In this document: piece by piece, positions 1-64,000 of the stretch | Numbering within the stretch: the stretch's first letter is position 1 | Layout: every line of letters starts with the position of its first letter | From: a virus | Reading direction: 5' to 3' (one strand) | IMG/VR virus record: IMGVR_UViG_3300029319_008461 | Span: 1-64,000 of that record | DNA length: 64,000 nt | Notes under the pieces: model-generated | What the model was told of the DNA's origin: nothing | Seen by the model: the letters and a program-made list of their open reading frames with translations, nothing else | Databases searched by the model: none | Translations under genes and position numbers: made by a program

Positions 1-34
1 GTCGTGATAAGATAAGTTACAAGGAGAGAGATAA

Positions 35-349
35 ATGGCTATCGCAAATCCCGAAGTAGAGTTTCACCTTCCCGAGTTTGTTGACGAGTGCGTCGCTATG
101 CTCAACGAGCATTACGAGTCCAAGTTTTCAAACTTGAATGTGCCCGATGTCAAAGTGTCAGAGGGCGGCAAGTTCTACAAGGTCTACAAAGACGAGGGCG
201 AATACCACAAGAGCGTTTGGTTCTTCGTAAGCAAAGAGGACGGCTTGATTTGGAAGCCCGCTTCTTGGAAAGCTCCTGCTCGCAACTTCCCTCGTGGAAA
301 TATTCTTGAGGACAAAGCCCGAGACGTGATTGGCGTCTACGGAATCTAA
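35..349 (+). CDS. conserved phage hypothetical protein
   Basis: 104-aa ORF with AAGGAG SD; the WFFV...GLIWKPASWKAPA...RGNI motif resembles a widespread small phage protein family. Confidence 0.75.
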   Translation: MAIANPEVEFHLPEFVDECVAMLNEHYESKFSNLNVPDVKVSEGGKFYKVYKDEGEYHKSVWFFVSKEDGLIWKPASWKAPARNFPRGNILEDKARDVIGVYGI

Positions 350-374
350 ATACAAACTAACCAAGGAGAAAGAT

Positions 375-575
375 ATGTTTGTAAAGTTTGAACAAACTAA
401 CTTGAAAGCTAGACCAGAAGGTGCAATCTGGATTAACCCTGACAACGTGTGTACGGTAAAGGAGGCCACTTTAGCTGAGAGTCCGGTTACTTTACTATTA
501 ACGTCAGCAGAGACTTACGTTTATGTATTGGGCGATGTAACTACGACTTTATATAAACTTACTGAAGGAAGTTAA
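375..575 (+). CDS. hypothetical protein
   Basis: Start moved from track position 330 to ATG 375, which follows an AAGGAG SD. Confidence 0.65.
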   Translation: MFVKFEQTNLKARPEGAIWINPDNVCTVKEATLAESPVTLLLTSAETYVYVLGDVTTTLYKLTEGS

Positions 576-606
576 AATGAAAAAGAAATATAGTAAACGA
601 AGATAA

Positions 607-773
607 GCGTCAGGGGTAAACCCGAACCGATCTGGCAGGAAGCATAAAGAGCCAGCGTCCCTACCTACAGTAACCACATACCTTTGAAGAGTTGCGTGTG
701 GAAAACGGTTTGTAGGGTTAGATACAAATGGAATAGGAGTCCAGATGTACTTGGGCTAAAACTCTTCACATTT
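607..773 (+). ncRNA. candidate structured non-coding RNA (unassigned family)
   Basis: No credible ORF; stems 632-636/651-655, 664-670/710-716, 674-679/696-701 and 738-744/751-757, plus a 9-bp pairing of loop 685-693 (TGAAGAGTT) with 760-768 (AACTCTTCA); ends at the tRNA-Arg 5' end. Confidence 0.35.
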
Positions 774-850
<77 letters not shown>

Positions 851-860
851 AGGAGTTGAG

Positions 861-1406
861 ATGAATAAAGATATTGACAGTAAAAAGCTACTATATTCAA
901 AAGGTAACAATGATGAATGCTATACTCCAGATTATGGTGTAGAGCCGATTCTAGAATATATTCCAAAAGACGCCATTGTGTGGTGTCCATTTGACGAACC
1001 AAGTAGCGAGTTTGTAAAACAGATATCGAAACAGAATAAAGTTGTTCACTCTCACATTAACGAAGGTAAAGACTTTTTTGAATATGAGCCCGAAAAGTGG
1101 GATGTGATTGTATCCAATCCACCCTTCACAAACAAGCGTAAGTTTTTTGAGAGAGCACTATCTTTTGGAAAACCATTTGCGTTAATTATGACGAATACTT
1201 GGCTAAATGACTCAGCACCTAAACAGCTATTCAAGGACAAAGATTTACAGCTTCTAATGTTTGATAAGCGTATGCGGTTTGTATCCCCTGATGGCCGAGA
1301 CAATAATAAGATTACATTTAGTAGTAGCTATTATTGTTGGAACTTCCTTCCTAAGCAAATCATTATGAAAGAATTAAATGTTAAAGGTTCTCGGAAAAAT
1401 TCCTAG
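861..1406 (+). CDS. N6-adenine DNA methyltransferase-like protein
   Basis: DECYTP, VWCPFD, DFF and DVIVSNPPF motifs; true start is ATG 861 after AGGAG (track start 816 lies inside the tRNA). Confidence 0.8.
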   Translation: MNKDIDSKKLLYSKGNNDECYTPDYGVEPILEYIPKDAIVWCPFDEPSSEFVKQISKQNKVVHSHINEGKDFFEYEPEKWDVIVSNPPFTNKRKFFERALSFGKPFALIMTNTWLNDSAPKQLFKDKDLQLLMFDKRMRFVSPDGRDNNKITFSSSYYCWNFLPKQIIMKELNVKGSRKNS

Positions 1407-1983
1407 AGAGGTTGTCGTCGCTGTCAGTGGCGGTCCAGACTCAATGGCTATCTTGGATTTCCTCTCGAACAATCATAATGTGACGGCTGCATATTTTGAT
1501 CACGGCACACCGTTTGGAGATGATTGCAAATATTTTGTAAAAGACTTTTGTGAAGAGCGTGATATTGATTTGGTGGTAGGAAATATTTATATTGATTGTC
1601 CCGCCGGAAAATCAGTAGAAGAGCATTGGCGAGATGAGCGGTACAAGTTCTTTCGCACCTTTAATGAACAGGTTGTTACAGGTCATAATTTAGACGATGT
1701 GATTGAATGGTTTTTATTCTCATCTTTGCACGGTCAGGGAAAAGTTATGCCTTACAAGAACCAAAACGTTTCTAGGCCTTTTATCTCCACTTCTAAACGC
1801 TCGCTAGAAGATTGGTGCGAACGTAAGGATGTGCCGTTCTTGGTTGACCCAGGGAATACAGACCGAAAGTTTATGAGAAGCATTATCAGAAATGATATGA
1901 TGCCTCACGCTCGCAAGGTAAATAAAGGCATCGAAAAAACATTTAAAAAACTTGTAGAAAGGGAATATAATCTTTTATACTAA
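1378..1983 (+). CDS. tilS: tRNA(Ile)-lysidine synthase, catalytic domain only
   Basis: PP-loop AVSGGPDS, DHG, R..RY.FF, TGHNLDD, RP, DPGN...R..IR motifs; 201 aa, lacks the C-terminal domains. Confidence 0.88.
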   Translation: MLKVLGKIPREVVVAVSGGPDSMAILDFLSNNHNVTAAYFDHGTPFGDDCKYFVKDFCEERDIDLVVGNIYIDCPAGKSVEEHWRDERYKFFRTFNEQVVTGHNLDDVIEWFLFSSLHGQGKVMPYKNQNVSRPFISTSKRSLEDWCERKDVPFLVDPGNTDRKFMRSIIRNDMMPHARKVNKGIEKTFKKLVEREYNLLY

Positions 1984-2060
1984 GGGGGGTTAGCTCAATT
2001 GGTTAGAGCAACTGACTCATAATCAGTAGGTTCTAGGTTCAAGTCCTAGGCCCCCTACCA
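1984..2060 (+). tRNA. tRNA with CAT anticodon, probably tRNA-Ile2 (lysidine); elongator Met not excluded
   Basis: Cloverleaf; ACTGA-CTCATAA-TCAGT; CCA end; no initiator features; starts at the base after the tilS stop codon. Confidence 0.92.
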
Positions 2061-2061
2061 T

Positions 2062-2137
2062 GCCCGAATAGCTCAATTGGTAGAGCAGTGGTTTTGTAAA
2101 CCAAAGGTTGCGGGTTCAATTCCTGCTTTGGGCACCA
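2062..2137 (+). tRNA. tRNA-Thr(TGT)
   Basis: Cloverleaf; GCCCGAA/TTTGGGC acceptor stem; TTTGTAA anticodon loop; CCA. Confidence 0.95.
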
Positions 2138-2140
2138 TAA

Positions 2141-2215
2141 GCGGCTATCGTATAATGGCCATTACCTCAGCCTTCCAAGCTGATGATCTCGGTTCGATCC
2201 CGAGTAGCCGCTCCA
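2141..2215 (+). tRNA. tRNA-Gly(TCC)
   Basis: GCGGCTA/TAGCCGC acceptor stem; TCAGC-CTTCCAA-GCTGA; U73 discriminator; CCA. Confidence 0.96.
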
Positions 2216-2229
2216 CTAGGAGATAAGAT

Positions 2230-2427
2230 ATGAATAAATTAATCAAAGCAGCGTTAACAAACTACGAGGCGCAACGTGATGAAGCGCTCGCTGTTTTGGA
2301 AGTTTACTTAAATAATTCTGTCGGTATTGGCGAACATTCAGGACTAATTGATGAGGTCAAAACCTGGACAGAAAAGTTGACTGAAGCTGAAGAAAATATC
2401 GAGACAATCAAGCGGCATTTTCCTTAG
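2230..2427 (+). CDS. conserved phage hypothetical protein
   Basis: 65 aa with AGGAG SD; the N.VGIGEH motif recalls small proteins of T4-like marine phages. Confidence 0.75.
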   Translation: MNKLIKAALTNYEAQRDEALAVLEVYLNNSVGIGEHSGLIDEVKTWTEKLTEAEENIETIKRHFP

Positions 2428-2434
2428 TCCAAAA

Positions 2435-2441
2435 CTATTTA
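2435..2441 (+). promoter_or_regulatory. CTAnTTA motif, putative phage late promoter
   Basis: CTATTTA upstream of the 2552 gene; recurs in other intergenic gaps. Confidence 0.45.
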
Positions 2442-2551
2442 AATTAGTTATGTTCCCCTTCTAATTGGTTTCATAAAAGAGGGTTCTCTCTCTTAGTTTT
2501 TTGCTGTTTTCGGCAAATGTTATAAAACCAAATCTATAGGAGGATTTTATT

Positions 2552-4156
2552 ATGGCTTTTGGTTTAGCAGGTTCAAGTGGTTCTTTTCAGGCCAATATGG
2601 CAATTCTTGGGGGAATTGTCACGGGTTCTAAAGGAGAATTCTTGGCTCTCCCAATCTCATCTACCGTTCTTGGTGGATTGAGCGGTTTAGATACAAATGA
2701 GTGGAGTCGCTTCTATCTTAGTGATAGTTTTGGTGCGGCCTCTGCGTCGGTTATTCAAGCACTCAACTATCTGAGTGCATCTATGGATGCAACTAGTGGT
2801 GATGTCACTGGTCCAGGTTCCTCAACTGATAACGCCATTGTTCGCTTTGATGGAACAACTGGTAAGTTAATACAAGATACTAGCGTAACGACAATCACGG
2901 ACACTGGTAATATTGCCACTGAGGGCAGTGTTTCTGGTGCAAGCACGCTTGCTGGTATTTCTTTGACCTTGGGTGATGAAGGCGACGAATTTGTCGTAAG
3001 TAGACTTGGGCGTCTTCAAGGCGGTACAGGTGGTGCTACCTACGACCTTAGAGCAGATGGCTTCGTCTCTGGTGCTAGCTCTGTGCATGGTAACAACCTA
3101 CTTGTTCAGTCCGCATCTGTTGCCCTTGAAGTATCTGGTGGTTCTCTAAATATTGGTGGTGGCGACTTTACAGTTTCTACGCTTGGTGCTGTTGCTGGTG
3201 GCGCAGGTGGTGATAGTTATTCCCTCTCTGCTGCCGGTGCTCTCTCTGGAGCAAATTCCATCATCGCTGGTACAACCGTTTCTGGTGCTGGAAATGTTGC
3301 TGGTCAAAGTCTCAATATTGGTGCTGCCAACAACTTTAAAATTGGTCTTAATGGAGCGGTTTCCAGTTCTACAACAGCGCACTTCGTTGATGGCATAACT
3401 GGCAAACTTGTTGCTGTGTCGTCTTCGGTGTCAGGTGCTGGAAATGTTGCTGGACAAAGCCTCAACATTGGTGCTGCTGACAACTTTAAAGTTGGCATCC
3501 TTGGTGCGCTTTCCAGTTCTACAACAGCACATTTTGTTGATGGTATAACTGGTAAGCTTGTTGCCGTATCATCTTCGGTGTCAGGTGCTGGTGGCTTTTC
3601 TGGCCAAACTCTAGCCTTTGGTGCTAACGGTATTGAGTTTGCTACTTCTATTGCCGGGCTTGTGGCTGGTGGTGCTGGTGGTGATAGTTATTCGCTAGCT
3701 GCTAACGGGCAAATCTCTGGTGCAAATGCTGTCCTCGCTGGTACGAACGTTTCTGGTGCTGGGGTTTTGCAAGGTGGAAGCGTTTCTGTCGGTAACGGTG
3801 CTGGTACGATCTCGGTCGCAGGTGCCTTCGTCGGATCATCGTTCCAAGGGCAAAGCTTCCAGGGATCAACCCTCAAGGTTAGCTCTGGAAACATTTCTGG
3901 AACCGTGGATACCTCAGTGCAGTTTTCAAACACGGGCTCCGCAGGTGGCAACAACTATAAAGCTGCTCTGTTGATTTCCAGTAGTGACATCATCAGCGAC
4001 TCGAACTCGGTTCCATTTGCGGATCAAATTCCAAGAATGGTCATGCAGGGTACTGGGGAAGATGGTGGACTTGCAGACTTTATGATTTCCATCTCTGGTG
4101 GAATGTTGCAAGTTACGCAGTTGACATACGGAAACGCATTGCCTCTGGTAAACTAG
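2552..4156 (+). CDS. Gly/Ser/Ala-rich fibre-like virion protein
   Basis: 534 aa; AGGAGG SD; GDVTGPGSSTDNAIVRFDGTTGKLIQ fibre motif; internal repeats; paralog of 4272..5243. Confidence 0.75.
   Translation: MAFGLAGSSGSFQANMAILGGIVTGSKGEFLALPISSTVLGGLSGLDTNEWSRFYLSDSFGAASASVIQALNYLSASMDATSGDVTGPGSSTDNAIVRFDGTTGKLIQDTSVTTITDTGNIATEGSVSGASTLAGISLTLGDEGDEFVVSRLGRLQGGTGGATYDLRADGFVSGASSVHGNNLLVQSASVALEVSGGSLNIGGGDFTVSTLGAVAGGAGGDSYSLSAAGALSGANSIIAGTTVSGAGNVAGQSLNIGAANNFKIGLNGAVSSSTTAHFVDGITGKLVAVSSSVSGAGNVAGQSLNIGAADNFKVGILGALSSSTTAHFVDGITGKLVAVSSSVSGAGGFSGQTLAFGANGIEFATSIAGLVAGGAGGDSYSLAANGQISGANAVLAGTNVSGAGVLQGGSVSVGNGAGTISVAGAFVGSSFQGQSFQGSTLKVSSGNISGTVDTSVQFSNTGSAGGNNYKAALLISSSDIISDSNSVPFADQIPRMVMQGTGEDGGLADFMISISGGMLQVTQLTYGNALPLVN
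3281..3590 (+). repeat. in-frame 150-bp (50-aa) tandem duplication
   Basis: Units start at 3281 and 3431, with a partial unit at 3581; SGAGNVAGQSLNIGAA.NFK.G..GA.SSSTTAHFVDGITGKLVAVSSSV; differences are mostly synonymous. Confidence 0.9.
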
Positions 4157-4184
4157 TGTTTTAAGTTGTAAATGTTTTATTGAA

Positions 4185-4214
4185 GAGGGCGGCCTTGTGC
4201 CGCTCTTTTCTTTT
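4185..4214 (+). terminator. intrinsic terminator
   Basis: GAGGGCGGC-CTTGT-GCCGCTCTT hairpin followed by TTCTTTT. Confidence 0.75.
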
Positions 4215-4222
4215 GCCCGCAC

Positions 4223-4229
4223 CTATTTA
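4223..4229 (+). promoter_or_regulatory. CTAnTTA motif, putative late promoter
   Basis: CTATTTA directly after the terminator and upstream of 4272. Confidence 0.5.
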
Positions 4230-4271
4230 AAATAACAACCTACAGAAAGGTTCTTATAGGAAAATAAATAA

Positions 4272-5243
4272 ATGGCTTTTGGCTTAGTACCTGATAGTGG
4301 ATCGTCTCAGATAAATGGCGAAGTTTTAGGTGGATTAGTAACTGGGACTAATGGAGAGTTTTTGGCTTTGCCTATTTCCTCAACTGTCTTAGGTGGGTTA
4401 AGCAACTTAGATACCAACGAATGGAGCCGTTTCTATCTTAGCGACAGTTTTGGCGCTGCTTCTAGTTCGATTATTCAGGCCTTGAATTATTTAAGTGCCT
4501 CGATCAAGGATAACGCAGATGCAGACGTTGAGGGTCCTGCATCTTCCAACGACACCGCCATCGCCAGATTCGATGGAACATCAGGAAAAGTAATTCAAAA
4601 TACTAGTCAGGTTTTAATTAGTGACGCTGGTGCTTTATCAAGCTCAGCAACTGCTCATTTTGTTGATGGTATGACAGGTAAAAACTTAGCTGTCACTGGC
4701 GCTATTTCTGGTGCTACTCTTGCTGTTGGTGGGGATGAGTTTACTGTTAGCCAGGTTGGTGCTGTTGCTGGTGGTGCCGGTGGGGATAGTTACTCGCTAG
4801 CTGCTAATGGTGCTATCTCCGGAGCAAATGCAATCACCGCTGGCACAAATTTATCTGGTGCTGGAGCCGTCGGAGGCGCTAGTCTTACAGTTGCGGACCT
4901 ATTCTCAGTAAACAACGCAGGAGTTGTATCTAGCTCAACGGCAACTACGCTTGGCAATCTAATTCTAAATGATGACAGCACGAGTTGCTTAGTATTGTCA
5001 GGGTCTATGACAGGCTCCGGCTTGGCCACATTTACGAACACAACAGTAGCTCAAGGGGGTGGATATAGGGCTGCGGTGATTGTTTCAAGTAGTGCAATTT
5101 CAACCGCTGCTGACGCCGCAGCAATACCTAAATTAGTTTTGCAAGGAACGGACAACCTGGGTAACTTAAGTGATTTTATGATTAGTGTTTCCGGTGGTAT
5201 GCTCAGAGCACAGAAATTGACTCCTGGCACATGGCCACTTTAA
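4272..5243 (+). CDS. Gly/Ser/Ala-rich fibre-like virion protein (paralog of 2552..4156)
   Basis: Shares the N-terminal GEFLALPISSTVLGGLS.LDTNEWSRFYLSDSFGAAS block and the C-terminal QGT...G.L.DFMIS.SGGML block. Confidence 0.75.
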   Translation: MAFGLVPDSGSSQINGEVLGGLVTGTNGEFLALPISSTVLGGLSNLDTNEWSRFYLSDSFGAASSSIIQALNYLSASIKDNADADVEGPASSNDTAIARFDGTSGKVIQNTSQVLISDAGALSSSATAHFVDGMTGKNLAVTGAISGATLAVGGDEFTVSQVGAVAGGAGGDSYSLAANGAISGANAITAGTNLSGAGAVGGASLTVADLFSVNNAGVVSSSTATTLGNLILNDDSTSCLVLSGSMTGSGLATFTNTTVAQGGGYRAAVIVSSSAISTAADAAAIPKLVLQGTDNLGNLSDFMISVSGGMLRAQKLTPGTWPL

Positions 5244-5803
5244 ATACACTAAGGGTAAAAACCTTAACATTAAAATTATCATATTTAAACGCAGAGTGTG
5301 AAGAGGTTACCCTCAAGTGTGAAGCCATAGACAAAGACATATGGGGTTTCATTAAAGATAGATACCCAGAAGAATTTGAATTGGCAATAAACGTTGGACC
5401 AAGAAAAAACAAAAACCTTATTGATAATGATTCTCAATTAAAATGTCAAAATAAGGATGTAAAAAAGATATACCGTAAAATTGTCGAGGTCTCTCATCCA
5501 GATAAATCAGATGGTAAAGAACATTTTTTTAGGCAAGCAACAGAGCACTATAAAACACATAACATCGGTGGACTAATTGAACTGGCTACAGAACTAGGCC
5601 TGGAACTTGAAGACCTCTCCGAAGAATCATTAGAACTTTTAAACGAGAATATATTAAGTGCAGAAAAAAGACTTGAGTCCCTTAAGAGTTCAACCGCTTG
5701 GTTTTGGTATAACGCAGAAAATGATGATCAAAAAAATGAGCTAGCGTTATTTGTTTTAGAACAAAAAGGTGTTAATATTAATCACCTAAAATCACAGACA
5801 TAG
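5231..5803 (+). CDS. J-domain (DnaJ-like) protein
   Basis: VKKIYRKIVEVSHPDK...FFRQATEHY matches J-domain helix II/HPD/helix III. Confidence 0.7.
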   Translation: MATLNTLRVKTLTLKLSYLNAECEEVTLKCEAIDKDIWGFIKDRYPEEFELAINVGPRKNKNLIDNDSQLKCQNKDVKKIYRKIVEVSHPDKSDGKEHFFRQATEHYKTHNIGGLIELATELGLELEDLSEESLELLNENILSAEKRLESLKSSTAWFWYNAENDDQKNELALFVLEQKGVNINHLKSQT

Positions 5804-7045
5804 ATCCTCAAAAATTTGCCTTATTTGTAGAAAGACAGTTTCTGAATTTGCTGTGGGTGTATATAATCTGTCCCTCTCTCCTCTTACACAAGCTATAAAA
5901 GTATTATGATGTTGTTCAAGGGCAAAAACAAAAAGCTCAAAACCTAAGTTGCTTGCCACATCTGCAATTTCATAGCAAGCCATTGGATCAGAGTGCATTG
6001 TTTGCGCTTCCTCATCCGTCATTGTTATAATAACTTTTTGTGCGTCTGGCCTCCACGAAAACGGGTAAGTGTTCATTGACCAATACATTGTGTCAATTGT
6101 GGGTTCTTGCCCGGCACTATCAATCATTCTACCTGCTTCTATAACAGAAAGAAACTCATCGGCGGGAACAAAATCAGAAACCATTCTTGCAAGGGAATAT
6201 GCTGGTCTTAGGTCGTCACCTGCCCTAGCACCCACAACAACCAATCCAAATCGGAATGTACTCGTTATCGGGTCATCTAAAAGCGGAGTTATGCCTTGTA
6301 TCATTGAGTCTATCTCATCTCTAAAAGAGCCAGATATATCGAGCACAAAAACTAAGTCTACACCACGAGTATCAAACCCTTCGTCAACCTCACCATCACA
6401 GTCATTATCTAAGTCGTCACATCTTTCTGAGGTTGGTAAAACTTGTCCATCACAAGGTCCACCAAAATCACCCTCGGTACAATAGCGAACACCTGCTCGA
6501 CATTCACCTACAGCTAAAGTTCCATTAGGGCCATCATAACATACAACAGCAGTTGCTCCAACTATACTTTCATCTACGGTTCCGTTACAGTTGTTATCAA
6601 CACCATCACAAATTTCATCAATCGGCCCAACGTGTCCATCACAATATAATCCGCCGTTATCACACCTCATGACGCCAGGTGTACAGATACCAACTCCATA
6701 ATCTACATCCTCTTGGAACCCACATAGTTGATGTTCCTCGGGATACGACTCATCAATAGCTGCGTCACAGTCATTATCAATCCCATCACAGATCTCCTCT
6801 GAAGGACCCTGGGCTCCAGAGCATTCGGACCAGCCATTAATCGTACAAGTTCTTTTTCCATATGAACACTGTCCTGCCCTCTGAGCAATATCGTTAACAT
6901 CAGCGGAGGGAAAGTCTTGACCATGCTCATCACAGACAAGTTCATCACCAGGGACACACTCAAGTTTTATTAATTTATCATCTTCCACACAAGCCTGACA
7001 AGATGCTAAAAAAAGGCTGGCAAAAAATAAAACTTGATGCTTCAT
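5792..7045 (-). CDS. lipoprotein with Cys-rich (MopE-like metal-binding) repeats and a C-terminal vWA domain
   Basis: Lipobox LASC; three E.CD..DN.C...DE repeats; DLVFVLDISGS MIDAS; VIITMTDE. Confidence 0.85.
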   Translation of the reverse strand: MKHQVLFFASLFLASCQACVEDDKLIKLECVPGDELVCDEHGQDFPSADVNDIAQRAGQCSYGKRTCTINGWSECSGAQGPSEEICDGIDNDCDAAIDESYPEEHQLCGFQEDVDYGVGICTPGVMRCDNGGLYCDGHVGPIDEICDGVDNNCNGTVDESIVGATAVVCYDGPNGTLAVGECRAGVRYCTEGDFGGPCDGQVLPTSERCDDLDNDCDGEVDEGFDTRGVDLVFVLDISGSFRDEIDSMIQGITPLLDDPITSTFRFGLVVVGARAGDDLRPAYSLARMVSDFVPADEFLSVIEAGRMIDSAGQEPTIDTMYWSMNTYPFSWRPDAQKVIITMTDEEAQTMHSDPMACYEIADVASNLGFELFVFALEQHHNTFIACVRGERDRLYTPTANSETVFLQIRQIFEDLCL

Positions 7046-7518
7046 TCCATTGTAGCCTCAACACAGGATTCATAAGTCGAATATAATACCATTGATAACA
7101 AGGTACTATTGAAAACACGAAACCTAACTTTTGTTAATGGTAGTTCACTCTCTTTGTATGATGCTGTCATAACAATTGGCGGTGACTCATTTTTTTGAGT
7201 TGGTAACTTAAAAGCAAACAGTAAAGAGTTACCAGGCCCATTCTGCATTGTCCCGGCTATATAACCATCTTTAATGACCTCTGGTATGCCAATTTGAACT
7301 GGTGAGTTGTCGCCCGGCTCGGTTGCTATCCTATTGCTAATATGAACAACCCACTTACAATTATTATGTTGTCCTGGGGTATAAAAACTAGAATTTGAAT
7401 TGAAAATAGTTTTTTGGGTATCGTTTGCTTTTACATAAAAATACCATGAAACAGATATTGTAAAAGCTAGTATTCCTAACAGTGAAACCTTTGTTCTTAT
7501 AAACCTAAACATAAGCAC
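7042..7518 (-). CDS. membrane-anchored or secreted hypothetical protein
   Basis: N-terminal hydrophobic helix; stop overlaps the start of the vWA gene. Confidence 0.7.
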   Translation of the reverse strand: MLMFRFIRTKVSLLGILAFTISVSWYFYVKANDTQKTIFNSNSSFYTPGQHNNCKWVVHISNRIATEPGDNSPVQIGIPEVIKDGYIAGTMQNGPGNSLLFAFKLPTQKNESPPIVMTASYKESELPLTKVRFRVFNSTLLSMVLYSTYESCVEATME

Positions 7519-7520
7519 CT

Positions 7521-7775
7521 CTATTGGAGGGGGTCTATATTGATTACCTCTCCTTGGGGAGACAAAATGATGAACGGCATCCGTTTGATCTCTTTAGTAA
7601 GTATTTCAGAATTATTAGTTTTTGTTTTCTTTTCAATCCACATTAGGATTTGTTGTTTTTCTTTGACCTCTCCAACATATGACCATTTGCCTTGTATCTT
7701 TTCCCATATACTTGGTTCGTTCAAACTTGGCCCTGAGAGCATCAAGATGCTGCTTAACATTACACTCGATAACAT
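7521..7775 (-). CDS. small secreted hypothetical protein
   Basis: Signal-like N-terminus; AAGGA SD on the minus strand; first gene of the inverted cassette. Confidence 0.65.
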   Translation of the reverse strand: MLSSVMLSSILMLSGPSLNEPSIWEKIQGKWSYVGEVKEKQQILMWIEKKTKTNNSEILTKEIKRMPFIILSPQGEVINIDPLQ

Positions 7776-7820
7776 ATTTTTTGATTCCTTCGTAAAATCA
7801 GCTTAATGATTTACTACGGA

Positions 7821-7846
7821 TAATTAGTCCCGTAACAATCTAGTTA
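7821..7846. promoter_or_regulatory. divergent pair of CTAnTTA motifs
   Basis: CTAATTA on the minus strand (7827-7821) faces the inverted cassette; CTAGTTA on the plus strand (7840-7846) faces 7854. Confidence 0.5.
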
Positions 7847-7853
7847 CTTTACT

Positions 7854-8744
7854 ATGATTAAAAAAACATCACTTTACGTCAAGTTTCTTATAGTTTCTAT
7901 GTTTTGTTTAACAAGTTGTGTTAGTGGGTGTGCTTCAATCGCAAATAATTCTAAGCCAGAGAAAGAAATTTTACCAAGAGATTCTTTTGTCCAAATAAGG
8001 CACTCAATAGAACTAGAAGGCTGCGGACTAGATCCAGTAACTAAAGAGAGAAGATGCCAGAAAGCCGTGATGCGATATGTGTCCTCAGGGTCCTTTGTTT
8101 TTCATAGTGAAGTATCACAAGGCGTGTCATATGTTTTAACGGCCGGGCACTCTTGTAAAAATAAGTTTCCAAAAAAGAGAAATATTAATGGGTTTGAAGT
8201 GATTAATAACGGATCAAAATTTGTCGCAGTTAGTTTAAACGGATTCAATCACCCTGCCGAAGTAGTTCAAATTAATGAAAGGTTTGACTTGTGTTTGATG
8301 CGAGTAAGAGATGTTTTTAGAAATCCGCCAACTTTAAAACTAGCAGATAAAGAACCAACACGAGGTGAAACCGTAACAAATATGGCTGCCCCTCACGGAC
8401 TGTTTTGGATGAATACAGTCCTAATATTTAAAGGTGAGTTTTCGGGTTACCACAAGCAAGGTTATTCAATCTACACTATTCCAACCAAACCTGGCTCAAG
8501 TGGATCACCAATATTAAACAAAGACAATAAGATGATAGGTGTGATCTTTGCAGGATACCCAAATATAGAGACAGTGGCCTTATCATCTCCACTTGTAGCT
8601 ATAAAAGTCTTCTTAAAGAAAGCGATTGCAAAAGGCGAGATGAAACTCTGGGAAAAAGACAACACTCCAAAAATAGACACCCAGGTGGATCGTCTATGGA
8701 TCAAGAAAATGCAAACAAAGCTTGATGAAGTTTTTGGTCAGTAA
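7854..8744 (+). CDS. trypsin-like serine protease, probable lipoprotein
   Basis: VLTAGH, FDLCL and PGSSGSPI catalytic triad motifs; hydrophobic N-terminus with LTSC/VSGC. Confidence 0.88.
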   Translation: MIKKTSLYVKFLIVSMFCLTSCVSGCASIANNSKPEKEILPRDSFVQIRHSIELEGCGLDPVTKERRCQKAVMRYVSSGSFVFHSEVSQGVSYVLTAGHSCKNKFPKKRNINGFEVINNGSKFVAVSLNGFNHPAEVVQINERFDLCLMRVRDVFRNPPTLKLADKEPTRGETVTNMAAPHGLFWMNTVLIFKGEFSGYHKQGYSIYTIPTKPGSSGSPILNKDNKMIGVIFAGYPNIETVALSSPLVAIKVFLKKAIAKGEMKLWEKDNTPKIDTQVDRLWIKKMQTKLDEVFGQ

Positions 8745-8769
8745 AGTATTTATACTTTGAGGATTTAAC

Positions 8770-9324
8770 ATGCCTGGATTTGGTAACAACACACAAGGAG
8801 TTCAGGGTGGGGCAGTCTCTCCCACTTCGACAGGATCGGTGCGATTTCCTTTAACACCATTTGCGACAAGAGATGCATTCACTGGAGTATCACATACAGC
8901 AGATACTATTAATTTTAAAAACAATGGGACTCCATTGCCTGTGTCTGGTGGTGGTGGTAACGAGGCATCCTGTATTCACGTTGCATCTTTGACTGCCTTA
9001 GATGAGGTTTATCTATGGGCGTCAAATAAAGGGGAAGCGGATGCATCATTAACATTGTCGTTTGTTACTGGCGGATATCAGATTGATGGACAAACTGCTC
9101 CGGCCAGTGAAGTGATGGAAGCCCTTGTTGGACAGCAGAGAATTGTTACTAATATTAAAGGAAAAGGTGGATTACAATTAGTTTACCCTGGAATACCTCA
9201 TACAAACAATGATGCAATTTTTGCAATGTCATCAAACAGAAATATGAACATTTGTGGTTTTGTTATGAGAAGATTTAGAGAAACTGCAACAGATCCTAAC
9301 CAAGGATTTGATGGACAAGAATAA
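8770..9324 (+). CDS. putative virion protein (paralog of 9324..9818)
   Basis: MPGFGNNTQG start, IH..SLTA.DE.YLWA.N core and TD.NQG.DG.E end are shared with the next gene. Confidence 0.7.
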   Translation: MPGFGNNTQGVQGGAVSPTSTGSVRFPLTPFATRDAFTGVSHTADTINFKNNGTPLPVSGGGGNEASCIHVASLTALDEVYLWASNKGEADASLTLSFVTGGYQIDGQTAPASEVMEALVGQQRIVTNIKGKGGLQLVYPGIPHTNNDAIFAMSSNRNMNICGFVMRRFRETATDPNQGFDGQE

Positions 9325-9818
9325 TGCCTGGATTTGGAAACAATACACAAGGGGCTGCTGGAGGTGCAATAACACCAACCGCTCAGGGAACGGTAAGATT
9401 TTCTTTGTCTCAAGCTACAAGTTCGTTCTTACCTATTGTTATAACCTCTGGAACTACAGCGACTCAAGCGATAGCTATACATTCTAGTTCTTTAACTGCT
9501 ATGGACGAATTATATTTATGGGCAGTTAACAATGGTGCTTCTGATGCTTTCTTGTCTCTGTCGTTTGACGACGATAGAATTGGAAACAATGAGTTTGCAG
9601 CATTTAAACCAGATCCTGTAATCACAAAACTAAGCCCGTCAGGCGGTGCGACTTTGATTTGGCCTGGTATTCCAATATTATCTTTAAATGAAACTAGCCC
9701 AACTGTCGTCCATGGCAGTGGTACGGCAGGAAGCAAGATAAGTGTACACGGATATATTATGAGAAGAAACAGAGTGAACGTTACAGATGCAAACCAGGGA
9801 TACGATGGATCAGAATAA
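9324..9818 (+). CDS. putative virion protein (paralog of 8770..9324)
   Basis: Same motifs as the previous gene; TAATG stop/start coupling. Confidence 0.7.
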   Translation: MPGFGNNTQGAAGGAITPTAQGTVRFSLSQATSSFLPIVITSGTTATQAIAIHSSSLTAMDELYLWAVNNGASDAFLSLSFDDDRIGNNEFAAFKPDPVITKLSPSGGATLIWPGIPILSLNETSPTVVHGSGTAGSKISVHGYIMRRNRVNVTDANQGYDGSE

Positions 9819-10129
9819 TGGCAATACTTGATAGAAGACTAATGGGTCCTGTTAATCAATTCCCGGTCAGCGGGTCTGGTGGTGGTAGTTCAATATCTAT
9901 AACTAACAATACAGATGGTAACATTTTAACCGCAACTGGTGAAAGTAATAGAGTAGAGGGCTTGACTAATTTTAAGTTTGATGGTGCTCTTACAGCCAGC
10001 ACAGATTTATACGTTAGTGGATCGGGCAACAACTTGTTTATTAACGGAACGGATGCTACCGGAAGCCTTAAGAGATACTCGGTTGGCATAGAGGGTGGAA
10101 GGTTAGTTGTGAGAATGGACCCCGAATAA
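9818..10129 (+). CDS. short fibre-like virion protein
   Basis: ITNNTDGNILTATG fibre motif; C-terminal GTD..G.L..Y...EGG.L.V resembles the ends of 2552 and 4272. Confidence 0.65.
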   Translation: MAILDRRLMGPVNQFPVSGSGGGSSISITNNTDGNILTATGESNRVEGLTNFKFDGALTASTDLYVSGSGNNLFINGTDATGSLKRYSVGIEGGRLVVRMDPE

Positions 10130-10140
10130 AATTTTACATA

Positions 10141-10147
10141 CTATTTA
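10141..10147 (+). promoter_or_regulatory. CTAnTTA motif, putative late promoter
   Basis: CTATTTA in a 28-bp intergenic gap. Confidence 0.5.
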
Positions 10148-10157
10148 TAACAAGCGT

Positions 10158-10406
10158 ATGAAGAACTTATTAAACAAAGTAACGAAGAAAATAATTCTAA
10201 ACGAGGCATTTAACTTTGATGCTCAAGCATCTGTTCAGGCCTTGACCGATATTATATCCTCTATTAGAGTAACAAATAAAAGAGATACCAATCGTTTAAA
10301 ACTTGCAAAAGAGCATATTCGTGGTATAAAGAGACAGATGAGAACTTTAAATGAAAAGATAGAGTCTTTAGAGCAGGAACTCAACTTACTAAAAGAGGAA
10401 AAATAA
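10158..10406 (+). CDS. coiled-coil hypothetical protein
   Basis: 82 aa with a heptad-like C-terminus. Confidence 0.7.
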   Translation: MKNLLNKVTKKIILNEAFNFDAQASVQALTDIISSIRVTNKRDTNRLKLAKEHIRGIKRQMRTLNEKIESLEQELNLLKEEK

Positions 10407-12380
10407 ATGGGCGGTGTAGCAGGGAGTATGTCCCACCTTTATGACAACCCATCTCTAACCTTTTCTAAAATGAAAGATATAATGGCTGCTGCGTCAAACG
10501 CAGAGCTTGACGTTGAGGAAAAGACAGATGGCCAAAACCTTTTCCTATCATACTCTGTAAAAGATGGCAAGGCGGTCGGCGCTAGAAACAAAGGCAACCT
10601 CCGGAAAGGCGGACTCGATGCCCCGGAGTTGGCCACAAAGTTTGCTGATCGAGGTAATCTGACCAGTGCTTTTGTGGATGGTTTTGACGCTTTTGAAAGA
10701 GCGGTTGAAACTTTGTCTCCTAAAGAAAAAATACAAATCTTTGGAGACGACGCTGATGTCTGGTACAACGCTGAGATCATGGACCCAGATAATGCTAATG
10801 TCATTTTATATGACTCCAAACTTCTGAAGATTCATGATAGGGGACATTTTAAATTTGACAAAGAAACAGGAGAAAGATCTGGAGAGGATGTCGATCAAAA
10901 CTTAGCAGTCCTTGACAGTAGTCTGCAAAAAATGCAGAATAAACTGTCTAAAGAAAAATTTTCCTTAGTCAGAAGTGCAGTCGTTCAACTAAACAAATTA
11001 GAAGACGATGTTGCCCTTAGGCAAGCGCTTAGAAAATTAGACTCTGTTCTTTCCAGTGAGGGGCTTGGTGATGGTTCTAACGTTGGACAATATGTTTACA
11101 AAAGAATTGTTAGCGGATTACAAGACGATCTTCCGGAAGACCTTAGGCACGAAATAACTAGATACCTCCTAAAGCTACCCGGTAATTTAGGACTAAGGGA
11201 AATCAAGAAGCAGGCCGGAAAAGATAAATTAGCAGATATTCAAAATATAGTTGCTAGTAAAAGTTTACTGCTCAAACAAGCGATCCAGCCTGTAGAAAAC
11301 ATTGTACATGATTTTTCTGTTGAAATATTGAGGGGTCTAGAAAGCGTTTTCATTGTTGATACTGGGAAAGAAATAGCTCGTCAAAGAGAAGAGTTAGCAA
11401 AAGCTGTTGGCGAAATTACCGAGTTGGGTCCTGAAAATCCAAAAGCAATGGAAGTTCTTCAAGTCAACTTGAATAAAATTAAAGACATGAAAAATTTAAG
11501 CACTCCGATCGAAGGGATTGTATTTGACTACGATGGGGAAACATATAAGTTTACTGGTAATTTTGCTCCTTTAAACCAAATACTTGGATTATTCAAATAC
11601 GGAACAGGAACCAAAAAACTTACCAAAGAGTCTATTGACAACACCACTGTGATCACAGAAGTCGAAGGTAAACGAATTGCTTTAGTTCCAGGTGGCTTTA
11701 AGCCCCCACACGCTGGGCATTTTGAATTAGCTAAGTTTTTTTCCGACATGAAAGATGTCGATGAAGTTATTGTTGTTGTTTCTACAAAAGCAAGACCTCC
11801 GGTAAATGTCAATATGGCAGTTAAGCTGTGGGACATTTATACCAAAGACTTTCCAAAGATTAAAGCTCGGCCCGGAACAACACCTTCTCCTGTTGGCGAT
11901 GTCTATGAACTTATAGCAGATAATTCTGTGTTTAAAGAGGGGGATGTGGCCCTTTTAGGGAAAAGCGAAAAAGATGCTGATGATGCTCGTTTTGATAGAG
12001 CACAATCATATGCTGAGAGAAAAAATCCTGGGGTGACAGTTGAGTCTGTTATAACTCCATTGTTCGCTGGTGGTGTTAGCGGCACACAGATGCGACAATT
12101 TTTGTCACTTGGTGAAGAGGGTAAATCTGATTTCCTTAAAAACTTACCCAAGCATCTTTCTGATGAAGAAAAAGAAGAGGCTTACAATATTCTAACCAGA
12201 CCTAATGAGGGACTGTATGGTTTTATTGATGACACTATAGATGAAATGTCAACAATGGCCGGCGGTGCTGTAGAGATTGGTGTAGGACCTTTTGGCTCTG
12301 GTAAACCAAACAAGTATAATCCTTATAGGAAAACAAAAAAACCTAAAGTGCGTAGACCTAAACGACAAAGACGGAGATAA
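10407..12380 (+). CDS. fusion of a ligase-like covalent nucleotidyltransferase domain and a HIGH-family nucleotidyltransferase domain
   Basis: EEKTDGQN, NAEIM, IEGIVF and YKFT (ligase-like motifs I, III, IV, V); PGGFKPPHAGH and VSGTQMR (HxGH family). Confidence 0.7.
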   Translation: MGGVAGSMSHLYDNPSLTFSKMKDIMAAASNAELDVEEKTDGQNLFLSYSVKDGKAVGARNKGNLRKGGLDAPELATKFADRGNLTSAFVDGFDAFERAVETLSPKEKIQIFGDDADVWYNAEIMDPDNANVILYDSKLLKIHDRGHFKFDKETGERSGEDVDQNLAVLDSSLQKMQNKLSKEKFSLVRSAVVQLNKLEDDVALRQALRKLDSVLSSEGLGDGSNVGQYVYKRIVSGLQDDLPEDLRHEITRYLLKLPGNLGLREIKKQAGKDKLADIQNIVASKSLLLKQAIQPVENIVHDFSVEILRGLESVFIVDTGKEIARQREELAKAVGEITELGPENPKAMEVLQVNLNKIKDMKNLSTPIEGIVFDYDGETYKFTGNFAPLNQILGLFKYGTGTKKLTKESIDNTTVITEVEGKRIALVPGGFKPPHAGHFELAKFFSDMKDVDEVIVVVSTKARPPVNVNMAVKLWDIYTKDFPKIKARPGTTPSPVGDVYELIADNSVFKEGDVALLGKSEKDADDARFDRAQSYAERKNPGVTVESVITPLFAGGVSGTQMRQFLSLGEEGKSDFLKNLPKHLSDEEKEEAYNILTRPNEGLYGFIDDTIDEMSTMAGGAVEIGVGPFGSGKPNKYNPYRKTKKPKVRRPKRQRRR

Positions 12381-12390
12381 TTAGATTATT

Positions 12391-13200
12391 ATGACAACTA
12401 CTATTAATAGACAGAAAATCGTTGCTGAAGAGTTGATCCGTTCTTATGTTCGGAAAAGAATCAAAGAGAACATAAACAGAAAGCTAATTGCTGAGGATAT
12501 CATTAGATCTAAGATCAGAACAATGCTATTAGAGGCAGAGGCTGGATCAGATGTTGCTCCATCAGAGTCTACTGGTATTAATGTGCTGGCAGCGCTTCTA
12601 GAAAAAATTATTCCTGTTATTGAAGCTGATTATAAGATGTTGACTTCTTCAGAATCACAAAGAGAGTCTTTTAAGAACCACATCATCCAAGCTATCAAAA
12701 ACTCTTTAAAACCTGTGGATGCTCCTGCTGATATGAATTTGCCAGAGAGTTTTGAGTTTACTTTGGATAAAGCTGACTTACTCAGAGAGAAACTAAAAAT
12801 AAGTATTGATGGAGATGAAGAAGAAACTGTTGAAGGTGACTTCATTGACATTGAGAAAGGTGAAGACAAAGATGATTTTGTTGCCATCGATGATCAAAAT
12901 GAAACGGGCAGGAACTTTGCTGCGGCCGCATACAAAAAAGTTGAGAAACAAATTGTTGACTCTTATCTGATGCTAGCAGACGACGAAGACAAAGATGTTT
13001 TCTATGAGTACCTGCTGACAAATATGCTTCTGTATTTTGATAAGTTTGAAGATGAGATTGCGGACTCTCTCCCAGATCAATCGACCCCAGAGTATGAAAA
13101 AGAAAAGCAAGAAAAGGAAACAGAAGGCACAGAGGATATGGAAGAGCCCAGTGAAGAAGAGGGCGCAGAGACAGAGGCCGAAGAAGAGTTAGAAATATAA
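12391..13200 (+). CDS. acidic hypothetical protein, possible head/scaffold-associated
   Basis: 269 aa; basic IR..IR.ML.E N-terminus and Glu-rich tail. Confidence 0.7.
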   Translation: MTTTINRQKIVAEELIRSYVRKRIKENINRKLIAEDIIRSKIRTMLLEAEAGSDVAPSESTGINVLAALLEKIIPVIEADYKMLTSSESQRESFKNHIIQAIKNSLKPVDAPADMNLPESFEFTLDKADLLREKLKISIDGDEEETVEGDFIDIEKGEDKDDFVAIDDQNETGRNFAAAAYKKVEKQIVDSYLMLADDEDKDVFYEYLLTNMLLYFDKFEDEIADSLPDQSTPEYEKEKQEKETEGTEDMEEPSEEEGAETEAEEELEI

Positions 13201-13304
13201 ACTTAACACTTCACAAATCTTAGCTATAATCAGCATGCCTGCTTTGAAAGCTATCAAAACTTCATTTACTTTTTTTACTTTGTTATTTTTTTTAGCTTTA
13301 AAGC

Positions 13305-13333
13305 TTGACAGCTTTTAGATACTATTGCATAAT
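13305..13333 (+). promoter_or_regulatory. sigma70-type promoter of tmRNA
   Basis: TTGACA-17 bp-CATAAT, ending 10 bp before the mature tmRNA 5' end, with a T-rich upstream tract. Confidence 0.75.
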
Positions 13334-13343
13334 GTTAACAAAT

Positions 13344-13667
13344 GGGGGTAAACGGTATCGATTGATAAGGAAGTAGAAAAGGTGCAAGGGTGAGGGAAGC
13401 GTGGCTCACTAAAAACGCTTATCTAATAATCGCAAACGACGATTTTCAACTAGCACTCGCAGCTTAATAACCTGACGATGTTTGAGGCGGCGGCAGCCAA
13501 TAAACAGAAAGCCGTATTTTCCATTCGTATGTGCTTTTGGATGTTTTGTCCATAATAAAACATTCTAGTCAAGTGCCCTGTCTGACAATAAAAACAGGCC
13601 TAACCTTGTGAATGACCTCTCTATGGAACTAGACAAGACGGGAGTTCGATTCTCCCTACCTCCACCA
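13344..13667 (+). ncRNA. ssrA: tmRNA (tag ANDDFQLALAA)
   Basis: GGGGGTA/TACCTCC acceptor with G3:U, ACCA end and GGGAG-TTCGATT-CTCCC T-arm; resume codon GCA at 13432 reads ANDDFQLALAA then TAA TAA. Confidence 0.96.
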
Positions 13668-13689
13668 GCCGCCTTCGGGCGGCTTTTTT
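13668..13689 (+). terminator. intrinsic terminator after tmRNA
   Basis: GCCGCC-TTCG-GGCGGC followed by TTTTTT. Confidence 0.9.
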
Positions 13690-13702
13690 ATTTGGTGGTA
13701 AA

Positions 13703-13709
13703 CTATTTA
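13703..13709 (+). promoter_or_regulatory. CTAnTTA motif, putative late promoter
   Basis: CTATTTA between the tmRNA terminator and phoH. Confidence 0.5.
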
Positions 13710-13738
13710 ATGTAATAGGTTTTCCCTAAGGAAATGAT

Positions 13739-15043
13739 ATGAACAAAACACTAGTATTGGACACAAACGTTTACTTGACAGAAGTGAACGCACTGTTTTC
13801 TTTTGGTAGAAGCGATATCGCTATACCATCAATTATCCTCGATGAAATTGATAAACACAAACATCGGCAAGACACAGCCGGTTATAACGCTAGGATGATG
13901 AATAGAATCTTAGACAGCTTACGAAGAAAAGGAAGCTTATACGAGGGTGTAAATCTTGGACGAGGGAAAGGCAAAGTATTTGCAGCGCAGTATGATCCAA
14001 GATATATGCCAGCAGGTATGGCCTTGGATGATAGTGACAACAAGATTATAGCTATCGCTCTAAAAATAAAATTAGAGGGTCGAGATGTAGCCGTAATCTC
14101 TCGTGATTTAAATATGAGAGTTAAGTGTGATGCTTTTGGCTTAGAGTGTCACGATTACCAGCCGCAGAAAATTATTAGGTCTGTAGAAAAATTATACGAT
14201 GGTTCTGAAACAATAGAAGTAGAGGATGATTGTATCGATAAATTCTACGCAAACGAAGAGATATACCTAACTGAGGAAGTAACCAAGAGGCTTTATCCTA
14301 ATCACTTTCTGGTTATGAAGGATTCTAACAACAAATCTGCGATAGCTAGGTACCTTGGAGAGGATCTACCACTTAAAAGAGTTTTTACTTACAAAGATAT
14401 ATGGGGTTTATCTGCCAGAAATAAAGAGCAACAGTTCGCAATGGATTTGCTTTTTGATAAAGAAATTGATATTGTTTCCTTGACAGGTCAAGCAGGAACT
14501 GGTAAAACATTGATAGCCACTGCTTGTGGATTAGAACAAGTGTTAAGTAGTACAAGGTCTCAGGGAGGCTATGATAAATTGATCATCACTAGACCTGTAC
14601 AACCTATGGGTAGAGATATAGGTTTTTTACCAGGAACTCTTGAGGAAAAAATGATGCCTTGGATAGCACCAATCAGAGATAATTTAGAACATTTGTTTGG
14701 TGATCGGGCCGCTTTAGATATGCATTTAGATCAAGGCGTAATTGAAATTGAAGCTATGACATATATCCGTGGGCGATCCATAGCTAATGCTTTTATGATA
14801 GTTGACGAGGCACAGAACTTAACTCCTCACGAACTTAAGACTATAATAACAAGAGTAGGACACGGTACAAAGTTAATACTAACAGGAGATGTTCAGCAGA
14901 TTGATAATTCGTATGTTGATGCCGTATCTAATGGATTGACATATGCTGTTGAAAAGTTTAAACAGTATGGTATTTCGGGACACGTCTCATTACTAAAGGG
15001 CGAGAGATCTAAATTGGCCACCTTAGCCTCGGAGATATTATGA
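13739..15043 (+). CDS. phoH: PIN-domain PhoH-family ATPase
   Basis: N-terminal PIN (VLDTNV, DDSDNKII, SRDLNMR); GQAGTGKT Walker A; GFLPG, RGRS, DEAQN, TRVG and GDVQQID motifs. Confidence 0.93.
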   Translation: MNKTLVLDTNVYLTEVNALFSFGRSDIAIPSIILDEIDKHKHRQDTAGYNARMMNRILDSLRRKGSLYEGVNLGRGKGKVFAAQYDPRYMPAGMALDDSDNKIIAIALKIKLEGRDVAVISRDLNMRVKCDAFGLECHDYQPQKIIRSVEKLYDGSETIEVEDDCIDKFYANEEIYLTEEVTKRLYPNHFLVMKDSNNKSAIARYLGEDLPLKRVFTYKDIWGLSARNKEQQFAMDLLFDKEIDIVSLTGQAGTGKTLIATACGLEQVLSSTRSQGGYDKLIITRPVQPMGRDIGFLPGTLEEKMMPWIAPIRDNLEHLFGDRAALDMHLDQGVIEIEAMTYIRGRSIANAFMIVDEAQNLTPHELKTIITRVGHGTKLILTGDVQQIDNSYVDAVSNGLTYAVEKFKQYGISGHVSLLKGERSKLATLASEIL

Positions 15044-15714
15044 GAGAGTACATTTCACAAAAGATGAACGAAACACTTTCAGACTTTAACTTTAGAGGTG
15101 TTAACGTTGTCTTTGATGATGAATTGCCAGAGAACGTTGATATTGTGTCCGTTCTGAAGTTTATTGAGAAGAACATCCCGAGATACTGCTACTCAGACTT
15201 AAAACAGATCAGAGTTGGCGACAGAGAAGAATTTAGAGAACGAGAGATCAGTGCGATTTATCGTGATGATACGCTTTTTATCACCAACAAGCAAAAAAAT
15301 ATGACTGACCTTTTGGACGATATGATACATGAAATCGCACATCACGTCGAGGAGAAATTCCCTGAGGATATTTACGGTGATGGGTTGATTAAAAGGGAGT
15401 TCCTGAAAAAAAGAAAACAGTTAGAGTTTGAATTACGCAGCGAGGGGTACTGGACCACTGACTACAATTTTGAGGAAATAAAATTCTCTCGTGAGTTCGA
15501 TGAATTTTTATACAATAGAGTTGGTAAAAGAATGCTAAACATGGTCACTACGGGCATATTCATTAGGCCATACGGCGCTGTGTCGATAAGAGAATATTTT
15601 GCCACTGGATTTGAGTCATACTATTTAAATACAGAGAAAAGAGATTCTCTTTTCGATATCAGCCCTGATTTATACGATAAGATAGATTCTTTAGACAGAA
15701 AGTTTAAATACTAA
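15040..15714 (+). CDS. zincin-like metallopeptidase domain protein
   Basis: MIHEIAHHVE plus downstream Y....REYFATGFESYY. Confidence 0.7.
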   Translation: MREYISQKMNETLSDFNFRGVNVVFDDELPENVDIVSVLKFIEKNIPRYCYSDLKQIRVGDREEFREREISAIYRDDTLFITNKQKNMTDLLDDMIHEIAHHVEEKFPEDIYGDGLIKREFLKKRKQLEFELRSEGYWTTDYNFEEIKFSREFDEFLYNRVGKRMLNMVTTGIFIRPYGAVSIREYFATGFESYYLNTEKRDSLFDISPDLYDKIDSLDRKFKY

Positions 15715-15728
15715 GAAAGCAGGTTACA

Positions 15729-16568
15729 TTGGCTGGAAAACATATTTCTTATTCCGAGTGGCGGAACTGGCACATCTGCCCTCACTACCACAAGCTCACT
15801 TACATTGACAAGGTTGCCCAGTTCGAGGGTAATATTTACACTGCTTTTGGGAAAGCCATCCACACTGTTTGTGAATTTACTTTGACTTCCCCCGAGAAGT
15901 ACAGAGATGCGGGCGCTATCGAGGTATTAGTTAAGGAGCAGTTCCTGAAAGAATTGAAGGCTCTGCCCGCAAGCGCACAACAAGATGCTAAAGCCAATTT
16001 CAAACTTAAAGAGTGGCTTGTAAATGGTTTAGATATTATTCCTGACCTTTATCGCTGTCTTGCTGACAAGTTCGGTAAACTTGGTGAGGATTGGGAAGTG
16101 CTAGCAGCCGAGGAACAACTCTATGTTCCTATCACAGAATTTACGGAAGCAGAAAAAAAGTTCAAAGGATTTATTGACCTCGTAGTCTACTCCAAGAAGG
16201 ATGAAAAAATCCACCTGATTGACTGGAAGACTTGCTCGTGGGGTTGGCGTCGTGAAAAAAAGAGCGACAAGATTATGGCGTACCAGCTTGTATTTTACAA
16301 ACATTTTTATGCTCGTAAGTACGAAGTGGAGCCAAAGGATGTAGATTGTCATTTCGTGCTGCTTAAGAGAACTGCTAAGCCAGGTAACAAGGCCGAGTTT
16401 GTCAGAGTAACAGCCGCCAAAAAAAGAACAACAGATGCACTTAACGCCTTAACAAAAGCGTTGCATAATATTAATAAACAGAATTATATCAAGAACCGTA
16501 CTGCTTGTACAAGTTGCAAAGATCGCTTTGGTGTTTGTGAGTTTTATCAGACGGAATATTGCGCATAG
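15729..16568 (+). CDS. PD-(D/E)XK nuclease (Cas4/RecB-like)
   Basis: ISYS..., FGKAIH, E..L, GFIDLV, IDWKT and YQL..Y motifs; one N-terminal Cys and a C-terminal Cys cluster. Confidence 0.85.
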   Translation: MAGKHISYSEWRNWHICPHYHKLTYIDKVAQFEGNIYTAFGKAIHTVCEFTLTSPEKYRDAGAIEVLVKEQFLKELKALPASAQQDAKANFKLKEWLVNGLDIIPDLYRCLADKFGKLGEDWEVLAAEEQLYVPITEFTEAEKKFKGFIDLVVYSKKDEKIHLIDWKTCSWGWRREKKSDKIMAYQLVFYKHFYARKYEVEPKDVDCHFVLLKRTAKPGNKAEFVRVTAAKKRTTDALNALTKALHNINKQNYIKNRTACTSCKDRFGVCEFYQTEYCA

Positions 16569-16579
16569 GAGGAAAAACT

Positions 16580-17845
16580 TTGTCCGACAAGAAAATAAAG
16601 GTCCTAACAATTAGTGACCATCCCTTGTTACCTTCTGGGGTGGGATCTCAGACAAAATATGTTATTCAGGCACTATTAAGCACTGGAAAATTTCAAGTGA
16701 TTTCACTTGGCGGGGCCATCAAGCACCCCAGTTACGAACCAGCAAAAACTACAGAGCACGGAGACGACTGGATCATATTCCCTGTTGATGGGTATGGAAC
16801 ACAGGAGATAATAAGGAACGCTATTACTAGTCACAAGCCAGATATTTTATGGTTTATGACAGATCCAAGGTTTTATGAGTGGTTGTGGGATTTTGAAGAT
16901 GAAATCAGGGCAGTTGTTCCGATGGTTTATTACCATGTTTGGGATAACTATCCACTGCCTAAGTTTAACAAACCATTTTACATGTCTAACGACGTTATTG
17001 CCACAATATCGAAAGTCACGTCTGACATTGTTCAGAACGTCGCCCCAGAAGTTGAGGAGCACTACATTCCGCATGCGGTTAATCCAACTATTTTTAGAAA
17101 ACATGCAACACCCCAAGAACTTATATCTCTTAATAGTATCCGAAGAGATAATAACTTAGAGGGTAAATTTGTCGCATTTTGGAACAACCGAAATGCAAGA
17201 AGGAAAATGAGCGGCTCTGTGGTATGGTGGTGGAAGACTTTTTGTGACGAGGTAGGCCACGATAACGCCTCTCTAATAATGCATACGGACACAAACGATC
17301 CCCACGGTCAGCCACTAGAATTTTTAGCTCATGAGTTAGGACTTACCGGGGGTCAAATAACTTTTTCAAAGGACAAGGTTCAACCTGAACATCTAGCCAT
17401 ATATTACAATTTAGCCGACGTAACAATAAATATTGCTGACGCCGAAGGGTTTGGACTTGCGACATTGGAATCGTTGTCTTGTGGAACACCTGTTGTTCTT
17501 ACAAAAACTGGTGGATTACAAGAGCAAATATCTGACGGCAAGAATGAATTCGGCGTAGGTATTGAACCAACTTCCAGGGCAGTCATAGGATCTCAACAGG
17601 TGCCATACATTTATGAGGACAGGATTAACGAGGAAGTTTTTGTTGCTGCCTTAAAAAAGATGTACGATATGCCTAAAGAAGATAGAGCTAAACTGGGTGA
17701 CCTTGGAGCAGAGCATGTCCGTAAAAATTATAACTTTGAACAATTTAATAAACAATGGACAGATTTGATGTTAAATGTTTATGAGGAGCGTGGTTCCTGG
17801 GAGAACAGAAAAAATTATCAAGCGTGGGAGTGTATTGAATTATGA
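16580..17845 (+). CDS. GT-B glycosyltransferase (GT4-like)
   Basis: DAEGFGLATLESLSCGTPVV; TTG start after GGAGG. Confidence 0.9.
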   Translation: MSDKKIKVLTISDHPLLPSGVGSQTKYVIQALLSTGKFQVISLGGAIKHPSYEPAKTTEHGDDWIIFPVDGYGTQEIIRNAITSHKPDILWFMTDPRFYEWLWDFEDEIRAVVPMVYYHVWDNYPLPKFNKPFYMSNDVIATISKVTSDIVQNVAPEVEEHYIPHAVNPTIFRKHATPQELISLNSIRRDNNLEGKFVAFWNNRNARRKMSGSVVWWWKTFCDEVGHDNASLIMHTDTNDPHGQPLEFLAHELGLTGGQITFSKDKVQPEHLAIYYNLADVTINIADAEGFGLATLESLSCGTPVVLTKTGGLQEQISDGKNEFGVGIEPTSRAVIGSQQVPYIYEDRINEEVFVAALKKMYDMPKEDRAKLGDLGAEHVRKNYNFEQFNKQWTDLMLNVYEERGSWENRKNYQAWECIEL

Positions 17846-19116
17846 TTAAAGTTATATTGAAAGGTCCTATTCTGAGTCGTAGTGGCTACGGCGAACATAC
17901 GAGATATATGTATAGAGCCTTAGCATCTCGGCCAGATATTTTTGATTTGTACATTCATCCCACTGGATGGGGACAGTCAAGTTGGGTTCTGACCGGCAAA
18001 GAAACGAGAGCAGTTGAAAAATGTATTGAAAAAATACACCACTTCAAAGGTACGTTTGATTTGTCCTTGCAAGTATTAATACCCAGCGAATTTGAAAACA
18101 TAGCCACTAAGAATATTGGAGTTACTGCTGCTGTAGAGACTACGGCTGCTTCAGCACAATGGATTAACAAGGCTAATCATATGGACGCTGTATTTGTAAC
18201 CTCTGAACACGCAAAAAAATCTCTGGTGACTCCAAACTATTCTGTGAAAGCAGAAGATGGGATGACATATGAAATTATGATGCAAAAACCCGTCGAGGTT
18301 ATTTCGTACCCGTTTAGAGAATTTGAAAACAACAAGGACACTCACAAGAGAATTGATCTTGAAACAGAATTTAATTTTTACACGTCCGCACAATTTGGAC
18401 CAAGAAAAAACTTAATGAACACTATTCATTGGTTTGTTCAAGAATTTAAAGACGATGAGGACGTTGGCCTTGTTGTTAAAGCACACCATAAAAACAATAG
18501 TCAAATCGATCGTCAAAAGATGATTGTTCAATTATCAGCAGCAGTTCATAGTGTGCCTCATAGAAAGTGTAAAGTCTATTTGCTTCATGGATCGATGGAA
18601 GATGACGAGATGAACTCGGTTTATACGCATCCTGACATTCACGCTTACATTACAGCAACACACGGTGAGGGTTTTGGGTTGCCAATATTTGAAGCAGCTT
18701 GTAATGGACTCCCAGTAGTTGCTCCGGCTTGGTCAGGACATGTTGATTTTTTATATGACAATGTTAAAAATGAAAAATCAGGACGTGTAAAAAGAACTCC
18801 AATGTTTACGAAAGTAAAATATACACTTGGAAAAATACAACAAGAGGCAGTTTGGGATACTGTTCTCAATGCCGAGACCGAGTGGTGTTATCCAGATGAG
18901 GCAGCTTTTAAAAAGGCTGTCAGAAGTGTTAAGACTGCTTATATAGCTAAGAAAAAGACAGCAGAGAAATTGCAAGAATCTCTTAGGGAAAGACTAGACC
19001 AAGATAAGATGCTTCAATATGTTGTCGATAGAGTCTTGGAGGTCTGTCCGCAAGATTTTGTTGAACTGGAGGGCTTCTTTAATAATCTCTCTGAAGAATT
19101 AGAAGTTCATGACTAG
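17842..19116 (+). CDS. GT-B glycosyltransferase (GT4-like)
   Basis: SRSGYG, PRKNL and HGEGFGLPIFEAACNGLPVV motifs. Confidence 0.9.
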   Translation: MIKVILKGPILSRSGYGEHTRYMYRALASRPDIFDLYIHPTGWGQSSWVLTGKETRAVEKCIEKIHHFKGTFDLSLQVLIPSEFENIATKNIGVTAAVETTAASAQWINKANHMDAVFVTSEHAKKSLVTPNYSVKAEDGMTYEIMMQKPVEVISYPFREFENNKDTHKRIDLETEFNFYTSAQFGPRKNLMNTIHWFVQEFKDDEDVGLVVKAHHKNNSQIDRQKMIVQLSAAVHSVPHRKCKVYLLHGSMEDDEMNSVYTHPDIHAYITATHGEGFGLPIFEAACNGLPVVAPAWSGHVDFLYDNVKNEKSGRVKRTPMFTKVKYTLGKIQQEAVWDTVLNAETEWCYPDEAAFKKAVRSVKTAYIAKKKTAEKLQESLRERLDQDKMLQYVVDRVLEVCPQDFVELEGFFNNLSEELEVHD

Positions 19117-19957
19117 GATACATTTTATTGCCGATGTTTTTGCGGAACAACATCTTGGAGGTGGAGAACTAAGCAACCAAGAGTTGATAAAGTTACTAGG
19201 GCAAAAAGATAAAGAAGTTATTCAGTGTCTTTCTGCGCAAGTCACCCCAGATTACATCTTGGAAAATAGGGGTGATAAATTCATTGTTGGGAATTTCTTA
19301 GGCCTGTCCGAGGACAGCAAGAAATGTTTGATGGACAATTGTAGTTACATAATTTACGAACACGACCACAAGTATTTAATCTCTAGAGATCCGTCTGTGT
19401 ATGAAAATTATCAGGCACCTGATAGTCATATCATAAATAAAGATTTTTATGAATCATCAGTAGGTGTTATTTGCCAGTCAAAACTTCACAGAGATGTTGT
19501 TAAACAAAACTTAAAACTTGATAATATTATCTCAGTTGGTGGCAATCTTTGGGATGATCACACCCTTAATCTTTTACGAAAACTTTGTAACAAGGACAAA
19601 CGTCAGCGCTACTCAATCTGGGATTCTGTGAATCCGATTAAGAACACTCCAATGACAGTTGCTTACTGCAAAAGAAATGAAATACCTTTTGACTTAGTTG
19701 GCTTTCTTCCTTATGATAAGTTTTTAGAGGACATCACTAACAATGATACTTTTATATTTTTGCCTCAAACTTTAGAAACTCTATGTCGAGTAGCTGTTGA
19801 GTGTAGAATGGCCGGAATGAAAGTTATCACCAATAAGAAAATCGGAGCCTCAAGCGAAGATTGGTTTAAATTAAAGGGAGAAGAGTTGATAGACTATATG
19901 GCAGAAAAGAAACACCAAATATGTCTTAAGGTGGAGGAGTTGTTTGATGAGTCCTAA
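19109..19957 (+). CDS. divergent GT-B glycosyltransferase
   Basis: GGGELS near the N-terminus; ETLCRVAVECRMAGMKVI (E-x7-E). Confidence 0.7.
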   Translation: MTRIHFIADVFAEQHLGGGELSNQELIKLLGQKDKEVIQCLSAQVTPDYILENRGDKFIVGNFLGLSEDSKKCLMDNCSYIIYEHDHKYLISRDPSVYENYQAPDSHIINKDFYESSVGVICQSKLHRDVVKQNLKLDNIISVGGNLWDDHTLNLLRKLCNKDKRQRYSIWDSVNPIKNTPMTVAYCKRNEIPFDLVGFLPYDKFLEDITNNDTFIFLPQTLETLCRVAVECRMAGMKVITNKKIGASSEDWFKLKGEELIDYMAEKKHQICLKVEELFDES

Positions 19958-20684
19958 GTTTACAATTATTATACCCTGTTATAATGCCGAGAACTATATT
20001 GAACAATGTGTCAAATCAGCGCTGAATCAAGACTATGAAAACTTTGAAGTTATTGTTGTTGATAATGATAGTGGCGATGATAGTTATGAAATAGTGGAAT
20101 CCCTCCAGGATGAATATGATTTCTCCCTTGATACAGCACAAAACTTATATCCTTTCTCTTGGTCAGAACCAGTTGAAAAGGCCCTAGAAGAATTTACGGG
20201 AGATTACTTTACTATCTTGGGTGCAGACGATTACCTGTCCCCAGATTATGTTTCCAATATTATGAAATATATTCAAGAGTCTGATGAGGAGATCCACTGT
20301 TTTCAGAGTGCCCTTAGGACCGTAGATAAAAACGGAGAATTGCAAGGTGGAGAATTATCTCACGATTACAATGACTTAGATGATCTAAAGGAAAAATTAC
20401 TCGATAGGTGCGTTGTGACCACACCGTCAGTTGTTTTTTCTAGAGAATTATTCCGAAAAGGTTTGACAAAGTGGGACTCTGAAAATTATCTTGGTGCAGC
20501 AGATTACGCTTTATATTTCTCACTTGTTGACGAGGGAGTGCATATTCACCTTAACAAAGAGTGGTTAGGATACTACTATAGATGGCACGAAAAGCAGGCC
20601 ACCTGGGGAATGCAACAACAACCTGTCAATTATGACTTTATGCTACAGAATAAGTGGCGTCAAAAGTGGGAAAATGAAAACTAG
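19947..20684 (+). CDS. GT2 glycosyltransferase
   Basis: IIIPCYNAE, VVDNDSGD, GADD and ADY motifs. Confidence 0.9.
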   Translation: MSPKFTIIIPCYNAENYIEQCVKSALNQDYENFEVIVVDNDSGDDSYEIVESLQDEYDFSLDTAQNLYPFSWSEPVEKALEEFTGDYFTILGADDYLSPDYVSNIMKYIQESDEEIHCFQSALRTVDKNGELQGGELSHDYNDLDDLKEKLLDRCVVTTPSVVFSRELFRKGLTKWDSENYLGAADYALYFSLVDEGVHIHLNKEWLGYYYRWHEKQATWGMQQQPVNYDFMLQNKWRQKWENEN

Positions 20685-22467
20685 AGTTGTAGATTATATT
20701 GCCGACAAAATAGTAGAGCTTGGAGTTAGAGATGTGTTTACTCTAACTGGTGGCGGAGCTATGTTTCTTAACGATTGTGTTGCAAAGCATCCACAGTTAG
20801 AAGCCATATGTAATCATCATGAACAAGCTTGTGCAATGGGTGCTGTTGGTTACGCTAAATATACTAATGGGTTTGGTGTATCGATGGTCACCACAGGATG
20901 TGGCAGCACTAATGCTATCACAGGATTACTGGAAGCTTGGCAAGATAACGTAAAGTGTTTGTTTTTTTCTGGTCAAGTTAATAAATCACAAACAACACAC
21001 GGATCTAATTTGCCACTCCGACAGCTTGGGGTACAAGAGGCTAATATAATCGATGTGGTAGCGCCGTTGTGCAAATATTCAATTATGATAACTGATGCCA
21101 ATGATATTAGGTATGAGCTTGAGAAAGCTATACACTTGTGTCAGACGGGCCGCCCAGGTCCTGTGTGGATTGATATTCCTATGGATATACAAGGGGCATA
21201 TGTTGATATTGATGAGTTAAGGGGGTACAGTGAAACCCCAGAAGTTAAAACTGATGTTACAACTGATGAGATTCTTCAAATTAAACAAATGTTTAACCAA
21301 GCAAAGAGGCCAGTTCTTTTGGTTGGTAATGGGGTTAGGTTATCCGGCGCAACAAAAGAACTTAAGCAATTTGTTGAAAAATACAATATACCAACTGTAG
21401 CTACTTTTCTTGGCGTTGACTTACTAGAAAGTGACAACCCTCTAATGATAGGTCGAGTTGGGATCAAGGGAAATAGGGCTGCAAATTTTGCAATGCAGAA
21501 TGCAGACTTGTTAATAACTGTGGGTACAAGACTTGGTGTTCCCGTAACAGGATACAATTATGAGACTTTTGCCAGAGAGGCAAAGATAGTTGTTGTGGAC
21601 ATTGAAAAAGAGGAACACCTAAAAGATACAATCAAAATAGATAAGCTAATCGCTGCTGATGCAAAGAAATTCTTTACCTCCACCGTGCTAGATAAACAAG
21701 CGTCAAGACAGTGGGCAATGATTTGTCTGGATTGGAAAAACAAGTGGCGTGTATGTAACCCAGAATGGAATCAAGATAAAGATGGTATTGATCTGTATTA
21801 CTTTACAGATAAGTTATCCAAGGCAAATAAGAAAGATTCTGTTGTTGTATCTGACGCTGGATCTGCTTATTATGTACCATCTCAATTTTTAGATATAAAA
21901 GATCAACAGAGGTACGTTACTTCTGGCGCACAAGCTGATATGGGATTTACAATCCCGGCTGCCATTGGTGTTAGTGTGGCCAAGAACAAAGAAGAGGTTA
22001 TTGGTATTACCGGTGATGGCTCTTTCCAGACAAATATACAGGAACTTCAAACAATAAAACACTATCAGCTTCCAGTTAAGATATTTGTTTGGAATAACCA
22101 TGGTTACTTATCAATTCGTACAACGCAAAACAAATTTTTTAAGGGCAGGTTTATAGGGGTTGATCAGGACTCTGGGGTCTCACTGCCGGACATTCAAAAG
22201 ATAACCGAGGCGTATGGACTTAAGTATTTTAAGATTGAAAACACAAAAGAACTAGAATCAGGCATCAGTCAAGTTCTAGATTATGATGGTCCTGTTGTAT
22301 GCGAAGTTATGTGCCAAAAATGGCAGGAAGTTGTTCCTACCCTTATATCAACCAAAACCAAAGATGGCAGAATTGTGTCACGGCCTTTTGAGGATATGTA
22401 TCCGTTGTTAACTCGTGATGAGTTCTATGATAATATGATAATAGATCCTATCAAATATGAGGAGTGA
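20674..22467 (+). CDS. ThDP-dependent acetolactate-synthase-like enzyme (YerE-like sugar branching enzyme)
   Basis: HHEQAC, TTGCGSTN, GRPGPVWIDIP and GDGSFQ...NN motifs; sugar-cluster context. Confidence 0.88.
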   Translation: MKTRVVDYIADKIVELGVRDVFTLTGGGAMFLNDCVAKHPQLEAICNHHEQACAMGAVGYAKYTNGFGVSMVTTGCGSTNAITGLLEAWQDNVKCLFFSGQVNKSQTTHGSNLPLRQLGVQEANIIDVVAPLCKYSIMITDANDIRYELEKAIHLCQTGRPGPVWIDIPMDIQGAYVDIDELRGYSETPEVKTDVTTDEILQIKQMFNQAKRPVLLVGNGVRLSGATKELKQFVEKYNIPTVATFLGVDLLESDNPLMIGRVGIKGNRAANFAMQNADLLITVGTRLGVPVTGYNYETFAREAKIVVVDIEKEEHLKDTIKIDKLIAADAKKFFTSTVLDKQASRQWAMICLDWKNKWRVCNPEWNQDKDGIDLYYFTDKLSKANKKDSVVVSDAGSAYYVPSQFLDIKDQQRYVTSGAQADMGFTIPAAIGVSVAKNKEEVIGITGDGSFQTNIQELQTIKHYQLPVKIFVWNNHGYLSIRTTQNKFFKGRFIGVDQDSGVSLPDIQKITEAYGLKYFKIENTKELESGISQVLDYDGPVVCEVMCQKWQEVVPTLISTKTKDGRIVSRPFEDMYPLLTRDEFYDNMIIDPIKYEE

Positions 22468-22469
22468 TA

Positions 22470-23399
22470 ATGTCTAAGGAAAGAAAAAAAGTAACAATCC
22501 TAACTCTTAGGAAAAATAAAAGAGAAAATAAAAAATCAGTTTTTGTAACAGCATACGACTACCCACAAGCAATGTTAGCTCATAGGGCTGGTGTGGATGG
22601 GATATTGGTTGGTGACTCACTTGGTATGACCACACTAGGTCACAAAACAACAATTCCAGTTACAATGGATGATATGATTAGGCACGCAGAGGCCGTTGCT
22701 AGGGGTGCAAAGGCTCCATTCCTAGTTGGAGATATGCCTTACATGTCTTATCAAGCATCTAATGCTGATGCTGTTCGTAATGCTGGAAGATTTATTAGAG
22801 CCGGAATGGACGCTGTAAAGGTAGAAGGAGCAATGGTCGATCGCATCAAAGCCATCGCTGATGCGGGCATCCTAGTGCAAAGCCACCTGGGACTAACTCC
22901 TCACACCATGGCAATGCAGGGAGGATATAGAGTCCAGGGAAAAACAGCAAAAAGCACAGAAATAATTCTCAACCAAGCGCTAGAACTTCAGGAAGCAGGT
23001 TGTGCGTTTTTGTTACTAGAGGCAATGCCAAGAGAATCAGCGCAGGCAGTAGCAAGAGAATTATCAATACCTGTTTTTGGTATTGGTGCTGGTGATCTTG
23101 TCGATGGCCAGTTAGTTATTATGCATGACCTTGTTGGTCTTTTTTGGGACTTCAAATCAAAGTTTGTAAAAAGATATTGTGAAGCCGGTGCTATGATTCA
23201 AGATTCTCTAGAGCAATACGCTCAAGAGGTTCGAGATGGGTCATTCCCGTCCGAAGAAAACTTTTACGAAATTAAAGACGAGGAACTGGAAAAAATTACC
23301 AATTGGAAATACGAAACTGATCAAGGATTCCCAACGAATCACAGTGCTACGCCTAATACTGTTACACCTAAAAAAGATATATTTGACGGTAAAAAATGA
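22470..23399 (+). CDS. panB: ketopantoate hydroxymethyltransferase homolog
   Basis: TAYDY, LVGDSLGM, GDMP, AVKVEG, HLGLTP, GIGAG and DGQ motifs. Confidence 0.9.
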   Translation: MSKERKKVTILTLRKNKRENKKSVFVTAYDYPQAMLAHRAGVDGILVGDSLGMTTLGHKTTIPVTMDDMIRHAEAVARGAKAPFLVGDMPYMSYQASNADAVRNAGRFIRAGMDAVKVEGAMVDRIKAIADAGILVQSHLGLTPHTMAMQGGYRVQGKTAKSTEIILNQALELQEAGCAFLLLEAMPRESAQAVARELSIPVFGIGAGDLVDGQLVIMHDLVGLFWDFKSKFVKRYCEAGAMIQDSLEQYAQEVRDGSFPSEENFYEIKDEELEKITNWKYETDQGFPTNHSATPNTVTPKKDIFDGKK

Positions 23400-24232
23400 G
23401 AGTTCTCATAACTGGACGGAACGGGTTTCTTGCAAGGGAGCTATCCGATCGTCTTGACGATTTTGAGGTAACCTGTGTCGGTCGCCAAGAGGTGGACCTC
23501 ACTAACTCTCATAATGTTGATTTATTTTTTGAAGATAAAACTTTTGATGCTGTTTTGCACACAGCCATTATTGGTGGACGTCGAGGACAACAAGATGAGT
23601 TTAAAGATTTTTCTGACAACGTATCAATGTTCAGTAACTTACTAAGACATAAAGATAAGTTTAACAAGTTTATAAACTTTTGTTCTGGTGCGGCCTTTGG
23701 AAGATGTGCTGACATATATGAGTGGCACGAAAACAGAATCCATTCTTGGCTGCCTGGCGGAGGCGACTATTATGGAATGTCAAAAAACATAATTGGACGA
23801 GAGTGCAATAAGCTGGATGGTTTTTATAATTTAAGATTGTTTGGATGTTTCGGGTTTCATGAAGCAGAAAAAAGGTTTGTTAAATCAGCTTTGGAAAAAG
23901 CATTAGTTGGAGAACCAATAGTTATTCATCAGAATAAAATGATGGACTATATTTCTGCTGAAGATATCTGCACAGTGGTAAGACATTATCTTGTGAGTGA
24001 TATTAAAAAAGAACTTCAGGACATTAATATTTGCTATGAGGACAAAACCACTCTGAGAGGTATTGCGGTAAAAATTGTAAACTTAACAAAATCAGAATCA
24101 GAGATAATAATAGAAGAGCCAGGATTCTCTGTATCATATACAGGCAACGCTGATAAGTTGAAAAGTCTTAATTTAAGCCTGCAAGGAATAGAAAAGGGAC
24201 TCTTAGCTCTCTTGGAGAAATTAATTGGATAA
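23396..24232 (+). CDS. NAD-dependent sugar epimerase/reductase
   Basis: TGRNGFLA; YGMSK catalytic motif. Confidence 0.85.
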   Translation: MRVLITGRNGFLARELSDRLDDFEVTCVGRQEVDLTNSHNVDLFFEDKTFDAVLHTAIIGGRRGQQDEFKDFSDNVSMFSNLLRHKDKFNKFINFCSGAAFGRCADIYEWHENRIHSWLPGGGDYYGMSKNIIGRECNKLDGFYNLRLFGCFGFHEAEKRFVKSALEKALVGEPIVIHQNKMMDYISAEDICTVVRHYLVSDIKKELQDINICYEDKTTLRGIAVKIVNLTKSESEIIIEEPGFSVSYTGNADKLKSLNLSLQGIEKGLLALLEKLIG

Positions 24233-25568
24233 GCTTCAAAAAATACTTTCACTAGTCGAAGAATATGCTCAAGAAAACCTTTTAGATAAAAGCTGGGAAC
24301 CTGGACAATGGGTTAATTATTCTGGACCTCATTTTAGCACTGACGAGTTTCGGGCAGCCGTCGAGGCTTTGCTAGGTGGCTGGCTTGTGTTTGGAAAGAA
24401 GGCCAGAGTTTTTGAACAAACATTCCCGGAGCACTTAGGTAAAAACTTTGGGATGTTAACAAACTCAGGAAGCTCAGCCAACTTGATAATGACTCAAGCT
24501 TTAACTAGTAAAAAAAGCTTTATGAAAAAGTATCATTTACCTAAGGGTAGTAAGATTATCACCCCAGTGGTTTGTTTCCCAACAACCTTGAATCCTATTA
24601 TACAGACAGGATATGAACCAGTATTTGTAGACGTGGACTTGCCATCTTTGAACTTAAATTTAGATCAGGTAGAAAAAATCCTTGAAGAGGATAGTTCAAT
24701 CAGAGGTATTGTTTTTGCTCACGTTCTGGGAAATCCTCCTGATATGGATAGGCTTATGCATTTAGTTGATAAGTATAAACTTATTTTCTTGGAGGATTCA
24801 TGTGATGCCTTGGGTTCTTTTTATGATGATAAAAAACTAGGTTCCTTCGGGCACATGTCAAGCTGTTCATTTTACCCCGCTCATCATATGACTTTGGGAG
24901 AGGGCGGATTTGTAGCTACAGATGACCCAAGACTCAGAAGGGCGTTGGCCAGTTTTAGAGACTGGGGTCGTGCTTGTTATTGTAACGAGCAAAAACCTGG
25001 AGACGTCACTGCTGGAACAGCTTGCGGCAATAGGTTTAAGCCCTGGCTTAAATACGGCAAAGAAAGAATAAATTATGATCACCGTTATGTGTTCGATGAG
25101 ATTGGTTTTAACTTGAAGCCGCTAGAGTTACAAGCAGCTATTGGACTAGAACAACTACATAAGCTACCGGAGATGGATTCAGCCAGACGGGAAAACTTTC
25201 GATCTTTCACTAAAATATTTTCAAAATACGAGGAGTATTTTATGCTCCCGAGGGCTACAGATAAATCAGATCCAAATTGGTTTGGATATTTGTTGACAGT
25301 TAAAGAAGGTAGCGGGTTCAGTCGTGAGCAGTTTGTCCAGCATTTAGAGGACAACAAAATACAGACAAGATCTTATTTTGCAGGGAATTGTTTATATCAT
25401 CCGGCTTATGTAGAGTTCGCTAGCAAATACGACAATCTTAGGGACGAGTTTCCTAATGCTCACAAGGCCACAGTCGGATCTTTTTTTCTAGGAACCTTTA
25501 TTGGTATAACAGAGCAAAAATTAAACTATATTGAGGGGGTTGTTGATGAGTTCTTCAAAAACCTATGA
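24225..25568 (+). CDS. rfbH: NDP-4-keto-6-deoxyglucose 3-dehydrase (RfbH/DdhC/AscC family)
   Basis: NSGSSAN, EDSCDALGS and SFYPAHHM.LGEGG (His in place of the PLP Lys); RDWGRACYC...C Fe-S cysteines. Confidence 0.88.
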   Translation: MDKLQKILSLVEEYAQENLLDKSWEPGQWVNYSGPHFSTDEFRAAVEALLGGWLVFGKKARVFEQTFPEHLGKNFGMLTNSGSSANLIMTQALTSKKSFMKKYHLPKGSKIITPVVCFPTTLNPIIQTGYEPVFVDVDLPSLNLNLDQVEKILEEDSSIRGIVFAHVLGNPPDMDRLMHLVDKYKLIFLEDSCDALGSFYDDKKLGSFGHMSSCSFYPAHHMTLGEGGFVATDDPRLRRALASFRDWGRACYCNEQKPGDVTAGTACGNRFKPWLKYGKERINYDHRYVFDEIGFNLKPLELQAAIGLEQLHKLPEMDSARRENFRSFTKIFSKYEEYFMLPRATDKSDPNWFGYLLTVKEGSGFSREQFVQHLEDNKIQTRSYFAGNCLYHPAYVEFASKYDNLRDEFPNAHKATVGSFFLGTFIGITEQKLNYIEGVVDEFFKNL

Positions 25569-25569
25569 T

Positions 25570-26520
25570 ATGAAAATTATATGTGTAACTGGATGTTTAG
25601 GGTTCATACCTTCTTACTTCGTTGAAAAATGTCTTAAGCGTGGCTGGATGGTGTATGGTATTGATAAGTTGACCTACGCAGCTAACCTGGGTTTCTTAGA
25701 AGAGCTTAATAAGTATGATAATTTTAAGTTTGTAAACGCTGATATAAAAGACATAAAAGCAATATGCGACTGTGATTATGTTGTGAACTTTGCTGCCGAA
25801 TCCCACGTTGGAAATAGTATTATTAACAGTGAGGAATTTATAAACACGAATATTGTCGGCACAAAAAACCTTCTTGATCTTGTGCGGTTCAAGCCAAGAA
25901 ATTGTGGAACTAGACCCGTGTTCATTCAGATTAGCACTGATGAAGTATATGGTGATATATTAGAGGGGGAACACACAGAAGAGGATTTACTACACCCTAG
26001 TAATCCATATTCAGCAGCTAAAGCTGCTGCCGACATGCTTGTTTTAGCTTGGTCTAGAACTTATGATCTAGAATATTTGATAGTTCGGCCTACTAATAAT
26101 TACGGAATCAGACAATACCCTGAAAAGCTTATACCTCTTGCTGTTAAGAATTTACTACGAGGCAGAAAAATTTCTCTTCACAATAATGGAACACCAATAA
26201 GAAACTGGTTACATGCTGATGATACAGCAGAAGCTGTTTTAACTCTTATAGACAACGAGGTTGTTAATGAGATTTACAACGTCTCTGGTGATTTTGAGCA
26301 ATCAAACGCTGAGACGGTTAGAAAAGTTATACAATCATTTTTTGGAACAGAAGAAAACTGGCAAAGCCATGTTGATTATTCATATGTTAGAAAGGGACAA
26401 GACCTAAGGTATTGTCTTGGGGATTCTAAAATTAGAAATCTTGGCTGGACGCCTAAAAAAGAATTTGATAATGAGATAGACTCTATTGTAGATTACTACA
26501 AGAATAATTTTATTTGGTAA
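25570..26520 (+). CDS. rfbB: dTDP-glucose 4,6-dehydratase-like protein
   Basis: DKLTYA, NFAAESHV, ISTDEVYG, PYSAAK and QYPEKLIP motifs. Confidence 0.85.
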   Translation: MKIICVTGCLGFIPSYFVEKCLKRGWMVYGIDKLTYAANLGFLEELNKYDNFKFVNADIKDIKAICDCDYVVNFAAESHVGNSIINSEEFINTNIVGTKNLLDLVRFKPRNCGTRPVFIQISTDEVYGDILEGEHTEEDLLHPSNPYSAAKAAADMLVLAWSRTYDLEYLIVRPTNNYGIRQYPEKLIPLAVKNLLRGRKISLHNNGTPIRNWLHADDTAEAVLTLIDNEVVNEIYNVSGDFEQSNAETVRKVIQSFFGTEENWQSHVDYSYVRKGQDLRYCLGDSKIRNLGWTPKKEFDNEIDSIVDYYKNNFIW

Positions 26521-26523
26521 CAT

Positions 26524-27477
26524 ATGAAACTAACATTTGATGACATCATAGACAAACATAAAGGAGAGACGTGCGTCATTTCTTTGCACGGCCCAAGCTT
26601 GGAGCCTTATATAGAAAAGATCCAAGAACTACAGAGAGATAACAAAATTACCAGATTCTCTGTCAATGAGTGGTTTGATTACTTTGAGGAAAAACCAGAC
26701 TATTGGGTGGTATCAAATACAGAGTTTAATATAAGGGACTCTATTCTTAATGAGAACATTTGGAAACTTAGAAAATATCCGGTCGATGTTTTCAACACAT
26801 ATAAAGTTCCGTTGTTCTATAATAAGGCGGCGGATCTCACTGACCCCTCTTTTGTGGATGATAATTTAAAGTTTGATTATCTCCCGTATGACAACAAGCA
26901 CTTCAAGGGGCATGGTTGCATTGAGATACTTAAAAACTTCAAAAATTATTACGAAGAGAACAAAAATTTAAATTTTGAAATGTATGGCAACAACAAGCAA
27001 ATGTGGCAGTTTCCTGACACAAAAAATGAAAACGTTAACGAGTTTTGTGCCCACGTCCACGCTGGACTAGCAGGCGGTTGGTCAAGGACAGGCCACTGTT
27101 GTCATCTTAAGGATGATAATCCAACACTACAAGAGAAACTACAACAATATTCAGGACATGATCGCCATTGTGGAGTTGGACAAACTGTGGGGTTGTTTTG
27201 TGTGGCTTTTGCCATATTGATGGGGTTTAAAAAAATATACATTGTAGGGCTTGACTTAGATTATTCTTTGGGGTATGCTGAGGGGTACCCTGAAGACAAA
27301 AACTATTATGTCCCTAATGTTGCACAAGTTGGTCACTGGAGATATGTGTACAAAGACTTTTTGACTGATGATATGAAAATTTTACGGGAAAGTGCTGCCC
27401 TAAAAGGCACAGAGATTATTAACCTAAACAAAGAAGCATGGTATGATGAATTTACCAAAGGAGATTTAAAGGTATGA
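26524..27477 (+). CDS. Maf/Cst-like putative nonulosonate transferase
   Basis: HGPSL..., SVN and AILMGFKKIYIVGLD motifs; directly upstream of neuB/neuA. Confidence 0.55.
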   Translation: MKLTFDDIIDKHKGETCVISLHGPSLEPYIEKIQELQRDNKITRFSVNEWFDYFEEKPDYWVVSNTEFNIRDSILNENIWKLRKYPVDVFNTYKVPLFYNKAADLTDPSFVDDNLKFDYLPYDNKHFKGHGCIEILKNFKNYYEENKNLNFEMYGNNKQMWQFPDTKNENVNEFCAHVHAGLAGGWSRTGHCCHLKDDNPTLQEKLQQYSGHDRHCGVGQTVGLFCVAFAILMGFKKIYIVGLDLDYSLGYAEGYPEDKNYYVPNVAQVGHWRYVYKDFLTDDMKILRESAALKGTEIINLNKEAWYDEFTKGDLKV

Positions 27478-28310
27478 GTGTTTTTGTAATTGCAGAAATC
27501 GGTATTAACCACAACGGCAGCCTGGATATCGCTAAGCAGCTTATTAGTGAGGCCGCAGCAGCAGGTTGTGATGCAGTTAAGTTCCAAAAAAGAACTATTG
27601 AAAAAGTTTATTCAAAGGAGGAGCTTGATAAGCCAAGAGAGAGCCCTTGGGGGACAACAAACAGAGAACAAAAGAATGGATTAGAATTTACCGAATCTGA
27701 CTATGAGCAGATTGACGCTTACTGCAAAGAAAAGAATATTGAATGGTTCGCATCTGCTTGGGATGTTGATAGTCAAATTTTCATGCGTCGGTTTAATTGT
27801 AAATACAATAAAGTTGCGTCGGCTATGCTTACACACAGAGAACTTCTAGAAGAAATTGCATCTGAAAAGAAACATACTTTTATTTCTACTGGAATGAGTA
27901 CACTTGAACAAATTGATAAGGTAGTTGAAATTTTTAAAAGCCACGACTGCTCTTTTGAACTTATGCATTGTAACAGCACCTACCCGATGCAACTTGAAGA
28001 TGCAAATCTGCGTGTGATGCACACGCTGCAAGATAGGTACGGTTGTAATGTTGGATACAGTGGCCACGAAACAGGTATTATTATTAGTTGTGCTGCTGTT
28101 GCCATTGGTGCCTCATCTTTGGAAAGACACATTACTCTTGACCGAGCGATGTATGGATCAGATCAGTCTGCGTCCTTGGAGATCGTTGGACTTAAAAGAA
28201 TGATGGATTATGTTAGGGATATCATCGCCTGTATGGGTTCTCCCGAAAAGAAGGTTATGGATACTGAAGTTTCTATCGCTGAGAAGCTACGAAAGGTAGA
28301 TACTCTGTGA
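27474..28310 (+). CDS. neuB: N-acetylneuraminate synthase family protein (no SAF domain)
   Basis: IAEIGINHNG, AVKFQ, STGM, HCNSTYP, GYSGHE and ERHITL motifs. Confidence 0.93.
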   Translation: MSVFVIAEIGINHNGSLDIAKQLISEAAAAGCDAVKFQKRTIEKVYSKEELDKPRESPWGTTNREQKNGLEFTESDYEQIDAYCKEKNIEWFASAWDVDSQIFMRRFNCKYNKVASAMLTHRELLEEIASEKKHTFISTGMSTLEQIDKVVEIFKSHDCSFELMHCNSTYPMQLEDANLRVMHTLQDRYGCNVGYSGHETGIIISCAAVAIGASSLERHITLDRAMYGSDQSASLEIVGLKRMMDYVRDIIACMGSPEKKVMDTEVSIAEKLRKVDTL

Positions 28311-29047
28311 GTAGAATAAATGCCTTAATACCTGCAAGGGGCGGTAGTAAAGGTGTGCCCAAGAAGAATATTAAACTTCTTCACGGTCATCCGCTAATAG
28401 CTTATTCGATCATTGCTTGTCAACAATCAAAAATGATCGATAAAGTTATTGTATCTACAGATGATCAAGAAATTGCTAATGTGGCTTTGCAGTACGGGGC
28501 AGAAGTTCCATTCTTGAGGCCATCTGAATTAGCTGGCGACCGATCTAGGGACGAGGAAGTGATACAACACTACTTTGATTCTCTAGGCGGGTCTGATATT
28601 GCTTATGTCAGGCCTACTACACCTCTAAGAGATCCAGAAGTAATAGACGAAGAGATTAAAAGATATTTTCACACTAAGATACTTGTTTCGACTGGTGTAA
28701 GGTCAATGCATAAGTTGCCTGAATCTCCCCACAAGATGTTTCAACTTGATAAGAACGGTTACTGTTGTGGTTTTTTTGAGGACTTCAAGGGAGAAAAAAA
28801 TTATACAAACTTACCAAGACAAGTGTTTCCAGCAGCCTATCAACCAAATGGTTATTTGGACATTGTAAAGAGAGTTACACTTCAAGATGGTGATGCGTTT
28901 GGCGAAACAGTCTTGCCTATAATCACTGATTTTGTTTTGGAGGTTGATACTGAATATGAGTTTGAACTTATAGATTATCATCTGGCCACAAGAGGTCATA
29001 AGTTGTTGGATAAATTAAATGAAGCAAAAAGTAAAAACGAATCATAG
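28307..29047 (+). CDS. neuA: acylneuraminate cytidylyltransferase
   Basis: IPARGGSKGVPKKN, VSTDD, RPTTPLR and RQ...NG motifs. Confidence 0.92.
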   Translation: MSRINALIPARGGSKGVPKKNIKLLHGHPLIAYSIIACQQSKMIDKVIVSTDDQEIANVALQYGAEVPFLRPSELAGDRSRDEEVIQHYFDSLGGSDIAYVRPTTPLRDPEVIDEEIKRYFHTKILVSTGVRSMHKLPESPHKMFQLDKNGYCCGFFEDFKGEKNYTNLPRQVFPAAYQPNGYLDIVKRVTLQDGDAFGETVLPIITDFVLEVDTEYEFELIDYHLATRGHKLLDKLNEAKSKNES

Positions 29048-30284
29048 ATCCATAAACGATGGTTACCGTTTAAAACAAAACAAATTACACGACAAACGAC
29101 ACTCTACAGAGACCGAGGCAAACGGACACCAGGTGCCGGTTGTCTGGGATCGTGCATACGACTACAATGTCTTTGATAAGGACGGTAACAAATGGATTGA
29201 TATGACCTCTGGTATATTTGTTACTAATGCTGGACATGCCAATCCACAAATTAAAAAAGCTATCAAAGATCAGGTTGATGCCGATCTAATATTTGCTTAC
29301 CAGTATATAACCGAGATAAGACAGGAGTATGTTAACAAGCTTTTAGAAGCCTCTCCTAATCACTTTGAAAAATCGATACTTCTTAACACTGGTTCTGAGG
29401 CTACTGATGCAGCCTATCGACTGGTTAAATCTTGGGCAAAAAAGAACAACAAAAAATATATTATAACTTTCAACGGTAGTTATCACGGAAGAGTTCTCGG
29501 TTCGGCCTTTATATGTGGGTCCAAGGACGCAACAGAGTGGTCTTCTATGGTAGATGATGATGTGGTGTTTATAGACTTTCCTATAGATCCAGATGCTGAG
29601 TTTGATCCTAGCATCCTGCCACCCGCTGATCAGATCGCAGCATTTTTCCTAGAGACGTACCAAGGTTGGGCTGCTTGGATGTATCCACCTCAATATATTC
29701 AAGCTCTTTACAAGTTTGCAAGAGACAACGGAGCACTTGTTTGTTTTGATGAGGTCCAGTCAGGGTTCTATAGGATGGGTGAGTTGTATGGATACATGAC
29801 CTATGGTGACAACATTGAGCCAGATCTTATTTGTCTTGGAAAAGGAATATCATCGTCAATTCCTATGTCAGCTATACTTGGCACAAAAGAAATTATTGAT
29901 GTTGATCTAAATGCTAATCTAAGTGGTACACATGCTGGAAATACTTTGGGGTGTGCAGCCTGTTTAGCAAACATAAAATTCTTAACAGATAAAAAGTTTC
30001 AAAAGGAACTTAACAAAAGAATACAGGTTTTTGAAAAGAGAAGTCACAAACTTCTAGACTATGATTGTGTCACTAATGTTAACGCTAGGGGTATGGTGGC
30101 CGGTATTGTTTTTGACACAACAGAAAGAACAAATAAAATTGTTACTGATTGTATTGAAAATGGAGTCCTGCCGGTCTGTACTTTTAGAGAGTCAATAAAA
30201 TTAGGACCGCCACTAACTTTACCCATTGAAGCTATTGACGAAGCTTTTGACGTAATAGAGCAATGTATCAATAAGAACATATAG
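29019..30284 (+). CDS. class III PLP-dependent aminotransferase
   Basis: NTGSEA, SYHGR, FDEVQSGF.R.G, LGKG and GTHAGN motifs. Confidence 0.88.
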   Translation: MKQKVKTNHRSINDGYRLKQNKLHDKRHSTETEANGHQVPVVWDRAYDYNVFDKDGNKWIDMTSGIFVTNAGHANPQIKKAIKDQVDADLIFAYQYITEIRQEYVNKLLEASPNHFEKSILLNTGSEATDAAYRLVKSWAKKNNKKYIITFNGSYHGRVLGSAFICGSKDATEWSSMVDDDVVFIDFPIDPDAEFDPSILPPADQIAAFFLETYQGWAAWMYPPQYIQALYKFARDNGALVCFDEVQSGFYRMGELYGYMTYGDNIEPDLICLGKGISSSIPMSAILGTKEIIDVDLNANLSGTHAGNTLGCAACLANIKFLTDKKFQKELNKRIQVFEKRSHKLLDYDCVTNVNARGMVAGIVFDTTERTNKIVTDCIENGVLPVCTFRESIKLGPPLTLPIEAIDEAFDVIEQCINKNI

Positions 30285-30286
30285 TT

Positions 30287-30709
30287 ATGTTAAATATTAG
30301 ACACACTGGAATAGTTGTAACAGATATGCAGAAGTCCATAGACTTCTACGAGAGTCTGGGGTTTGAGATAAAAAAAGATATGATAGAGTCTGGTCCTTAT
30401 ATTGATAGTTTACTTTCTATAGATGGTGGCGAGGTCAACACAGTTAAAATGAGTTTGAGGGATGGGGGTATGGTGGAACTTCTTCATTTTAAGAACCATC
30501 AAGAGGAACCGACACCTGGTAGTTTAACTAATATTGGTTGCACTCATTTTGCCATGACTGTTGACAATCTGGAAGAAACATATAATAATCTTGTAATATC
30601 GGGGGTTGAGTTTGTTAGCGAGCCACAGTTTTCACCAGATGGCTTTGCGAGAGTTGTGTTTTGTAAGGACCCCGATGGAACTTTTATAGAGTTAGTAGAG
30701 GAAGTTTGA
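30287..30709 (+). CDS. VOC/glyoxalase family protein
   Basis: HTGIVV, VELL, HFAM and DPDGTFIELVE motifs. Confidence 0.88.
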   Translation: MLNIRHTGIVVTDMQKSIDFYESLGFEIKKDMIESGPYIDSLLSIDGGEVNTVKMSLRDGGMVELLHFKNHQEEPTPGSLTNIGCTHFAMTVDNLEETYNNLVISGVEFVSEPQFSPDGFARVVFCKDPDGTFIELVEEV

Positions 30710-31482
30710 TGAAACTTGGAATGATACAAGGACGGTTGCTTAGGCCGGAGGACGGTGGTATTCAGGAATTTCCATCTTGTTGGAAAGAGGAATTTGATAG
30801 AGCAAAAAGCTTAGGTCTTAATCACATTGAATGGATTGTAACAACTAGATCTTTCAGTTATAATGCGATTTTTTCTAAGGACTGTTCTGAGTTTCCAATC
30901 AGTTCCTTGTGTGCCGATAATCTTGTTGACGATAGATTCACTCAGAGTGATTTCTTGCGTGATAATTTAGATCCAATTTGCAAAGCTGCTATTGACAATA
31001 GTGTCATGTGGGTTACTGTACCGCTACTAGAGAAGAGTGCTATACACGACGCACAAAAAAGACAAGCGTTCAAGCAGGAGATATTAAAGTATGCCGAAAG
31101 ATATCCAAGGTTAAATTTTTCGTTCGAGGCCGAAACCACAGCAGAGAATGTTTTGGATATAGTCAAGGAGAATAAGAATTTTTGGATCACTTATGACACA
31201 GGGAATATAACCTCTGAAAGAATTGATCACAAGGATTACATCCAAAAAACACACAACAGGATAAGCAATGTGCATTTGAAGGATAGGACATTTGATGCTA
31301 AAACTGTTATACCTTTGAGCGGTGATACTCCCTTTGATGACATTTTTAACACTTTGTCAACCGTAAACTATAATAACCTATACACTATGCAGACTGCTCG
31401 TGGTGTTACGGGCTCTGAATTAATGACTATGAAACAACATAAGAATATTTTTGAAAGGATTTATCATGCAGCGAACCCCTGA
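30709..31482 (+). CDS. sugar phosphate isomerase/epimerase (xylose-isomerase-like TIM barrel)
   Basis: GMIQGRL, IEW, YDTGN and VHLKDR motifs. Confidence 0.82.
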   Translation: MKLGMIQGRLLRPEDGGIQEFPSCWKEEFDRAKSLGLNHIEWIVTTRSFSYNAIFSKDCSEFPISSLCADNLVDDRFTQSDFLRDNLDPICKAAIDNSVMWVTVPLLEKSAIHDAQKRQAFKQEILKYAERYPRLNFSFEAETTAENVLDIVKENKNFWITYDTGNITSERIDHKDYIQKTHNRISNVHLKDRTFDAKTVIPLSGDTPFDDIFNTLSTVNYNNLYTMQTARGVTGSELMTMKQHKNIFERIYHAANP

Positions 31483-32293
31483 TTTATTTGACTTGTCCGG
31501 TAAAACAGCGCTAATCACTGGCGCTGGCGGATTGCTGGGACCTAAACACGCAGAGGCTCTTATTGAGTGTGGCGCACAGGTGATCATCACAGATCACCAC
31601 GAGGATCGTGCTGTTGCCCGTGCAGAAGAATTGAATGAAAAGTATGGCAAACTTGTGGCCACGTCGCATCGGATGGACGTAACTAATAAGTTAGAAATCG
31701 AAAATGTTTTTTCTAAGTACGATACGATTGATATCTTAATTAACAATGCTGCTAAGGACCCAAAAGTAAAAAAAGATGGTGGACTTAAACCAGACTCTAG
31801 ATTTGAAACTATGTCCGAGGAATACTGGTCGGAGGGCATTGATGCCGCCGTTAATGGAACTTTTTTATGCTCCCAGGTTGCCGCAAATAAAATGCTGCAA
31901 AACGATACGCCTGGTGTTATCCTAAACATATCATCAGATCTTGGTGTAATTGCTCCAGACCAGAGGATCTATAGAAAGCCGGGAGTAGAGGAGGACATGC
32001 AAAATGTTAAGCCCATTACTTATTCGGCAGCCAAATGGGCAATCGTTGGTATGACAAAGTATTTGGCCGTTTACTTTGCGAACAAGAATATTCGTGTAAA
32101 CTGCTTAAGTCCAACCGGCGTGTTCAACAACCATCCAGAGGAGTTTGTTAAAAAGCTTTCTGGAATTATTCCAATGGGACGAATGGCTCACATTGACGAG
32201 TACAAAGGTGCTATTGCATTTTTGTGTTCTGATGCTAGCACATATATGACTGGCGAAAACATGGTTATTGATGGGGGCAAAACAGTATGGTAA
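31466..32293 (+). CDS. short-chain dehydrogenase/reductase (PtmA-like)
   Basis: TGAGGLLG, NNAA, YSAAK and DGG motifs. Confidence 0.88.
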   Translation: MQRTPDLFDLSGKTALITGAGGLLGPKHAEALIECGAQVIITDHHEDRAVARAEELNEKYGKLVATSHRMDVTNKLEIENVFSKYDTIDILINNAAKDPKVKKDGGLKPDSRFETMSEEYWSEGIDAAVNGTFLCSQVAANKMLQNDTPGVILNISSDLGVIAPDQRIYRKPGVEEDMQNVKPITYSAAKWAIVGMTKYLAVYFANKNIRVNCLSPTGVFNNHPEEFVKKLSGIIPMGRMAHIDEYKGAIAFLCSDASTYMTGENMVIDGGKTVW

Positions 32294-32652
32294 ACAAAGT
32301 TTCACTAGATATGAAACACGTTGACAAAGGATGGGGCTTTGAACGTTGGATTGTTAATAAAGAAGAATATTGTGGCAAGTTACTATTCTTTAATAAAGAT
32401 AAAAGATGTTCTTGGCATTACCATAAAATAAAAGATGAAGTTTTTTATTTGCAGTCTGGTAAAATGATTGTAAAGTATGGAGACACAGATAGTCTCGAAG
32501 AGGCCAATGAGATAGTCCTTAACCCAGGAGACAACTTCTATGTTTATGTGGGACTAAGACATCAAATGATAGCGTTAGAAGATTCAGAATTGTTTGAGTT
32601 TTCAACACAGCATTTTGATAGTGATAGTTATAGGGTGGTAAAAGGTGACTAA
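32287..32652 (+). CDS. cupin-fold sugar isomerase-like protein
   Basis: KGWG.E, SWHYH..KDE and H...E motifs. Confidence 0.8.
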   Translation: MVNKVSLDMKHVDKGWGFERWIVNKEEYCGKLLFFNKDKRCSWHYHKIKDEVFYLQSGKMIVKYGDTDSLEEANEIVLNPGDNFYVYVGLRHQMIALEDSELFEFSTQHFDSDSYRVVKGD

Positions 32653-33568
32653 GAAAATAAAAGTAAATCTATTTGATAGTTTAGCTCCTGATTTTTATGA
32701 TGAGTATTGGGGCTTTCATAATTTTTCAAGCGAGTTTGAACCCACCAAGGTTGAGTGGCTAAAACAAAATATTGGGATGGGTTATCCTGAGTTTGATGGT
32801 ATTACAGTATTCACAGATAAAAACATAGTTGACCCTTGGGTTGACAAAGTTAAATCAAAATACAAGGTTGCCTTTCTTGTTGAGTGTCGTGGTGTACACG
32901 ACTGGGCCTACGAACAAATAAAGCGAGTTGAACATAAATTTGATCGTATCTTTACTTTTGATGAAGAGTTGTTAGCAAGAAGTGATAAGTATGTGAAAAA
33001 TCTGATTGGAACGTCAAGAGTTTCAAATGAGGATGCCGGTATTCATGCAAAAAGTAAAATGCTATCAATGATCGCCTCCAAACAAGTTTTAACTCGTGGT
33101 CACAGATTGAGACACAAGGTAGCAGACGCCATTAAAGGAAGGTATGAAGTTGATATGTGGGGAGGGGGATATAGACCCTTTGGAAAAAGTATATCTGGTA
33201 GGACCGCTGGGGCTATTAGAGAGGGAAAAAACGAACCTTTACAGGATTACAGATTCAGTATTACGATTATGAATTCAAGCGAAAATAACTATTTCACAGA
33301 AACTTTAGTAGATGTCTTTCGTCAAGGTACTATTCCAATTTTTTGGGGTTGTCCAAATATCGCAGAGTATTTTAATAAAGATGGTATCTTGCATTTTAAC
33401 ACAGGACAAGAACTATTTGACATACTAGACAATATCTCAGAGGATCTCTACGAAAGCAAGCTTGAAGCAGTTAGGGAAAACTATGAACTAGCCAAACAAT
33501 ATGTCTCAATGGATGACACTTTCGCTACAAACTTAATAAACGAATTTCCGGAGCTACTAGATGACTAG
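32645..33568 (+). CDS. GT10 (fucosyltransferase)-like glycosyltransferase
   Basis: K...L.DYRFSITIMNS..NYFTE...D....TIPIFWG resembles the alpha-1,3-FucT motif. Confidence 0.75.
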   Translation: MTKKIKVNLFDSLAPDFYDEYWGFHNFSSEFEPTKVEWLKQNIGMGYPEFDGITVFTDKNIVDPWVDKVKSKYKVAFLVECRGVHDWAYEQIKRVEHKFDRIFTFDEELLARSDKYVKNLIGTSRVSNEDAGIHAKSKMLSMIASKQVLTRGHRLRHKVADAIKGRYEVDMWGGGYRPFGKSISGRTAGAIREGKNEPLQDYRFSITIMNSSENNYFTETLVDVFRQGTIPIFWGCPNIAEYFNKDGILHFNTGQELFDILDNISEDLYESKLEAVRENYELAKQYVSMDDTFATNLINEFPELLDD

Positions 33569-33959
33569 AAAATATTTACCAACACTTTCAGAGTTGATTG
33601 ATAGATTATCTATCGCTCAACTTAAGGAGGTGTTTATCACTGATCACAAAGAAGAGTATGCGCAAGAGATTAAAGATATCGTTCACGATATAGACTTGTG
33701 CCTAAAAGAGACAAAACATCTAAACGCAGAAGTTATTAGAGCCGTGGTCGTGTTATCTCAGATGAATCTTCACATTTGGCACAATGAATCAAATTATAGA
33801 AAAGGCATAAAGGACGGCAATAACTTGGAATTAACTCATGGTCTTAACGGTATCCGCAATACGGCCAAGAATAAAATTCAAGAGATTGCCGGTGGGCGAA
33901 AAGACTACAAAATAGATTGTCTGGCTGCGGAGTTCAAGGACTGGGATATTAGCTGGTAA
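33561..33959 (+). CDS. helical hypothetical protein typical of sugar clusters
   Basis: TLSELIDRLSI..LK...N..IWH.E...N..R...K motif. Confidence 0.7.
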   Translation: MTRKYLPTLSELIDRLSIAQLKEVFITDHKEEYAQEIKDIVHDIDLCLKETKHLNAEVIRAVVVLSQMNLHIWHNESNYRKGIKDGNNLELTHGLNGIRNTAKNKIQEIAGGRKDYKIDCLAAEFKDWDISW

Positions 33960-33961
33960 CA

Positions 33962-34444
33962 ATGTTTTTCCCAGAGGTTAAGATTTTTGAAGCTGATATG
34001 TTTAGGGAATATCGTGGAGATATTTGGACAACGTATAAGAAAAAAACATTCCCAGTAGACTTAGATTTTGTACACGACAAGTTCTCATCCTCCAGGAGAA
34101 ACGTAATCCGAGGAATACATGGAGACTATAAAACTTGGAAACTAGTAAGTTGTCTGCAAGGTGAACTGTATTTCGTTGTAGTTGATAACAGAAAAGAATC
34201 ACAAAATTACCTTAAGTGGGATTGTATGATGCTTGATGACAAAGACCGTAGACAGGTTTTGTTACCCCCTGGGTTTGGAAATGGATTTTGTGTGATGAGC
34301 GACTCTGCTGTATTTAGTTACAAGTTGGCCTATGAAGGTGAATACTCGGACGTCGATCAGCAATTTACCTTAAAATGGAATGATACTCATGTTAACATAA
34401 ACTGGCCAATAGATAGCCCAATATTACAAGCGAGAGATAAATGA
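33962..34444 (+). CDS. rmlC: NDP-4-keto-6-deoxysugar 3,5-epimerase (RmlC family)
   Basis: RG, S..NVIRGIH, VVVD.R, PPGFGNGF and W.D....WP motifs. Confidence 0.85.
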   Translation: MFFPEVKIFEADMFREYRGDIWTTYKKKTFPVDLDFVHDKFSSSRRNVIRGIHGDYKTWKLVSCLQGELYFVVVDNRKESQNYLKWDCMMLDDKDRRQVLLPPGFGNGFCVMSDSAVFSYKLAYEGEYSDVDQQFTLKWNDTHVNINWPIDSPILQARDK

Positions 34445-35067
34445 ATATACCTGACCACCTAGAAAAAGTTAGAGAGGTATCTTTAACCCCCCAGGAGTTG
34501 ATTGATTTTGAAACAAAAGTCAAAGAAACATATGAGGCTGGAAAAATTAAAGGACCAATCCATCTAGCCAAGAATAATGAAAATGAACTGATAGAAATAT
34601 TCCAGTACATAAGCCCCGATGATTGGGTTTTTGTTCCCTGGAGAAATCACTATCACGCTCTTTTGCACGGCGTTGACCCTGACAAATTGTTTAATTCAAT
34701 TGTAGAAGGTAGAAGTATGGGCACAAATAATTTAAAGCCAAACTTTTATGCCTCCTCGATTGTTGGTGGTATCATACCTCTTGCACTGGGGGTTGCTTTG
34801 GGGATCAAACAGAGAGGTAAAAACAATCGTGTTTGGTGTTTTGTTGGTGACATGACTATGGAGACTGGTGTGTTCCATGAGGCTTACAAATATAGTAAGA
34901 ACTTTGATCTACCCATCCAGTGGGTTGTTGAGGATAATGATATGAGTGTTCACACCCCAACCGATATGGCCTGGGGTAAAAAACAAGAGGTACCTGATGG
35001 TGTAATTTATTATAGATATGAAATGGAATATCCTCATCACGGAACAGGAAAGTGGGTAAATTTTTAA
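34441..35067 (+). CDS. ThDP-dependent E1-alpha-like subunit (short)
   Basis: GPIHL, WRNHYH, SSIVGG and GD...G...E...EDN motifs. Confidence 0.85.
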   Translation: MNIPDHLEKVREVSLTPQELIDFETKVKETYEAGKIKGPIHLAKNNENELIEIFQYISPDDWVFVPWRNHYHALLHGVDPDKLFNSIVEGRSMGTNNLKPNFYASSIVGGIIPLALGVALGIKQRGKNNRVWCFVGDMTMETGVFHEAYKYSKNFDLPIQWVVEDNDMSVHTPTDMAWGKKQEVPDGVIYYRYEMEYPHHGTGKWVNF

Positions 35068-35603
35068 TGAAATATAAAAGCGAACTTATCAGATCTATGA
35101 ACTGGCTTGCTAAGAAGAGAGATACAGTGTTTCTTGGGCAAGCTTGTAAAGTTAGTGGTCACGCTATTTCTAGCACCTTGGTAGAAGTTCCTGATGAAAA
35201 AAGAATTGAACTACCTGTATTTGAGGAAACTCAAATGGGCATCTCAACAGGTATGGCTCTGGAAGGGTATGTGCCAATTACAATGTATCCTCGATTTGAT
35301 TTTTTTATTCTAGCTTGCAATCAATTAGTGAATCATCTTGATAAAATGAGAGATATGTCAAAAGGGGAAATGACTCCTCGTGTTATTATAAGAGTAGCTG
35401 TCGGAACAAAGAATCCTATTGATGCGGGACCGCAGCATACTCAAGATCACACAGAGGCTTTTCGCAGAATGTTAACCGAAGTGAACGTTGTGGATCTTTT
35501 TGAGCCAGAGGATATCTTCGCAGCTTTTAAAGAGGCATATGAGAGGCCTGATTCAAAATCAACACTATTAATTGAACACGGAGAATTTTATGGGACAAAA
35601 TAG
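35067..35603 (+). CDS. E1-beta/transketolase pyrimidine-binding-like subunit (short)
   Basis: ELPVFEE..MG...G.AL.G, NQLVNH and GPQH.Q motifs. Confidence 0.85.
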   Translation: MKYKSELIRSMNWLAKKRDTVFLGQACKVSGHAISSTLVEVPDEKRIELPVFEETQMGISTGMALEGYVPITMYPRFDFFILACNQLVNHLDKMRDMSKGEMTPRVIIRVAVGTKNPIDAGPQHTQDHTEAFRRMLTEVNVVDLFEPEDIFAAFKEAYERPDSKSTLLIEHGEFYGTK

Positions 35604-36765
35604 TTTTTCTTGGCCTTTGATAAATGATAATATAACAGAGGAAGATAAGGCTGCTTTGATTAAGTGGTTGCAAGAACCTAACGTTAGATTTACTCAATCA
35701 AAGTATGTAAAAAAATTTGAACAAGCTTGGTCTGAATGGCTTGGAGTTAAATATACAGTCTTTGTAAACTCTGGTGCGTCTGCCAACTACATTATGACTT
35801 CAATTATGAAGGAGCTTAAAGGTGGCGGCGAAGTGATTGTACCGCCAATTGGCTGGGTCTCTGATATAGCTCCAGTGGTCAATCTTGGGATGACTCCTGT
35901 TTTTGTGGATGTTGATCCTGAGAGTTTGGCCATTACTGCTGAGAACATTGAAAATGCAATCACAGACAAGACAGTTGGGATTGTGTTAGTTCATGCATTG
36001 GGGTTCAATGGCTTGACTGACAAACTTGTAGAACTCGCAGAAAAACACAACCTAATTTTGATTGAGGATTGCTGCGAGTCTCACGGCGCTACGTTCGATG
36101 GACAAAAGATTGGAACTGTTGGCGATATGTCAAATTTTTCTTTCTACTTTGGACACCATATCACAACAGTCGAAGGTGGGGTTGTTTGCACAAACGATAA
36201 GAATATCTATGAGCTAGCGAAGATGTTTAGGTCACACGGAATGATTAGGGAAGCTGGGGATGAGGTATATGATGCATACACAGAAAAATATCCAGACTTA
36301 AACCCACTGTTTCTTTTTGCCGTCCCTGGATATAATCTAAGGAATACAGAGTTCAATGCTGTGTTGGGACTTGAGCAATTAGGAAGGTTAGATAGAGCAG
36401 CTACGATTAGGGCAGAAAATTTTAAGACCTGGATTGATAACTTAGATACTAACAAGTTTCAAACAAGTTATCTTGAAGAAGGTAACAGTAGCTTTGCACT
36501 GCCACTAATTCTGAGAGAAAAAGATAAAGATTTGTTTGAAAGAGTCTGTTCTGTTTTGCGGCAAGAAAGAGTAGAGTATCGCATTGGAACCGCTGGCGGT
36601 GGCAACCAAGCTAGGCAACCTTATCTAGAAAAGTACGATCATAGGATTGTGGGTAACCTAGAGATCTCAGATCACATACATGATTTTGGACTTTACATTG
36701 GTAACCATACCGAACTTGAAAAAGAAACTATTATTAAATTGTGTGAGGTTATAAATGACTGTTGA
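35590..36765 (+). CDS. DegT/DnrJ family PLP enzyme, ColD-like GDP-4-keto-6-deoxymannose 3-dehydratase
   Basis: NSGASAN, EDCCESHGA and SFYFGHHITTVEGG (His in place of Lys); RSHG; no Fe-S Cys cluster. Confidence 0.8.
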   Translation: MGQNSFSWPLINDNITEEDKAALIKWLQEPNVRFTQSKYVKKFEQAWSEWLGVKYTVFVNSGASANYIMTSIMKELKGGGEVIVPPIGWVSDIAPVVNLGMTPVFVDVDPESLAITAENIENAITDKTVGIVLVHALGFNGLTDKLVELAEKHNLILIEDCCESHGATFDGQKIGTVGDMSNFSFYFGHHITTVEGGVVCTNDKNIYELAKMFRSHGMIREAGDEVYDAYTEKYPDLNPLFLFAVPGYNLRNTEFNAVLGLEQLGRLDRAATIRAENFKTWIDNLDTNKFQTSYLEEGNSSFALPLILREKDKDLFERVCSVLRQERVEYRIGTAGGGNQARQPYLEKYDHRIVGNLEISDHIHDFGLYIGNHTELEKETIIKLCEVINDC

Positions 36766-37732
36766 TTTTAAAAACCAAAGTGTTTTAGTTACTGGCGGGA
36801 CTGGGATGATAGGCCGCCAACTTGTTGATCTGTTGGTAGAGAGAGGAGCTAAGGTATATGTTGTATCTCTTGACCCTCCGAGGGGACTGCCTGAGGGTGT
36901 GATGTACAAGCTTGCAGATCTTACAGACTTCTCTGCTTGTCAGGAAGTTTGTGAAGGCATGGATTATGTTTTCAATTTGGTGGGCGTTAAGGGTTCCCCA
37001 AAGATGTGCAAGGAACAGCCAGCAGACTTTATGGTTCCGATGCTCCAGTTCAATACCAATATGATGGAAGCAGCAAGGCGTGCAGGAGTAAAGTGGTATT
37101 TGTACACTAGTAGTGTGGGTGTTTATCATCCAGCGGAGGTTTTTAAAGAAGATGATGTTTGGTCAACTTTTCCGTCGGACAACGATAGGTTTGCTGGCTG
37201 GGCGAAAAGAATTGGAGAACTGCAAGCAGAAGCGTATAGTATCCAGTATGGTTGGGATTGTGTTTCGATCGTAAGGCCCGCAAACGTTTACGGACCATAT
37301 GATAACTTTGACCCAGAGAATGCAATGGTCATCCCTTCGCTGATTCGCAAAGCGTTTGAAAATGATAAACTGGAAGTTTGGGGAGATGGCTCTCCGATTA
37401 GAGATTTTATCCACTCCAGAGATGTAGCCTTGGGTATGCTTCACATGGTAGACAACAAAGTGACAAAACCTGTCAACCTTGGTAGCGGTGAAGGGATCGC
37501 AATTAAGCAGATTGTGGATATCGTTGTTGACAAATGTCCTAAGGATCTTGATGTAGTCTGGCAAACAGACAAGCCAACTGGCGACAAAAAAAGAATCCTT
37601 GATTCTTCCCGTGCAAAAGAAGTAGGGTTTCAGACAACAATCAGCCTCGAAGAGGGTATTCAGGAAACGATCGAATGGTTTGAAGAAAACAGGAGTATGA
37701 TTGATGACAGGCATAATGCCTTTAGGAAATAG
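36755..37732 (+). CDS. NAD-dependent epimerase/reductase (GDP-fucose synthase/GME-like)
   Basis: TGGTGMIG, RPANVYGP.DNF, VIPSLI and WGDGSP.RDF motifs. Confidence 0.85.
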   Translation: MTVDFKNQSVLVTGGTGMIGRQLVDLLVERGAKVYVVSLDPPRGLPEGVMYKLADLTDFSACQEVCEGMDYVFNLVGVKGSPKMCKEQPADFMVPMLQFNTNMMEAARRAGVKWYLYTSSVGVYHPAEVFKEDDVWSTFPSDNDRFAGWAKRIGELQAEAYSIQYGWDCVSIVRPANVYGPYDNFDPENAMVIPSLIRKAFENDKLEVWGDGSPIRDFIHSRDVALGMLHMVDNKVTKPVNLGSGEGIAIKQIVDIVVDKCPKDLDVVWQTDKPTGDKKRILDSSRAKEVGFQTTISLEEGIQETIEWFEENRSMIDDRHNAFRK

Positions 37733-38438
37733 TGTACTTGTTACAGGTGGTAACAGTGGCCTTGGTAAATACATTGCATCCAACATTAATTGTGTTGCGC
37801 TAACCAGAGAAAACGCTGAATCTGTCTTTAAAAGACACAACCACTTTGACTTGATTATACACTGTGCGTTTAATGCCTCAAAGAAAACCAATGATTACTA
37901 CAAAGTTTTACAAGACAATATTTTCTTAACAAAGCGTTTGTGTTCATTGTCTCACAACAAATTTGTATTCTTATCGTCAATTGATGTTTACCGAGAAGAG
38001 GATAGTCTTTATAAAACAACAAAATTAATGGCAGAGTCTATTGTTAAAGAAGAAGCGACAAACCCATTAATTGTTCGGACAAGTGCCATTGTTGGCCCAA
38101 CAATGAGAACTAATAGTCTCTTAAGAATACTGGATGACGATAGTCCGGACTTATCCTTGTCTGAAAATTCAACGTTTAACTATGTTCTACAAAGTGATAT
38201 ACTGTCTATGATACAGGTGTCTGCAAAGAACAAATACTCTGGTATTATAGACTTTGTGGCATCAAAAAATATAAGACTTAAAGACCTGGCAACTCATTTT
38301 TCTAAGACTGTAAATTTTGGAGACTACTTTTATGAAACACCTATTATATCAAACAGGCATCTTCAAGAAAAATTCCCAACAGCTTGGTATACATCACTAG
38401 GAAATATTGAAAGATTTATGAAGGAAAGAACCAAATGA
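37716..38438 (+). CDS. NAD-dependent epimerase/dehydratase family protein (short)
   Basis: TGGNSGLG, SSIDVY and YKTTK motifs. Confidence 0.75.
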   Translation: MPLGNSVLVTGGNSGLGKYIASNINCVALTRENAESVFKRHNHFDLIIHCAFNASKKTNDYYKVLQDNIFLTKRLCSLSHNKFVFLSSIDVYREEDSLYKTTKLMAESIVKEEATNPLIVRTSAIVGPTMRTNSLLRILDDDSPDLSLSENSTFNYVLQSDILSMIQVSAKNKYSGIIDFVASKNIRLKDLATHFSKTVNFGDYFYETPIISNRHLQEKFPTAWYTSLGNIERFMKERTK

Positions 38439-39394
38439 AAAAAATTCTTTTGTGCGGTGCCACTGGGTTTATTGGTAAGAACTTGTTAGAGCACTTCTCC
38501 AGCAGAGGGAATTATAGTATTCGAGCGATATATCACAATAAACTTCCAGACATTGAGCCGAGCGAACATCCTAATGTTGAGTTTATTTTTGCTGATTTAA
38601 ACAATAAGGAAGATGTAGACAGAGTAATGGAGGGCGTAAACATTGTTCTCCAGTTTGCAGCCACAACTTCTGGGGCCAAAGATATTACAACAAAGCCGTT
38701 CATTCACGTTACAGATAATGCAGTTATGAACTCTTTGTTGTTACGATCTGCCTATGAGAATAATGTTGAACATTTTGTTTTCCCGAGTTGCACGGTGATG
38801 TACCAGCCGAGTGAAGAGGCTCTATCTGAGGACGATTTCTCTGGAGAAGACGAAATATACCCAAAATACTTTGGTGTGGGTAATACAAAAGTTTATATTG
38901 AAAAGATGTGCGACTTCTACTCTAGGCTTGGAAGAACAAAACACACAGTTATTAGACACTCTAATATATACGGACCTCATGACAAGTACGATCTTGAGCG
39001 CAGTCATGTCTTTGGCGCAACCGTAACTAAAGTTATGACTGCAAAAGATAAAGTTGTTATGTGGGGGACCGGAGAGGAAAAGAGAGATCTTCTACACGTT
39101 GATGATTTGTGCAGGTTTGTTGAATTAGCTTTAAAGAACCAGAAGAAAGAATATGAGTTATTCAACGTTGGCCTGGGTCAAGCGGTTCCGGTTCGTGACC
39201 TTGTTCAGAAAATTATCAACGCTTCAGGTAAGAGGCTAAAGATTGAATCAGATTTAACTAAACCAACTATTAAAACTAGTTTATACTTGGATTGGAAAAA
39301 AGCGTTTACTACGTTAGGTTGGTGCCCCGAGATAACTCTTGATAAGGGGATAGAGAAAACTTTGAAGTGGTATAAGGAAAATATAGATGTCTAA
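38435..39394 (+). CDS. NAD-dependent epimerase/reductase (GDP-fucose synthase-like)
   Basis: GATGFIG, RHSNIYGP.D, SHV and WGTGEE.RD motifs. Confidence 0.85.
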   Translation: MKKILLCGATGFIGKNLLEHFSSRGNYSIRAIYHNKLPDIEPSEHPNVEFIFADLNNKEDVDRVMEGVNIVLQFAATTSGAKDITTKPFIHVTDNAVMNSLLLRSAYENNVEHFVFPSCTVMYQPSEEALSEDDFSGEDEIYPKYFGVGNTKVYIEKMCDFYSRLGRTKHTVIRHSNIYGPHDKYDLERSHVFGATVTKVMTAKDKVVMWGTGEEKRDLLHVDDLCRFVELALKNQKKEYELFNVGLGQAVPVRDLVQKIINASGKRLKIESDLTKPTIKTSLYLDWKKAFTTLGWCPEITLDKGIEKTLKWYKENIDV

Positions 39395-40397
39395 AAATGT
39401 CTTTATCACTGGTGTTACGGGAATGGTCGGCTCTCACTTAGCCGACTTTCTTTTAGAGAATACAGATTGGAAAATTTATGGGTTCTGTAGGTGGAATGAT
39501 AATTTTGAAAATATACAGCACTTATTTCCAAGAATAAACACAAAAGACAGGGTGCAGTTAATTTATGGTGACTTAAATGATTTCCCGTCTCTCATGACCG
39601 CTGTTGAGGAGTCAGCGCCTGATTATGTTTTTCACCTAGCGGCCCAGAGTTATCCTCAGACTAGTTTTGTGGCTCCTTTGGAGACTCTTGAGACAAATAT
39701 CCTTGGCACTGCAAAACTTTTGGAAGCCATTAATAAATCACCGTATGATCCTGTGATACATGTATGCGCTAGTTCTGAGGTCTTTGGAAGGGTGCCAAAA
39801 GAATATTTACCAATTAATGAAGAGGTCACGTTTCACCCCGCCTCTCCATATGCTATTTCTAAAGTGGGGACTGACCTAATCGGTAGGTACTATGCCGAAG
39901 CTTATGGTATGACTGTGATGACAACAAGGATGTTTACTCACACAGGACCAAGAAGAGGTGATGTTTTTGCAGAGTCAACTTTTGCAAAACAGATTGCTAT
40001 GATTGAGTCTGGAAAACTCCCTCCTGTTATCAAGGTTGGAAATTTACAGTCACTAAGAACTTGGTCTGATGTCCGAGATGCGGTTAGAGCGTATTATTTG
40101 CTTGTAACTCACAACCCAACAGCCGGAGAGTATTATAATATTGGCGGCACTTACAGTTGTACAGTGGAGGATATGTTAAATTATCTCATCAGCCAATCAA
40201 CAGTTAAGAATATAAAAGTTGAAACGGACCCCGAGAGGCTCCGACCAATTGATGCAGATTTGCAGGTCCCTGATACGGCCAAGTTTAAAAGCCACACTGG
40301 ATGGGAACCAACGATACCTTTTGAGGAAACAATGACTGACTTACTGAACTACTGGAGAGAAAAGGTTCAGGGCGACAGGGAGTTCCTATCTAGATAA
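39387..40397 (+). CDS. gmd: GDP-mannose 4,6-dehydratase-like protein
   Basis: ITGVTGMVGSHL, HLAAQS, ASSEVFG, SPYAISK, GNL.S.R and RLRP.D motifs. Confidence 0.8.
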   Translation: MSKNVFITGVTGMVGSHLADFLLENTDWKIYGFCRWNDNFENIQHLFPRINTKDRVQLIYGDLNDFPSLMTAVEESAPDYVFHLAAQSYPQTSFVAPLETLETNILGTAKLLEAINKSPYDPVIHVCASSEVFGRVPKEYLPINEEVTFHPASPYAISKVGTDLIGRYYAEAYGMTVMTTRMFTHTGPRRGDVFAESTFAKQIAMIESGKLPPVIKVGNLQSLRTWSDVRDAVRAYYLLVTHNPTAGEYYNIGGTYSCTVEDMLNYLISQSTVKNIKVETDPERLRPIDADLQVPDTAKFKSHTGWEPTIPFEETMTDLLNYWREKVQGDREFLSR

Positions 40398-41140
40398 TGT
40401 CTTCTAAAGTTTTAGTCATAGGCGAAAGCTGCAAGGATGTTTTTAATTACGGTAACTGTGATCGCTTGTGTCCTGACGCCCCGGTTCCTGTTTTCAACGG
40501 GACGGCAACTACAGTATCCGACGGCATGGCAATGAATGTCTTACACAACATTAAATCACTTGGAGTTGAGTGTGACATTATAACTAATAGCAATTGGCAA
40601 CTGATTAAAAAAAGTAGGTACATTGATAACAAAACAAACCAGATGCTTTTACGAATTGATGAAAACGATGAGGTGATAGACGAGCTTGACCTGTCTTTAC
40701 TTGAAAAGAATATAAAAAACTACGGTGCGGTTATTATATCTGATTATTGCAAGGGATATCTCTCTGAAGAAATTATGGCAAAGATATCTAAAATGCACGA
40801 TAAGGTTTTTTTAGATACCAAAAAACTATTAGGCGATTGGTGTGACGATATGGCATACATCAAGATAAACTATTATGAGCATGCCAGAACCAAACATCTA
40901 CTAAAGAAAAGTTTATACGATCAGCTTATAATAACTCTTGGCTCCAATGGGTGTGAACACCGTGGCAAAACTTATCCCGTAGAGAAGGTAGAGATAAAAG
41001 ACTCTTCAGGCGCTGGCGATACATTTATAGCAGGACTTGTGGCCGAGTATTTGAAAAATTATAGCATAGATGATGCAATACATTTTGCTAACCAATGTGC
41101 CACAAAAGTTGTTCAAAAGCGAGGTGTAAGTATAGTATGA
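40397..41140 (+). CDS. HldE/RfaE-type heptose kinase domain (PfkB family)
   Basis: RLCPDAPVPV, ISDY.KG and D.SGAGDTF motifs. Confidence 0.85.
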   Translation: MSSKVLVIGESCKDVFNYGNCDRLCPDAPVPVFNGTATTVSDGMAMNVLHNIKSLGVECDIITNSNWQLIKKSRYIDNKTNQMLLRIDENDEVIDELDLSLLEKNIKNYGAVIISDYCKGYLSEEIMAKISKMHDKVFLDTKKLLGDWCDDMAYIKINYYEHARTKHLLKKSLYDQLIITLGSNGCEHRGKTYPVEKVEIKDSSGAGDTFIAGLVAEYLKNYSIDDAIHFANQCATKVVQKRGVSIV

Positions 41141-41535
41141 AGATTGTGTGGACAAATGGTTGTTTTGATGTTTTGCATCGTGGACATATTGAATTGTTTA
41201 AATATGCGAGATCATTAGGCGATAAACTTATTGTTGGTCTTGATACAGATGAGAAAGTCAAAGCTGCTAAGGGCGATGATCGGCCATTTAACACTCTAGA
41301 AGATAGAGAGTTTTTAGTAAGATCGATAAGATATGTTGATGATACAATTTCATTTTCATCAAAAAGTGATTTAGAAAGCTTAATAAAATCCATAAAGCCT
41401 GATATTCTTGTTGTAGGATCAGATTGGGAAGGAAAATATGTCGTTGGCTCACAATATGCAAAAGAACTAAAGTTTTTTGATCGTATTGGTGAATATTCAA
41501 CGACTAAAGTTTTAAAAAATGCTAATCTACGTTGA
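41137..41535 (+). CDS. HldE/RfaE-type heptose nucleotidyltransferase domain
   Basis: TNGCFDVLHRGH, KG..RP, GSDW and YSTT motifs; true start at 41137. Confidence 0.88.
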   Translation: MKIVWTNGCFDVLHRGHIELFKYARSLGDKLIVGLDTDEKVKAAKGDDRPFNTLEDREFLVRSIRYVDDTISFSSKSDLESLIKSIKPDILVVGSDWEGKYVVGSQYAKELKFFDRIGEYSTTKVLKNANLR

Positions 41536-41836
41536 CATAGACGATACAATTTGCACTTACGAGGGAGAGCGTCACTATCCAGACGCCATCCCAATTATGG
41601 AAAGAATACAAAAAATTAATGACCTTTATGACGAAGGTCATCAAATAGTTTATTGGACAGCTAGGGGTGGCACTACAGGGATTGACTGGACGGAGCTAAC
41701 CAACCAACAATTGAAAGATTGGGGTGTGAAGTGCCATGAGATTAAGATGTGGAAGCCACCTTACGATTTGTTCATATGCGATAAAGCCATAAACACTTTA
41801 GAATATTTTAAGGAGAAAAAAAGTGAAATTATCTAA
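41519..41836 (+). CDS. small HAD-family phosphatase
   Basis: DIDDT, WTARG and KP..D..I.DK motifs. Confidence 0.82.
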   Translation: MLIYVDIDDTICTYEGERHYPDAIPIMERIQKINDLYDEGHQIVYWTARGGTTGIDWTELTNQQLKDWGVKCHEIKMWKPPYDLFICDKAINTLEYFKEKKSEII

Positions 41837-42011
41837 TCAAGCAATCGGGGCATTATTGATGACGTTGCAAAAATGCTTGGCCGAAGAATCAGATATTACT
41901 GAGTTGTTGTCTGACTGGAACTTGTCGGTTCAAAAGGGCGAGATTTGGGTTGATAACCCACCTGGCGTTTACATGGCAGACGATAAAGAAAATAAGTTTG
42001 AAACAGAGTAA
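41823..42011 (+). CDS. conserved phage hypothetical protein
   Basis: 62 aa; AAGGAG SD before a GTG start. Confidence 0.7.
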   Translation: MKLSNQAIGALLMTLQKCLAEESDITELLSDWNLSVQKGEIWVDNPPGVYMADDKENKFETE

Positions 42012-42266
42012 ATGCCAACTTATGTTTACAAATGCAATGCTTGCGAGTCGGTGTTTGAATATTTTCACTCTTATAGAGTCAAAAAGACCACTTGCGAAAA
42101 ATGTGGTAAGGAAGCTTTGCAAAAATTGTTAAATACACCTATAAACATTGCAAAAAGACCGCAGGTGCAAAGCAAAGCACCCGGCGAAGTAATTAAAGAT
42201 ACTATTGAGGAAACTAAAAAAGAGATGGACAAAGATAAAGAAAGACTAAGGAGACGGACAGAATAA
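42012..42266 (+). CDS. FmdB-like zinc ribbon protein
   Basis: MPTYVYKC..C...FE...C..CG motif. Confidence 0.85.
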   Translation: MPTYVYKCNACESVFEYFHSYRVKKTTCEKCGKEALQKLLNTPINIAKRPQVQSKAPGEVIKDTIEETKKEMDKDKERLRRRTE

Positions 42267-42575
42267 ATGTTTTCCTGGTTTCTTGTGCTTCTGTTCGTGT
42301 CTGTTTCCTTGTTCCTAGCTTGGTATGTTAGGGAATTATTAAAAAGGTTCAGATTCTTATCTGACAACAGTTTTGTTCTAAGAGAAAAAGTTGAGAGGTA
42401 CGGGCAGCATTTACAGAGTGTTTATGAATTGCCTACTTTTTATGGCGACGAAACCATAAAGGGTCTTATGGCACATACGCAAGCTTTGGTACAAGATTTA
42501 CAAGAGCTTGAAGAAGTATTCTTTCTAACTGATATAGAAGAGGAGGAGTACAATGCCGAAGAAGAAGAAAGCTAA
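42267..42575 (+). CDS. membrane-anchored hypothetical protein
   Basis: N-terminal transmembrane helix; YE...FYGDET motif. Confidence 0.7.
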   Translation: MFSWFLVLLFVSVSLFLAWYVRELLKRFRFLSDNSFVLREKVERYGQHLQSVYELPTFYGDETIKGLMAHTQALVQDLQELEEVFFLTDIEEEEYNAEEEES

Positions 42576-43236
42576 CTATTATTTTACCTCAGAGACCGAA
42601 GAGGCCATCATTGACTACACGAGGACTGAATGCAAACAGGTTCGTGAGGATCTTTACAGATACAAGATACAGCCAGCTTTTGATGAGTTAGTTGACAAGA
42701 TTGTGTATACATATAAATTTACGTCCCTTGAAAACATAGATGTTTTAAAAGATGATTGCAAGATCTGGCTGACTACGATTTTAGGAAAATTTGATTCGTC
42801 AAAAGGAACAAAAGCATTTTCATATTTTTCTGTTGTCACAAAGAATTGGTTCACGCACAAAGCAAAGAAACAAACTCAACGCAACAAAAGAGAAATAAAC
42901 TATGATGATCTTGTAAAAGAAATAGAAGTTGTTAGCGCAAACGAAAGAAAAACTTTTGAAGAGAAGCAAGAAGATGCTGAGTTTTGGATGCACTTGCTGA
43001 CAGAGATAAAAAGCTGGGATAGGCCAAACCTTAGGGATAACGAAAAATGCGTTCTTAATGCGGTTCTAACTTTGATGGAAAGCATTGACCAAATAGAAAT
43101 CTTCAACAAAAAAGCGATCTACTTGTACCTTAGGGAAATTACAGGGCTTAACACAAAACAGATTGTTAGTTGCCTAAACAAGATGAGAGAAAAATACGGT
43201 ACCTTCAAGAAAAAATGGGACAACGGAGAAATATAA
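42553..43236 (+). CDS. phage sigma factor (T4 gp55-like late sigma)
   Basis: NYYFT...AII.Y and KFD..KGTKAFSYF..V.KN resemble gp55/sigma region 2; C-terminal HTH-like segment. Confidence 0.7.
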   Translation: MPKKKKANYYFTSETEEAIIDYTRTECKQVREDLYRYKIQPAFDELVDKIVYTYKFTSLENIDVLKDDCKIWLTTILGKFDSSKGTKAFSYFSVVTKNWFTHKAKKQTQRNKREINYDDLVKEIEVVSANERKTFEEKQEDAEFWMHLLTEIKSWDRPNLRDNEKCVLNAVLTLMESIDQIEIFNKKAIYLYLREITGLNTKQIVSCLNKMREKYGTFKKKWDNGEI

Positions 43237-43243
43237 TAAGGAC

Positions 43244-43250
43244 CTACTTA
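43244..43250 (+). promoter_or_regulatory. CTAnTTA motif, putative late promoter
   Basis: CTACTTA in the gap that opens the baseplate gene block. Confidence 0.5.
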
Positions 43251-43271
43251 CAATAAGCGGAGGTGTTGTTT

Positions 43272-43568
43272 ATGAAAAAGGATCTAGATTCTCTGATAGA
43301 GCAAGCTTTAGATAACATTAAAAACGACAGGCAAATAACAGAAACTCTGTTGTTAGAATTACAAGAGTATATGGGTGTCCCTGGTAACCAAGATAGATAC
43401 TCAGATTCTGGTCCTGTGGCCGCTAAATTTGTTGAGACCTTGCAACGAAGCAATGAACAATTAGTAAAGCTTGCAACACTTGTCCAAAAGAAAGATGCTG
43501 CCTCAGCACAGGAAGGTTTAACCGACCTTGATCGGGAAAATATTTTTAAAATGATCAAGGAGGATTAA
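43272..43568 (+). CDS. hypothetical protein
   Basis: GGAGG SD; helical 98-aa ORF. Confidence 0.7.
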   Translation: MKKDLDSLIEQALDNIKNDRQITETLLLELQEYMGVPGNQDRYSDSGPVAAKFVETLQRSNEQLVKLATLVQKKDAASAQEGLTDLDRENIFKMIKED

Positions 43569-43569
43569 A

Positions 43570-45072
43570 ATGTCTAGCAGTAAGCGAGCCGTCGCAGATA
43601 CTAATTCCGCAAAGGTATCTACTCCACAGCAACACAAGCTTAATCGCCCCTATGCCCCTAGTAGAGAGGGGTTTATGGATACCCTTCAGGATGTGTTCTT
43701 CAAAGATCTTTCGGTTACCGCCAATGAAAATATGGACAAAAAATCTCACCTTGCAACGGTTTATAGAGTTGATAAGGAGGCAGGATTTTTTGATTTCTTT
43801 TTTGGCAGTGATGTCGTGAGAGTGAGAGCTAGGATTGATGAGCCAGATAATCTACACAGCACGCTAAGAATCCCAAAGAATTTCAAAGATGAGGCCGCAA
43901 TCAACTTGCTTGTTGAATTTGAGGGGAGCATTGAAGAGCTTAAAGGGGAACCAAAATTAGGCGACACGATTGAGGTTGATTTTTATAACAAAAACCACGT
44001 TACTAAGACGCATGGCAATGGTAGAATTTTAAAAATACTGCCGACCAGCAAAGTGGCCGGAGTCAACGACACATCACTGTCAGACCTAGACACTGGACAA
44101 ACACCTAATCTATTTAAGCCAACAAGAGATGAGTGTGATGCGAATGTAAAGACAGGGGCCGCTACCGGAGCAACTTTGGTTGGTGAGAACAAAGCAGCAA
44201 CAGTTAGCGAAAGAAATCCAAGAAAGCTTAACTCGCCAACAGAGGATTCGACTCCTGCGATTGCTAATTCTAGGAAGCCAGAACAACAGCCAAATAATAA
44301 TAATCCAACGCCTGGTCCTACTGCTAATCCGAATGCAAAAGGAACAAACGCAGTCTCCTCTGGTCCCGGACCATTCCAAGCATCACCGGGCTCTAATCAG
44401 GTGACCCCTAGTCAGGGGCCTAAAAAACAAGAACCTTGTGACTGTCAAATAACAACGCTTGGTGAGCTTACTAATTCTCCTGGTGCAACTGCCCCAGAGG
44501 CAGTTAGAGGACCACCGGAGCCAACTTGGGATATCCATACTGATCGCAGAATTAAAAAAATGCACCCTGATGCAAGAAAAAAAGTTTCGCAGTTTATAAA
44601 CAAGGCTGCTGAACAAGGAATTTACCTTAGGGTTACGGAAACATATAGAACCGTTGATCGCCAGAATCAGCTTTATGCTAAGGGTAGAACTGCACCTAAA
44701 AAAGGTAGAACAGTTACTAAAGCAAGGGGTCTACCAAAAAGTAGTATTCACCAGTTTGGTATTGCTTTTGATTGTGTCGAAGTAGGTTCAGGTAGGGACA
44801 GGAGAACTAAGAAAAAATTCAAAGCTGATTGGGCAACAAACGGTAGAACATCTGGATTTAGTAAAGGGTACCCTAGACAAAGATGGCACTTGATCGGTGA
44901 TTTTGGAAAGTCGTTTGGTTTTGTGTGGGGTGGTAATTTTAGAGGATTCTTTGATGGTCCACACTTTGAAGTGTTTAGAGCAAGAGCATCACAACTTAGG
45001 AGAAAGGAGGCACGAGGCGAAATCGTTATTGATCCAAGACTTGGACCAAACTATAAGTTTCCAAAATTTTAG
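43570..45072 (+). CDS. baseplate hub/gp5-like protein with a C-terminal M15 (L-Ala-D-Glu-type) peptidase
   Basis: OB-fold-like N-terminus (VRVRARI...EPKLGDTIEVDF); Pro/Asn-rich linker; ETYRT...Q..LY.KGR, SIHQFGIAFD and WGG.F...DGPHFE motifs. Confidence 0.75.
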   Translation: MSSSKRAVADTNSAKVSTPQQHKLNRPYAPSREGFMDTLQDVFFKDLSVTANENMDKKSHLATVYRVDKEAGFFDFFFGSDVVRVRARIDEPDNLHSTLRIPKNFKDEAAINLLVEFEGSIEELKGEPKLGDTIEVDFYNKNHVTKTHGNGRILKILPTSKVAGVNDTSLSDLDTGQTPNLFKPTRDECDANVKTGAATGATLVGENKAATVSERNPRKLNSPTEDSTPAIANSRKPEQQPNNNNPTPGPTANPNAKGTNAVSSGPGPFQASPGSNQVTPSQGPKKQEPCDCQITTLGELTNSPGATAPEAVRGPPEPTWDIHTDRRIKKMHPDARKKVSQFINKAAEQGIYLRVTETYRTVDRQNQLYAKGRTAPKKGRTVTKARGLPKSSIHQFGIAFDCVEVGSGRDRRTKKKFKADWATNGRTSGFSKGYPRQRWHLIGDFGKSFGFVWGGNFRGFFDGPHFEVFRARASQLRRKEARGEIVIDPRLGPNYKFPKF

Positions 45073-45075
45073 AAA

Positions 45076-45999
45076 ATGGTATTAAAAAGAGCACAAAGTA
45101 CAGTTGGTGTACAACCATCAGAGCTAGATAAACTTAAGCAAGTACCCAACGCTAAAGAGTTGAACAGCGGGAAGTTTAACACCACTGTTGTTGAACCTGT
45201 GCCAAATTACAACATTACAAATGCCGAGACTGTCCAAAAGGGAAAACACAACGCATTTATTATAATGGGTCGTGACAGACCAAGAGATATAGAATCAGGG
45301 TACGGCGGCATTGGTGTAACCCAGTGCGGAACAATAGATATTGTGGCCGGTCTTGGTGGTGCTTTGGCAACTGAGGTTAATGAAGAAGGCGAGACTGTCT
45401 ATACGGACAAGAGCCCTGAACTCGATTCAGCCAGAATTTATTTAAGTCAGAGAACAGATGTTGATTATAATTTTGGCTTACCTGATGGAAGAGTTGGTAA
45501 ATCTATAGGCAAGTCAGCAGCAGCTATAAAAGCTGATGCTGTTCGTTTAGTCGCTAGGGATGGCATTAAGTTAGTTACTGGTACCGATACCTACGACGGA
45601 CAGGGTGTAAGAATTGACATCCAAGAGGGTATAGATCTTATAGCCGGAAATAATGATGAGGGACTTCAGCCCCTTGTTAAGGGTCATAATTTACAAATTG
45701 CTTTGAGAGAAATTATAGATTTGATTGCAGATATAAACGGAGTGACTACAACGTTGGCCACAATGTATTTTAATCTTTTGAACGCTTTAGTGTTTCATAC
45801 TCACATCGCCATCGCACCCGGTTCCCCAACAACACCATCGCCAGATTTTGCTGTGACAGCAGTCAGTCAGTATTCTCAATTAGTAAAAATGTTTTTTGAT
45901 TTGGGAATCCACCAGAAAAATGTCGTGGCTACAAAAATGGATTACACTTATGAGACAGGTGGGGGTTATATCAATAGCTTATTTAACCATACCAACTAG
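45076..45999 (+). CDS. baseplate central spike (gp5-C/gpV-like)
   Basis: G..N..I..G, DSARIYLS, QPLVKG..L and FHTH...G.PT (HxH apex) motifs. Confidence 0.65.
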   Translation: MVLKRAQSTVGVQPSELDKLKQVPNAKELNSGKFNTTVVEPVPNYNITNAETVQKGKHNAFIIMGRDRPRDIESGYGGIGVTQCGTIDIVAGLGGALATEVNEEGETVYTDKSPELDSARIYLSQRTDVDYNFGLPDGRVGKSIGKSAAAIKADAVRLVARDGIKLVTGTDTYDGQGVRIDIQEGIDLIAGNNDEGLQPLVKGHNLQIALREIIDLIADINGVTTTLATMYFNLLNALVFHTHIAIAPGSPTTPSPDFAVTAVSQYSQLVKMFFDLGIHQKNVVATKMDYTYETGGGYINSLFNHTN

Positions 46000-46007
46000 A
46001 TAATTTT

Positions 46008-49000
46008 ATGAAGAATATAGTAAACCCAATACCGGAAATATTTGTAGACGCAATACCTCAGCCTGTACTTAGAGATCTGACAGAGCAAGAGACTATTGAT
46101 CTTAATCGTTATTCTACTGGTGACCGCACAGCAAAGTATGTCCCAGCGATAAAGATTAATAACGTCAATAAGATTATAACTGGTTGGAGTATAACTCCTG
46201 GACCTGGACAAGTCCTAAGAAACGGTAGTGGCTATGACTATGAAGATGAACGAAACAAGTTTATTATTGATATGATACATACCGCTTATCTTGGTGGGTA
46301 TGGTCATTTGAATATCGGACAGGAAATAGCTAAGGCCATTAGGAATGGAAGTTATGGGTTGAATGATGAGAATAGGTTCTTGCTCTTAAAAGATGCCATG
46401 GCTTATGCGGCACTTTATCCACAAAACGCCGCAGTTGCACTGTCGCCAACCGCTCCACCTAACCCTCAAAATCCTAGACTTAACGGCAAATCTTTTGCGC
46501 TTATTTTTGTTGGCGAGGAGGAGAAACAAAAAGTTCTCACGAGGATCACCACAGTATTAGGACAGCGAAATGCAACAAAGAATTCTGCATTTGATACGGT
46601 AACCACAGAACAAGCTCAAAAAGCCTCTAATCAAAATGATGTTAACAACCCTGATCCTTTTGCGCAACCTAAGAAAGCGACTTACACAGTTAAGTCTAAT
46701 GGAGAAACTTTTTCTACTATTGCCAATAAGTTTAAAATAGGCAGATTAGAATTACAACGAGTCAACCAAAATAAGAAAAGGCCACCACCTAATCAGAATC
46801 AAAATATTCTTGACGTTGATTTGAGCCCTGGTGATATAGTTGACTTGCCTTTTAATTCAATTAACGCAAGAGTTCCTAGCATAATTCCATCGCATTCGAG
46901 ACTTAGGATCAACGAGTTGCTAGAGGCAGCTACTAGGCCAACAGGTTCAATACCATCAGGACTTACAGTTATCAAGAAAGATTTATCGGAAGAAAAAAAG
47001 AAAGTTGACTCTCAAGTTGACTCATCCGATTGGACAGCCAATGTTCCTAGTGATACATCTCCAGAACAATCTCAAACGGATGTTTCATCTGATGTTGCTG
47101 TTAATATTACATCTTACAAAAGCAAAAATCTTCTTAAGAAAGTCTATTACAATCAAGCTGAAAAAAACTACTGGTGTGTGTTTAGAACTTTAGCGAAGAA
47201 TCCAAAATCTTTTGATATTGCTGGCGGCGAGGCGGCGATACAGAACATAAACAATTTTAAGTTTGACTTTGCTGTGCCCGAAATTTTAAAATTTGCTAGC
47301 AGAGATACCACTCAAAATCGTGCCGCTATTGATCCGTCTAAGGTTGAATTTCTTAGTAGGTATGGCAGTTTAAACAGGCCACAGCCTGTGCCGGCTGGAC
47401 AGAGCTTTTGGATAATAGCGGTAAAAATACCCGAGTCAGAAATTGAAAAATTAAATCCCCGAGGAGCTAAGTCTAGCACGGATGATATCCCATCCCCTCT
47501 TCAGAGGGCTAAAGATTTAGTGGCTGAAAAAGGAGTGCCGGGAAAACCGGGTCTGCGCCGAGCCCCTTTTAGTATGTCAGAACTTCAATCGACAATAGCC
47601 ACGGCTGCGATTGTTGTTGATAGGTATGCTGATGAACTTGACAAAGAGGGTATAACCCCCGGTATGATGACGCCCAGCACAAATGTTAGGATTAGGGCGG
47701 AGGACCTTAAAAGATTCTATAGCGTTGTTCAAAGATATGCTGAACGTACATTGGATACAGATATAACCATAAACGACAAAATAGAATTTGTTTTCGATTC
47801 AAAATATAAGTTAGTAAATGTTTTTTACAATGGTGCTCAATACGCTGGGTTAGCTGATCCAAAAACTGGACTTTACACGGCATTTGGAGCAGTTTCTAAA
47901 GGAACATTTGCGCTTGTTTTCTATGCAAACGAAATAGCAGCGTTATTCACAAAAGAGGACAAGCCCTCCGCCGTTGAATTTGTACAAAAATACATGTACC
48001 CAAGTCCGGTTATTAAGCCAACAGACATAAAGAACAAAAAAGAAGAGAACAAAAAGTCTAACAAAAACCCACCAGAAAATCAGAGTGCTGGCCTTGGAAA
48101 AAACACGTTTGAAACAAAACCAGAGAAAAAGAAAAAGACGAGCAAACCAAAAACAAAAGCAGAGGTAGAACGCCAGTTCCAGAGAAGATTTCAAGCGGGC
48201 GCAGACGCCTTTGGTTTCTATACCAGCGTTCTTAATAACGCAGGTTGTGAGACGCCGCTTGCAAAATATCTTAATGATGCTTTTTTAATATATCAACTTT
48301 TTGGCGGTAAAGCAAGTGTGTCACAAGTTGTAGGGGTTGTTGTAAAGCTTCTTAGAGATGAGTTTATTGAAATTAAAAAGAATGAGCAGTTATTGCTACA
48401 GGGTGCCGCTTACCTTGATGATCCTGATCGGTTTCTTAGAGACATAGAAGCAGAAGTAAATAGACAGTTTTTTGATTGCTTTAGGGTTTTGGGTGATGTC
48501 CTAGCCAAGGAAGTTTTAGAGCCTGGCGGTGTTCCTCCTGAAGTACAATCACTTGTTAAGCAAGGATTAACACCACCCTTCGGTATAAGTTTGGGCAAGA
48601 CGCCCACTGCCGATTTATGGGCCTTGTGGAGAAAAAAGTTATTAGACCTTATAATTGAGTTTATCAAGCAGCTAATATTACAAGCTTTCAAAGAATTACT
48701 CCTGGCTGTTTCGGGTTGTGGTCCGGAGACAGTGGTTGATCCGTCAAATATAACAAAGAACAGGAACCCTAATGTTAATTCACCTTATGGTATTATAAGG
48801 ATCAATGATCTGGTTGATTATGCCGGGGTTGATTTGATTGAAGTTGCTAAAGAGCTTAACATGCGAAACGTGCTGCCAAATGAGGACCGCACTGACATTA
48901 TTGAAACGCCAGTTACACTGGAGCAACTTAGACGACTAAATGATGATGCTTCAGATCTAATGGTTGATAATGATGTAGTAGCTATTTTACAGGGATCAGG

Positions 49001-52000
49001 AGGACAGGCGTTAATAGATTCTTTGTTCCGAGGTTTTAACCTGGGGTCCATTAATTTAAACGAACTTTCAGCGGCTGACCAAAGAAAAATTCAGGGCGAA
49101 GAATATAATGATACGGTCAGCAGAGCGTTATTAAATACTGTCCAAGAATCCCTGTATCCTGGGGATGTCAGATATGCCACTTTGGACCTTGATAAAGAAC
49201 TAATAGTTTTATACTTTAAAAGGCTTGGACAATTAGTAGGATCAGACATTGCTCTTGGGTTAGAGAAGCCGCTAGACACGAAGGAGGCATACTGTGATAG
49301 TCGTGACCTCCTGGCTTATGGTCTTGGGTCTGGGCTTGAAGTTGGACTTGAGGAATTGGCCGACATTGGAGACAGTGGTGTTGTTGCAGGAGGGTTATCT
49401 AAAGCACAATTAGCATCTCAGATAGGTCAGGAGATTGATCGCAACGCATTTAAGATAGAGCTTTTGTGTGAGTTGGCATCAAAGAATTTTGATTTTGCTC
49501 TAGAGATACAAAATTTTTGGGACACCTTAGGATTTGCCGAGTGGTTCATGGAACTTTTACGCCTCCTAAGCTTCGCATCTCAACAAGCTCAGGGTGTAGG
49601 AGCAAAAGCGATAGCTGATGGTATGAGAGCCAGGGGGGATCGATTTATTGAGCAACAATCGGTTGAGTTATCCCCAGCCGAACTATCAGAACTAAAAACC
49701 AAATCCTCTCAGATATATCGATATTATCAACATTATTTTGGAGACATAGATACCGAGGCTGATGAAATAAGCGGAAACCCCCAGTTAAACAGTCGTCAAA
49801 TACTTCCGCCCGAAACTCTTAAGTTTGTGTATGAACCAGTTGCTGGTCTCGGCGACGATCGTCCTCATTATGTTATAGGTTCTCTTGACACATCCATAGG
49901 TAAGGAGGCCACTCCAAGAAATGACAGATCATTCGGTAGATTACAATTAGATTATTTAAATGATGATGGTCTGGTTCGAGTTTATTTTAACGATAACGAA
50001 CGTGCGATTATTGGCAACGAATTAGGATATAGAGAGACTCCCTTTGAACTTCTGTGTGAGTTTGGTCTTGTAGATGACAATACTCCTAATGGCGAAGGAG
50101 AGTTTTCTGTTAAGCGAGCTATAGTCAGAAGTAGGCAGCCAATAATAAGACAAGGGCGTCCAGATGATTTTGCTAATATTATTAACGATTTCCATAAAAA
50201 AGTTATGAACGTTAGTTTTGGTTCTCAGTTAAACTTAGATGGCACCACAAGCTTTGGTGGTGGAGAGAATACAGAAACAGTAAGAAACGCTGTGGCCGAA
50301 AATGTTTTTGTCGGGACAGGAGTTGATGGAACCGCTTTATTACAGGTAGCCACGCCTTATCTCAATAGCTTATATAACGTAACGCAAATGGTGTCAACAA
50401 ACTTATATTCTAACGATCAGTTTAAAAGCAGGGTTGATGAGACTGTCATATTAGCGTCAAAACTACCTTTTGGGCCTAATGGAGACCCTTGTAATTTAGG
50501 TGCGGATGAGCAAAATGCAATCATTACCATTAATGCAATTCATCAAAGAATATTTAACTTTATACTAAATGTAGCCCCACTTTTTAACAACGGGTATGGA
50601 CTAGAGACCCCTGATACTTTAAATATGTTGTCCTCATATTTGGAAAATAAAATTATAAGAGATTTTGAACAGAGAAAGATTCTTGGCTTCGTTATTGAAG
50701 GGGTTTCATTTATATCAAGAACCTGTTCAACAACAGAGATAGAAGACGGTATAGAATTTAATCCAGCATTGATATCTGATCCCCAAGAGAAACTAAGATA
50801 TATCATTAAGCAAATGCTTAAGAAGACGCTTTTTAATCTTTCAACATTGGGAGCACCTGATATATCAGAATTTTCAGGCTGGGGTGCCATGACAAGAAAT
50901 ATGTTTGATGACATCAATGGTGTTGATGGCGGAGAAATAAAAAATCAACAGGGAACGGTAGTCCTTAATAAAAAGACAACCTACAAAATGTTGGCAAACC
51001 TACTCTATACCGGGAGGGGTTATGGTCCATTAGGTGATCTAGACGCTGAAGGGCTTTCTGCGGGTGCTCAAAACAATGCTACTCGAACTTATGATTTTGG
51101 TGGCAACGTAGCATACCTTGGACAAGCTCGCCAATCTCTTGCAAACTATGGCTTTGTCGCAACAGTGGATGGTTTTAAAGACAATCAATTTCTTGGACTT
51201 ATTCCAATGCCATTGTTAGTTGGATTACAATATATTTACTTTGATAAAGTTGTGGCCATTAACGATCAATTCCCGCAGATGGCGTATTATGCGAAGAAAA
51301 GAATAGACTCAGCAGATGAAGCGCTGAGAACCGCTATAGATCCAGCATCATCACAATCTTACAGTTTCGCACTGTCAACGCCTCAACAACCTAAGACGCT
51401 TGACGAGAGCAAACAAGACGACGCCGACCTAGAAGCAGATTTGCGTGGAGCTTTGCAACAAGAGCGGGATTTGATTGAAAATCTTAACGTCGCTGCTGAG
51501 GATGCCATACAAGAACAAACGCCTGGCGCTCCGGGACGAAATGACCAAGGTGAGGAACTAGCTAGACGATTACAAGATGCCCCACCTGGAAACGCTCAAC
51601 AACCCGCTGGACAAAGCACAAGAGATATGCAACAAGAGCAAGAAGCAGAGGGCATATCACAAAGTGAACGTGAACGCCGTGCGGCTGAAAGACGAGAGCA
51701 AGTTCGCCGGGAAGGAACACAAGGACAGCAACGACAATTACAATCACCAACACCACCAGTACAGCAACAGCAACAAAATGATGGGTCGTTCCCCGCCCAA
51801 GTTGGACCATTTACATACGCTAATGCAGATGAGGTTAGAACCCGCAAAGCCAAGTATAACGCTTTACTTGTGCGTGTAAACAGGATAAGAGATTATAAGA
51901 CTGCACTTGAGACTCGACTTAGAAGGTGCGCTGGACAGCTTCAGGTTGCTGAAAGGATATGGGAAGACGATGGCATTTTTAGAGGTTACGATGATCTTAC

Positions 52001-52613
52001 CCCGTCTGGACGGAATGACTGGACGATGAGAAAATCATTAAACGTTATCCTTAACAAGATCAATGAAGCATCGTCGTTGGATATAACTTATTTTGGAAGG
52101 ACAGGAGCCGGTGGCGGTGGTGGTCACCGAGCATATAACCCCACGAGAGATTGTCTTGTCAGAGGCAAGGATATTATTAGGCAAACAGATTTTGATACCG
52201 CAGCGGCTCTTCACCCTCGTCTTCCACTTACAAGAGCACAAGCGTTTGCAACTAGGCCAGGATTACAAGATTACAAAAATTTAATGGACGAAGGTTTTAG
52301 AGGGGGAGATGCTGGTATGCGAGACAGGTTTGAGAAAACAGAATTTTACACACGGCTAATTAATGCCATGGAAGAATTCCAAGGGTTTTCGGTACGCCCT
52401 CGTCCTGAAGCCAATGCTGATTATTCACCATTAAATCGTGCCACTCAGGCGTCCAGAGGAAATAATTTTATAAGCATACTTGCGATGATCACAAAAGAAA
52501 TAGCGGATCTTAAAGAAAGTAATCTGATAACAGATTTAAGGCTTGAGAAATGGGGCGCTGAAGAAAGAAATGATGTTGGGCGCATAATTAGAGAACTGAA
52601 CAGGCTTTTATGA
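46008..52613 (+). CDS. giant (2201 aa) putative virion/baseplate protein with a LysM domain
   Basis: YTVKSNGETFSTIANKF...LQRVN...L.PGD...LP LysM; lies between the spike and gp25 genes; Gln-rich segment near the C-terminus. Confidence 0.75.
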   Translation: MKNIVNPIPEIFVDAIPQPVLRDLTEQETIDLNRYSTGDRTAKYVPAIKINNVNKIITGWSITPGPGQVLRNGSGYDYEDERNKFIIDMIHTAYLGGYGHLNIGQEIAKAIRNGSYGLNDENRFLLLKDAMAYAALYPQNAAVALSPTAPPNPQNPRLNGKSFALIFVGEEEKQKVLTRITTVLGQRNATKNSAFDTVTTEQAQKASNQNDVNNPDPFAQPKKATYTVKSNGETFSTIANKFKIGRLELQRVNQNKKRPPPNQNQNILDVDLSPGDIVDLPFNSINARVPSIIPSHSRLRINELLEAATRPTGSIPSGLTVIKKDLSEEKKKVDSQVDSSDWTANVPSDTSPEQSQTDVSSDVAVNITSYKSKNLLKKVYYNQAEKNYWCVFRTLAKNPKSFDIAGGEAAIQNINNFKFDFAVPEILKFASRDTTQNRAAIDPSKVEFLSRYGSLNRPQPVPAGQSFWIIAVKIPESEIEKLNPRGAKSSTDDIPSPLQRAKDLVAEKGVPGKPGLRRAPFSMSELQSTIATAAIVVDRYADELDKEGITPGMMTPSTNVRIRAEDLKRFYSVVQRYAERTLDTDITINDKIEFVFDSKYKLVNVFYNGAQYAGLADPKTGLYTAFGAVSKGTFALVFYANEIAALFTKEDKPSAVEFVQKYMYPSPVIKPTDIKNKKEENKKSNKNPPENQSAGLGKNTFETKPEKKKKTSKPKTKAEVERQFQRRFQAGADAFGFYTSVLNNAGCETPLAKYLNDAFLIYQLFGGKASVSQVVGVVVKLLRDEFIEIKKNEQLLLQGAAYLDDPDRFLRDIEAEVNRQFFDCFRVLGDVLAKEVLEPGGVPPEVQSLVKQGLTPPFGISLGKTPTADLWALWRKKLLDLIIEFIKQLILQAFKELLLAVSGCGPETVVDPSNITKNRNPNVNSPYGIIRINDLVDYAGVDLIEVAKELNMRNVLPNEDRTDIIETPVTLEQLRRLNDDASDLMVDNDVVAILQGSGGQALIDSLFRGFNLGSINLNELSAADQRKIQGEEYNDTVSRALLNTVQESLYPGDVRYATLDLDKELIVLYFKRLGQLVGSDIALGLEKPLDTKEAYCDSRDLLAYGLGSGLEVGLEELADIGDSGVVAGGLSKAQLASQIGQEIDRNAFKIELLCELASKNFDFALEIQNFWDTLGFAEWFMELLRLLSFASQQAQGVGAKAIADGMRARGDRFIEQQSVELSPAELSELKTKSSQIYRYYQHYFGDIDTEADEISGNPQLNSRQILPPETLKFVYEPVAGLGDDRPHYVIGSLDTSIGKEATPRNDRSFGRLQLDYLNDDGLVRVYFNDNERAIIGNELGYRETPFELLCEFGLVDDNTPNGEGEFSVKRAIVRSRQPIIRQGRPDDFANIINDFHKKVMNVSFGSQLNLDGTTSFGGGENTETVRNAVAENVFVGTGVDGTALLQVATPYLNSLYNVTQMVSTNLYSNDQFKSRVDETVILASKLPFGPNGDPCNLGADEQNAIITINAIHQRIFNFILNVAPLFNNGYGLETPDTLNMLSSYLENKIIRDFEQRKILGFVIEGVSFISRTCSTTEIEDGIEFNPALISDPQEKLRYIIKQMLKKTLFNLSTLGAPDISEFSGWGAMTRNMFDDINGVDGGEIKNQQGTVVLNKKTTYKMLANLLYTGRGYGPLGDLDAEGLSAGAQNNATRTYDFGGNVAYLGQARQSLANYGFVATVDGFKDNQFLGLIPMPLLVGLQYIYFDKVVAINDQFPQMAYYAKKRIDSADEALRTAIDPASSQSYSFALSTPQQPKTLDESKQDDADLEADLRGALQQERDLIENLNVAAEDAIQEQTPGAPGRNDQGEELARRLQDAPPGNAQQPAGQSTRDMQQEQEAEGISQSERERRAAERREQVRREGTQGQQRQLQSPTPPVQQQQQNDGSFPAQVGPFTYANADEVRTRKAKYNALLVRVNRIRDYKTALETRLRRCAGQLQVAERIWEDDGIFRGYDDLTPSGRNDWTMRKSLNVILNKINEASSLDITYFGRTGAGGGGGHRAYNPTRDCLVRGKDIIRQTDFDTAAALHPRLPLTRAQAFATRPGLQDYKNLMDEGFRGGDAGMRDRFEKTEFYTRLINAMEEFQGFSVRPRPEANADYSPLNRATQASRGNNFISILAMITKEIADLKESNLITDLRLEKWGAEERNDVGRIIRELNRLL

Positions 52614-52629
52614 TAAAGGGGAAAAATAA

Positions 52630-53034
52630 ATGGCGAACAAATTAGAAGGTATATCTGTTTCTCTTCCATTAACTTATGATAATGTTGATGGGCCTTACGA
52701 GCTTAACAAAACTTTAAAAGATGTAGTCAAGCAAAATTTAAAAAATTTAGTGTTGACATCACCAGGAGAAAGAGTTATGTTGCCAGACTTTGGTGCCGGT
52801 ATTCGTCGTTTGCTTTTTGAGCCGAATACAGGGCAGGTTTTTTCGACGGCCAAAGACAGAATAACTGCTCAAGTAACAAGGTATATGCCCTTTGTGCAGC
52901 TTGAAGATTTGGTAATTTTAACATCAGATCAGGACGCCAGTTTGTCTCCTAACGCAGCCAGGTTAATTTTGAAGTACAACATAGGTGCGATTAATGAGAG
53001 CGATACCTTGATAATAACTCAGAACCAGAACTAA
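52630..53034 (+). CDS. baseplate wedge subunit gp25-like
   Basis: KQNLKNLVLT.PGERVM.PDFG.GI..LLFE signature. Confidence 0.9.
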   Translation: MANKLEGISVSLPLTYDNVDGPYELNKTLKDVVKQNLKNLVLTSPGERVMLPDFGAGIRRLLFEPNTGQVFSTAKDRITAQVTRYMPFVQLEDLVILTSDQDASLSPNAARLILKYNIGAINESDTLIITQNQN

Positions 53035-53037
53035 TTA
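53031..53037 (+). promoter_or_regulatory. CTAnTTA motif, putative late promoter
   Basis: CTAATTA overlaps the gp25 stop codon upstream of the gp6-like gene. Confidence 0.4.
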
Positions 53038-53058
53038 CTGAAGCTTAGAGGTTTAGTG

Positions 53059-54852
53059 ATGCCAAAACGCCCAATAAATTATACAAGCAGAGAATTTGAG
53101 ACAATCAAAGAATCTCTTGTAAATTATGCAAAACGTTATTATGCGAATACATTTCAAGATTTCAACGAGGCGTCCTTTGGCGCACTGATGTTAGATTTGG
53201 TGGCCTACGTTGGTGATCAATTATCTTTTTACACAGATTACCAAGCAAACGAAAGCTTTCTAGACACAGCTATAGAATTGTCTAATGTTCAGAGACTAGC
53301 AAAGCAACTGGGTTATAAAATGCCTGGGTCCCCAACTTCTACAGGTGTTTGTAACTTTTATGTTCTTGTTCCGGCAGCAGCCACAACAGGCGGTCCCGAC
53401 ACAAACTACATTCCAATTTTAAAAACAGGAGCTATAGTTAGTGCTGATGGAGGCGGGGTATTTACTTTAACTCAGGATATAGATTTTACTGATAGCAATA
53501 ACGCTATAACAGTTGCGAAAGTTGACTCAGATACTGGTGTACCAACCGAGTTTGCCATCAAGGGTCAAGGTCAAGTTGTCTCCGGTAGACTACGAGAAGA
53601 GGAAATAACTGTTGGAAGCTATCAAAGATTCCTGAGATTGAGAATGTCGGCTGATAATGTTTCAGAAATTATATCAGTCGTGGATTCTCAAGGTAATGAA
53701 TATCATCAGGTAGACTACCTTACTCAAGATATTGTATTGTCAAAAGAGCCTAACCGAGGAACGAATAGAGATCTTGTTCCATTTATAATGAAAACCAAAC
53801 CATGTCCAAGAAGGTTCGTAACAGAATTTGATAGCGAAGGAAATGCTTTCTTACAGTTTGGGTATGGTTCAGCGGACAATATTACTGGTGACTTGATAGC
53901 GAGCCCGGCCGATGTTGTTCTAGATGTTGTCGGGAGAGAGTATGTATCCGACACTACATTTGACCCCAGTAATTTAATAAAGTCGGATAAGTTTGGGGTT
54001 GTACCTGAGGACACAACACTGACGGTAACTTATAGAACAAATGAAAACACAACAATAAACGCCGCCGCAAGCTCAGTGAATGAAGTGCTCTTATCATCCT
54101 TTACGTTTACTAATCGAGACATCTTGACTGACACGTTAGCTCTTGGGGTCGAGGGGTCACTAGAGGTAGAAAATCCTGAACCAATACTTGGGGACACCGA
54201 AGAACTCACGGCGGACGAAGTTAGAATTAGAGCGTATGCAACGTATGCCTCACAGAACAGAGCCGTTACTAGAGAGGATTATATAAGTATATGTTACCGT
54301 ATGCCAGCAGGATTCGGAAAAGTAAAGCGTGTTAACATAATACAGGACCCTAGATCAACCACAAGAAATCTAAACCTTTATGTTTTGTCTGAGGATTCTA
54401 ATGGTAATTTTACAGCACCAACAAGTCAACTAAAAACAAATTTAAAAACCTGGATTGATCGTTATAGAATGATTAATGATAGTGTTGATATATTAGACGG
54501 AAAAGTTATAAACTATGGTATACAGTTCGAGGTGGTAGCTGAAACTGGAACTAATCGTTTTGAGGTTCTAAACGCCTGTGTAAATAAGTTACAAGAGAAA
54601 GTTTTAAACGTCTCTAAAGAACTCGGCGAGCCTGTGTATATCTCTGAGTTGTTTAAGATGCTGAACAGTGTGCCAGGAGTTGTTGATACAACCGTTGTAA
54701 AGTTGATTAATAAAACTGGCGGATCTTACAGTTCTTTTAATTATGAGATTGATAAAAACCTATCTCAAGATGGAAGGTTTCTTATAGTCCCCCCTGATGC
54801 AGTGGCGGATGTGTTGTTTCCTAACGACGATATAGTTGGAGTTGTTAAGTAA
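53059..54852 (+). CDS. baseplate wedge protein gp6/baseplate J-like
   Basis: NYTSREF..IK..L, DFNEAS.G.LMLD..AY, NESFLDTA and QNRAVT.EDY motifs. Confidence 0.9.
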   Translation: MPKRPINYTSREFETIKESLVNYAKRYYANTFQDFNEASFGALMLDLVAYVGDQLSFYTDYQANESFLDTAIELSNVQRLAKQLGYKMPGSPTSTGVCNFYVLVPAAATTGGPDTNYIPILKTGAIVSADGGGVFTLTQDIDFTDSNNAITVAKVDSDTGVPTEFAIKGQGQVVSGRLREEEITVGSYQRFLRLRMSADNVSEIISVVDSQGNEYHQVDYLTQDIVLSKEPNRGTNRDLVPFIMKTKPCPRRFVTEFDSEGNAFLQFGYGSADNITGDLIASPADVVLDVVGREYVSDTTFDPSNLIKSDKFGVVPEDTTLTVTYRTNENTTINAAASSVNEVLLSSFTFTNRDILTDTLALGVEGSLEVENPEPILGDTEELTADEVRIRAYATYASQNRAVTREDYISICYRMPAGFGKVKRVNIIQDPRSTTRNLNLYVLSEDSNGNFTAPTSQLKTNLKTWIDRYRMINDSVDILDGKVINYGIQFEVVAETGTNRFEVLNACVNKLQEKVLNVSKELGEPVYISELFKMLNSVPGVVDTTVVKLINKTGGSYSSFNYEIDKNLSQDGRFLIVPPDAVADVLFPNDDIVGVVK

Positions 54853-56360
54853 TGGCTATTAAGAGATACTTTGCGTCGCAAGACAATACCATAACAAATG
54901 CCTTCAAGGCCAATCTTAGGACTAGAGGCACAGGGTCAAATATGGGAGCATCTGATATTCTGGAGGCGTTTGTCATCCATGGGCAAACAACTGCGTCCAT
55001 AGATGCTGCAAACGCCGAACAAGCTAGAATACTAATACAGTTTCCTGTGGATTCAATTGTTTCTGATGTTACAAATGGCGTGGTGCCATCCTCTAGTGTT
55101 GAGTATAGGTTAAAAATGTTTAATGCACCACACGGTGATTCATTACCGTATGAGTATCCACTTAAGGTAGCCGTTGTCAGTGGTAACTTCTGGAGTGAAG
55201 GTCGTGGGTTAGACATGAACGAATACACTGACTTTGGTGTATGTAATTGGATTTCTAGCTCCGAGGGAATAGCTTGGGAACATCAGGGCGGCGATTTTTA
55301 TAACAGTGCAAGCAGTGGAGATAGGGCTTATTCCTCAAGTTATTATTTCTCTGGGGGACTTGAAGATCTTGATGTTGATGTGAGTTTTGCCATAGATCTG
55401 TGGCGATCTGACGGTATTGGTACAGCGTCGAATTTTGGGTTTATGATAAAGCACGACGACGATATAATTTCAGGAACATCGGGATCGTTTTTCACCAAGA
55501 AGTTTTTTGGTAGAACAAGCGAATATTTCTTGAAGAGGCCTTACATCGAGGCAAGGTGGGACGATTCTAGAAAGGATCAAAGAGGTCTTAGTTTCATATC
55601 AAGTGCTCTTGCACCGCCTTCTGACAACTTGAATACAGTTTATCTCTATAATAGAATTCGAGGAACCCTAAAGGACATACCTAGCCTGGTCGGGACAGAT
55701 CAAATAATATATGTTAGTTTCTTTAGTGGAAGCAATGATGACATACCAACAGGCCATCGTCTGCATGTTTTAGATGCGGCTGGACTAGTACAACAGGAAA
55801 TAACTGGTGGAATTGTTGTTGAGAATGGTGTTGCCCAAACGGGGATTTACAGTTGTTCTTTTGCAATAACAAGCTCTTTGGATACGGTTCACGATGTTTG
55901 GCATTCTGGTAGTATAGAATATTTTACTGGTTCGATTAACCTAGAGGGACTAACAGCGAGTTTTGTTCAGTATGAAACGCAACATATAAGCGACATAACA
56001 AATCTCAAGAAGTCTTATGTCCAAGGACAAAAACCAGTTCTTAGAGTTTATGCAAGAGAGAAAAACTGGAATCCAAATGTGTACAGTGTGGCCGCATCAG
56101 AGCCCCCAACTCAAATTATCGAGAATGCTTATTGGAGATTGTTCAGGGTAGTTGACAATATGGATGTCGTACCTTATGGTACGGGCTCCACTAATCACAC
56201 TAAAATGTCTTATGATGTTAGTGGTAACTATTTTGAAATTGATACCTCGATATTAGATCAGGGCTATGCTTATGGGTTACAGTTTGTTTATCTGCTGAAT
56301 GGAAACTATGTAGAACAACCAGAGATATTTAAGTTCAAGGTTGATGAAGAGCCCGCATGA
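54852..56360 (+). CDS. baseplate-associated virion protein
   Basis: A..DNTI, RILIQF, W.EG.G, NW...W...GGD, N.GF.IK and P.IE.RWDD motifs (DNRLRE-like carbohydrate-binding fold); position in the baseplate block. Confidence 0.7.
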   Translation: MAIKRYFASQDNTITNAFKANLRTRGTGSNMGASDILEAFVIHGQTTASIDAANAEQARILIQFPVDSIVSDVTNGVVPSSSVEYRLKMFNAPHGDSLPYEYPLKVAVVSGNFWSEGRGLDMNEYTDFGVCNWISSSEGIAWEHQGGDFYNSASSGDRAYSSSYYFSGGLEDLDVDVSFAIDLWRSDGIGTASNFGFMIKHDDDIISGTSGSFFTKKFFGRTSEYFLKRPYIEARWDDSRKDQRGLSFISSALAPPSDNLNTVYLYNRIRGTLKDIPSLVGTDQIIYVSFFSGSNDDIPTGHRLHVLDAAGLVQQEITGGIVVENGVAQTGIYSCSFAITSSLDTVHDVWHSGSIEYFTGSINLEGLTASFVQYETQHISDITNLKKSYVQGQKPVLRVYAREKNWNPNVYSVAASEPPTQIIENAYWRLFRVVDNMDVVPYGTGSTNHTKMSYDVSGNYFEIDTSILDQGYAYGLQFVYLLNGNYVEQPEIFKFKVDEEPA

Positions 56361-59300
56361 GCATAAAAAAGTTATTTGAAAATAATAAGCAAGGAAACTC
56401 TGTAGGGAAATATCTCAAGAGTAGTGCAGTAGCGTCTTTAAGTGGCGGCATTGAATCTTCGCAACACCTGAGTGAGACTCTAAGAAGGCAGCAAGAATTC
56501 ACAGCGCCACTAGATTACGGTGATCCAGATGAGTTTGCAAAATATGGCTCAGCCGAAAAATATTACGAGAATAGTTTTAATTATATCTTACAAAATTATC
56601 CTTACGATGGCTCTGGGTTTGAGAAAGAAAAATTTTATAACGATTTAAATCCACTAGAAAAGTTTATCTTCAATGAGAGATATCCAAAGAGCACCGGGTT
56701 TGCATCTATCGGGACAAATTATGGCACTGCGGTATCTCACAGTTCTCATTATTTCTCGTCTCCAAAGACAGAGTTTATTCAGGTAAAGGGTGGGCCTCAT
56801 TCAGGTACTTTGTTCGCATCAAACTTTAGGCAAAACAATCTTGAGTTTGGTGGACCGAGTGGATCGACAGTAGAATTTTTCCTTTCTAAGTCTGATATAC
56901 CTGGCGGCGGAGAGGTGGTTACAACCCAATCACCAAGGCAGGTTATATTTGACTTGTGGAACGGTGTGTCTACAGGCTCAGTAGACGATGACGAAACAAA
57001 CGGCTGCTATGGTAACTTGAGAATTGAGCTTTCAAAAAGCTTAGAAGATAGATTTTTGGTTACGATGTTGTCGGGCACAAAAGGATATGTAACTCAATCT
57101 ATTCCAACGACTGGCGGTGTTGGGAATTATATTACAGGTAGCGGATTTAATCACTTTGCTTTCGTATTTAATACTTCGGAAAGTTCTCCTACAATAGATT
57201 TTTATATCAATGGGGTGTGTCATGAAACAGGGATCTCTCCCACGGGACACCAAGCAGGACAAATAAGCCTAGTAACCGGCTCGTTGGTAGCTAATATTGG
57301 TGCGCTTAGAGTTGCACCATCTGGCGTATCTGATACAAACTCAATGGAAGGACGTGGTAAGCTATCCGGAACTCTTGATGAGTTTAGGTTTTGGCGAACC
57401 GCCAGGTCCGGCGAAGATGTGGGGAGAAACTGGTTTACGCATGTTAATGGCGGGGCCGACAAGCAGGATGCCAACTCTGCTCTTGGTATGTATTTTAAGT
57501 TTAACGAAGGGATCACAGGGACAAGCAGTGTCGATAGCGTTGTTCTAGATTATTCAGGCAGAATATCGAATGGCTCTTGGACCGGGTACGCTGCTGGCGC
57601 AAGAGACACTGGGTCAGCTATAACACAACAGGCACTAACACAGTCTGTTGCTGGAAGAACAGAATTAGAAGATCCAATAGTAATCCCATCGGCCTCGGTA
57701 TTAACTACTAGAAGAGATGAGTTGAAAGAAATAGGTGAGTATCACGACTCAAAAAACCCATCCTTTATCCTCAATTCCTTTCCTGATTGGATAGTTCAAG
57801 AGGACTCAGAATTTGGTAACGAACTAAGAAATTCAACCCAAATAATTTCAACTTACTTTGACACGCTGTATTCGCAAATATCACACTTAACCAAGATAAA
57901 GTCGATGGATTACCTTAGTGGTAGTGCAACTGGCAGCGTATTTGAGTTTCCTCACAATGATCGTCTGGTTGAACAATTAGGGGTTGAAGCTCCAGAATTG
58001 TTTGAGAACGCTGATTTGTTGTCTCAGTTCTTGAAAAGAGGCGAAGACATAAACTTTAAATATGACTTGAGCACGATCAAGAATACGATTTACAAAAACA
58101 TATACAACAACTTAAATCATATTTTAAAATCTAAGGGTAACGAAAAGGCCATAAGAAACTTAGTCAGATGTTTTGGTGTGGATGAGGAAATTATAAAGGT
58201 CAATATATATTCCGACAACTCCACATACAAACTAGACAACAATTATAGGTCAGACACAAGTAACAAAAAATATGCTGATTTCACAGGTTTGCTGGATCAA
58301 GAATCATCAAATGCAACCGTCTATCAGTACCCTAACTCAGACCTTCCGGAATCATACGGTGTAATAAGCGGTAGCAGTGGAAGCCTTAGTTTGATAGAAT
58401 ATGGATTTACTGCCCAGTGTGAGTTTGTATTTCCTAATAGAAAAGAGGTAGACACCCTAACGCACACACCACTACAGGTTGTGACATCATCACTTTTTGG
58501 TTGGCACACGCCACGGGGTGAGCACAAGTTGTTGTCCTCTTCCACGGACACAAGTTGGCACTATCCTAATGCGGACTCCGGGTTACAAGTTGTTGCTATC
58601 AAATCAGCGTCCCAGATGGCCGAGATTATATCACCAACACATCGAGTTAAAGATGTTTTCTTTAAAGTTCTAGACAGGCACAACAATGAGTTAATTGTTT
58701 CGGATGTTTTTAGAAATGTTTATGAAAACAAAAAATGGAACATCGCTTTATCTGTGCATCCTAAGAGGTTCCCGTTTGCGCAAACATCAGGAGCAAATGC
58801 AAATGTTCATGATGGATATGACATTGATTTTTACGCTGTTAATTACGATTCCGGTATTAGACAGGAGAGTTTCTTTAAGACAGGATCATTGACATATAAA
58901 TCGGGATCTGATATAGTTTCTGCTGCAAAAAGATATTATGTTGGAGCACATAGAACAGACTTTACGGGCACAGTGTTAACATCTAGTGATGTGCGTGCGT
59001 CTAGTTTCCGTTATTGGACTGATGTGCTACCAACGGGTGCTATTGATATGCACGCAAGAAGCGCAGATAATTACGGGACACTAAATCCAACTAGACAAGC
59101 ATACACTTTCCAAAGCAAAAACCCAGGTGTTTATATCCCCCAGGCAGACACACTTGCCGTTCATTGGGATTTTGCTGACGTAACGGGTAGTGATGCTTCG
59201 GGAAGATTTAACGTTAATGATTTTTCATCTGGGTCTTTAGACTCAGGTAGTGGTGGTGATTTATTCCATGAATCGCCACAGCACATAAATTCAAGACAGC

Positions 59301-62300
59301 ACACAGGACGAGGTGACTTTTTCCCGGCCTCGGATAAGCCCATCCGCAAGGAACTTCTTTACACAGACAAACTAGAGCTACCAGAGTATGCCGTTAGTAG
59401 CGATATGGTTAAGATAAAAAATATTGATGATGCAGCATATGCACCAATGTTAAGACCAGAGCGATTATTTTATGCGGTAGAGAAAAGCATGTATCGAGGT
59501 ATATCTGAGCGTATGCTTCAATTATTTGCCTCGGTTGAAGAGTTGAATAACCTTATTGGCGATCCTGTTAATAGGTACAGACCAAACTACAAGTCGATGG
59601 AAAAGCTTCGACAAATCTTTTTCTCAAAGGTTGGAAACACTCCAGATCTACAAAAGTACCTTGACTATTATCAGTGGCTAGACTCTGCACTGGGTCAAAT
59701 GTTGGAGCAGATGTTCCCAGCTTCGGCCAAAGTTGCACCTGGTGTAAGAAATATAATTGAATCCCACCTACTCGAAAGGAACAAGTTTAATTATACCTTT
59801 ATGGGTAACCGTAAAAAGTCAACCCGCCAATCAGTAGTTTCAAATCCAGCCTCGGAAGAAATTGTTATTTCTAACGCTGAGCCTGGTGGTGTTGCCAATA
59901 ATCAGGTGGTGCAAGAAGAAGATCCACCGCCAGAAAGACGCCCTGATGCAGCTAGGCCAACCAATCCACCACCAGCCATTACGGAACCAAAAGGACTTAC
60001 AATATCTAACAACAACGGTGCAGGTCAAGTTGCAATACCGTATGACAAGAAAAAAGCACCTCTGCCAGAATCGCCCCCACCAGAAAATAGAAATCGCTGG
60101 TGGTGGATGACCCGTGCCGAAAGAAACACGGTTACAATTTCACAATCTAATCCTGGAGTTATGGCAAGTCGAGAGGCAATTTTTAGACAAGCAAAGTCTT
60201 ACTATGCTCCTAATAGATTAGTAAACATCGGTGCTTTTTTACCGCAAGAAAATAAACCAACAAACCAAGGTATTGGAAACGTAAAAGAGAGCAAAACAGA
60301 AGTTGCTGTTGCCAAAGTTAAATTTGGTGATCTTAAGTTAGATGAGGACGTCAAAGATGAAATAGTTCCTAATGTCAAGAAGCAAAGGAAAGTGCGAGCC
60401 TCTGTAGACGGCGAAGATGTTAAAGGTCAGACTGTCTTACCATTTACGCCTGTGAGTTCTACCGTTAGCTCTGGGTACCAAAAACAACTACAAGATGCAG
60501 GATTGACAAATGTTGACCTGGCTAACCTACATGTTCGCCCAGTGGCGGCACAGACACCATTCACTTTGGCCCACGTTGGTGGACAACAAGCACGCTCTGC
60601 TCCGGTTGGTGCAAAACTGAACCAATCAGATAATGTTAGAAAAGAATCATATCAATTAGAAATAGCCTCTGCTGCCGGCGAGTTTGATGAAACGCCAGCT
60701 AAGACACCTAAAGGTCAGTATAAACGTGGGTCAGGAGCATCTAGACCTGTTAATGTAGCAAACATACAGACACTTACAACTGATATTGCGCCAGAGGGCG
60801 GTGTTAGGGTTCTCGGTAACTTCTCTAAGTTTTACGAAGTATTAAACACTTCAAACCGTGCTGCTACTAATATGGATCTGGCCTTTAACCCTGATGCTTA
60901 TCATACTTCTTCTTTGTTGTTGCAAAGCGGTACAATGCCATCCGCATTTTTGACAGATGTTCCAAGAAGAAATCAGGGGTTAACAGGCTCCGCTGAGTTT
61001 ACGGCTCCGAGACAAAGATCGGGAGTCAGAACAAACAATACGATCATAGCCGACAGATTCTCTGCTCCGGGCAGCAAAGAGGACTCCAAGCAATTATTTA
61101 GAGACAGAACTTCTGATCAGTTTTCTCCGAACAATGCGTTACCGTTTAGAAACATAAAAGTTAGACAGCGATTTAACACGCTTCTTAGAAGACACACCGG
61201 CTTCGGTGGGTTTCAAACTTCATCTTTGGTCACACTTTTAGACAGGTATGACTCCATAGACTTAGGAGCCTTCAATGACGGCATAGTAATACCATCAGGT
61301 GGTCTGCCTGCGGTTCACGGTGATCCACTTTCCATTCACACAGCTTCTCTAGTGGCAGTACACAAAACACAAAGAAATGGCATACTAAGACCAGAACTAG
61401 TCTCTGGCAATCTTAACTCACCGTTGGTGCCAATTATGACCACAGGTGCAGTTCGAGATAATGCCTTTGTGACAAGACCAATACCTGCGGGTGACAGATA
61501 TGCTTGGTTTATGGCCTTGTCCCACTCTCAAGCAACCCCAGGCGATCACCCTGGTCAAAATGTTGGTGACAACTTTCACAACTTCATTTTGTCTTCCTCA
61601 AGGTTCCCAGAGGATATCACGCTATACACCTCGTCGCTAGCACATTCAGAAAAAAATCGTTTGTACCCCGGTAGTTTTGTTGTTCAAGCGAACGGAGTCT
61701 TCAGTAACTCTGGAGGTGGTTTTACTTATATATGGGAAAGAAATGGCGCTGGGTTGTGGGCACCCTGGACTCAGACTCGTTATGGTCAGTTTACTACAAA
61801 GGGTATGTTTAACTCTAAGCAGAACTTTTATCTCATCGACGCCGCTAACATAACCACGAAGGCCGAGTCCGTTGATCAGATTACAGGTAAAAAATTAATT
61901 GCTACTGAAAAAGGCGAGACTGTAAAAGATTTTCAAAAATCAATTGTGCAAGATCAAGACAACGCCCTGCAAATTTTCCAAGGGGGTGGGGGTAATATTC
62001 TTACACACCATATCTCAAAGAGATATAAAGAGCCACCGCTTACATCGAGATATAAGCCATTAGTGCATCACATAAAAACCAGGAGAGGAACACCAGCGTT
62101 AACAGAGAAAAAGTCTGTTGATGTTTCCGTTAAGTATTCTTATGGTAATGAGTTGCAGGGTTTTGCTAATAGAGGGCTTAATATAGATCTTGGGAACAAG
62201 CAAGATTTTAAACTAGGGCAACTAAAAAGGCCTTACGAAGTGTTTAGAGATACATTTGTGGACGGAGTTGACCCATCGGTTGACGGCGTTGAACTCATAA

Positions 62301-64000
62301 AGCTGATGAGTTATAAAGAAACAATTTATCCGAAAGAGATTTATACTTACCTGTCCGCTACTAGAGCAAGAAATTTTTACAGAAATAGTTTCTGGAAGGC
62401 AGACATAGCAACAGGATCTGCTCAGGAACTTATAGCTCGAAACATAACAGAAATGTCAGGATTGATACATGATGCTAACATAGAAGATTTTAATAACTTT
62501 TGGGAAAGAAGCGTTACTGATGAAGGTGCAGGTCGTGGCTTCTCTTCATCCTTTGACTATTTTGTTAAAATGGACGAGCAGTTTCCAGTAGCATTATTCC
62601 AGGGTGACACCTCCGGTAATGTTGGTTATCTTCCTCGTCCAAAATTCACACCGTATGTTGATGGTGAAGGCAATCGTGCTGAGGGTACCGGATCGAAATG
62701 GCCATTAGACTCATTTTATTACTCAGAATTTTCTGGAACTTTATTTACCTCGTCGTTTACCGGCAGCGACCCGATCCTCACCGACGCCGGCACTAATCTT
62801 CTGTTTTGTATGGCCTCAACCTTGCCGGCGGGTGAATTGATGATGCCACATTATGGTATTGTTATGAGTGGTAACGCAGTCAACAGTGGCTCGGAGCAAG
62901 GCGGGGTTAGGTTTAATACCTCAAGCCTTAACTCTCCTCAGTATGTTTACACCGTGCCAACTGAAAAAATTAGAACAACTGATTTGGCCAATGGGAAAGC
63001 AGTGTTTATTGCAGAAGCTCAAGCTGTGGCTGGTCCGGTAACTAGACCACCTTGGACTGCGGCAAGAAGAAGAAAATTTGTTGATGGGCCAAAGAAAAAT
63101 ACACTTGCACCTGCAAGATATCCGTGGTATAATAGTTACGAAGACTGGCAACAAGAACTAAGAAATCTAGGAAAAGATTACACAATTATTCCAGAGTATA
63201 GAATTAGTGAGCTTATGCCAACTTACAAAGAGCTTGGTAATTTTGGTGCGGTTCTATCGGGGGCTCTTAGTGTTACTGGTGCTACCAATGATACAGGTTC
63301 ACAAACAGCATTTAATAGTGCTGATAGAGAATTTTTGCCAAGGTATGCGACATCAGATGCTGCGGAATACCTAAAAACATTTATGAAAGCGGGATCTAAG
63401 GATGCAGAGTTTAATAAGAGCCCAAGACACCTAGAGGTCAAGTCTGAAGCGTTATTGAAACTGCTTCCTTACGAGGGATTTTATCCTGTTCTTAGAACAC
63501 TGGAATTAGCTAGGTTATTCTCGCAGTCCTATGCCCCTGTGATTGAATACTCTGGTGAGGACAACCTAGTAGCGCCAGCCGGTGGATTCTATCCAAGCTT
63601 TAAAACACTTGAACCCCCGAGTCCAGACGAATCCTCTCCTTTGCAACCTAGAGCTTTTAGGGCCATATCCCGTCCATTTTTTGCGCCAGGTATTGTTTAT
63701 AACTCTATTAAAGCTGGTGTCGGTGTTCAGTATCCAATACTTCGTAAAGGCATGGCTGCTCTCAGTCCAAGTTCTATACAAGATCCATTAGACGGACACT
63801 TCAGTGCATCAATATTTTTCTCTCTTGCTACCGGCGATTTAAACGTTTCTGGTTCACCAGAAACTGCAATTACTTTGCCTGGTGGTCGCAGAAGAAGAAA
63901 AGAGGGTACTGCTGAGAATTTTGATTTCTTTAAGCTTGATGAAGGTGTTGTAGGCGATCAGTTGAAAGACGGTAGCCGAGGAGCCCCTCACCGAATGTTC
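56357..64000 (+). CDS. giant baseplate/tail protein with LamG-like domains, 3' truncated by the window (at least 2,548 codons)
   Basis: ATG 56357 overlaps the upstream TGA; reads MSIKKLFENN...FAKYGSAEKYY...YPYDGS; LamG-like GTLDEFRFW...YFKFNEG...DYSG; gp7/tail-I-like NNL..ILKSKG...IRNL.RCFG; no stop seen in the stretches I translated; missing from the ORF track, presumably because it has no stop in the window. Confidence 0.85.
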   Translation, partial: MSIKKLFENNKQGNSVGKYLKSSAVASLSGGIESSQHLSETLRRQQEFTAPLDYGDPDEFAKYGSAEKYYENSFNYILQNYPYDGSGFEKEKFYNDLNPLEKFIFNERYPKSTGFASIGTNYGTAVSHSSHYFSSPKTEFIQVKGGPHSGTLFASNFRQNNLEFGGPSGSTVEFFLSKSDIPGGGEVVTTQSPRQVIFDLWNGVSTGSVDDDETNGCYGNLRIELSKSLEDRFLVTMLSGTKGYVTQSIPTTGGVGNYITGSGFNHFAFVFNTSESSPTIDFYINGVCHETGISPTGHQAGQISLVTGSLVANIGALRVAPSGVSDTNSMEGRGKLSGTLDEFRFWRTARSGEDVGRNWFTHVNGGADKQDANSALGMYFKFNEGITGTSSVDSVVLDYSGRISNGSWTGYAAGARDTGSAITQQALTQSVAGRTELEDPIVIPSASVLTTRRDELKEIGEYHDSKNPSFILNSFPDWIVQEDSEFGNELRNSTQIISTYFDTLYSQISHLTKIKSMDYLSGSATGSVFEFPHNDRLVEQLGVEAPELFENADLLSQFLKRGEDINFKYDLSTIKNTIYKNIYNNLNHILKSKGNEKAIRNLVRCFGVDEEIIKVNIYSDNSTYKLDNNYRSDTSNKKYADFTGLLDQESSNATVYQYPNSDLPESYGVISGSSGSLSLIEYGFTAQCEFVFPNRKEVDTLTHTPLQVVTSSLFGWHTPRGEHKLLSSSTDTSWHYPNADSGLQVVAIKSASQMAEIISPTHRVKDVFFKVLDRHNNELIVSDVFRNVYENKKWNIALSVHPKRFPFAQTSGANANVHDGYDIDFYAVNYDSGIRQESFFKTGSLTYKSGSDIVSAAKRYYVGAHRTDFTGTVLTSSDVRASSFRYWTDVLPTGAIDMHARSADNYGTLNPTRQAYTFQSKNPGVYIPQADTLAVHWDFADVTGSDASGRFNVNDFSSGSLDSGSGGDLFHESPQHINSRQHTGRGDFFPASDKPIRKELLYTDKLELPEYAVSSDMVKIKNIDDAAYAPMLRPERLFYAVEKSMYRGISERMLQLFASVEELNNLIGDPVNRYRPNYKSMEKLRQIFFSKVGNTPDLQKYLDYYQWLDSALGQMLEQMFPASAKVAPGVRNIIESHLLERNKFNYTFMGNRKKSTRQSVVSNPASEEIVISNAEPGGVANNQVVQEEDPPPERRPDAARPTNPPPAITEPKGLTISNNNGAGQVAIPYDKKKAPLPESPPPENRNRWWWMTRAERNTVTISQSNPGVMASREAIFRQAKSYYAPNRLVNIGAFLPQENKPTNQGIGNVKESKTEVAVAKVKFGDLKLDEDVKDEIVPNVKKQRKVRASVDGEDVKGQTVLPFTPVSSTVSSGYQKQLQDAGLTNVDLANLHVRPVAAQTPFTLAHVGGQQARSAPVGAKLNQSDNVRKESYQLEIASAAGEFDETPAKTPKGQYKRGSGASRPVNVANIQTLTTDIAPEGGVRVLGNFSKFYEVLNTSNRAATNMDLAFNPDAYHTSSLLLQSGTMPSAFLTDVPRRNQGLTGSAEFTAPRQRSGVRTNNTIIADRFSAPGSKEDSKQLFRDRTSDQFSPNNALPFRNIKVRQRFNTLLRRHTGFGGFQTSSLVTLLDRYDSIDLGAFNDGIVIPSGGLPAVHGDPLSIHTASLVAVHKTQRNGILRPELVSGNLNSPLVPIMTTGAVRDNAFVTRPIPAGDRYAWFMALSHSQATPGDHPGQNVGDNFHNFILSSSRFPEDITLYTSSLAHSEKNRLYPGSFVVQANGVFSNSGGGFTYIWERNGAGLWAPWTQTRYGQFTTKGMFNSKQNFYLIDAANITTKAESVDQITGKKLIATEKGETVKDFQKSIVQDQDNALQIFQGGGGNILTHHISKRYKEPPLTSRYKPLVHHIKTRRGTPALTEKKSVDVSVKYSYGNELQGFANRGLNIDLGNKQDFKLGQLKRPYEVFRDTFVDGVDPSVDGVELIKLMSYKETIYPKEIYTYLSATRARNFYRNSFWKADIATGSAQELIARNITEMSGLIHDANIEDFNNFWERSVTDEGAGRGFSSSFDYFVKMDEQFPVALFQGDTSGNVGYLPRPKFTPYVDGEGNRAEGTGSKWPLDSFYYSEFSGTLFTSSFTGSDPILTDAGTNLLFCMASTLPAGELMMPHYGIVMSGNAVNSGSEQGGVRFNTSSLNSPQYVYTVPTEKIRTTDLANGKAVFIAEAQAVAGPVTRPPWTAARRRKFVDGPKKNTLAPARYPWYNSYEDWQQELRNLGKDYTIIPEYRISELMPTYKELGNFGAVLSGALSVTGATNDTGSQTAFNSADREFLPRYATSDAAEYLKTFMKAGSKDAEFNKSPRHLEVKSEALLKLLPYEGFYPVLRTLELARLFSQSYAPVIEYSGEDNLVAPAGGFYPSFKTLEPPSPDESSPLQPRAFRAISRPFFAPGIVYNSIKAGVGVQYPILRKGMAALSPSSIQDPLDGHFSASIFFSLATGDLNVSGSPETAITLPGGRRRRKEGTAENFDFFKLDEGVVGDQLKDGSRGAPHRMF

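Follow-up and report, generated by a model that had tools for sequence, protein, structure and literature searches.

Sugar-gene clusters are known from other marine myoviruses, and in the available text of the reports on the cyanophages P-SSM2, S-SSM7, S-SCSM1 and S-SCSM2R (PMC9602691, PMC12801897) many glycosyltransferases are found with NDP-sugar dehydratases, epimerases and RmlC. Their function is putative, and clusters of this kind are usually read as acting through host lipid-linked intermediates. The locus described here has two modules in common with cyanophages, an RfbH-like gene (Synechococcus phages) and a heptose module (S-CAM1). Unlike the T4-like cyanophage clusters, it is a single gap-free run of 30 genes, it adds a nonulosonate synthase, activator and transferase, a PanB and ALS-like pair and a split E1-like TPP enzyme, and it belongs to a phage of a different lineage, the nearest being Mel-JY01, immuto and LR756508 (29-32% identity in the gp6-like protein).

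Virion O-glycosylation in mycobacteriophages was reportedly described by Freeman and colleagues in Cell Host Microbe in 2023. That system, cited in PMC12619734, is reported to rely on soluble phage transferases that act on structural proteins of the same phage inside the cytoplasm, with no lipid carriers; few transferases use host sugars and place glycans at the C-termini of capsid and tail-tube subunits. Glycosylation by our block is putative; unlike that system, the block carries about 24 sugar-pathway genes beside its six transferases, and there is no actinophage among the seven phage records that match its first transferase. In the cytoplasmic flagellin glycosylation islands of Campylobacter, Helicobacter, Aeromonas and Magnetospirillum, a soluble Maf-type enzyme (PF01973) adjoins a NeuB-type synthase and a CMP-synthetase, much as in the phage, although the phage has no flagellin and its protein is the central Maf domain only. 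Mimivirus-type giant viruses make rare amino and deoxy sugars by soluble pathways and have transferases that decorate the virion fibrils. The resemblance to our block lies in the soluble, virus-encoded pathways; the giant viruses infect eukaryotes, and their virion proteins are unrelated.

The source is an uncultured marine tailed phage represented by one contig of 80,844 bp, rated 45% complete; the window is its first 64,000 nucleotides. We propose that the block encodes a fully soluble glycosylation system and that baseplate/fibre (tail) proteins of the phage itself are its most likely acceptor, a reading that we put at a probability of about 0.5. The label of jumbo phage given in the first-pass annotation is unsupported, the contig being 80.8 kb and a complete relative, G001, 190,528 bp (rated 100% complete, 230 ORFs).

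Gene content and layout of the block

The sugar cluster is confirmed at the position first given for it. The block at 16559-41836 contains 30 ORFs, not the 27 genes first counted, all on the + strand, and the close coupling holds at 29/29 ORF junctions, where neighbours overlap by 1-53 nt or stand 2-3 nt apart. It comprises six glycosyltransferases and modules for 3,6-dideoxyhexose, nonulosonic acid, heptose and TPP-dependent branched sugars. The features of the window are as follows.

13344-13667, +: tmRNA gene (ARAGORN)
13667-13684, +: hairpin with T-run, the region's strongest on the + strand (terminator scan)
13703-13710, +: CTATTTAA motif, candidate promoter, 36 nt 5' of phoH
13739-15043, +: PIN-PhoH fusion (PF02562 3.6e-49, PF13638 1.6e-23)
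15729-16568, +: exonuclease / PD-(D/E)XK-like nuclease (phrog_69 1.1e-19)
16559-17845, +: GT4 'a' (PF00534 50.9 bits, cut-off 26.4)
17842-19116, +: GT4 'b' (PF20706 32.5 bits; PF00534 29.1 bits, cut-off 26.4)
19109-19957, +: compact GT-B glycosyltransferase (fold match; AlphaFold model pLDDT 94.1)
19944-20684, +: GT2 glycosyltransferase (PF00535 8.5e-27, 94.6 bits)
20632-22467, +: acetolactate-synthase/YerE-like TPP enzyme (Pfam TPP_enzyme N/M/C; TIGR00118 380 bits, under the 538 cut-off)
22464-23399, +: PanB (above both cut-offs)
23396-26520, +: 3,6-dideoxyhexose module of RmlD-like reductase, RfbH-type 3-dehydrase and NDP-hexose 4,6-dehydratase
26524-27477, +: Maf/CstII-like nonulosonate transferase (PF01973 44.6 bits, cut-off 34.6)
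27474-29047, +: short NeuB-type nonulosonate synthase and PseF-like CMP-nonulosonate synthetase (PF03102 5e-72, PF02348 8e-25)
29019-32652, +: tailoring enzymes, namely class-III aminotransferase, VOC/glyoxalase, xylose-isomerase-like TIM barrel, SDR and cupin (Pfam, NCBIfam)
32645-33568, +: GT10-like transferase (PF00852 33.9 bits, cut-off 23.9)
33561-33959, +: 132-aa ORF with no Pfam or PHROG family
33962-40397, +: deoxy/amino/branched-sugar module (Pfam; NCBIfam all under equivalog cut-offs)
40397-41836, +: heptose-activation module of PfkB kinase, cytidylyl/adenylyl-transferase-like and GmhB/PNK-phosphatase-like proteins (PF00294, PF01467, phrog_1238 1.7e-26)
52630-54852, +: gp25 baseplate wedge and gp6/Baseplate_J-like protein (PF04965 7e-13, PF04865 4.7e-4)

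Matches in Pfam, NCBIfam and PHROG bear out the presence of enzymes for several rare sugars. The RfbH-type 3-dehydrase passes its family cut-off (NF011936, 450.6 bits against 423); the neighbouring 4,6-dehydratase (307.8 bits to the dTDP-glucose dehydratase family) and both members of the nonulosonate pair (TIGR03569 250 bits, TIGR03584 128 bits) fall under theirs. The module at 33962-40397 includes RmlC, a split E1-alpha/beta-like TPP enzyme, a DegT aminotransferase, three SDR epimerase/reductases (one truncated) and a GMD-like 4,6-dehydratase.

All six transferases named in the first-pass annotation (two GT4, a divergent GT-B, GT2, GT10-like and Maf/Cst-like) are supported, five by Pfam and the GT-B by fold. 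The GT-B protein has no Pfam or PHROG match, and a Pfam domain is found in none of its 563 metagenomic homologues; Foldseek matched its model to BshA (E 1e-7) and also to HepE, Gtf3, TarM and PimA. The Maf/CstII-like protein (317 aa; model pLDDT 94.5) corresponds to residues 260-511 of the 632 in the 5mu5 chain. Its top Foldseek matches are the glycan sialyltransferases CstII and Cst-I (CstII E 6e-6), and in VIA-align its best structural match is the Magnetospirillum Maf (PDB 5mu5, 205 residues), so that a protein-acceptor Maf and a glycan-acceptor CstII cannot be separated by fold search of the model (Z 13.3 versus 11.4).

Upstream, the tmRNA gene and hairpin mark the edge of the transcription unit, and the PIN-PhoH fusion, which has no sugar-gene role, opens the gap-free gene run. 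The motif previously placed near 13703 as a putative late promoter is found there, and is a candidate promoter. Within the window all 6 matches to CTATTTAA lie on the + strand, 4 of them intergenic, and 17/19 matches in G001 are on the + strand. The phage character of the flanks stands for phoH and for the baseplate genes (gp25 starting at 52630, the Baseplate_J/gp6-like protein at 53056 in Pfam), but the gp55-like sigma factor is unconfirmed: the probable candidate at 42553-43236 has no match in Pfam, PHROG or PDB sequences, and its pairwise BLASTP comparison to T4 gp55 gave only E 0.055.

Conservation of the core and the question of membrane steps

With the gp25 and gp6/Baseplate_J-like pair as the downstream anchor for comparison, the cluster occupies the same position between PhoH and baseplate genes in the relatives G001, G003 and G004, and this synteny across four independent contigs excludes a misassembled host locus. 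A 5' core of GT4-GT4-GT-B-GT2-reductase-RfbH-dehydratase, which takes in the 3,6-dideoxyhexose module, is conserved in all three at 38-86% identity (GT2 43-75%), while the 3' sugar modules are replaced between relatives. The tailoring genes (91-97% identity) and the module at 33962-40397 are found, among relatives, only in G004, and the TPP enzyme and PanB insert (20632-23399) is private to this contig, being absent from G001, G003 and G004.

The deepest-conserved member of the core is GT4a, for which tblastn matched 7 of 50,697 phage records (four of immuto, Mel-JY01, LR756508 and RM378), all seven related by baseplate protein or by the same nuclease-GT-GT layout. A nuclease-GT4-GT4 core is present in the cultured phages immuto (Flavobacterium), Mel-JY01 (Microcystis) and RM378 (Rhodothermus); in immuto and Mel-JY01 nuclease homologues adjoin the GT pair, and the gene 3' of GT4a has 28% identity to GT4b. 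In relatives the nuclease always lies 5' of the GT4 pair, and it is 93-94% identical in G001 and G004. Neither the GT4 pair nor the GT-B protein occurs in the four Kyanoviridae/T4 genomes compared. That the GT4 pair has been kept over hosts of three phyla argues for a phage-borne acceptor.

None of the cluster proteins matched a Pfam family of the WecA, WbaP, Wzx, Wzy or ABC kind, and in Kyte-Doolittle hydropathy none of 73 contig ORFs has at least two hydrophobic segments; two further ORFs outside that run have none. The earlier statement that the cluster contains no initiating transferase, flippase, exporter or membrane gene is upheld. Nor were export genes found elsewhere when they were sought in the complete relative, where 0/230 ORFs have more than 3 hydrophobic segments, and the priming transferase PF02397 is found in 0/5 related records. 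That the acceptor must for this reason be cytoplasmic does not follow by itself, because phage transferases that are soluble or membrane-peripheral could work on lipid-linked intermediates of the host and rely on its flippase.

This leads to a less probable but serious alternative, in which rare sugars made by the soluble phage enzymes enter the lipid-linked pathways of the host for LPS, O-antigen or capsule; the phage transferases would act at the inner membrane face, and the host priming transferase, flippase and ligase would complete synthesis. Such remodelling is the standard reading of the 'LPS / cell-wall' clusters of P-SSM2, S-SSM7, S-SCSM1 and S-SCSM2R, as given in the available text (PMC9602691, PMC12801897). 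RfbH, RmlC, GMD-like, heptose kinase/transferase/phosphatase and GT2/GT4/GT10 enzymes are families typical of O-antigen and LPS-core synthesis, which weighs against the virion reading; RfbH-like genes are found in 83 phage records, mostly of Synechococcus phages, the heptose homologues adjoin each other in S-CAM1, and cassette swapping among relatives would fit the tracking of host serotypes. However, the GT4 pair is kept in phages of three host phyla with unrelated envelopes, it is fixed and syntenic in the genome rather than a sporadic island, and since the complete relative has no priming transferase or polytopic protein, the host would need to supply every membrane step.

Candidate acceptors

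The first-pass annotation named phage DNA as an alternative acceptor; some or all of the transferases would then glycosylate modified bases against restriction, like the T4 alpha- and beta-glucosyltransferases. No DNA glycosylation is known to need anything near thirty genes or so many rare sugars. In favour of DNA, the GT4 pair of relatives lies 3' of the nuclease amid replication genes, not structural genes, both GT4s score above the Pfam 'GT4-conflict' cut-off, and the GT-B model also resembles DNA-bound T4 alpha-glucosyltransferase (1y8z, Foldseek E 3.9e-6); the gene neighbourhood and this fold match also count against the virion reading. Phage transferases are reported to build multi-sugar glycans on DNA (Pyle et al. 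2024, cited in PMC12619734). Nevertheless, a thymidylate-synthase-type hydroxymethylase (PF00303) and TGT/DpdA (PF01702) are each found in 0/5 related records, complete G001 included; a Tet/JBP search also matched 0/5, its control being silent too. In immuto, LC-UV-MS of the DNA gave dA, dC and dT, with fdPreQ1 (324 Da) replacing dG, and the available text names no glycosyl-nucleoside, the string 'glycosyl' occurring 0 times in it (bioRxiv 10.1101/2023.04.13.536721). The missing families and the published immuto nucleosides make DNA a highly improbable acceptor.

The reading in which virion proteins are modified finds support in the distribution of [ST]-G-[ST], in which G is prominent among the nine central residues tested in [ST]-x-[ST]. 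Pooled observed/expected ratios are 2.23, 1.80, 2.09, 2.61 and 1.94 in five genomes with the GT4 pair, versus 0.95, 1.14, 1.44 and 1.25 in four without it, one of which, P-RSM6, still has 5 motif-enriched proteins. The motif is dispersed, and the motif-rich proteins of the GT4-pair genomes lie in the baseplate/fibre region; they are termed virion proteins by genome position only, and apart from one weak Laminin_G_3 match they have no Pfam domain. No cluster ORF of at least 100 aa in this run reached z of at least 3 with at least 3 sites. The candidates on this contig are:

54852-56360, +: candidate acceptor of 502 aa (7 sites observed, 1.1 expected, z 5.8)
56357 to contig position 67252, past the window end, +: candidate acceptor, a giant of 3631 aa (34 observed, 7.1 expected, z 10.4)
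contig positions 76417 and 77578: two more candidate acceptors (motif enrichment)

About half of the sites are positionally common to the G001 orthologues (4/7, 4/8, 18/34 and 4/6) at 47-65% identity. The five GT4-pair genomes form one clade, and therefore the association, set against only four negative controls, may be one inherited fibre-protein trait unrelated to glycosylation.

Envelope remodelling leaves this motif excess in structural-region proteins unexplained. The excess bears likewise on another cytoplasmic target, either a host or non-structural phage protein (a defence disarmed, a host function taken over) or a free or small-molecule glycoconjugate. A soluble system with no export genes would suit such a target; GT4 enzymes act on proteins, lipids and metabolites, the small-molecule transferases BshA and MshA are among the top GT-B fold matches, and GT4 domains are proposed as conflict-system effectors in the available text of PMC8195603. 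But a glycan of six transferases with swappable cassettes is ill-suited to a single intracellular target, the motif signal falls in structural-region proteins, and the present analysis indicates no particular non-virion acceptor, which makes this explanation unlikely. The earlier proposal of a virion-protein acceptor is partly supported, on other grounds than the lack of export genes, as core conservation, the immuto nucleosides and the motif excess favour a phage-borne protein.

Proposed pathway

From gene content, solubility, synteny, cassette swapping, folds and motif statistics we infer the following step order, sugar identities and timing of expression for the modification of virion proteins. 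Transcription would start past the tmRNA terminator and pass phoH and the nuclease gene before it reaches the cluster. From host NDP-sugars and sedoheptulose/heptose phosphates the sugar modules would make several rare sugars in activated form, namely CMP-nonulosonate, a nucleotide-heptose, amino/deoxy sugars and a 3,6-dideoxyhexose that may be branched. In the cytoplasm, GT4a and GT4b would prime Ser/Thr of nascent virion proteins, with [ST]-G-[ST] as a possible site, and the GT-B, GT2, GT10-like and Maf/CstII-like enzymes would extend and cap the glycan. The Maf/CstII-like module is missing in G003, where the GT core is kept, and its step is therefore probably capping rather than priming. 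By analogy, its place beside NeuB and the CMP-synthetase, as in flagellin islands, may offer a precedent for a protein acceptor.

If the enzymes instead remodel the host envelope, the altered cell surface would block superinfection or the adsorption of progeny to debris. If they modify the phage's own tail proteins, as we favour, the swapping of 3' sugar cassettes among related phages would resemble that of serotype loci.

Layout of the gene run and its flanks

The glycan genes lie on a single 80,844-bp contig, rated 45% complete and without a terminal repeat, whose first 64 kb make up the window. Thirty ORFs span 16559-41836, every one on the plus strand, and at each of the 29 junctions the neighbouring ORFs either overlap by 1-53 nt or stand 2-3 nt apart; in the ORF set used here there is no gap of at least 25 nt between 13739 and contig position 67253. 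The location and coupling of the run are as the first-pass annotation described them, with its 27 genes becoming 30 ORFs. The block has a phage context (gp25, gp6 and relatives), and its flanks hold the following:

13344-13667, plus strand: tmRNA gene with tag peptide ANDDFQLALAA, in the 538-bp gap directly upstream of phoH
13667-13684, plus strand: hairpin with a T-run directly after the tmRNA gene, the region's strongest on this strand
13739, plus strand: PIN-PhoH, upstream of the block
15040-15714, plus strand: ATLF metallopeptidase-like ORF, 224 aa (borderline in Pfam, 27.9 vs 27.4 bits)
15729, plus strand: exonuclease-like ORF (phrog_69)
Downstream of the block: several small ORFs, then a VanY/M15 peptidase, the first of two giants (2201 aa), gp25, gp6/Baseplate_J-like, a 502-aa protein (54852) and the second giant (3631 aa)
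43570-45072, plus strand: this VanY/M15 peptidase, of 500 aa with the peptidase domain at its C-terminus, located after the cluster and ahead of the baseplate genes

The ORF at 15040 is found at 33-68% identity in three related IMG/VR contigs, G001 (a complete relative of 190,528 bp), G003 and G004, sitting between PhoH and the nuclease, while the VanY/M15 protein is 56% identical in G004 and has no detected homologue in G001 or G003. The ORF at 15729 was rejected as a member or acceptor of the glycan system because it is exonuclease-like, and a minus-strand ORF at 41088-41594 was judged spurious because two plus-strand ORFs there have family matches. Two giant ORFs, of 2201 aa (46008-52613, plus strand) and 3631 aa (contig 56357-67252, plus strand), flank the gp25/gp6 genes and carry no Pfam domain bar one weak Laminin_G_3 match. 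Two earlier labels were not confirmed: with a genome of about 190 kb the lineage is under the 200-kb threshold for a jumbo phage, and ORF 42553-43236, the likely candidate for the gp55-like sigma factor, has no match in Pfam, PHROGs or a PDB sequence search (E 0.055 against T4 gp55 in pairwise BLASTP).

Elsewhere in the window, four tRNA genes lie within 774-2215 on the plus strand (Arg-TCT, Met/CAT, Thr-TGT and Gly-TCC), the CAT tRNA beginning directly after the stop of ORF 1378-1983. The only two clear minus-strand genes, at 5792-7518, encode a protein that has a VWA domain and three MopE-like metal-binding motifs, and a 158-aa protein with a hydrophobic segment at its N-terminus.

The CTATTTAA motif at 13703 stands upstream of phoH. 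CTATTTAW occurs 6 times in the window against 8.1 expected, a count not above chance, and only its strand and intergenic position are non-random: it is nearly always on the coding strand (6/6 in the window, 17/19 in G001) and often 11-127 nt upstream of a start codon (at 2435, 4223, 10141 and 13703 in the window, and genome-wide in G001). The PhoH gene of G001 has no exact copy of the motif upstream. Position and strand suggest that CTATTTAW is likely a promoter element, of unassigned class. Inside the block, terminator-like and sigma-70-like promoter counts are at chance level.

Transferases, sugar modules and their conservation

Pfam matches and folds support all six glycosyltransferases named in the first-pass annotation:

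16559, plus strand: GT4 (GT4a; Pfam)
17842, plus strand: GT4 (GT4b; Pfam)
19109, plus strand: GT-B, 282 aa (model fold; no Pfam or PHROG match)
19944, plus strand: GT2 (Pfam)
26524, plus strand: Maf-like (PF01973)
32645, plus strand: GT10-like (Pfam)

The model of the 19109 protein (pLDDT 94.1) matches BshA (E 1e-7), HepE, Gtf3, GtfC, TarM, T4 AGT and PimA in fold, and this Pfam-less family has 563 metagenomic members. The rare nucleotide-sugar enzymes noted in the first reading fall into four modules recognized through Pfam, NCBIfam and PHROGs:

Module i: RmlD-like reductase, RfbH (450.6 bits vs a cut-off of 423) and 4,6-dehydratase, a putative 3,6-dideoxyhexose route; adjoining it, an ALS/YerE-like TPP enzyme (under the ALS cut-off) and PanB (over both NCBIfam cut-offs)
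Module ii: short NeuB, PseF-like CMP-synthetase and five tailoring enzymes
Module iii: RmlC, split E1-alpha/beta-like TPP enzyme, DegT, three SDRs (one truncated) and GMD-like dehydratase
Module iv: PfkB kinase, cytidylyl/adenylyl-transferase-like protein and GmhB-like phosphatase, a putative heptose-activation set

Because most equivalog scores are under cut-off, the exact sugars cannot be named. Acceptor aside, the cluster offers sugar chemistry that is still uncharacterised, for example PanB with the ALS/YerE-like enzyme in the dideoxyhexose module and the split E1-like TPP enzyme. A truncated epimerase-like ORF at 37701-38438 (plus strand, 245 aa) covers the middle of PF01370 only; it is 72% identical in G004, compared with 91-98% for its neighbours, and may be a decaying or fast-evolving gene.

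The Maf-like protein exceeds the PF01973 gathering score (44.6 vs 34.6 bits) over residues 204-248 only, and PF01973 was its only Pfam family at E <= 0.01, with no GT42 match; no sialyltransferase was among the matches of a PDB sequence search at E <= 1. Its model (pLDDT 94.5) has the fold of the Maf central catalytic domain and is also similar to GT42. Foldseek placed CstII/Cst-I on top (1ro8/2x61, E 6e-6 to 8e-6, probability 1.00, TM 0.38-0.49), and VIA-align placed Maf 5mu5 first (Z 13.3, rmsd 3.9, 205 residues aligned), with a small separation from CstII (Z 11.4) and the MptE HPPK (11.4). At 317 aa it aligns to residues 260-511 of a 632-residue Maf and lacks the flanking N- and C-terminal domains of full-length Maf (about 630 aa); its 134 metagenomic homologues are 293-378 aa long. 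From the lengths of these homologues and the Foldseek and VIA-align ranks, the modelled protein is placed as a minimal member of the Maf/GT42/MptE superfamily. It is probably a CMP-nonulosonate transferase, and the fold fits a protein or a glycan acceptor alike.

No close DNA relative of the cluster turned up in a megablast search of 50,697 phage records. The gp6-like protein has its nearest GenBank phages in Microcystis phage Mel-JY01 (32%), the uncultured phage record LR756508 (32%) and Flavobacterium phage immuto (29.5%), and it matches 12 IMG/VR loci at 42-86% identity (G004 86%, G001 60%, G003 47%). In G004, G001 and G003 the PhoH-to-baseplate stretch is collinear with the window, the anchor from 41823 downstream is kept, and the nuclease, GT4a, GT4b, GT-B, GT2, reductase, RfbH and dehydratase are all present. 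G004 carries a near-identical nonulosonate set, G001 a diverged one (26-41%) and G003 none, and among the three only G004 has the block 33561-41594. The collinearity and shared core indicate that the lineage carries the cluster as a fixed feature, in which the transferase core is conserved and the sugar cassettes are swappable. A misassembled host locus, raised by the first-pass annotation as a possible artefact, is rejected on the uniform positive GC skew, the GC of the block (0.37-0.41, the same as its flanks) and a gene order that holds in four independent contigs.

The ALS/YerE-like and PanB pair (20632-23399, plus strand) is inserted in the dideoxyhexose module of this contig only, being in none of G001, G003 and even the ~85%-identical G004. 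PanB gave 13 tblastn matches in the 50,697 phage records, with one clear phage, Microcystis phage MaAM05; NeuB has 3 matches there, the RfbH-like protein 83, and the GT-B and Maf-like proteins none. Homologues of the cupin (32287-32652; 62%) and of the PfkB kinase (40%) and GmhB-like protein (38%) of 40397-41836 are adjacent in Synechococcus phage S-CAM1 (176.8-178.3 kb), so this heptose-type module travels among unrelated marine phages.

The acceptor of the glycan

Glycosylation of virion proteins is, in our judgement, the best reading of the cluster, at a probability of about one half. The block does combine nucleotide-sugar synthesis with several glycosyltransferases, as a bacterial O-antigen or capsule locus would. 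It also conforms to the multi-transferase sugar clusters of large marine T4-like cyanophages, which the available text of two papers describes as usually read, without tests, as host-surface modification (PMC9602691, PMC12801897): here too a multi-transferase and NDP-sugar block without export genes is found in a marine T4-like myovirus. As to the machinery of a bacterial locus, no WecA, WbaP, Wzx, Wzy or ABC family is among the Pfam matches of the cluster proteins, nor are PF00953 and PF02397 (WecA/WbaP-type priming transferases); PF02397 matched 0/5 related records, with its control positive in 9/14 genomes. By a crude Kyte-Doolittle test (19-residue window, threshold 1.6), none of 73 contig ORFs has at least two hydrophobic segments and seven have one, and two further ORFs have none; in G001, rated 100% complete, three segments occur in 1/230 ORFs, two in 6, and higher numbers in none. 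No polytopic flippase, polymerase or ABC permease of the O-antigen or capsule kind was thus seen. Pfam and hydropathy bear out the first-pass claim that the cluster lacks initiating, export and membrane genes, and export genes elsewhere, which would have told against the first-pass interpretation, were not found in complete G001 by this crude measure. The single hydrophobic segments of the proteins at 26524 (residues 215-245) and 34441 (residues 102-123) were not counted as membrane anchors, since both lie inside soluble-domain matches.

The strongest argument for an acceptor carried by the phage comes from the depth of the GT4 pair. At E <= 1e-10, tblastn with GT4a matched 7 of the 50,697 phage records: four of immuto, Mel-JY01, LR756508 and Rhodothermus phage RM378. 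In immuto the context is a PD-(D/E)XK nuclease, a hypothetical protein, two glycosyltransferases, a hypothetical protein, GT2, an aminotransferase, a methyltransferase, an epimerase and further glycosyltransferases; in Mel-JY01 (for which a literature search found no paper), a nuclease, GuaB, a split glycosyltransferase, a 455-aa protein, a GT-A protein and further genes; and in RM378, a Pol I-like exonuclease, a glycosyltransferase, a 425-aa protein and ribonucleotide reductase. By BLASTP, immuto and Mel-JY01 have GT4b orthologues at 28% identity, and none of the core was found in T4, AG-345-L05, P-RSM6 or S-CAM1. These phages infect hosts of three phyla that differ in their envelopes, which favours an acceptor for the GT4 pair supplied by the phage itself. 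We regard remodelling of the host envelope as a real but distinctly lesser possibility. The GT4-conflict label was discarded as an acceptor clue because the available text of the eLife paper names no acceptor. Virion glycosylation by phage transferases is established in mycobacteriophages, according to the available text of PMC12619734; no actinophage is among the seven records, and homology to the mycobacteriophage transferases was not found in this search.

Phage DNA was the other acceptor to be weighed. The hydroxymethyl-pyrimidine pathway of T4-type DNA glucosylation was not found: PF00303 (dCMP/dUMP hydroxymethylase) matched 0/5 records, including complete G001, with its control positive in 10/14 genomes. 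PF01702 also matched 0/5 with a positive control, and PF12851 (Tet/JBP) 0/5 with its control silent too. Indirect evidence comes from the GT4-pair relative immuto, for whose DNA published LC-UV-MS gave dA, dC and dT peaks with dG fully replaced by fdPreQ1 (324 Da); the word 'glycosyl' occurs 0 times in the available text of that preprint, and minor or undigested species could escape the assay (bioRxiv 10.1101/2023.04.13.536721). We consider modification of DNA by the cluster transferases very unlikely, and some other cytoplasmic target unlikely. The first-pass reading of a cytoplasmic acceptor, with virion protein the likeliest, is partly supported and gains the GT4 pair across three host phyla.

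A candidate sequon and its implications

Virion-protein glycosylation has a candidate target motif in [ST]-G-[ST], whose counts were scored against per-protein shuffles.

[ST]-G-[ST] sites in enriched ORFs (contig start: observed, expected, z)
9818: 3, 0.6, 3.4
54852: 7, 1.1, 5.8
56357: 34, 7.1, 10.4
76417: 6, 1.3, 4.4
77578: 8, 1.4, 5.9

Among the cluster ORFs scored, none combined z >= 3 with 3 or more sites, and of the two giants only the 3631-aa protein is rich (the 2201-aa one has 1 site vs 1.9 expected). The sites are dispersed and without shared flanking sequence, and Pfam and PHROGs gave nothing useful for the motif-rich proteins, which have no recognized domain. In G001, 7/173 proteins are enriched, including orthologues of the motif-rich proteins of this contig, and at 47-65% identity 4/7, 4/8, 18/34 and 4/6 sites are at the same position.

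Pooled observed/expected [ST]-G-[ST] (enriched proteins)
With the GT4 pair
This contig: 2.23 (5)
G001: 1.80 (7)
immuto: 2.09 (11)
Mel-JY01: 2.61 (14)
RM378: 1.94 (3)
Without the GT4 pair
T4: 0.95 (1)
AG-345-L05: 1.14 (2)
P-RSM6: 1.44 (5)
S-CAM1: 1.25 (2)

When the number of shuffles was raised, the enriched proteins came to 13 in Mel-JY01, 4 in RM378 and 1 in AG-345-L05. In the GT4-pair genomes, G alone is conspicuous among the nine residues tried at the central position. The excess tracks the GT4 pair rather than the Maf-like gene, of which G003, immuto, Mel-JY01 and RM378 have no copy. The negative controls are four genomes, and because the five positive genomes are one clade the excess is possibly one inherited property of fibre proteins. 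The signal fits a candidate sequon.

We tentatively propose, as a possibility rather than the expected outcome, a dedicated virion O-glycosylation system shared across a clade of aquatic myoviruses that extends from RM378 to abundant uncultured marine phages. The soluble GT4 pair would prime Ser/Thr at [ST]-G-[ST] on baseplate and fibre proteins, and a serotype-like swappable cassette of up to about 25 genes would build a complex glycan on the primed sites; in this phage the glycan would comprise nonulosonic acid, heptose and possibly a PanB-extended branched 3,6-dideoxyhexose. A literature search of limited scope found no phage-encoded nonulosonate on a virion and no sequon-directed phage system. 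If true, no protein glycosylation system known from a bacteriophage would be as elaborate, and this would be the first directed by a sequon; it would be to phages what fibril glycosylation is to giant viruses, and would extend virion glycosylation beyond actinobacteriophages. Three cultured phages with the GT4 pair (immuto, Mel-JY01 and RM378), together with a named sequon and acceptor candidates, make the question testable. If the acceptor is the virion, marine phage particles would carry complex, strain-variable, self-specified glycans, a coat that could influence how they adsorb, how readily they stick to mucus or particles, how well they withstand proteases and grazers, and how host defences recognize them.
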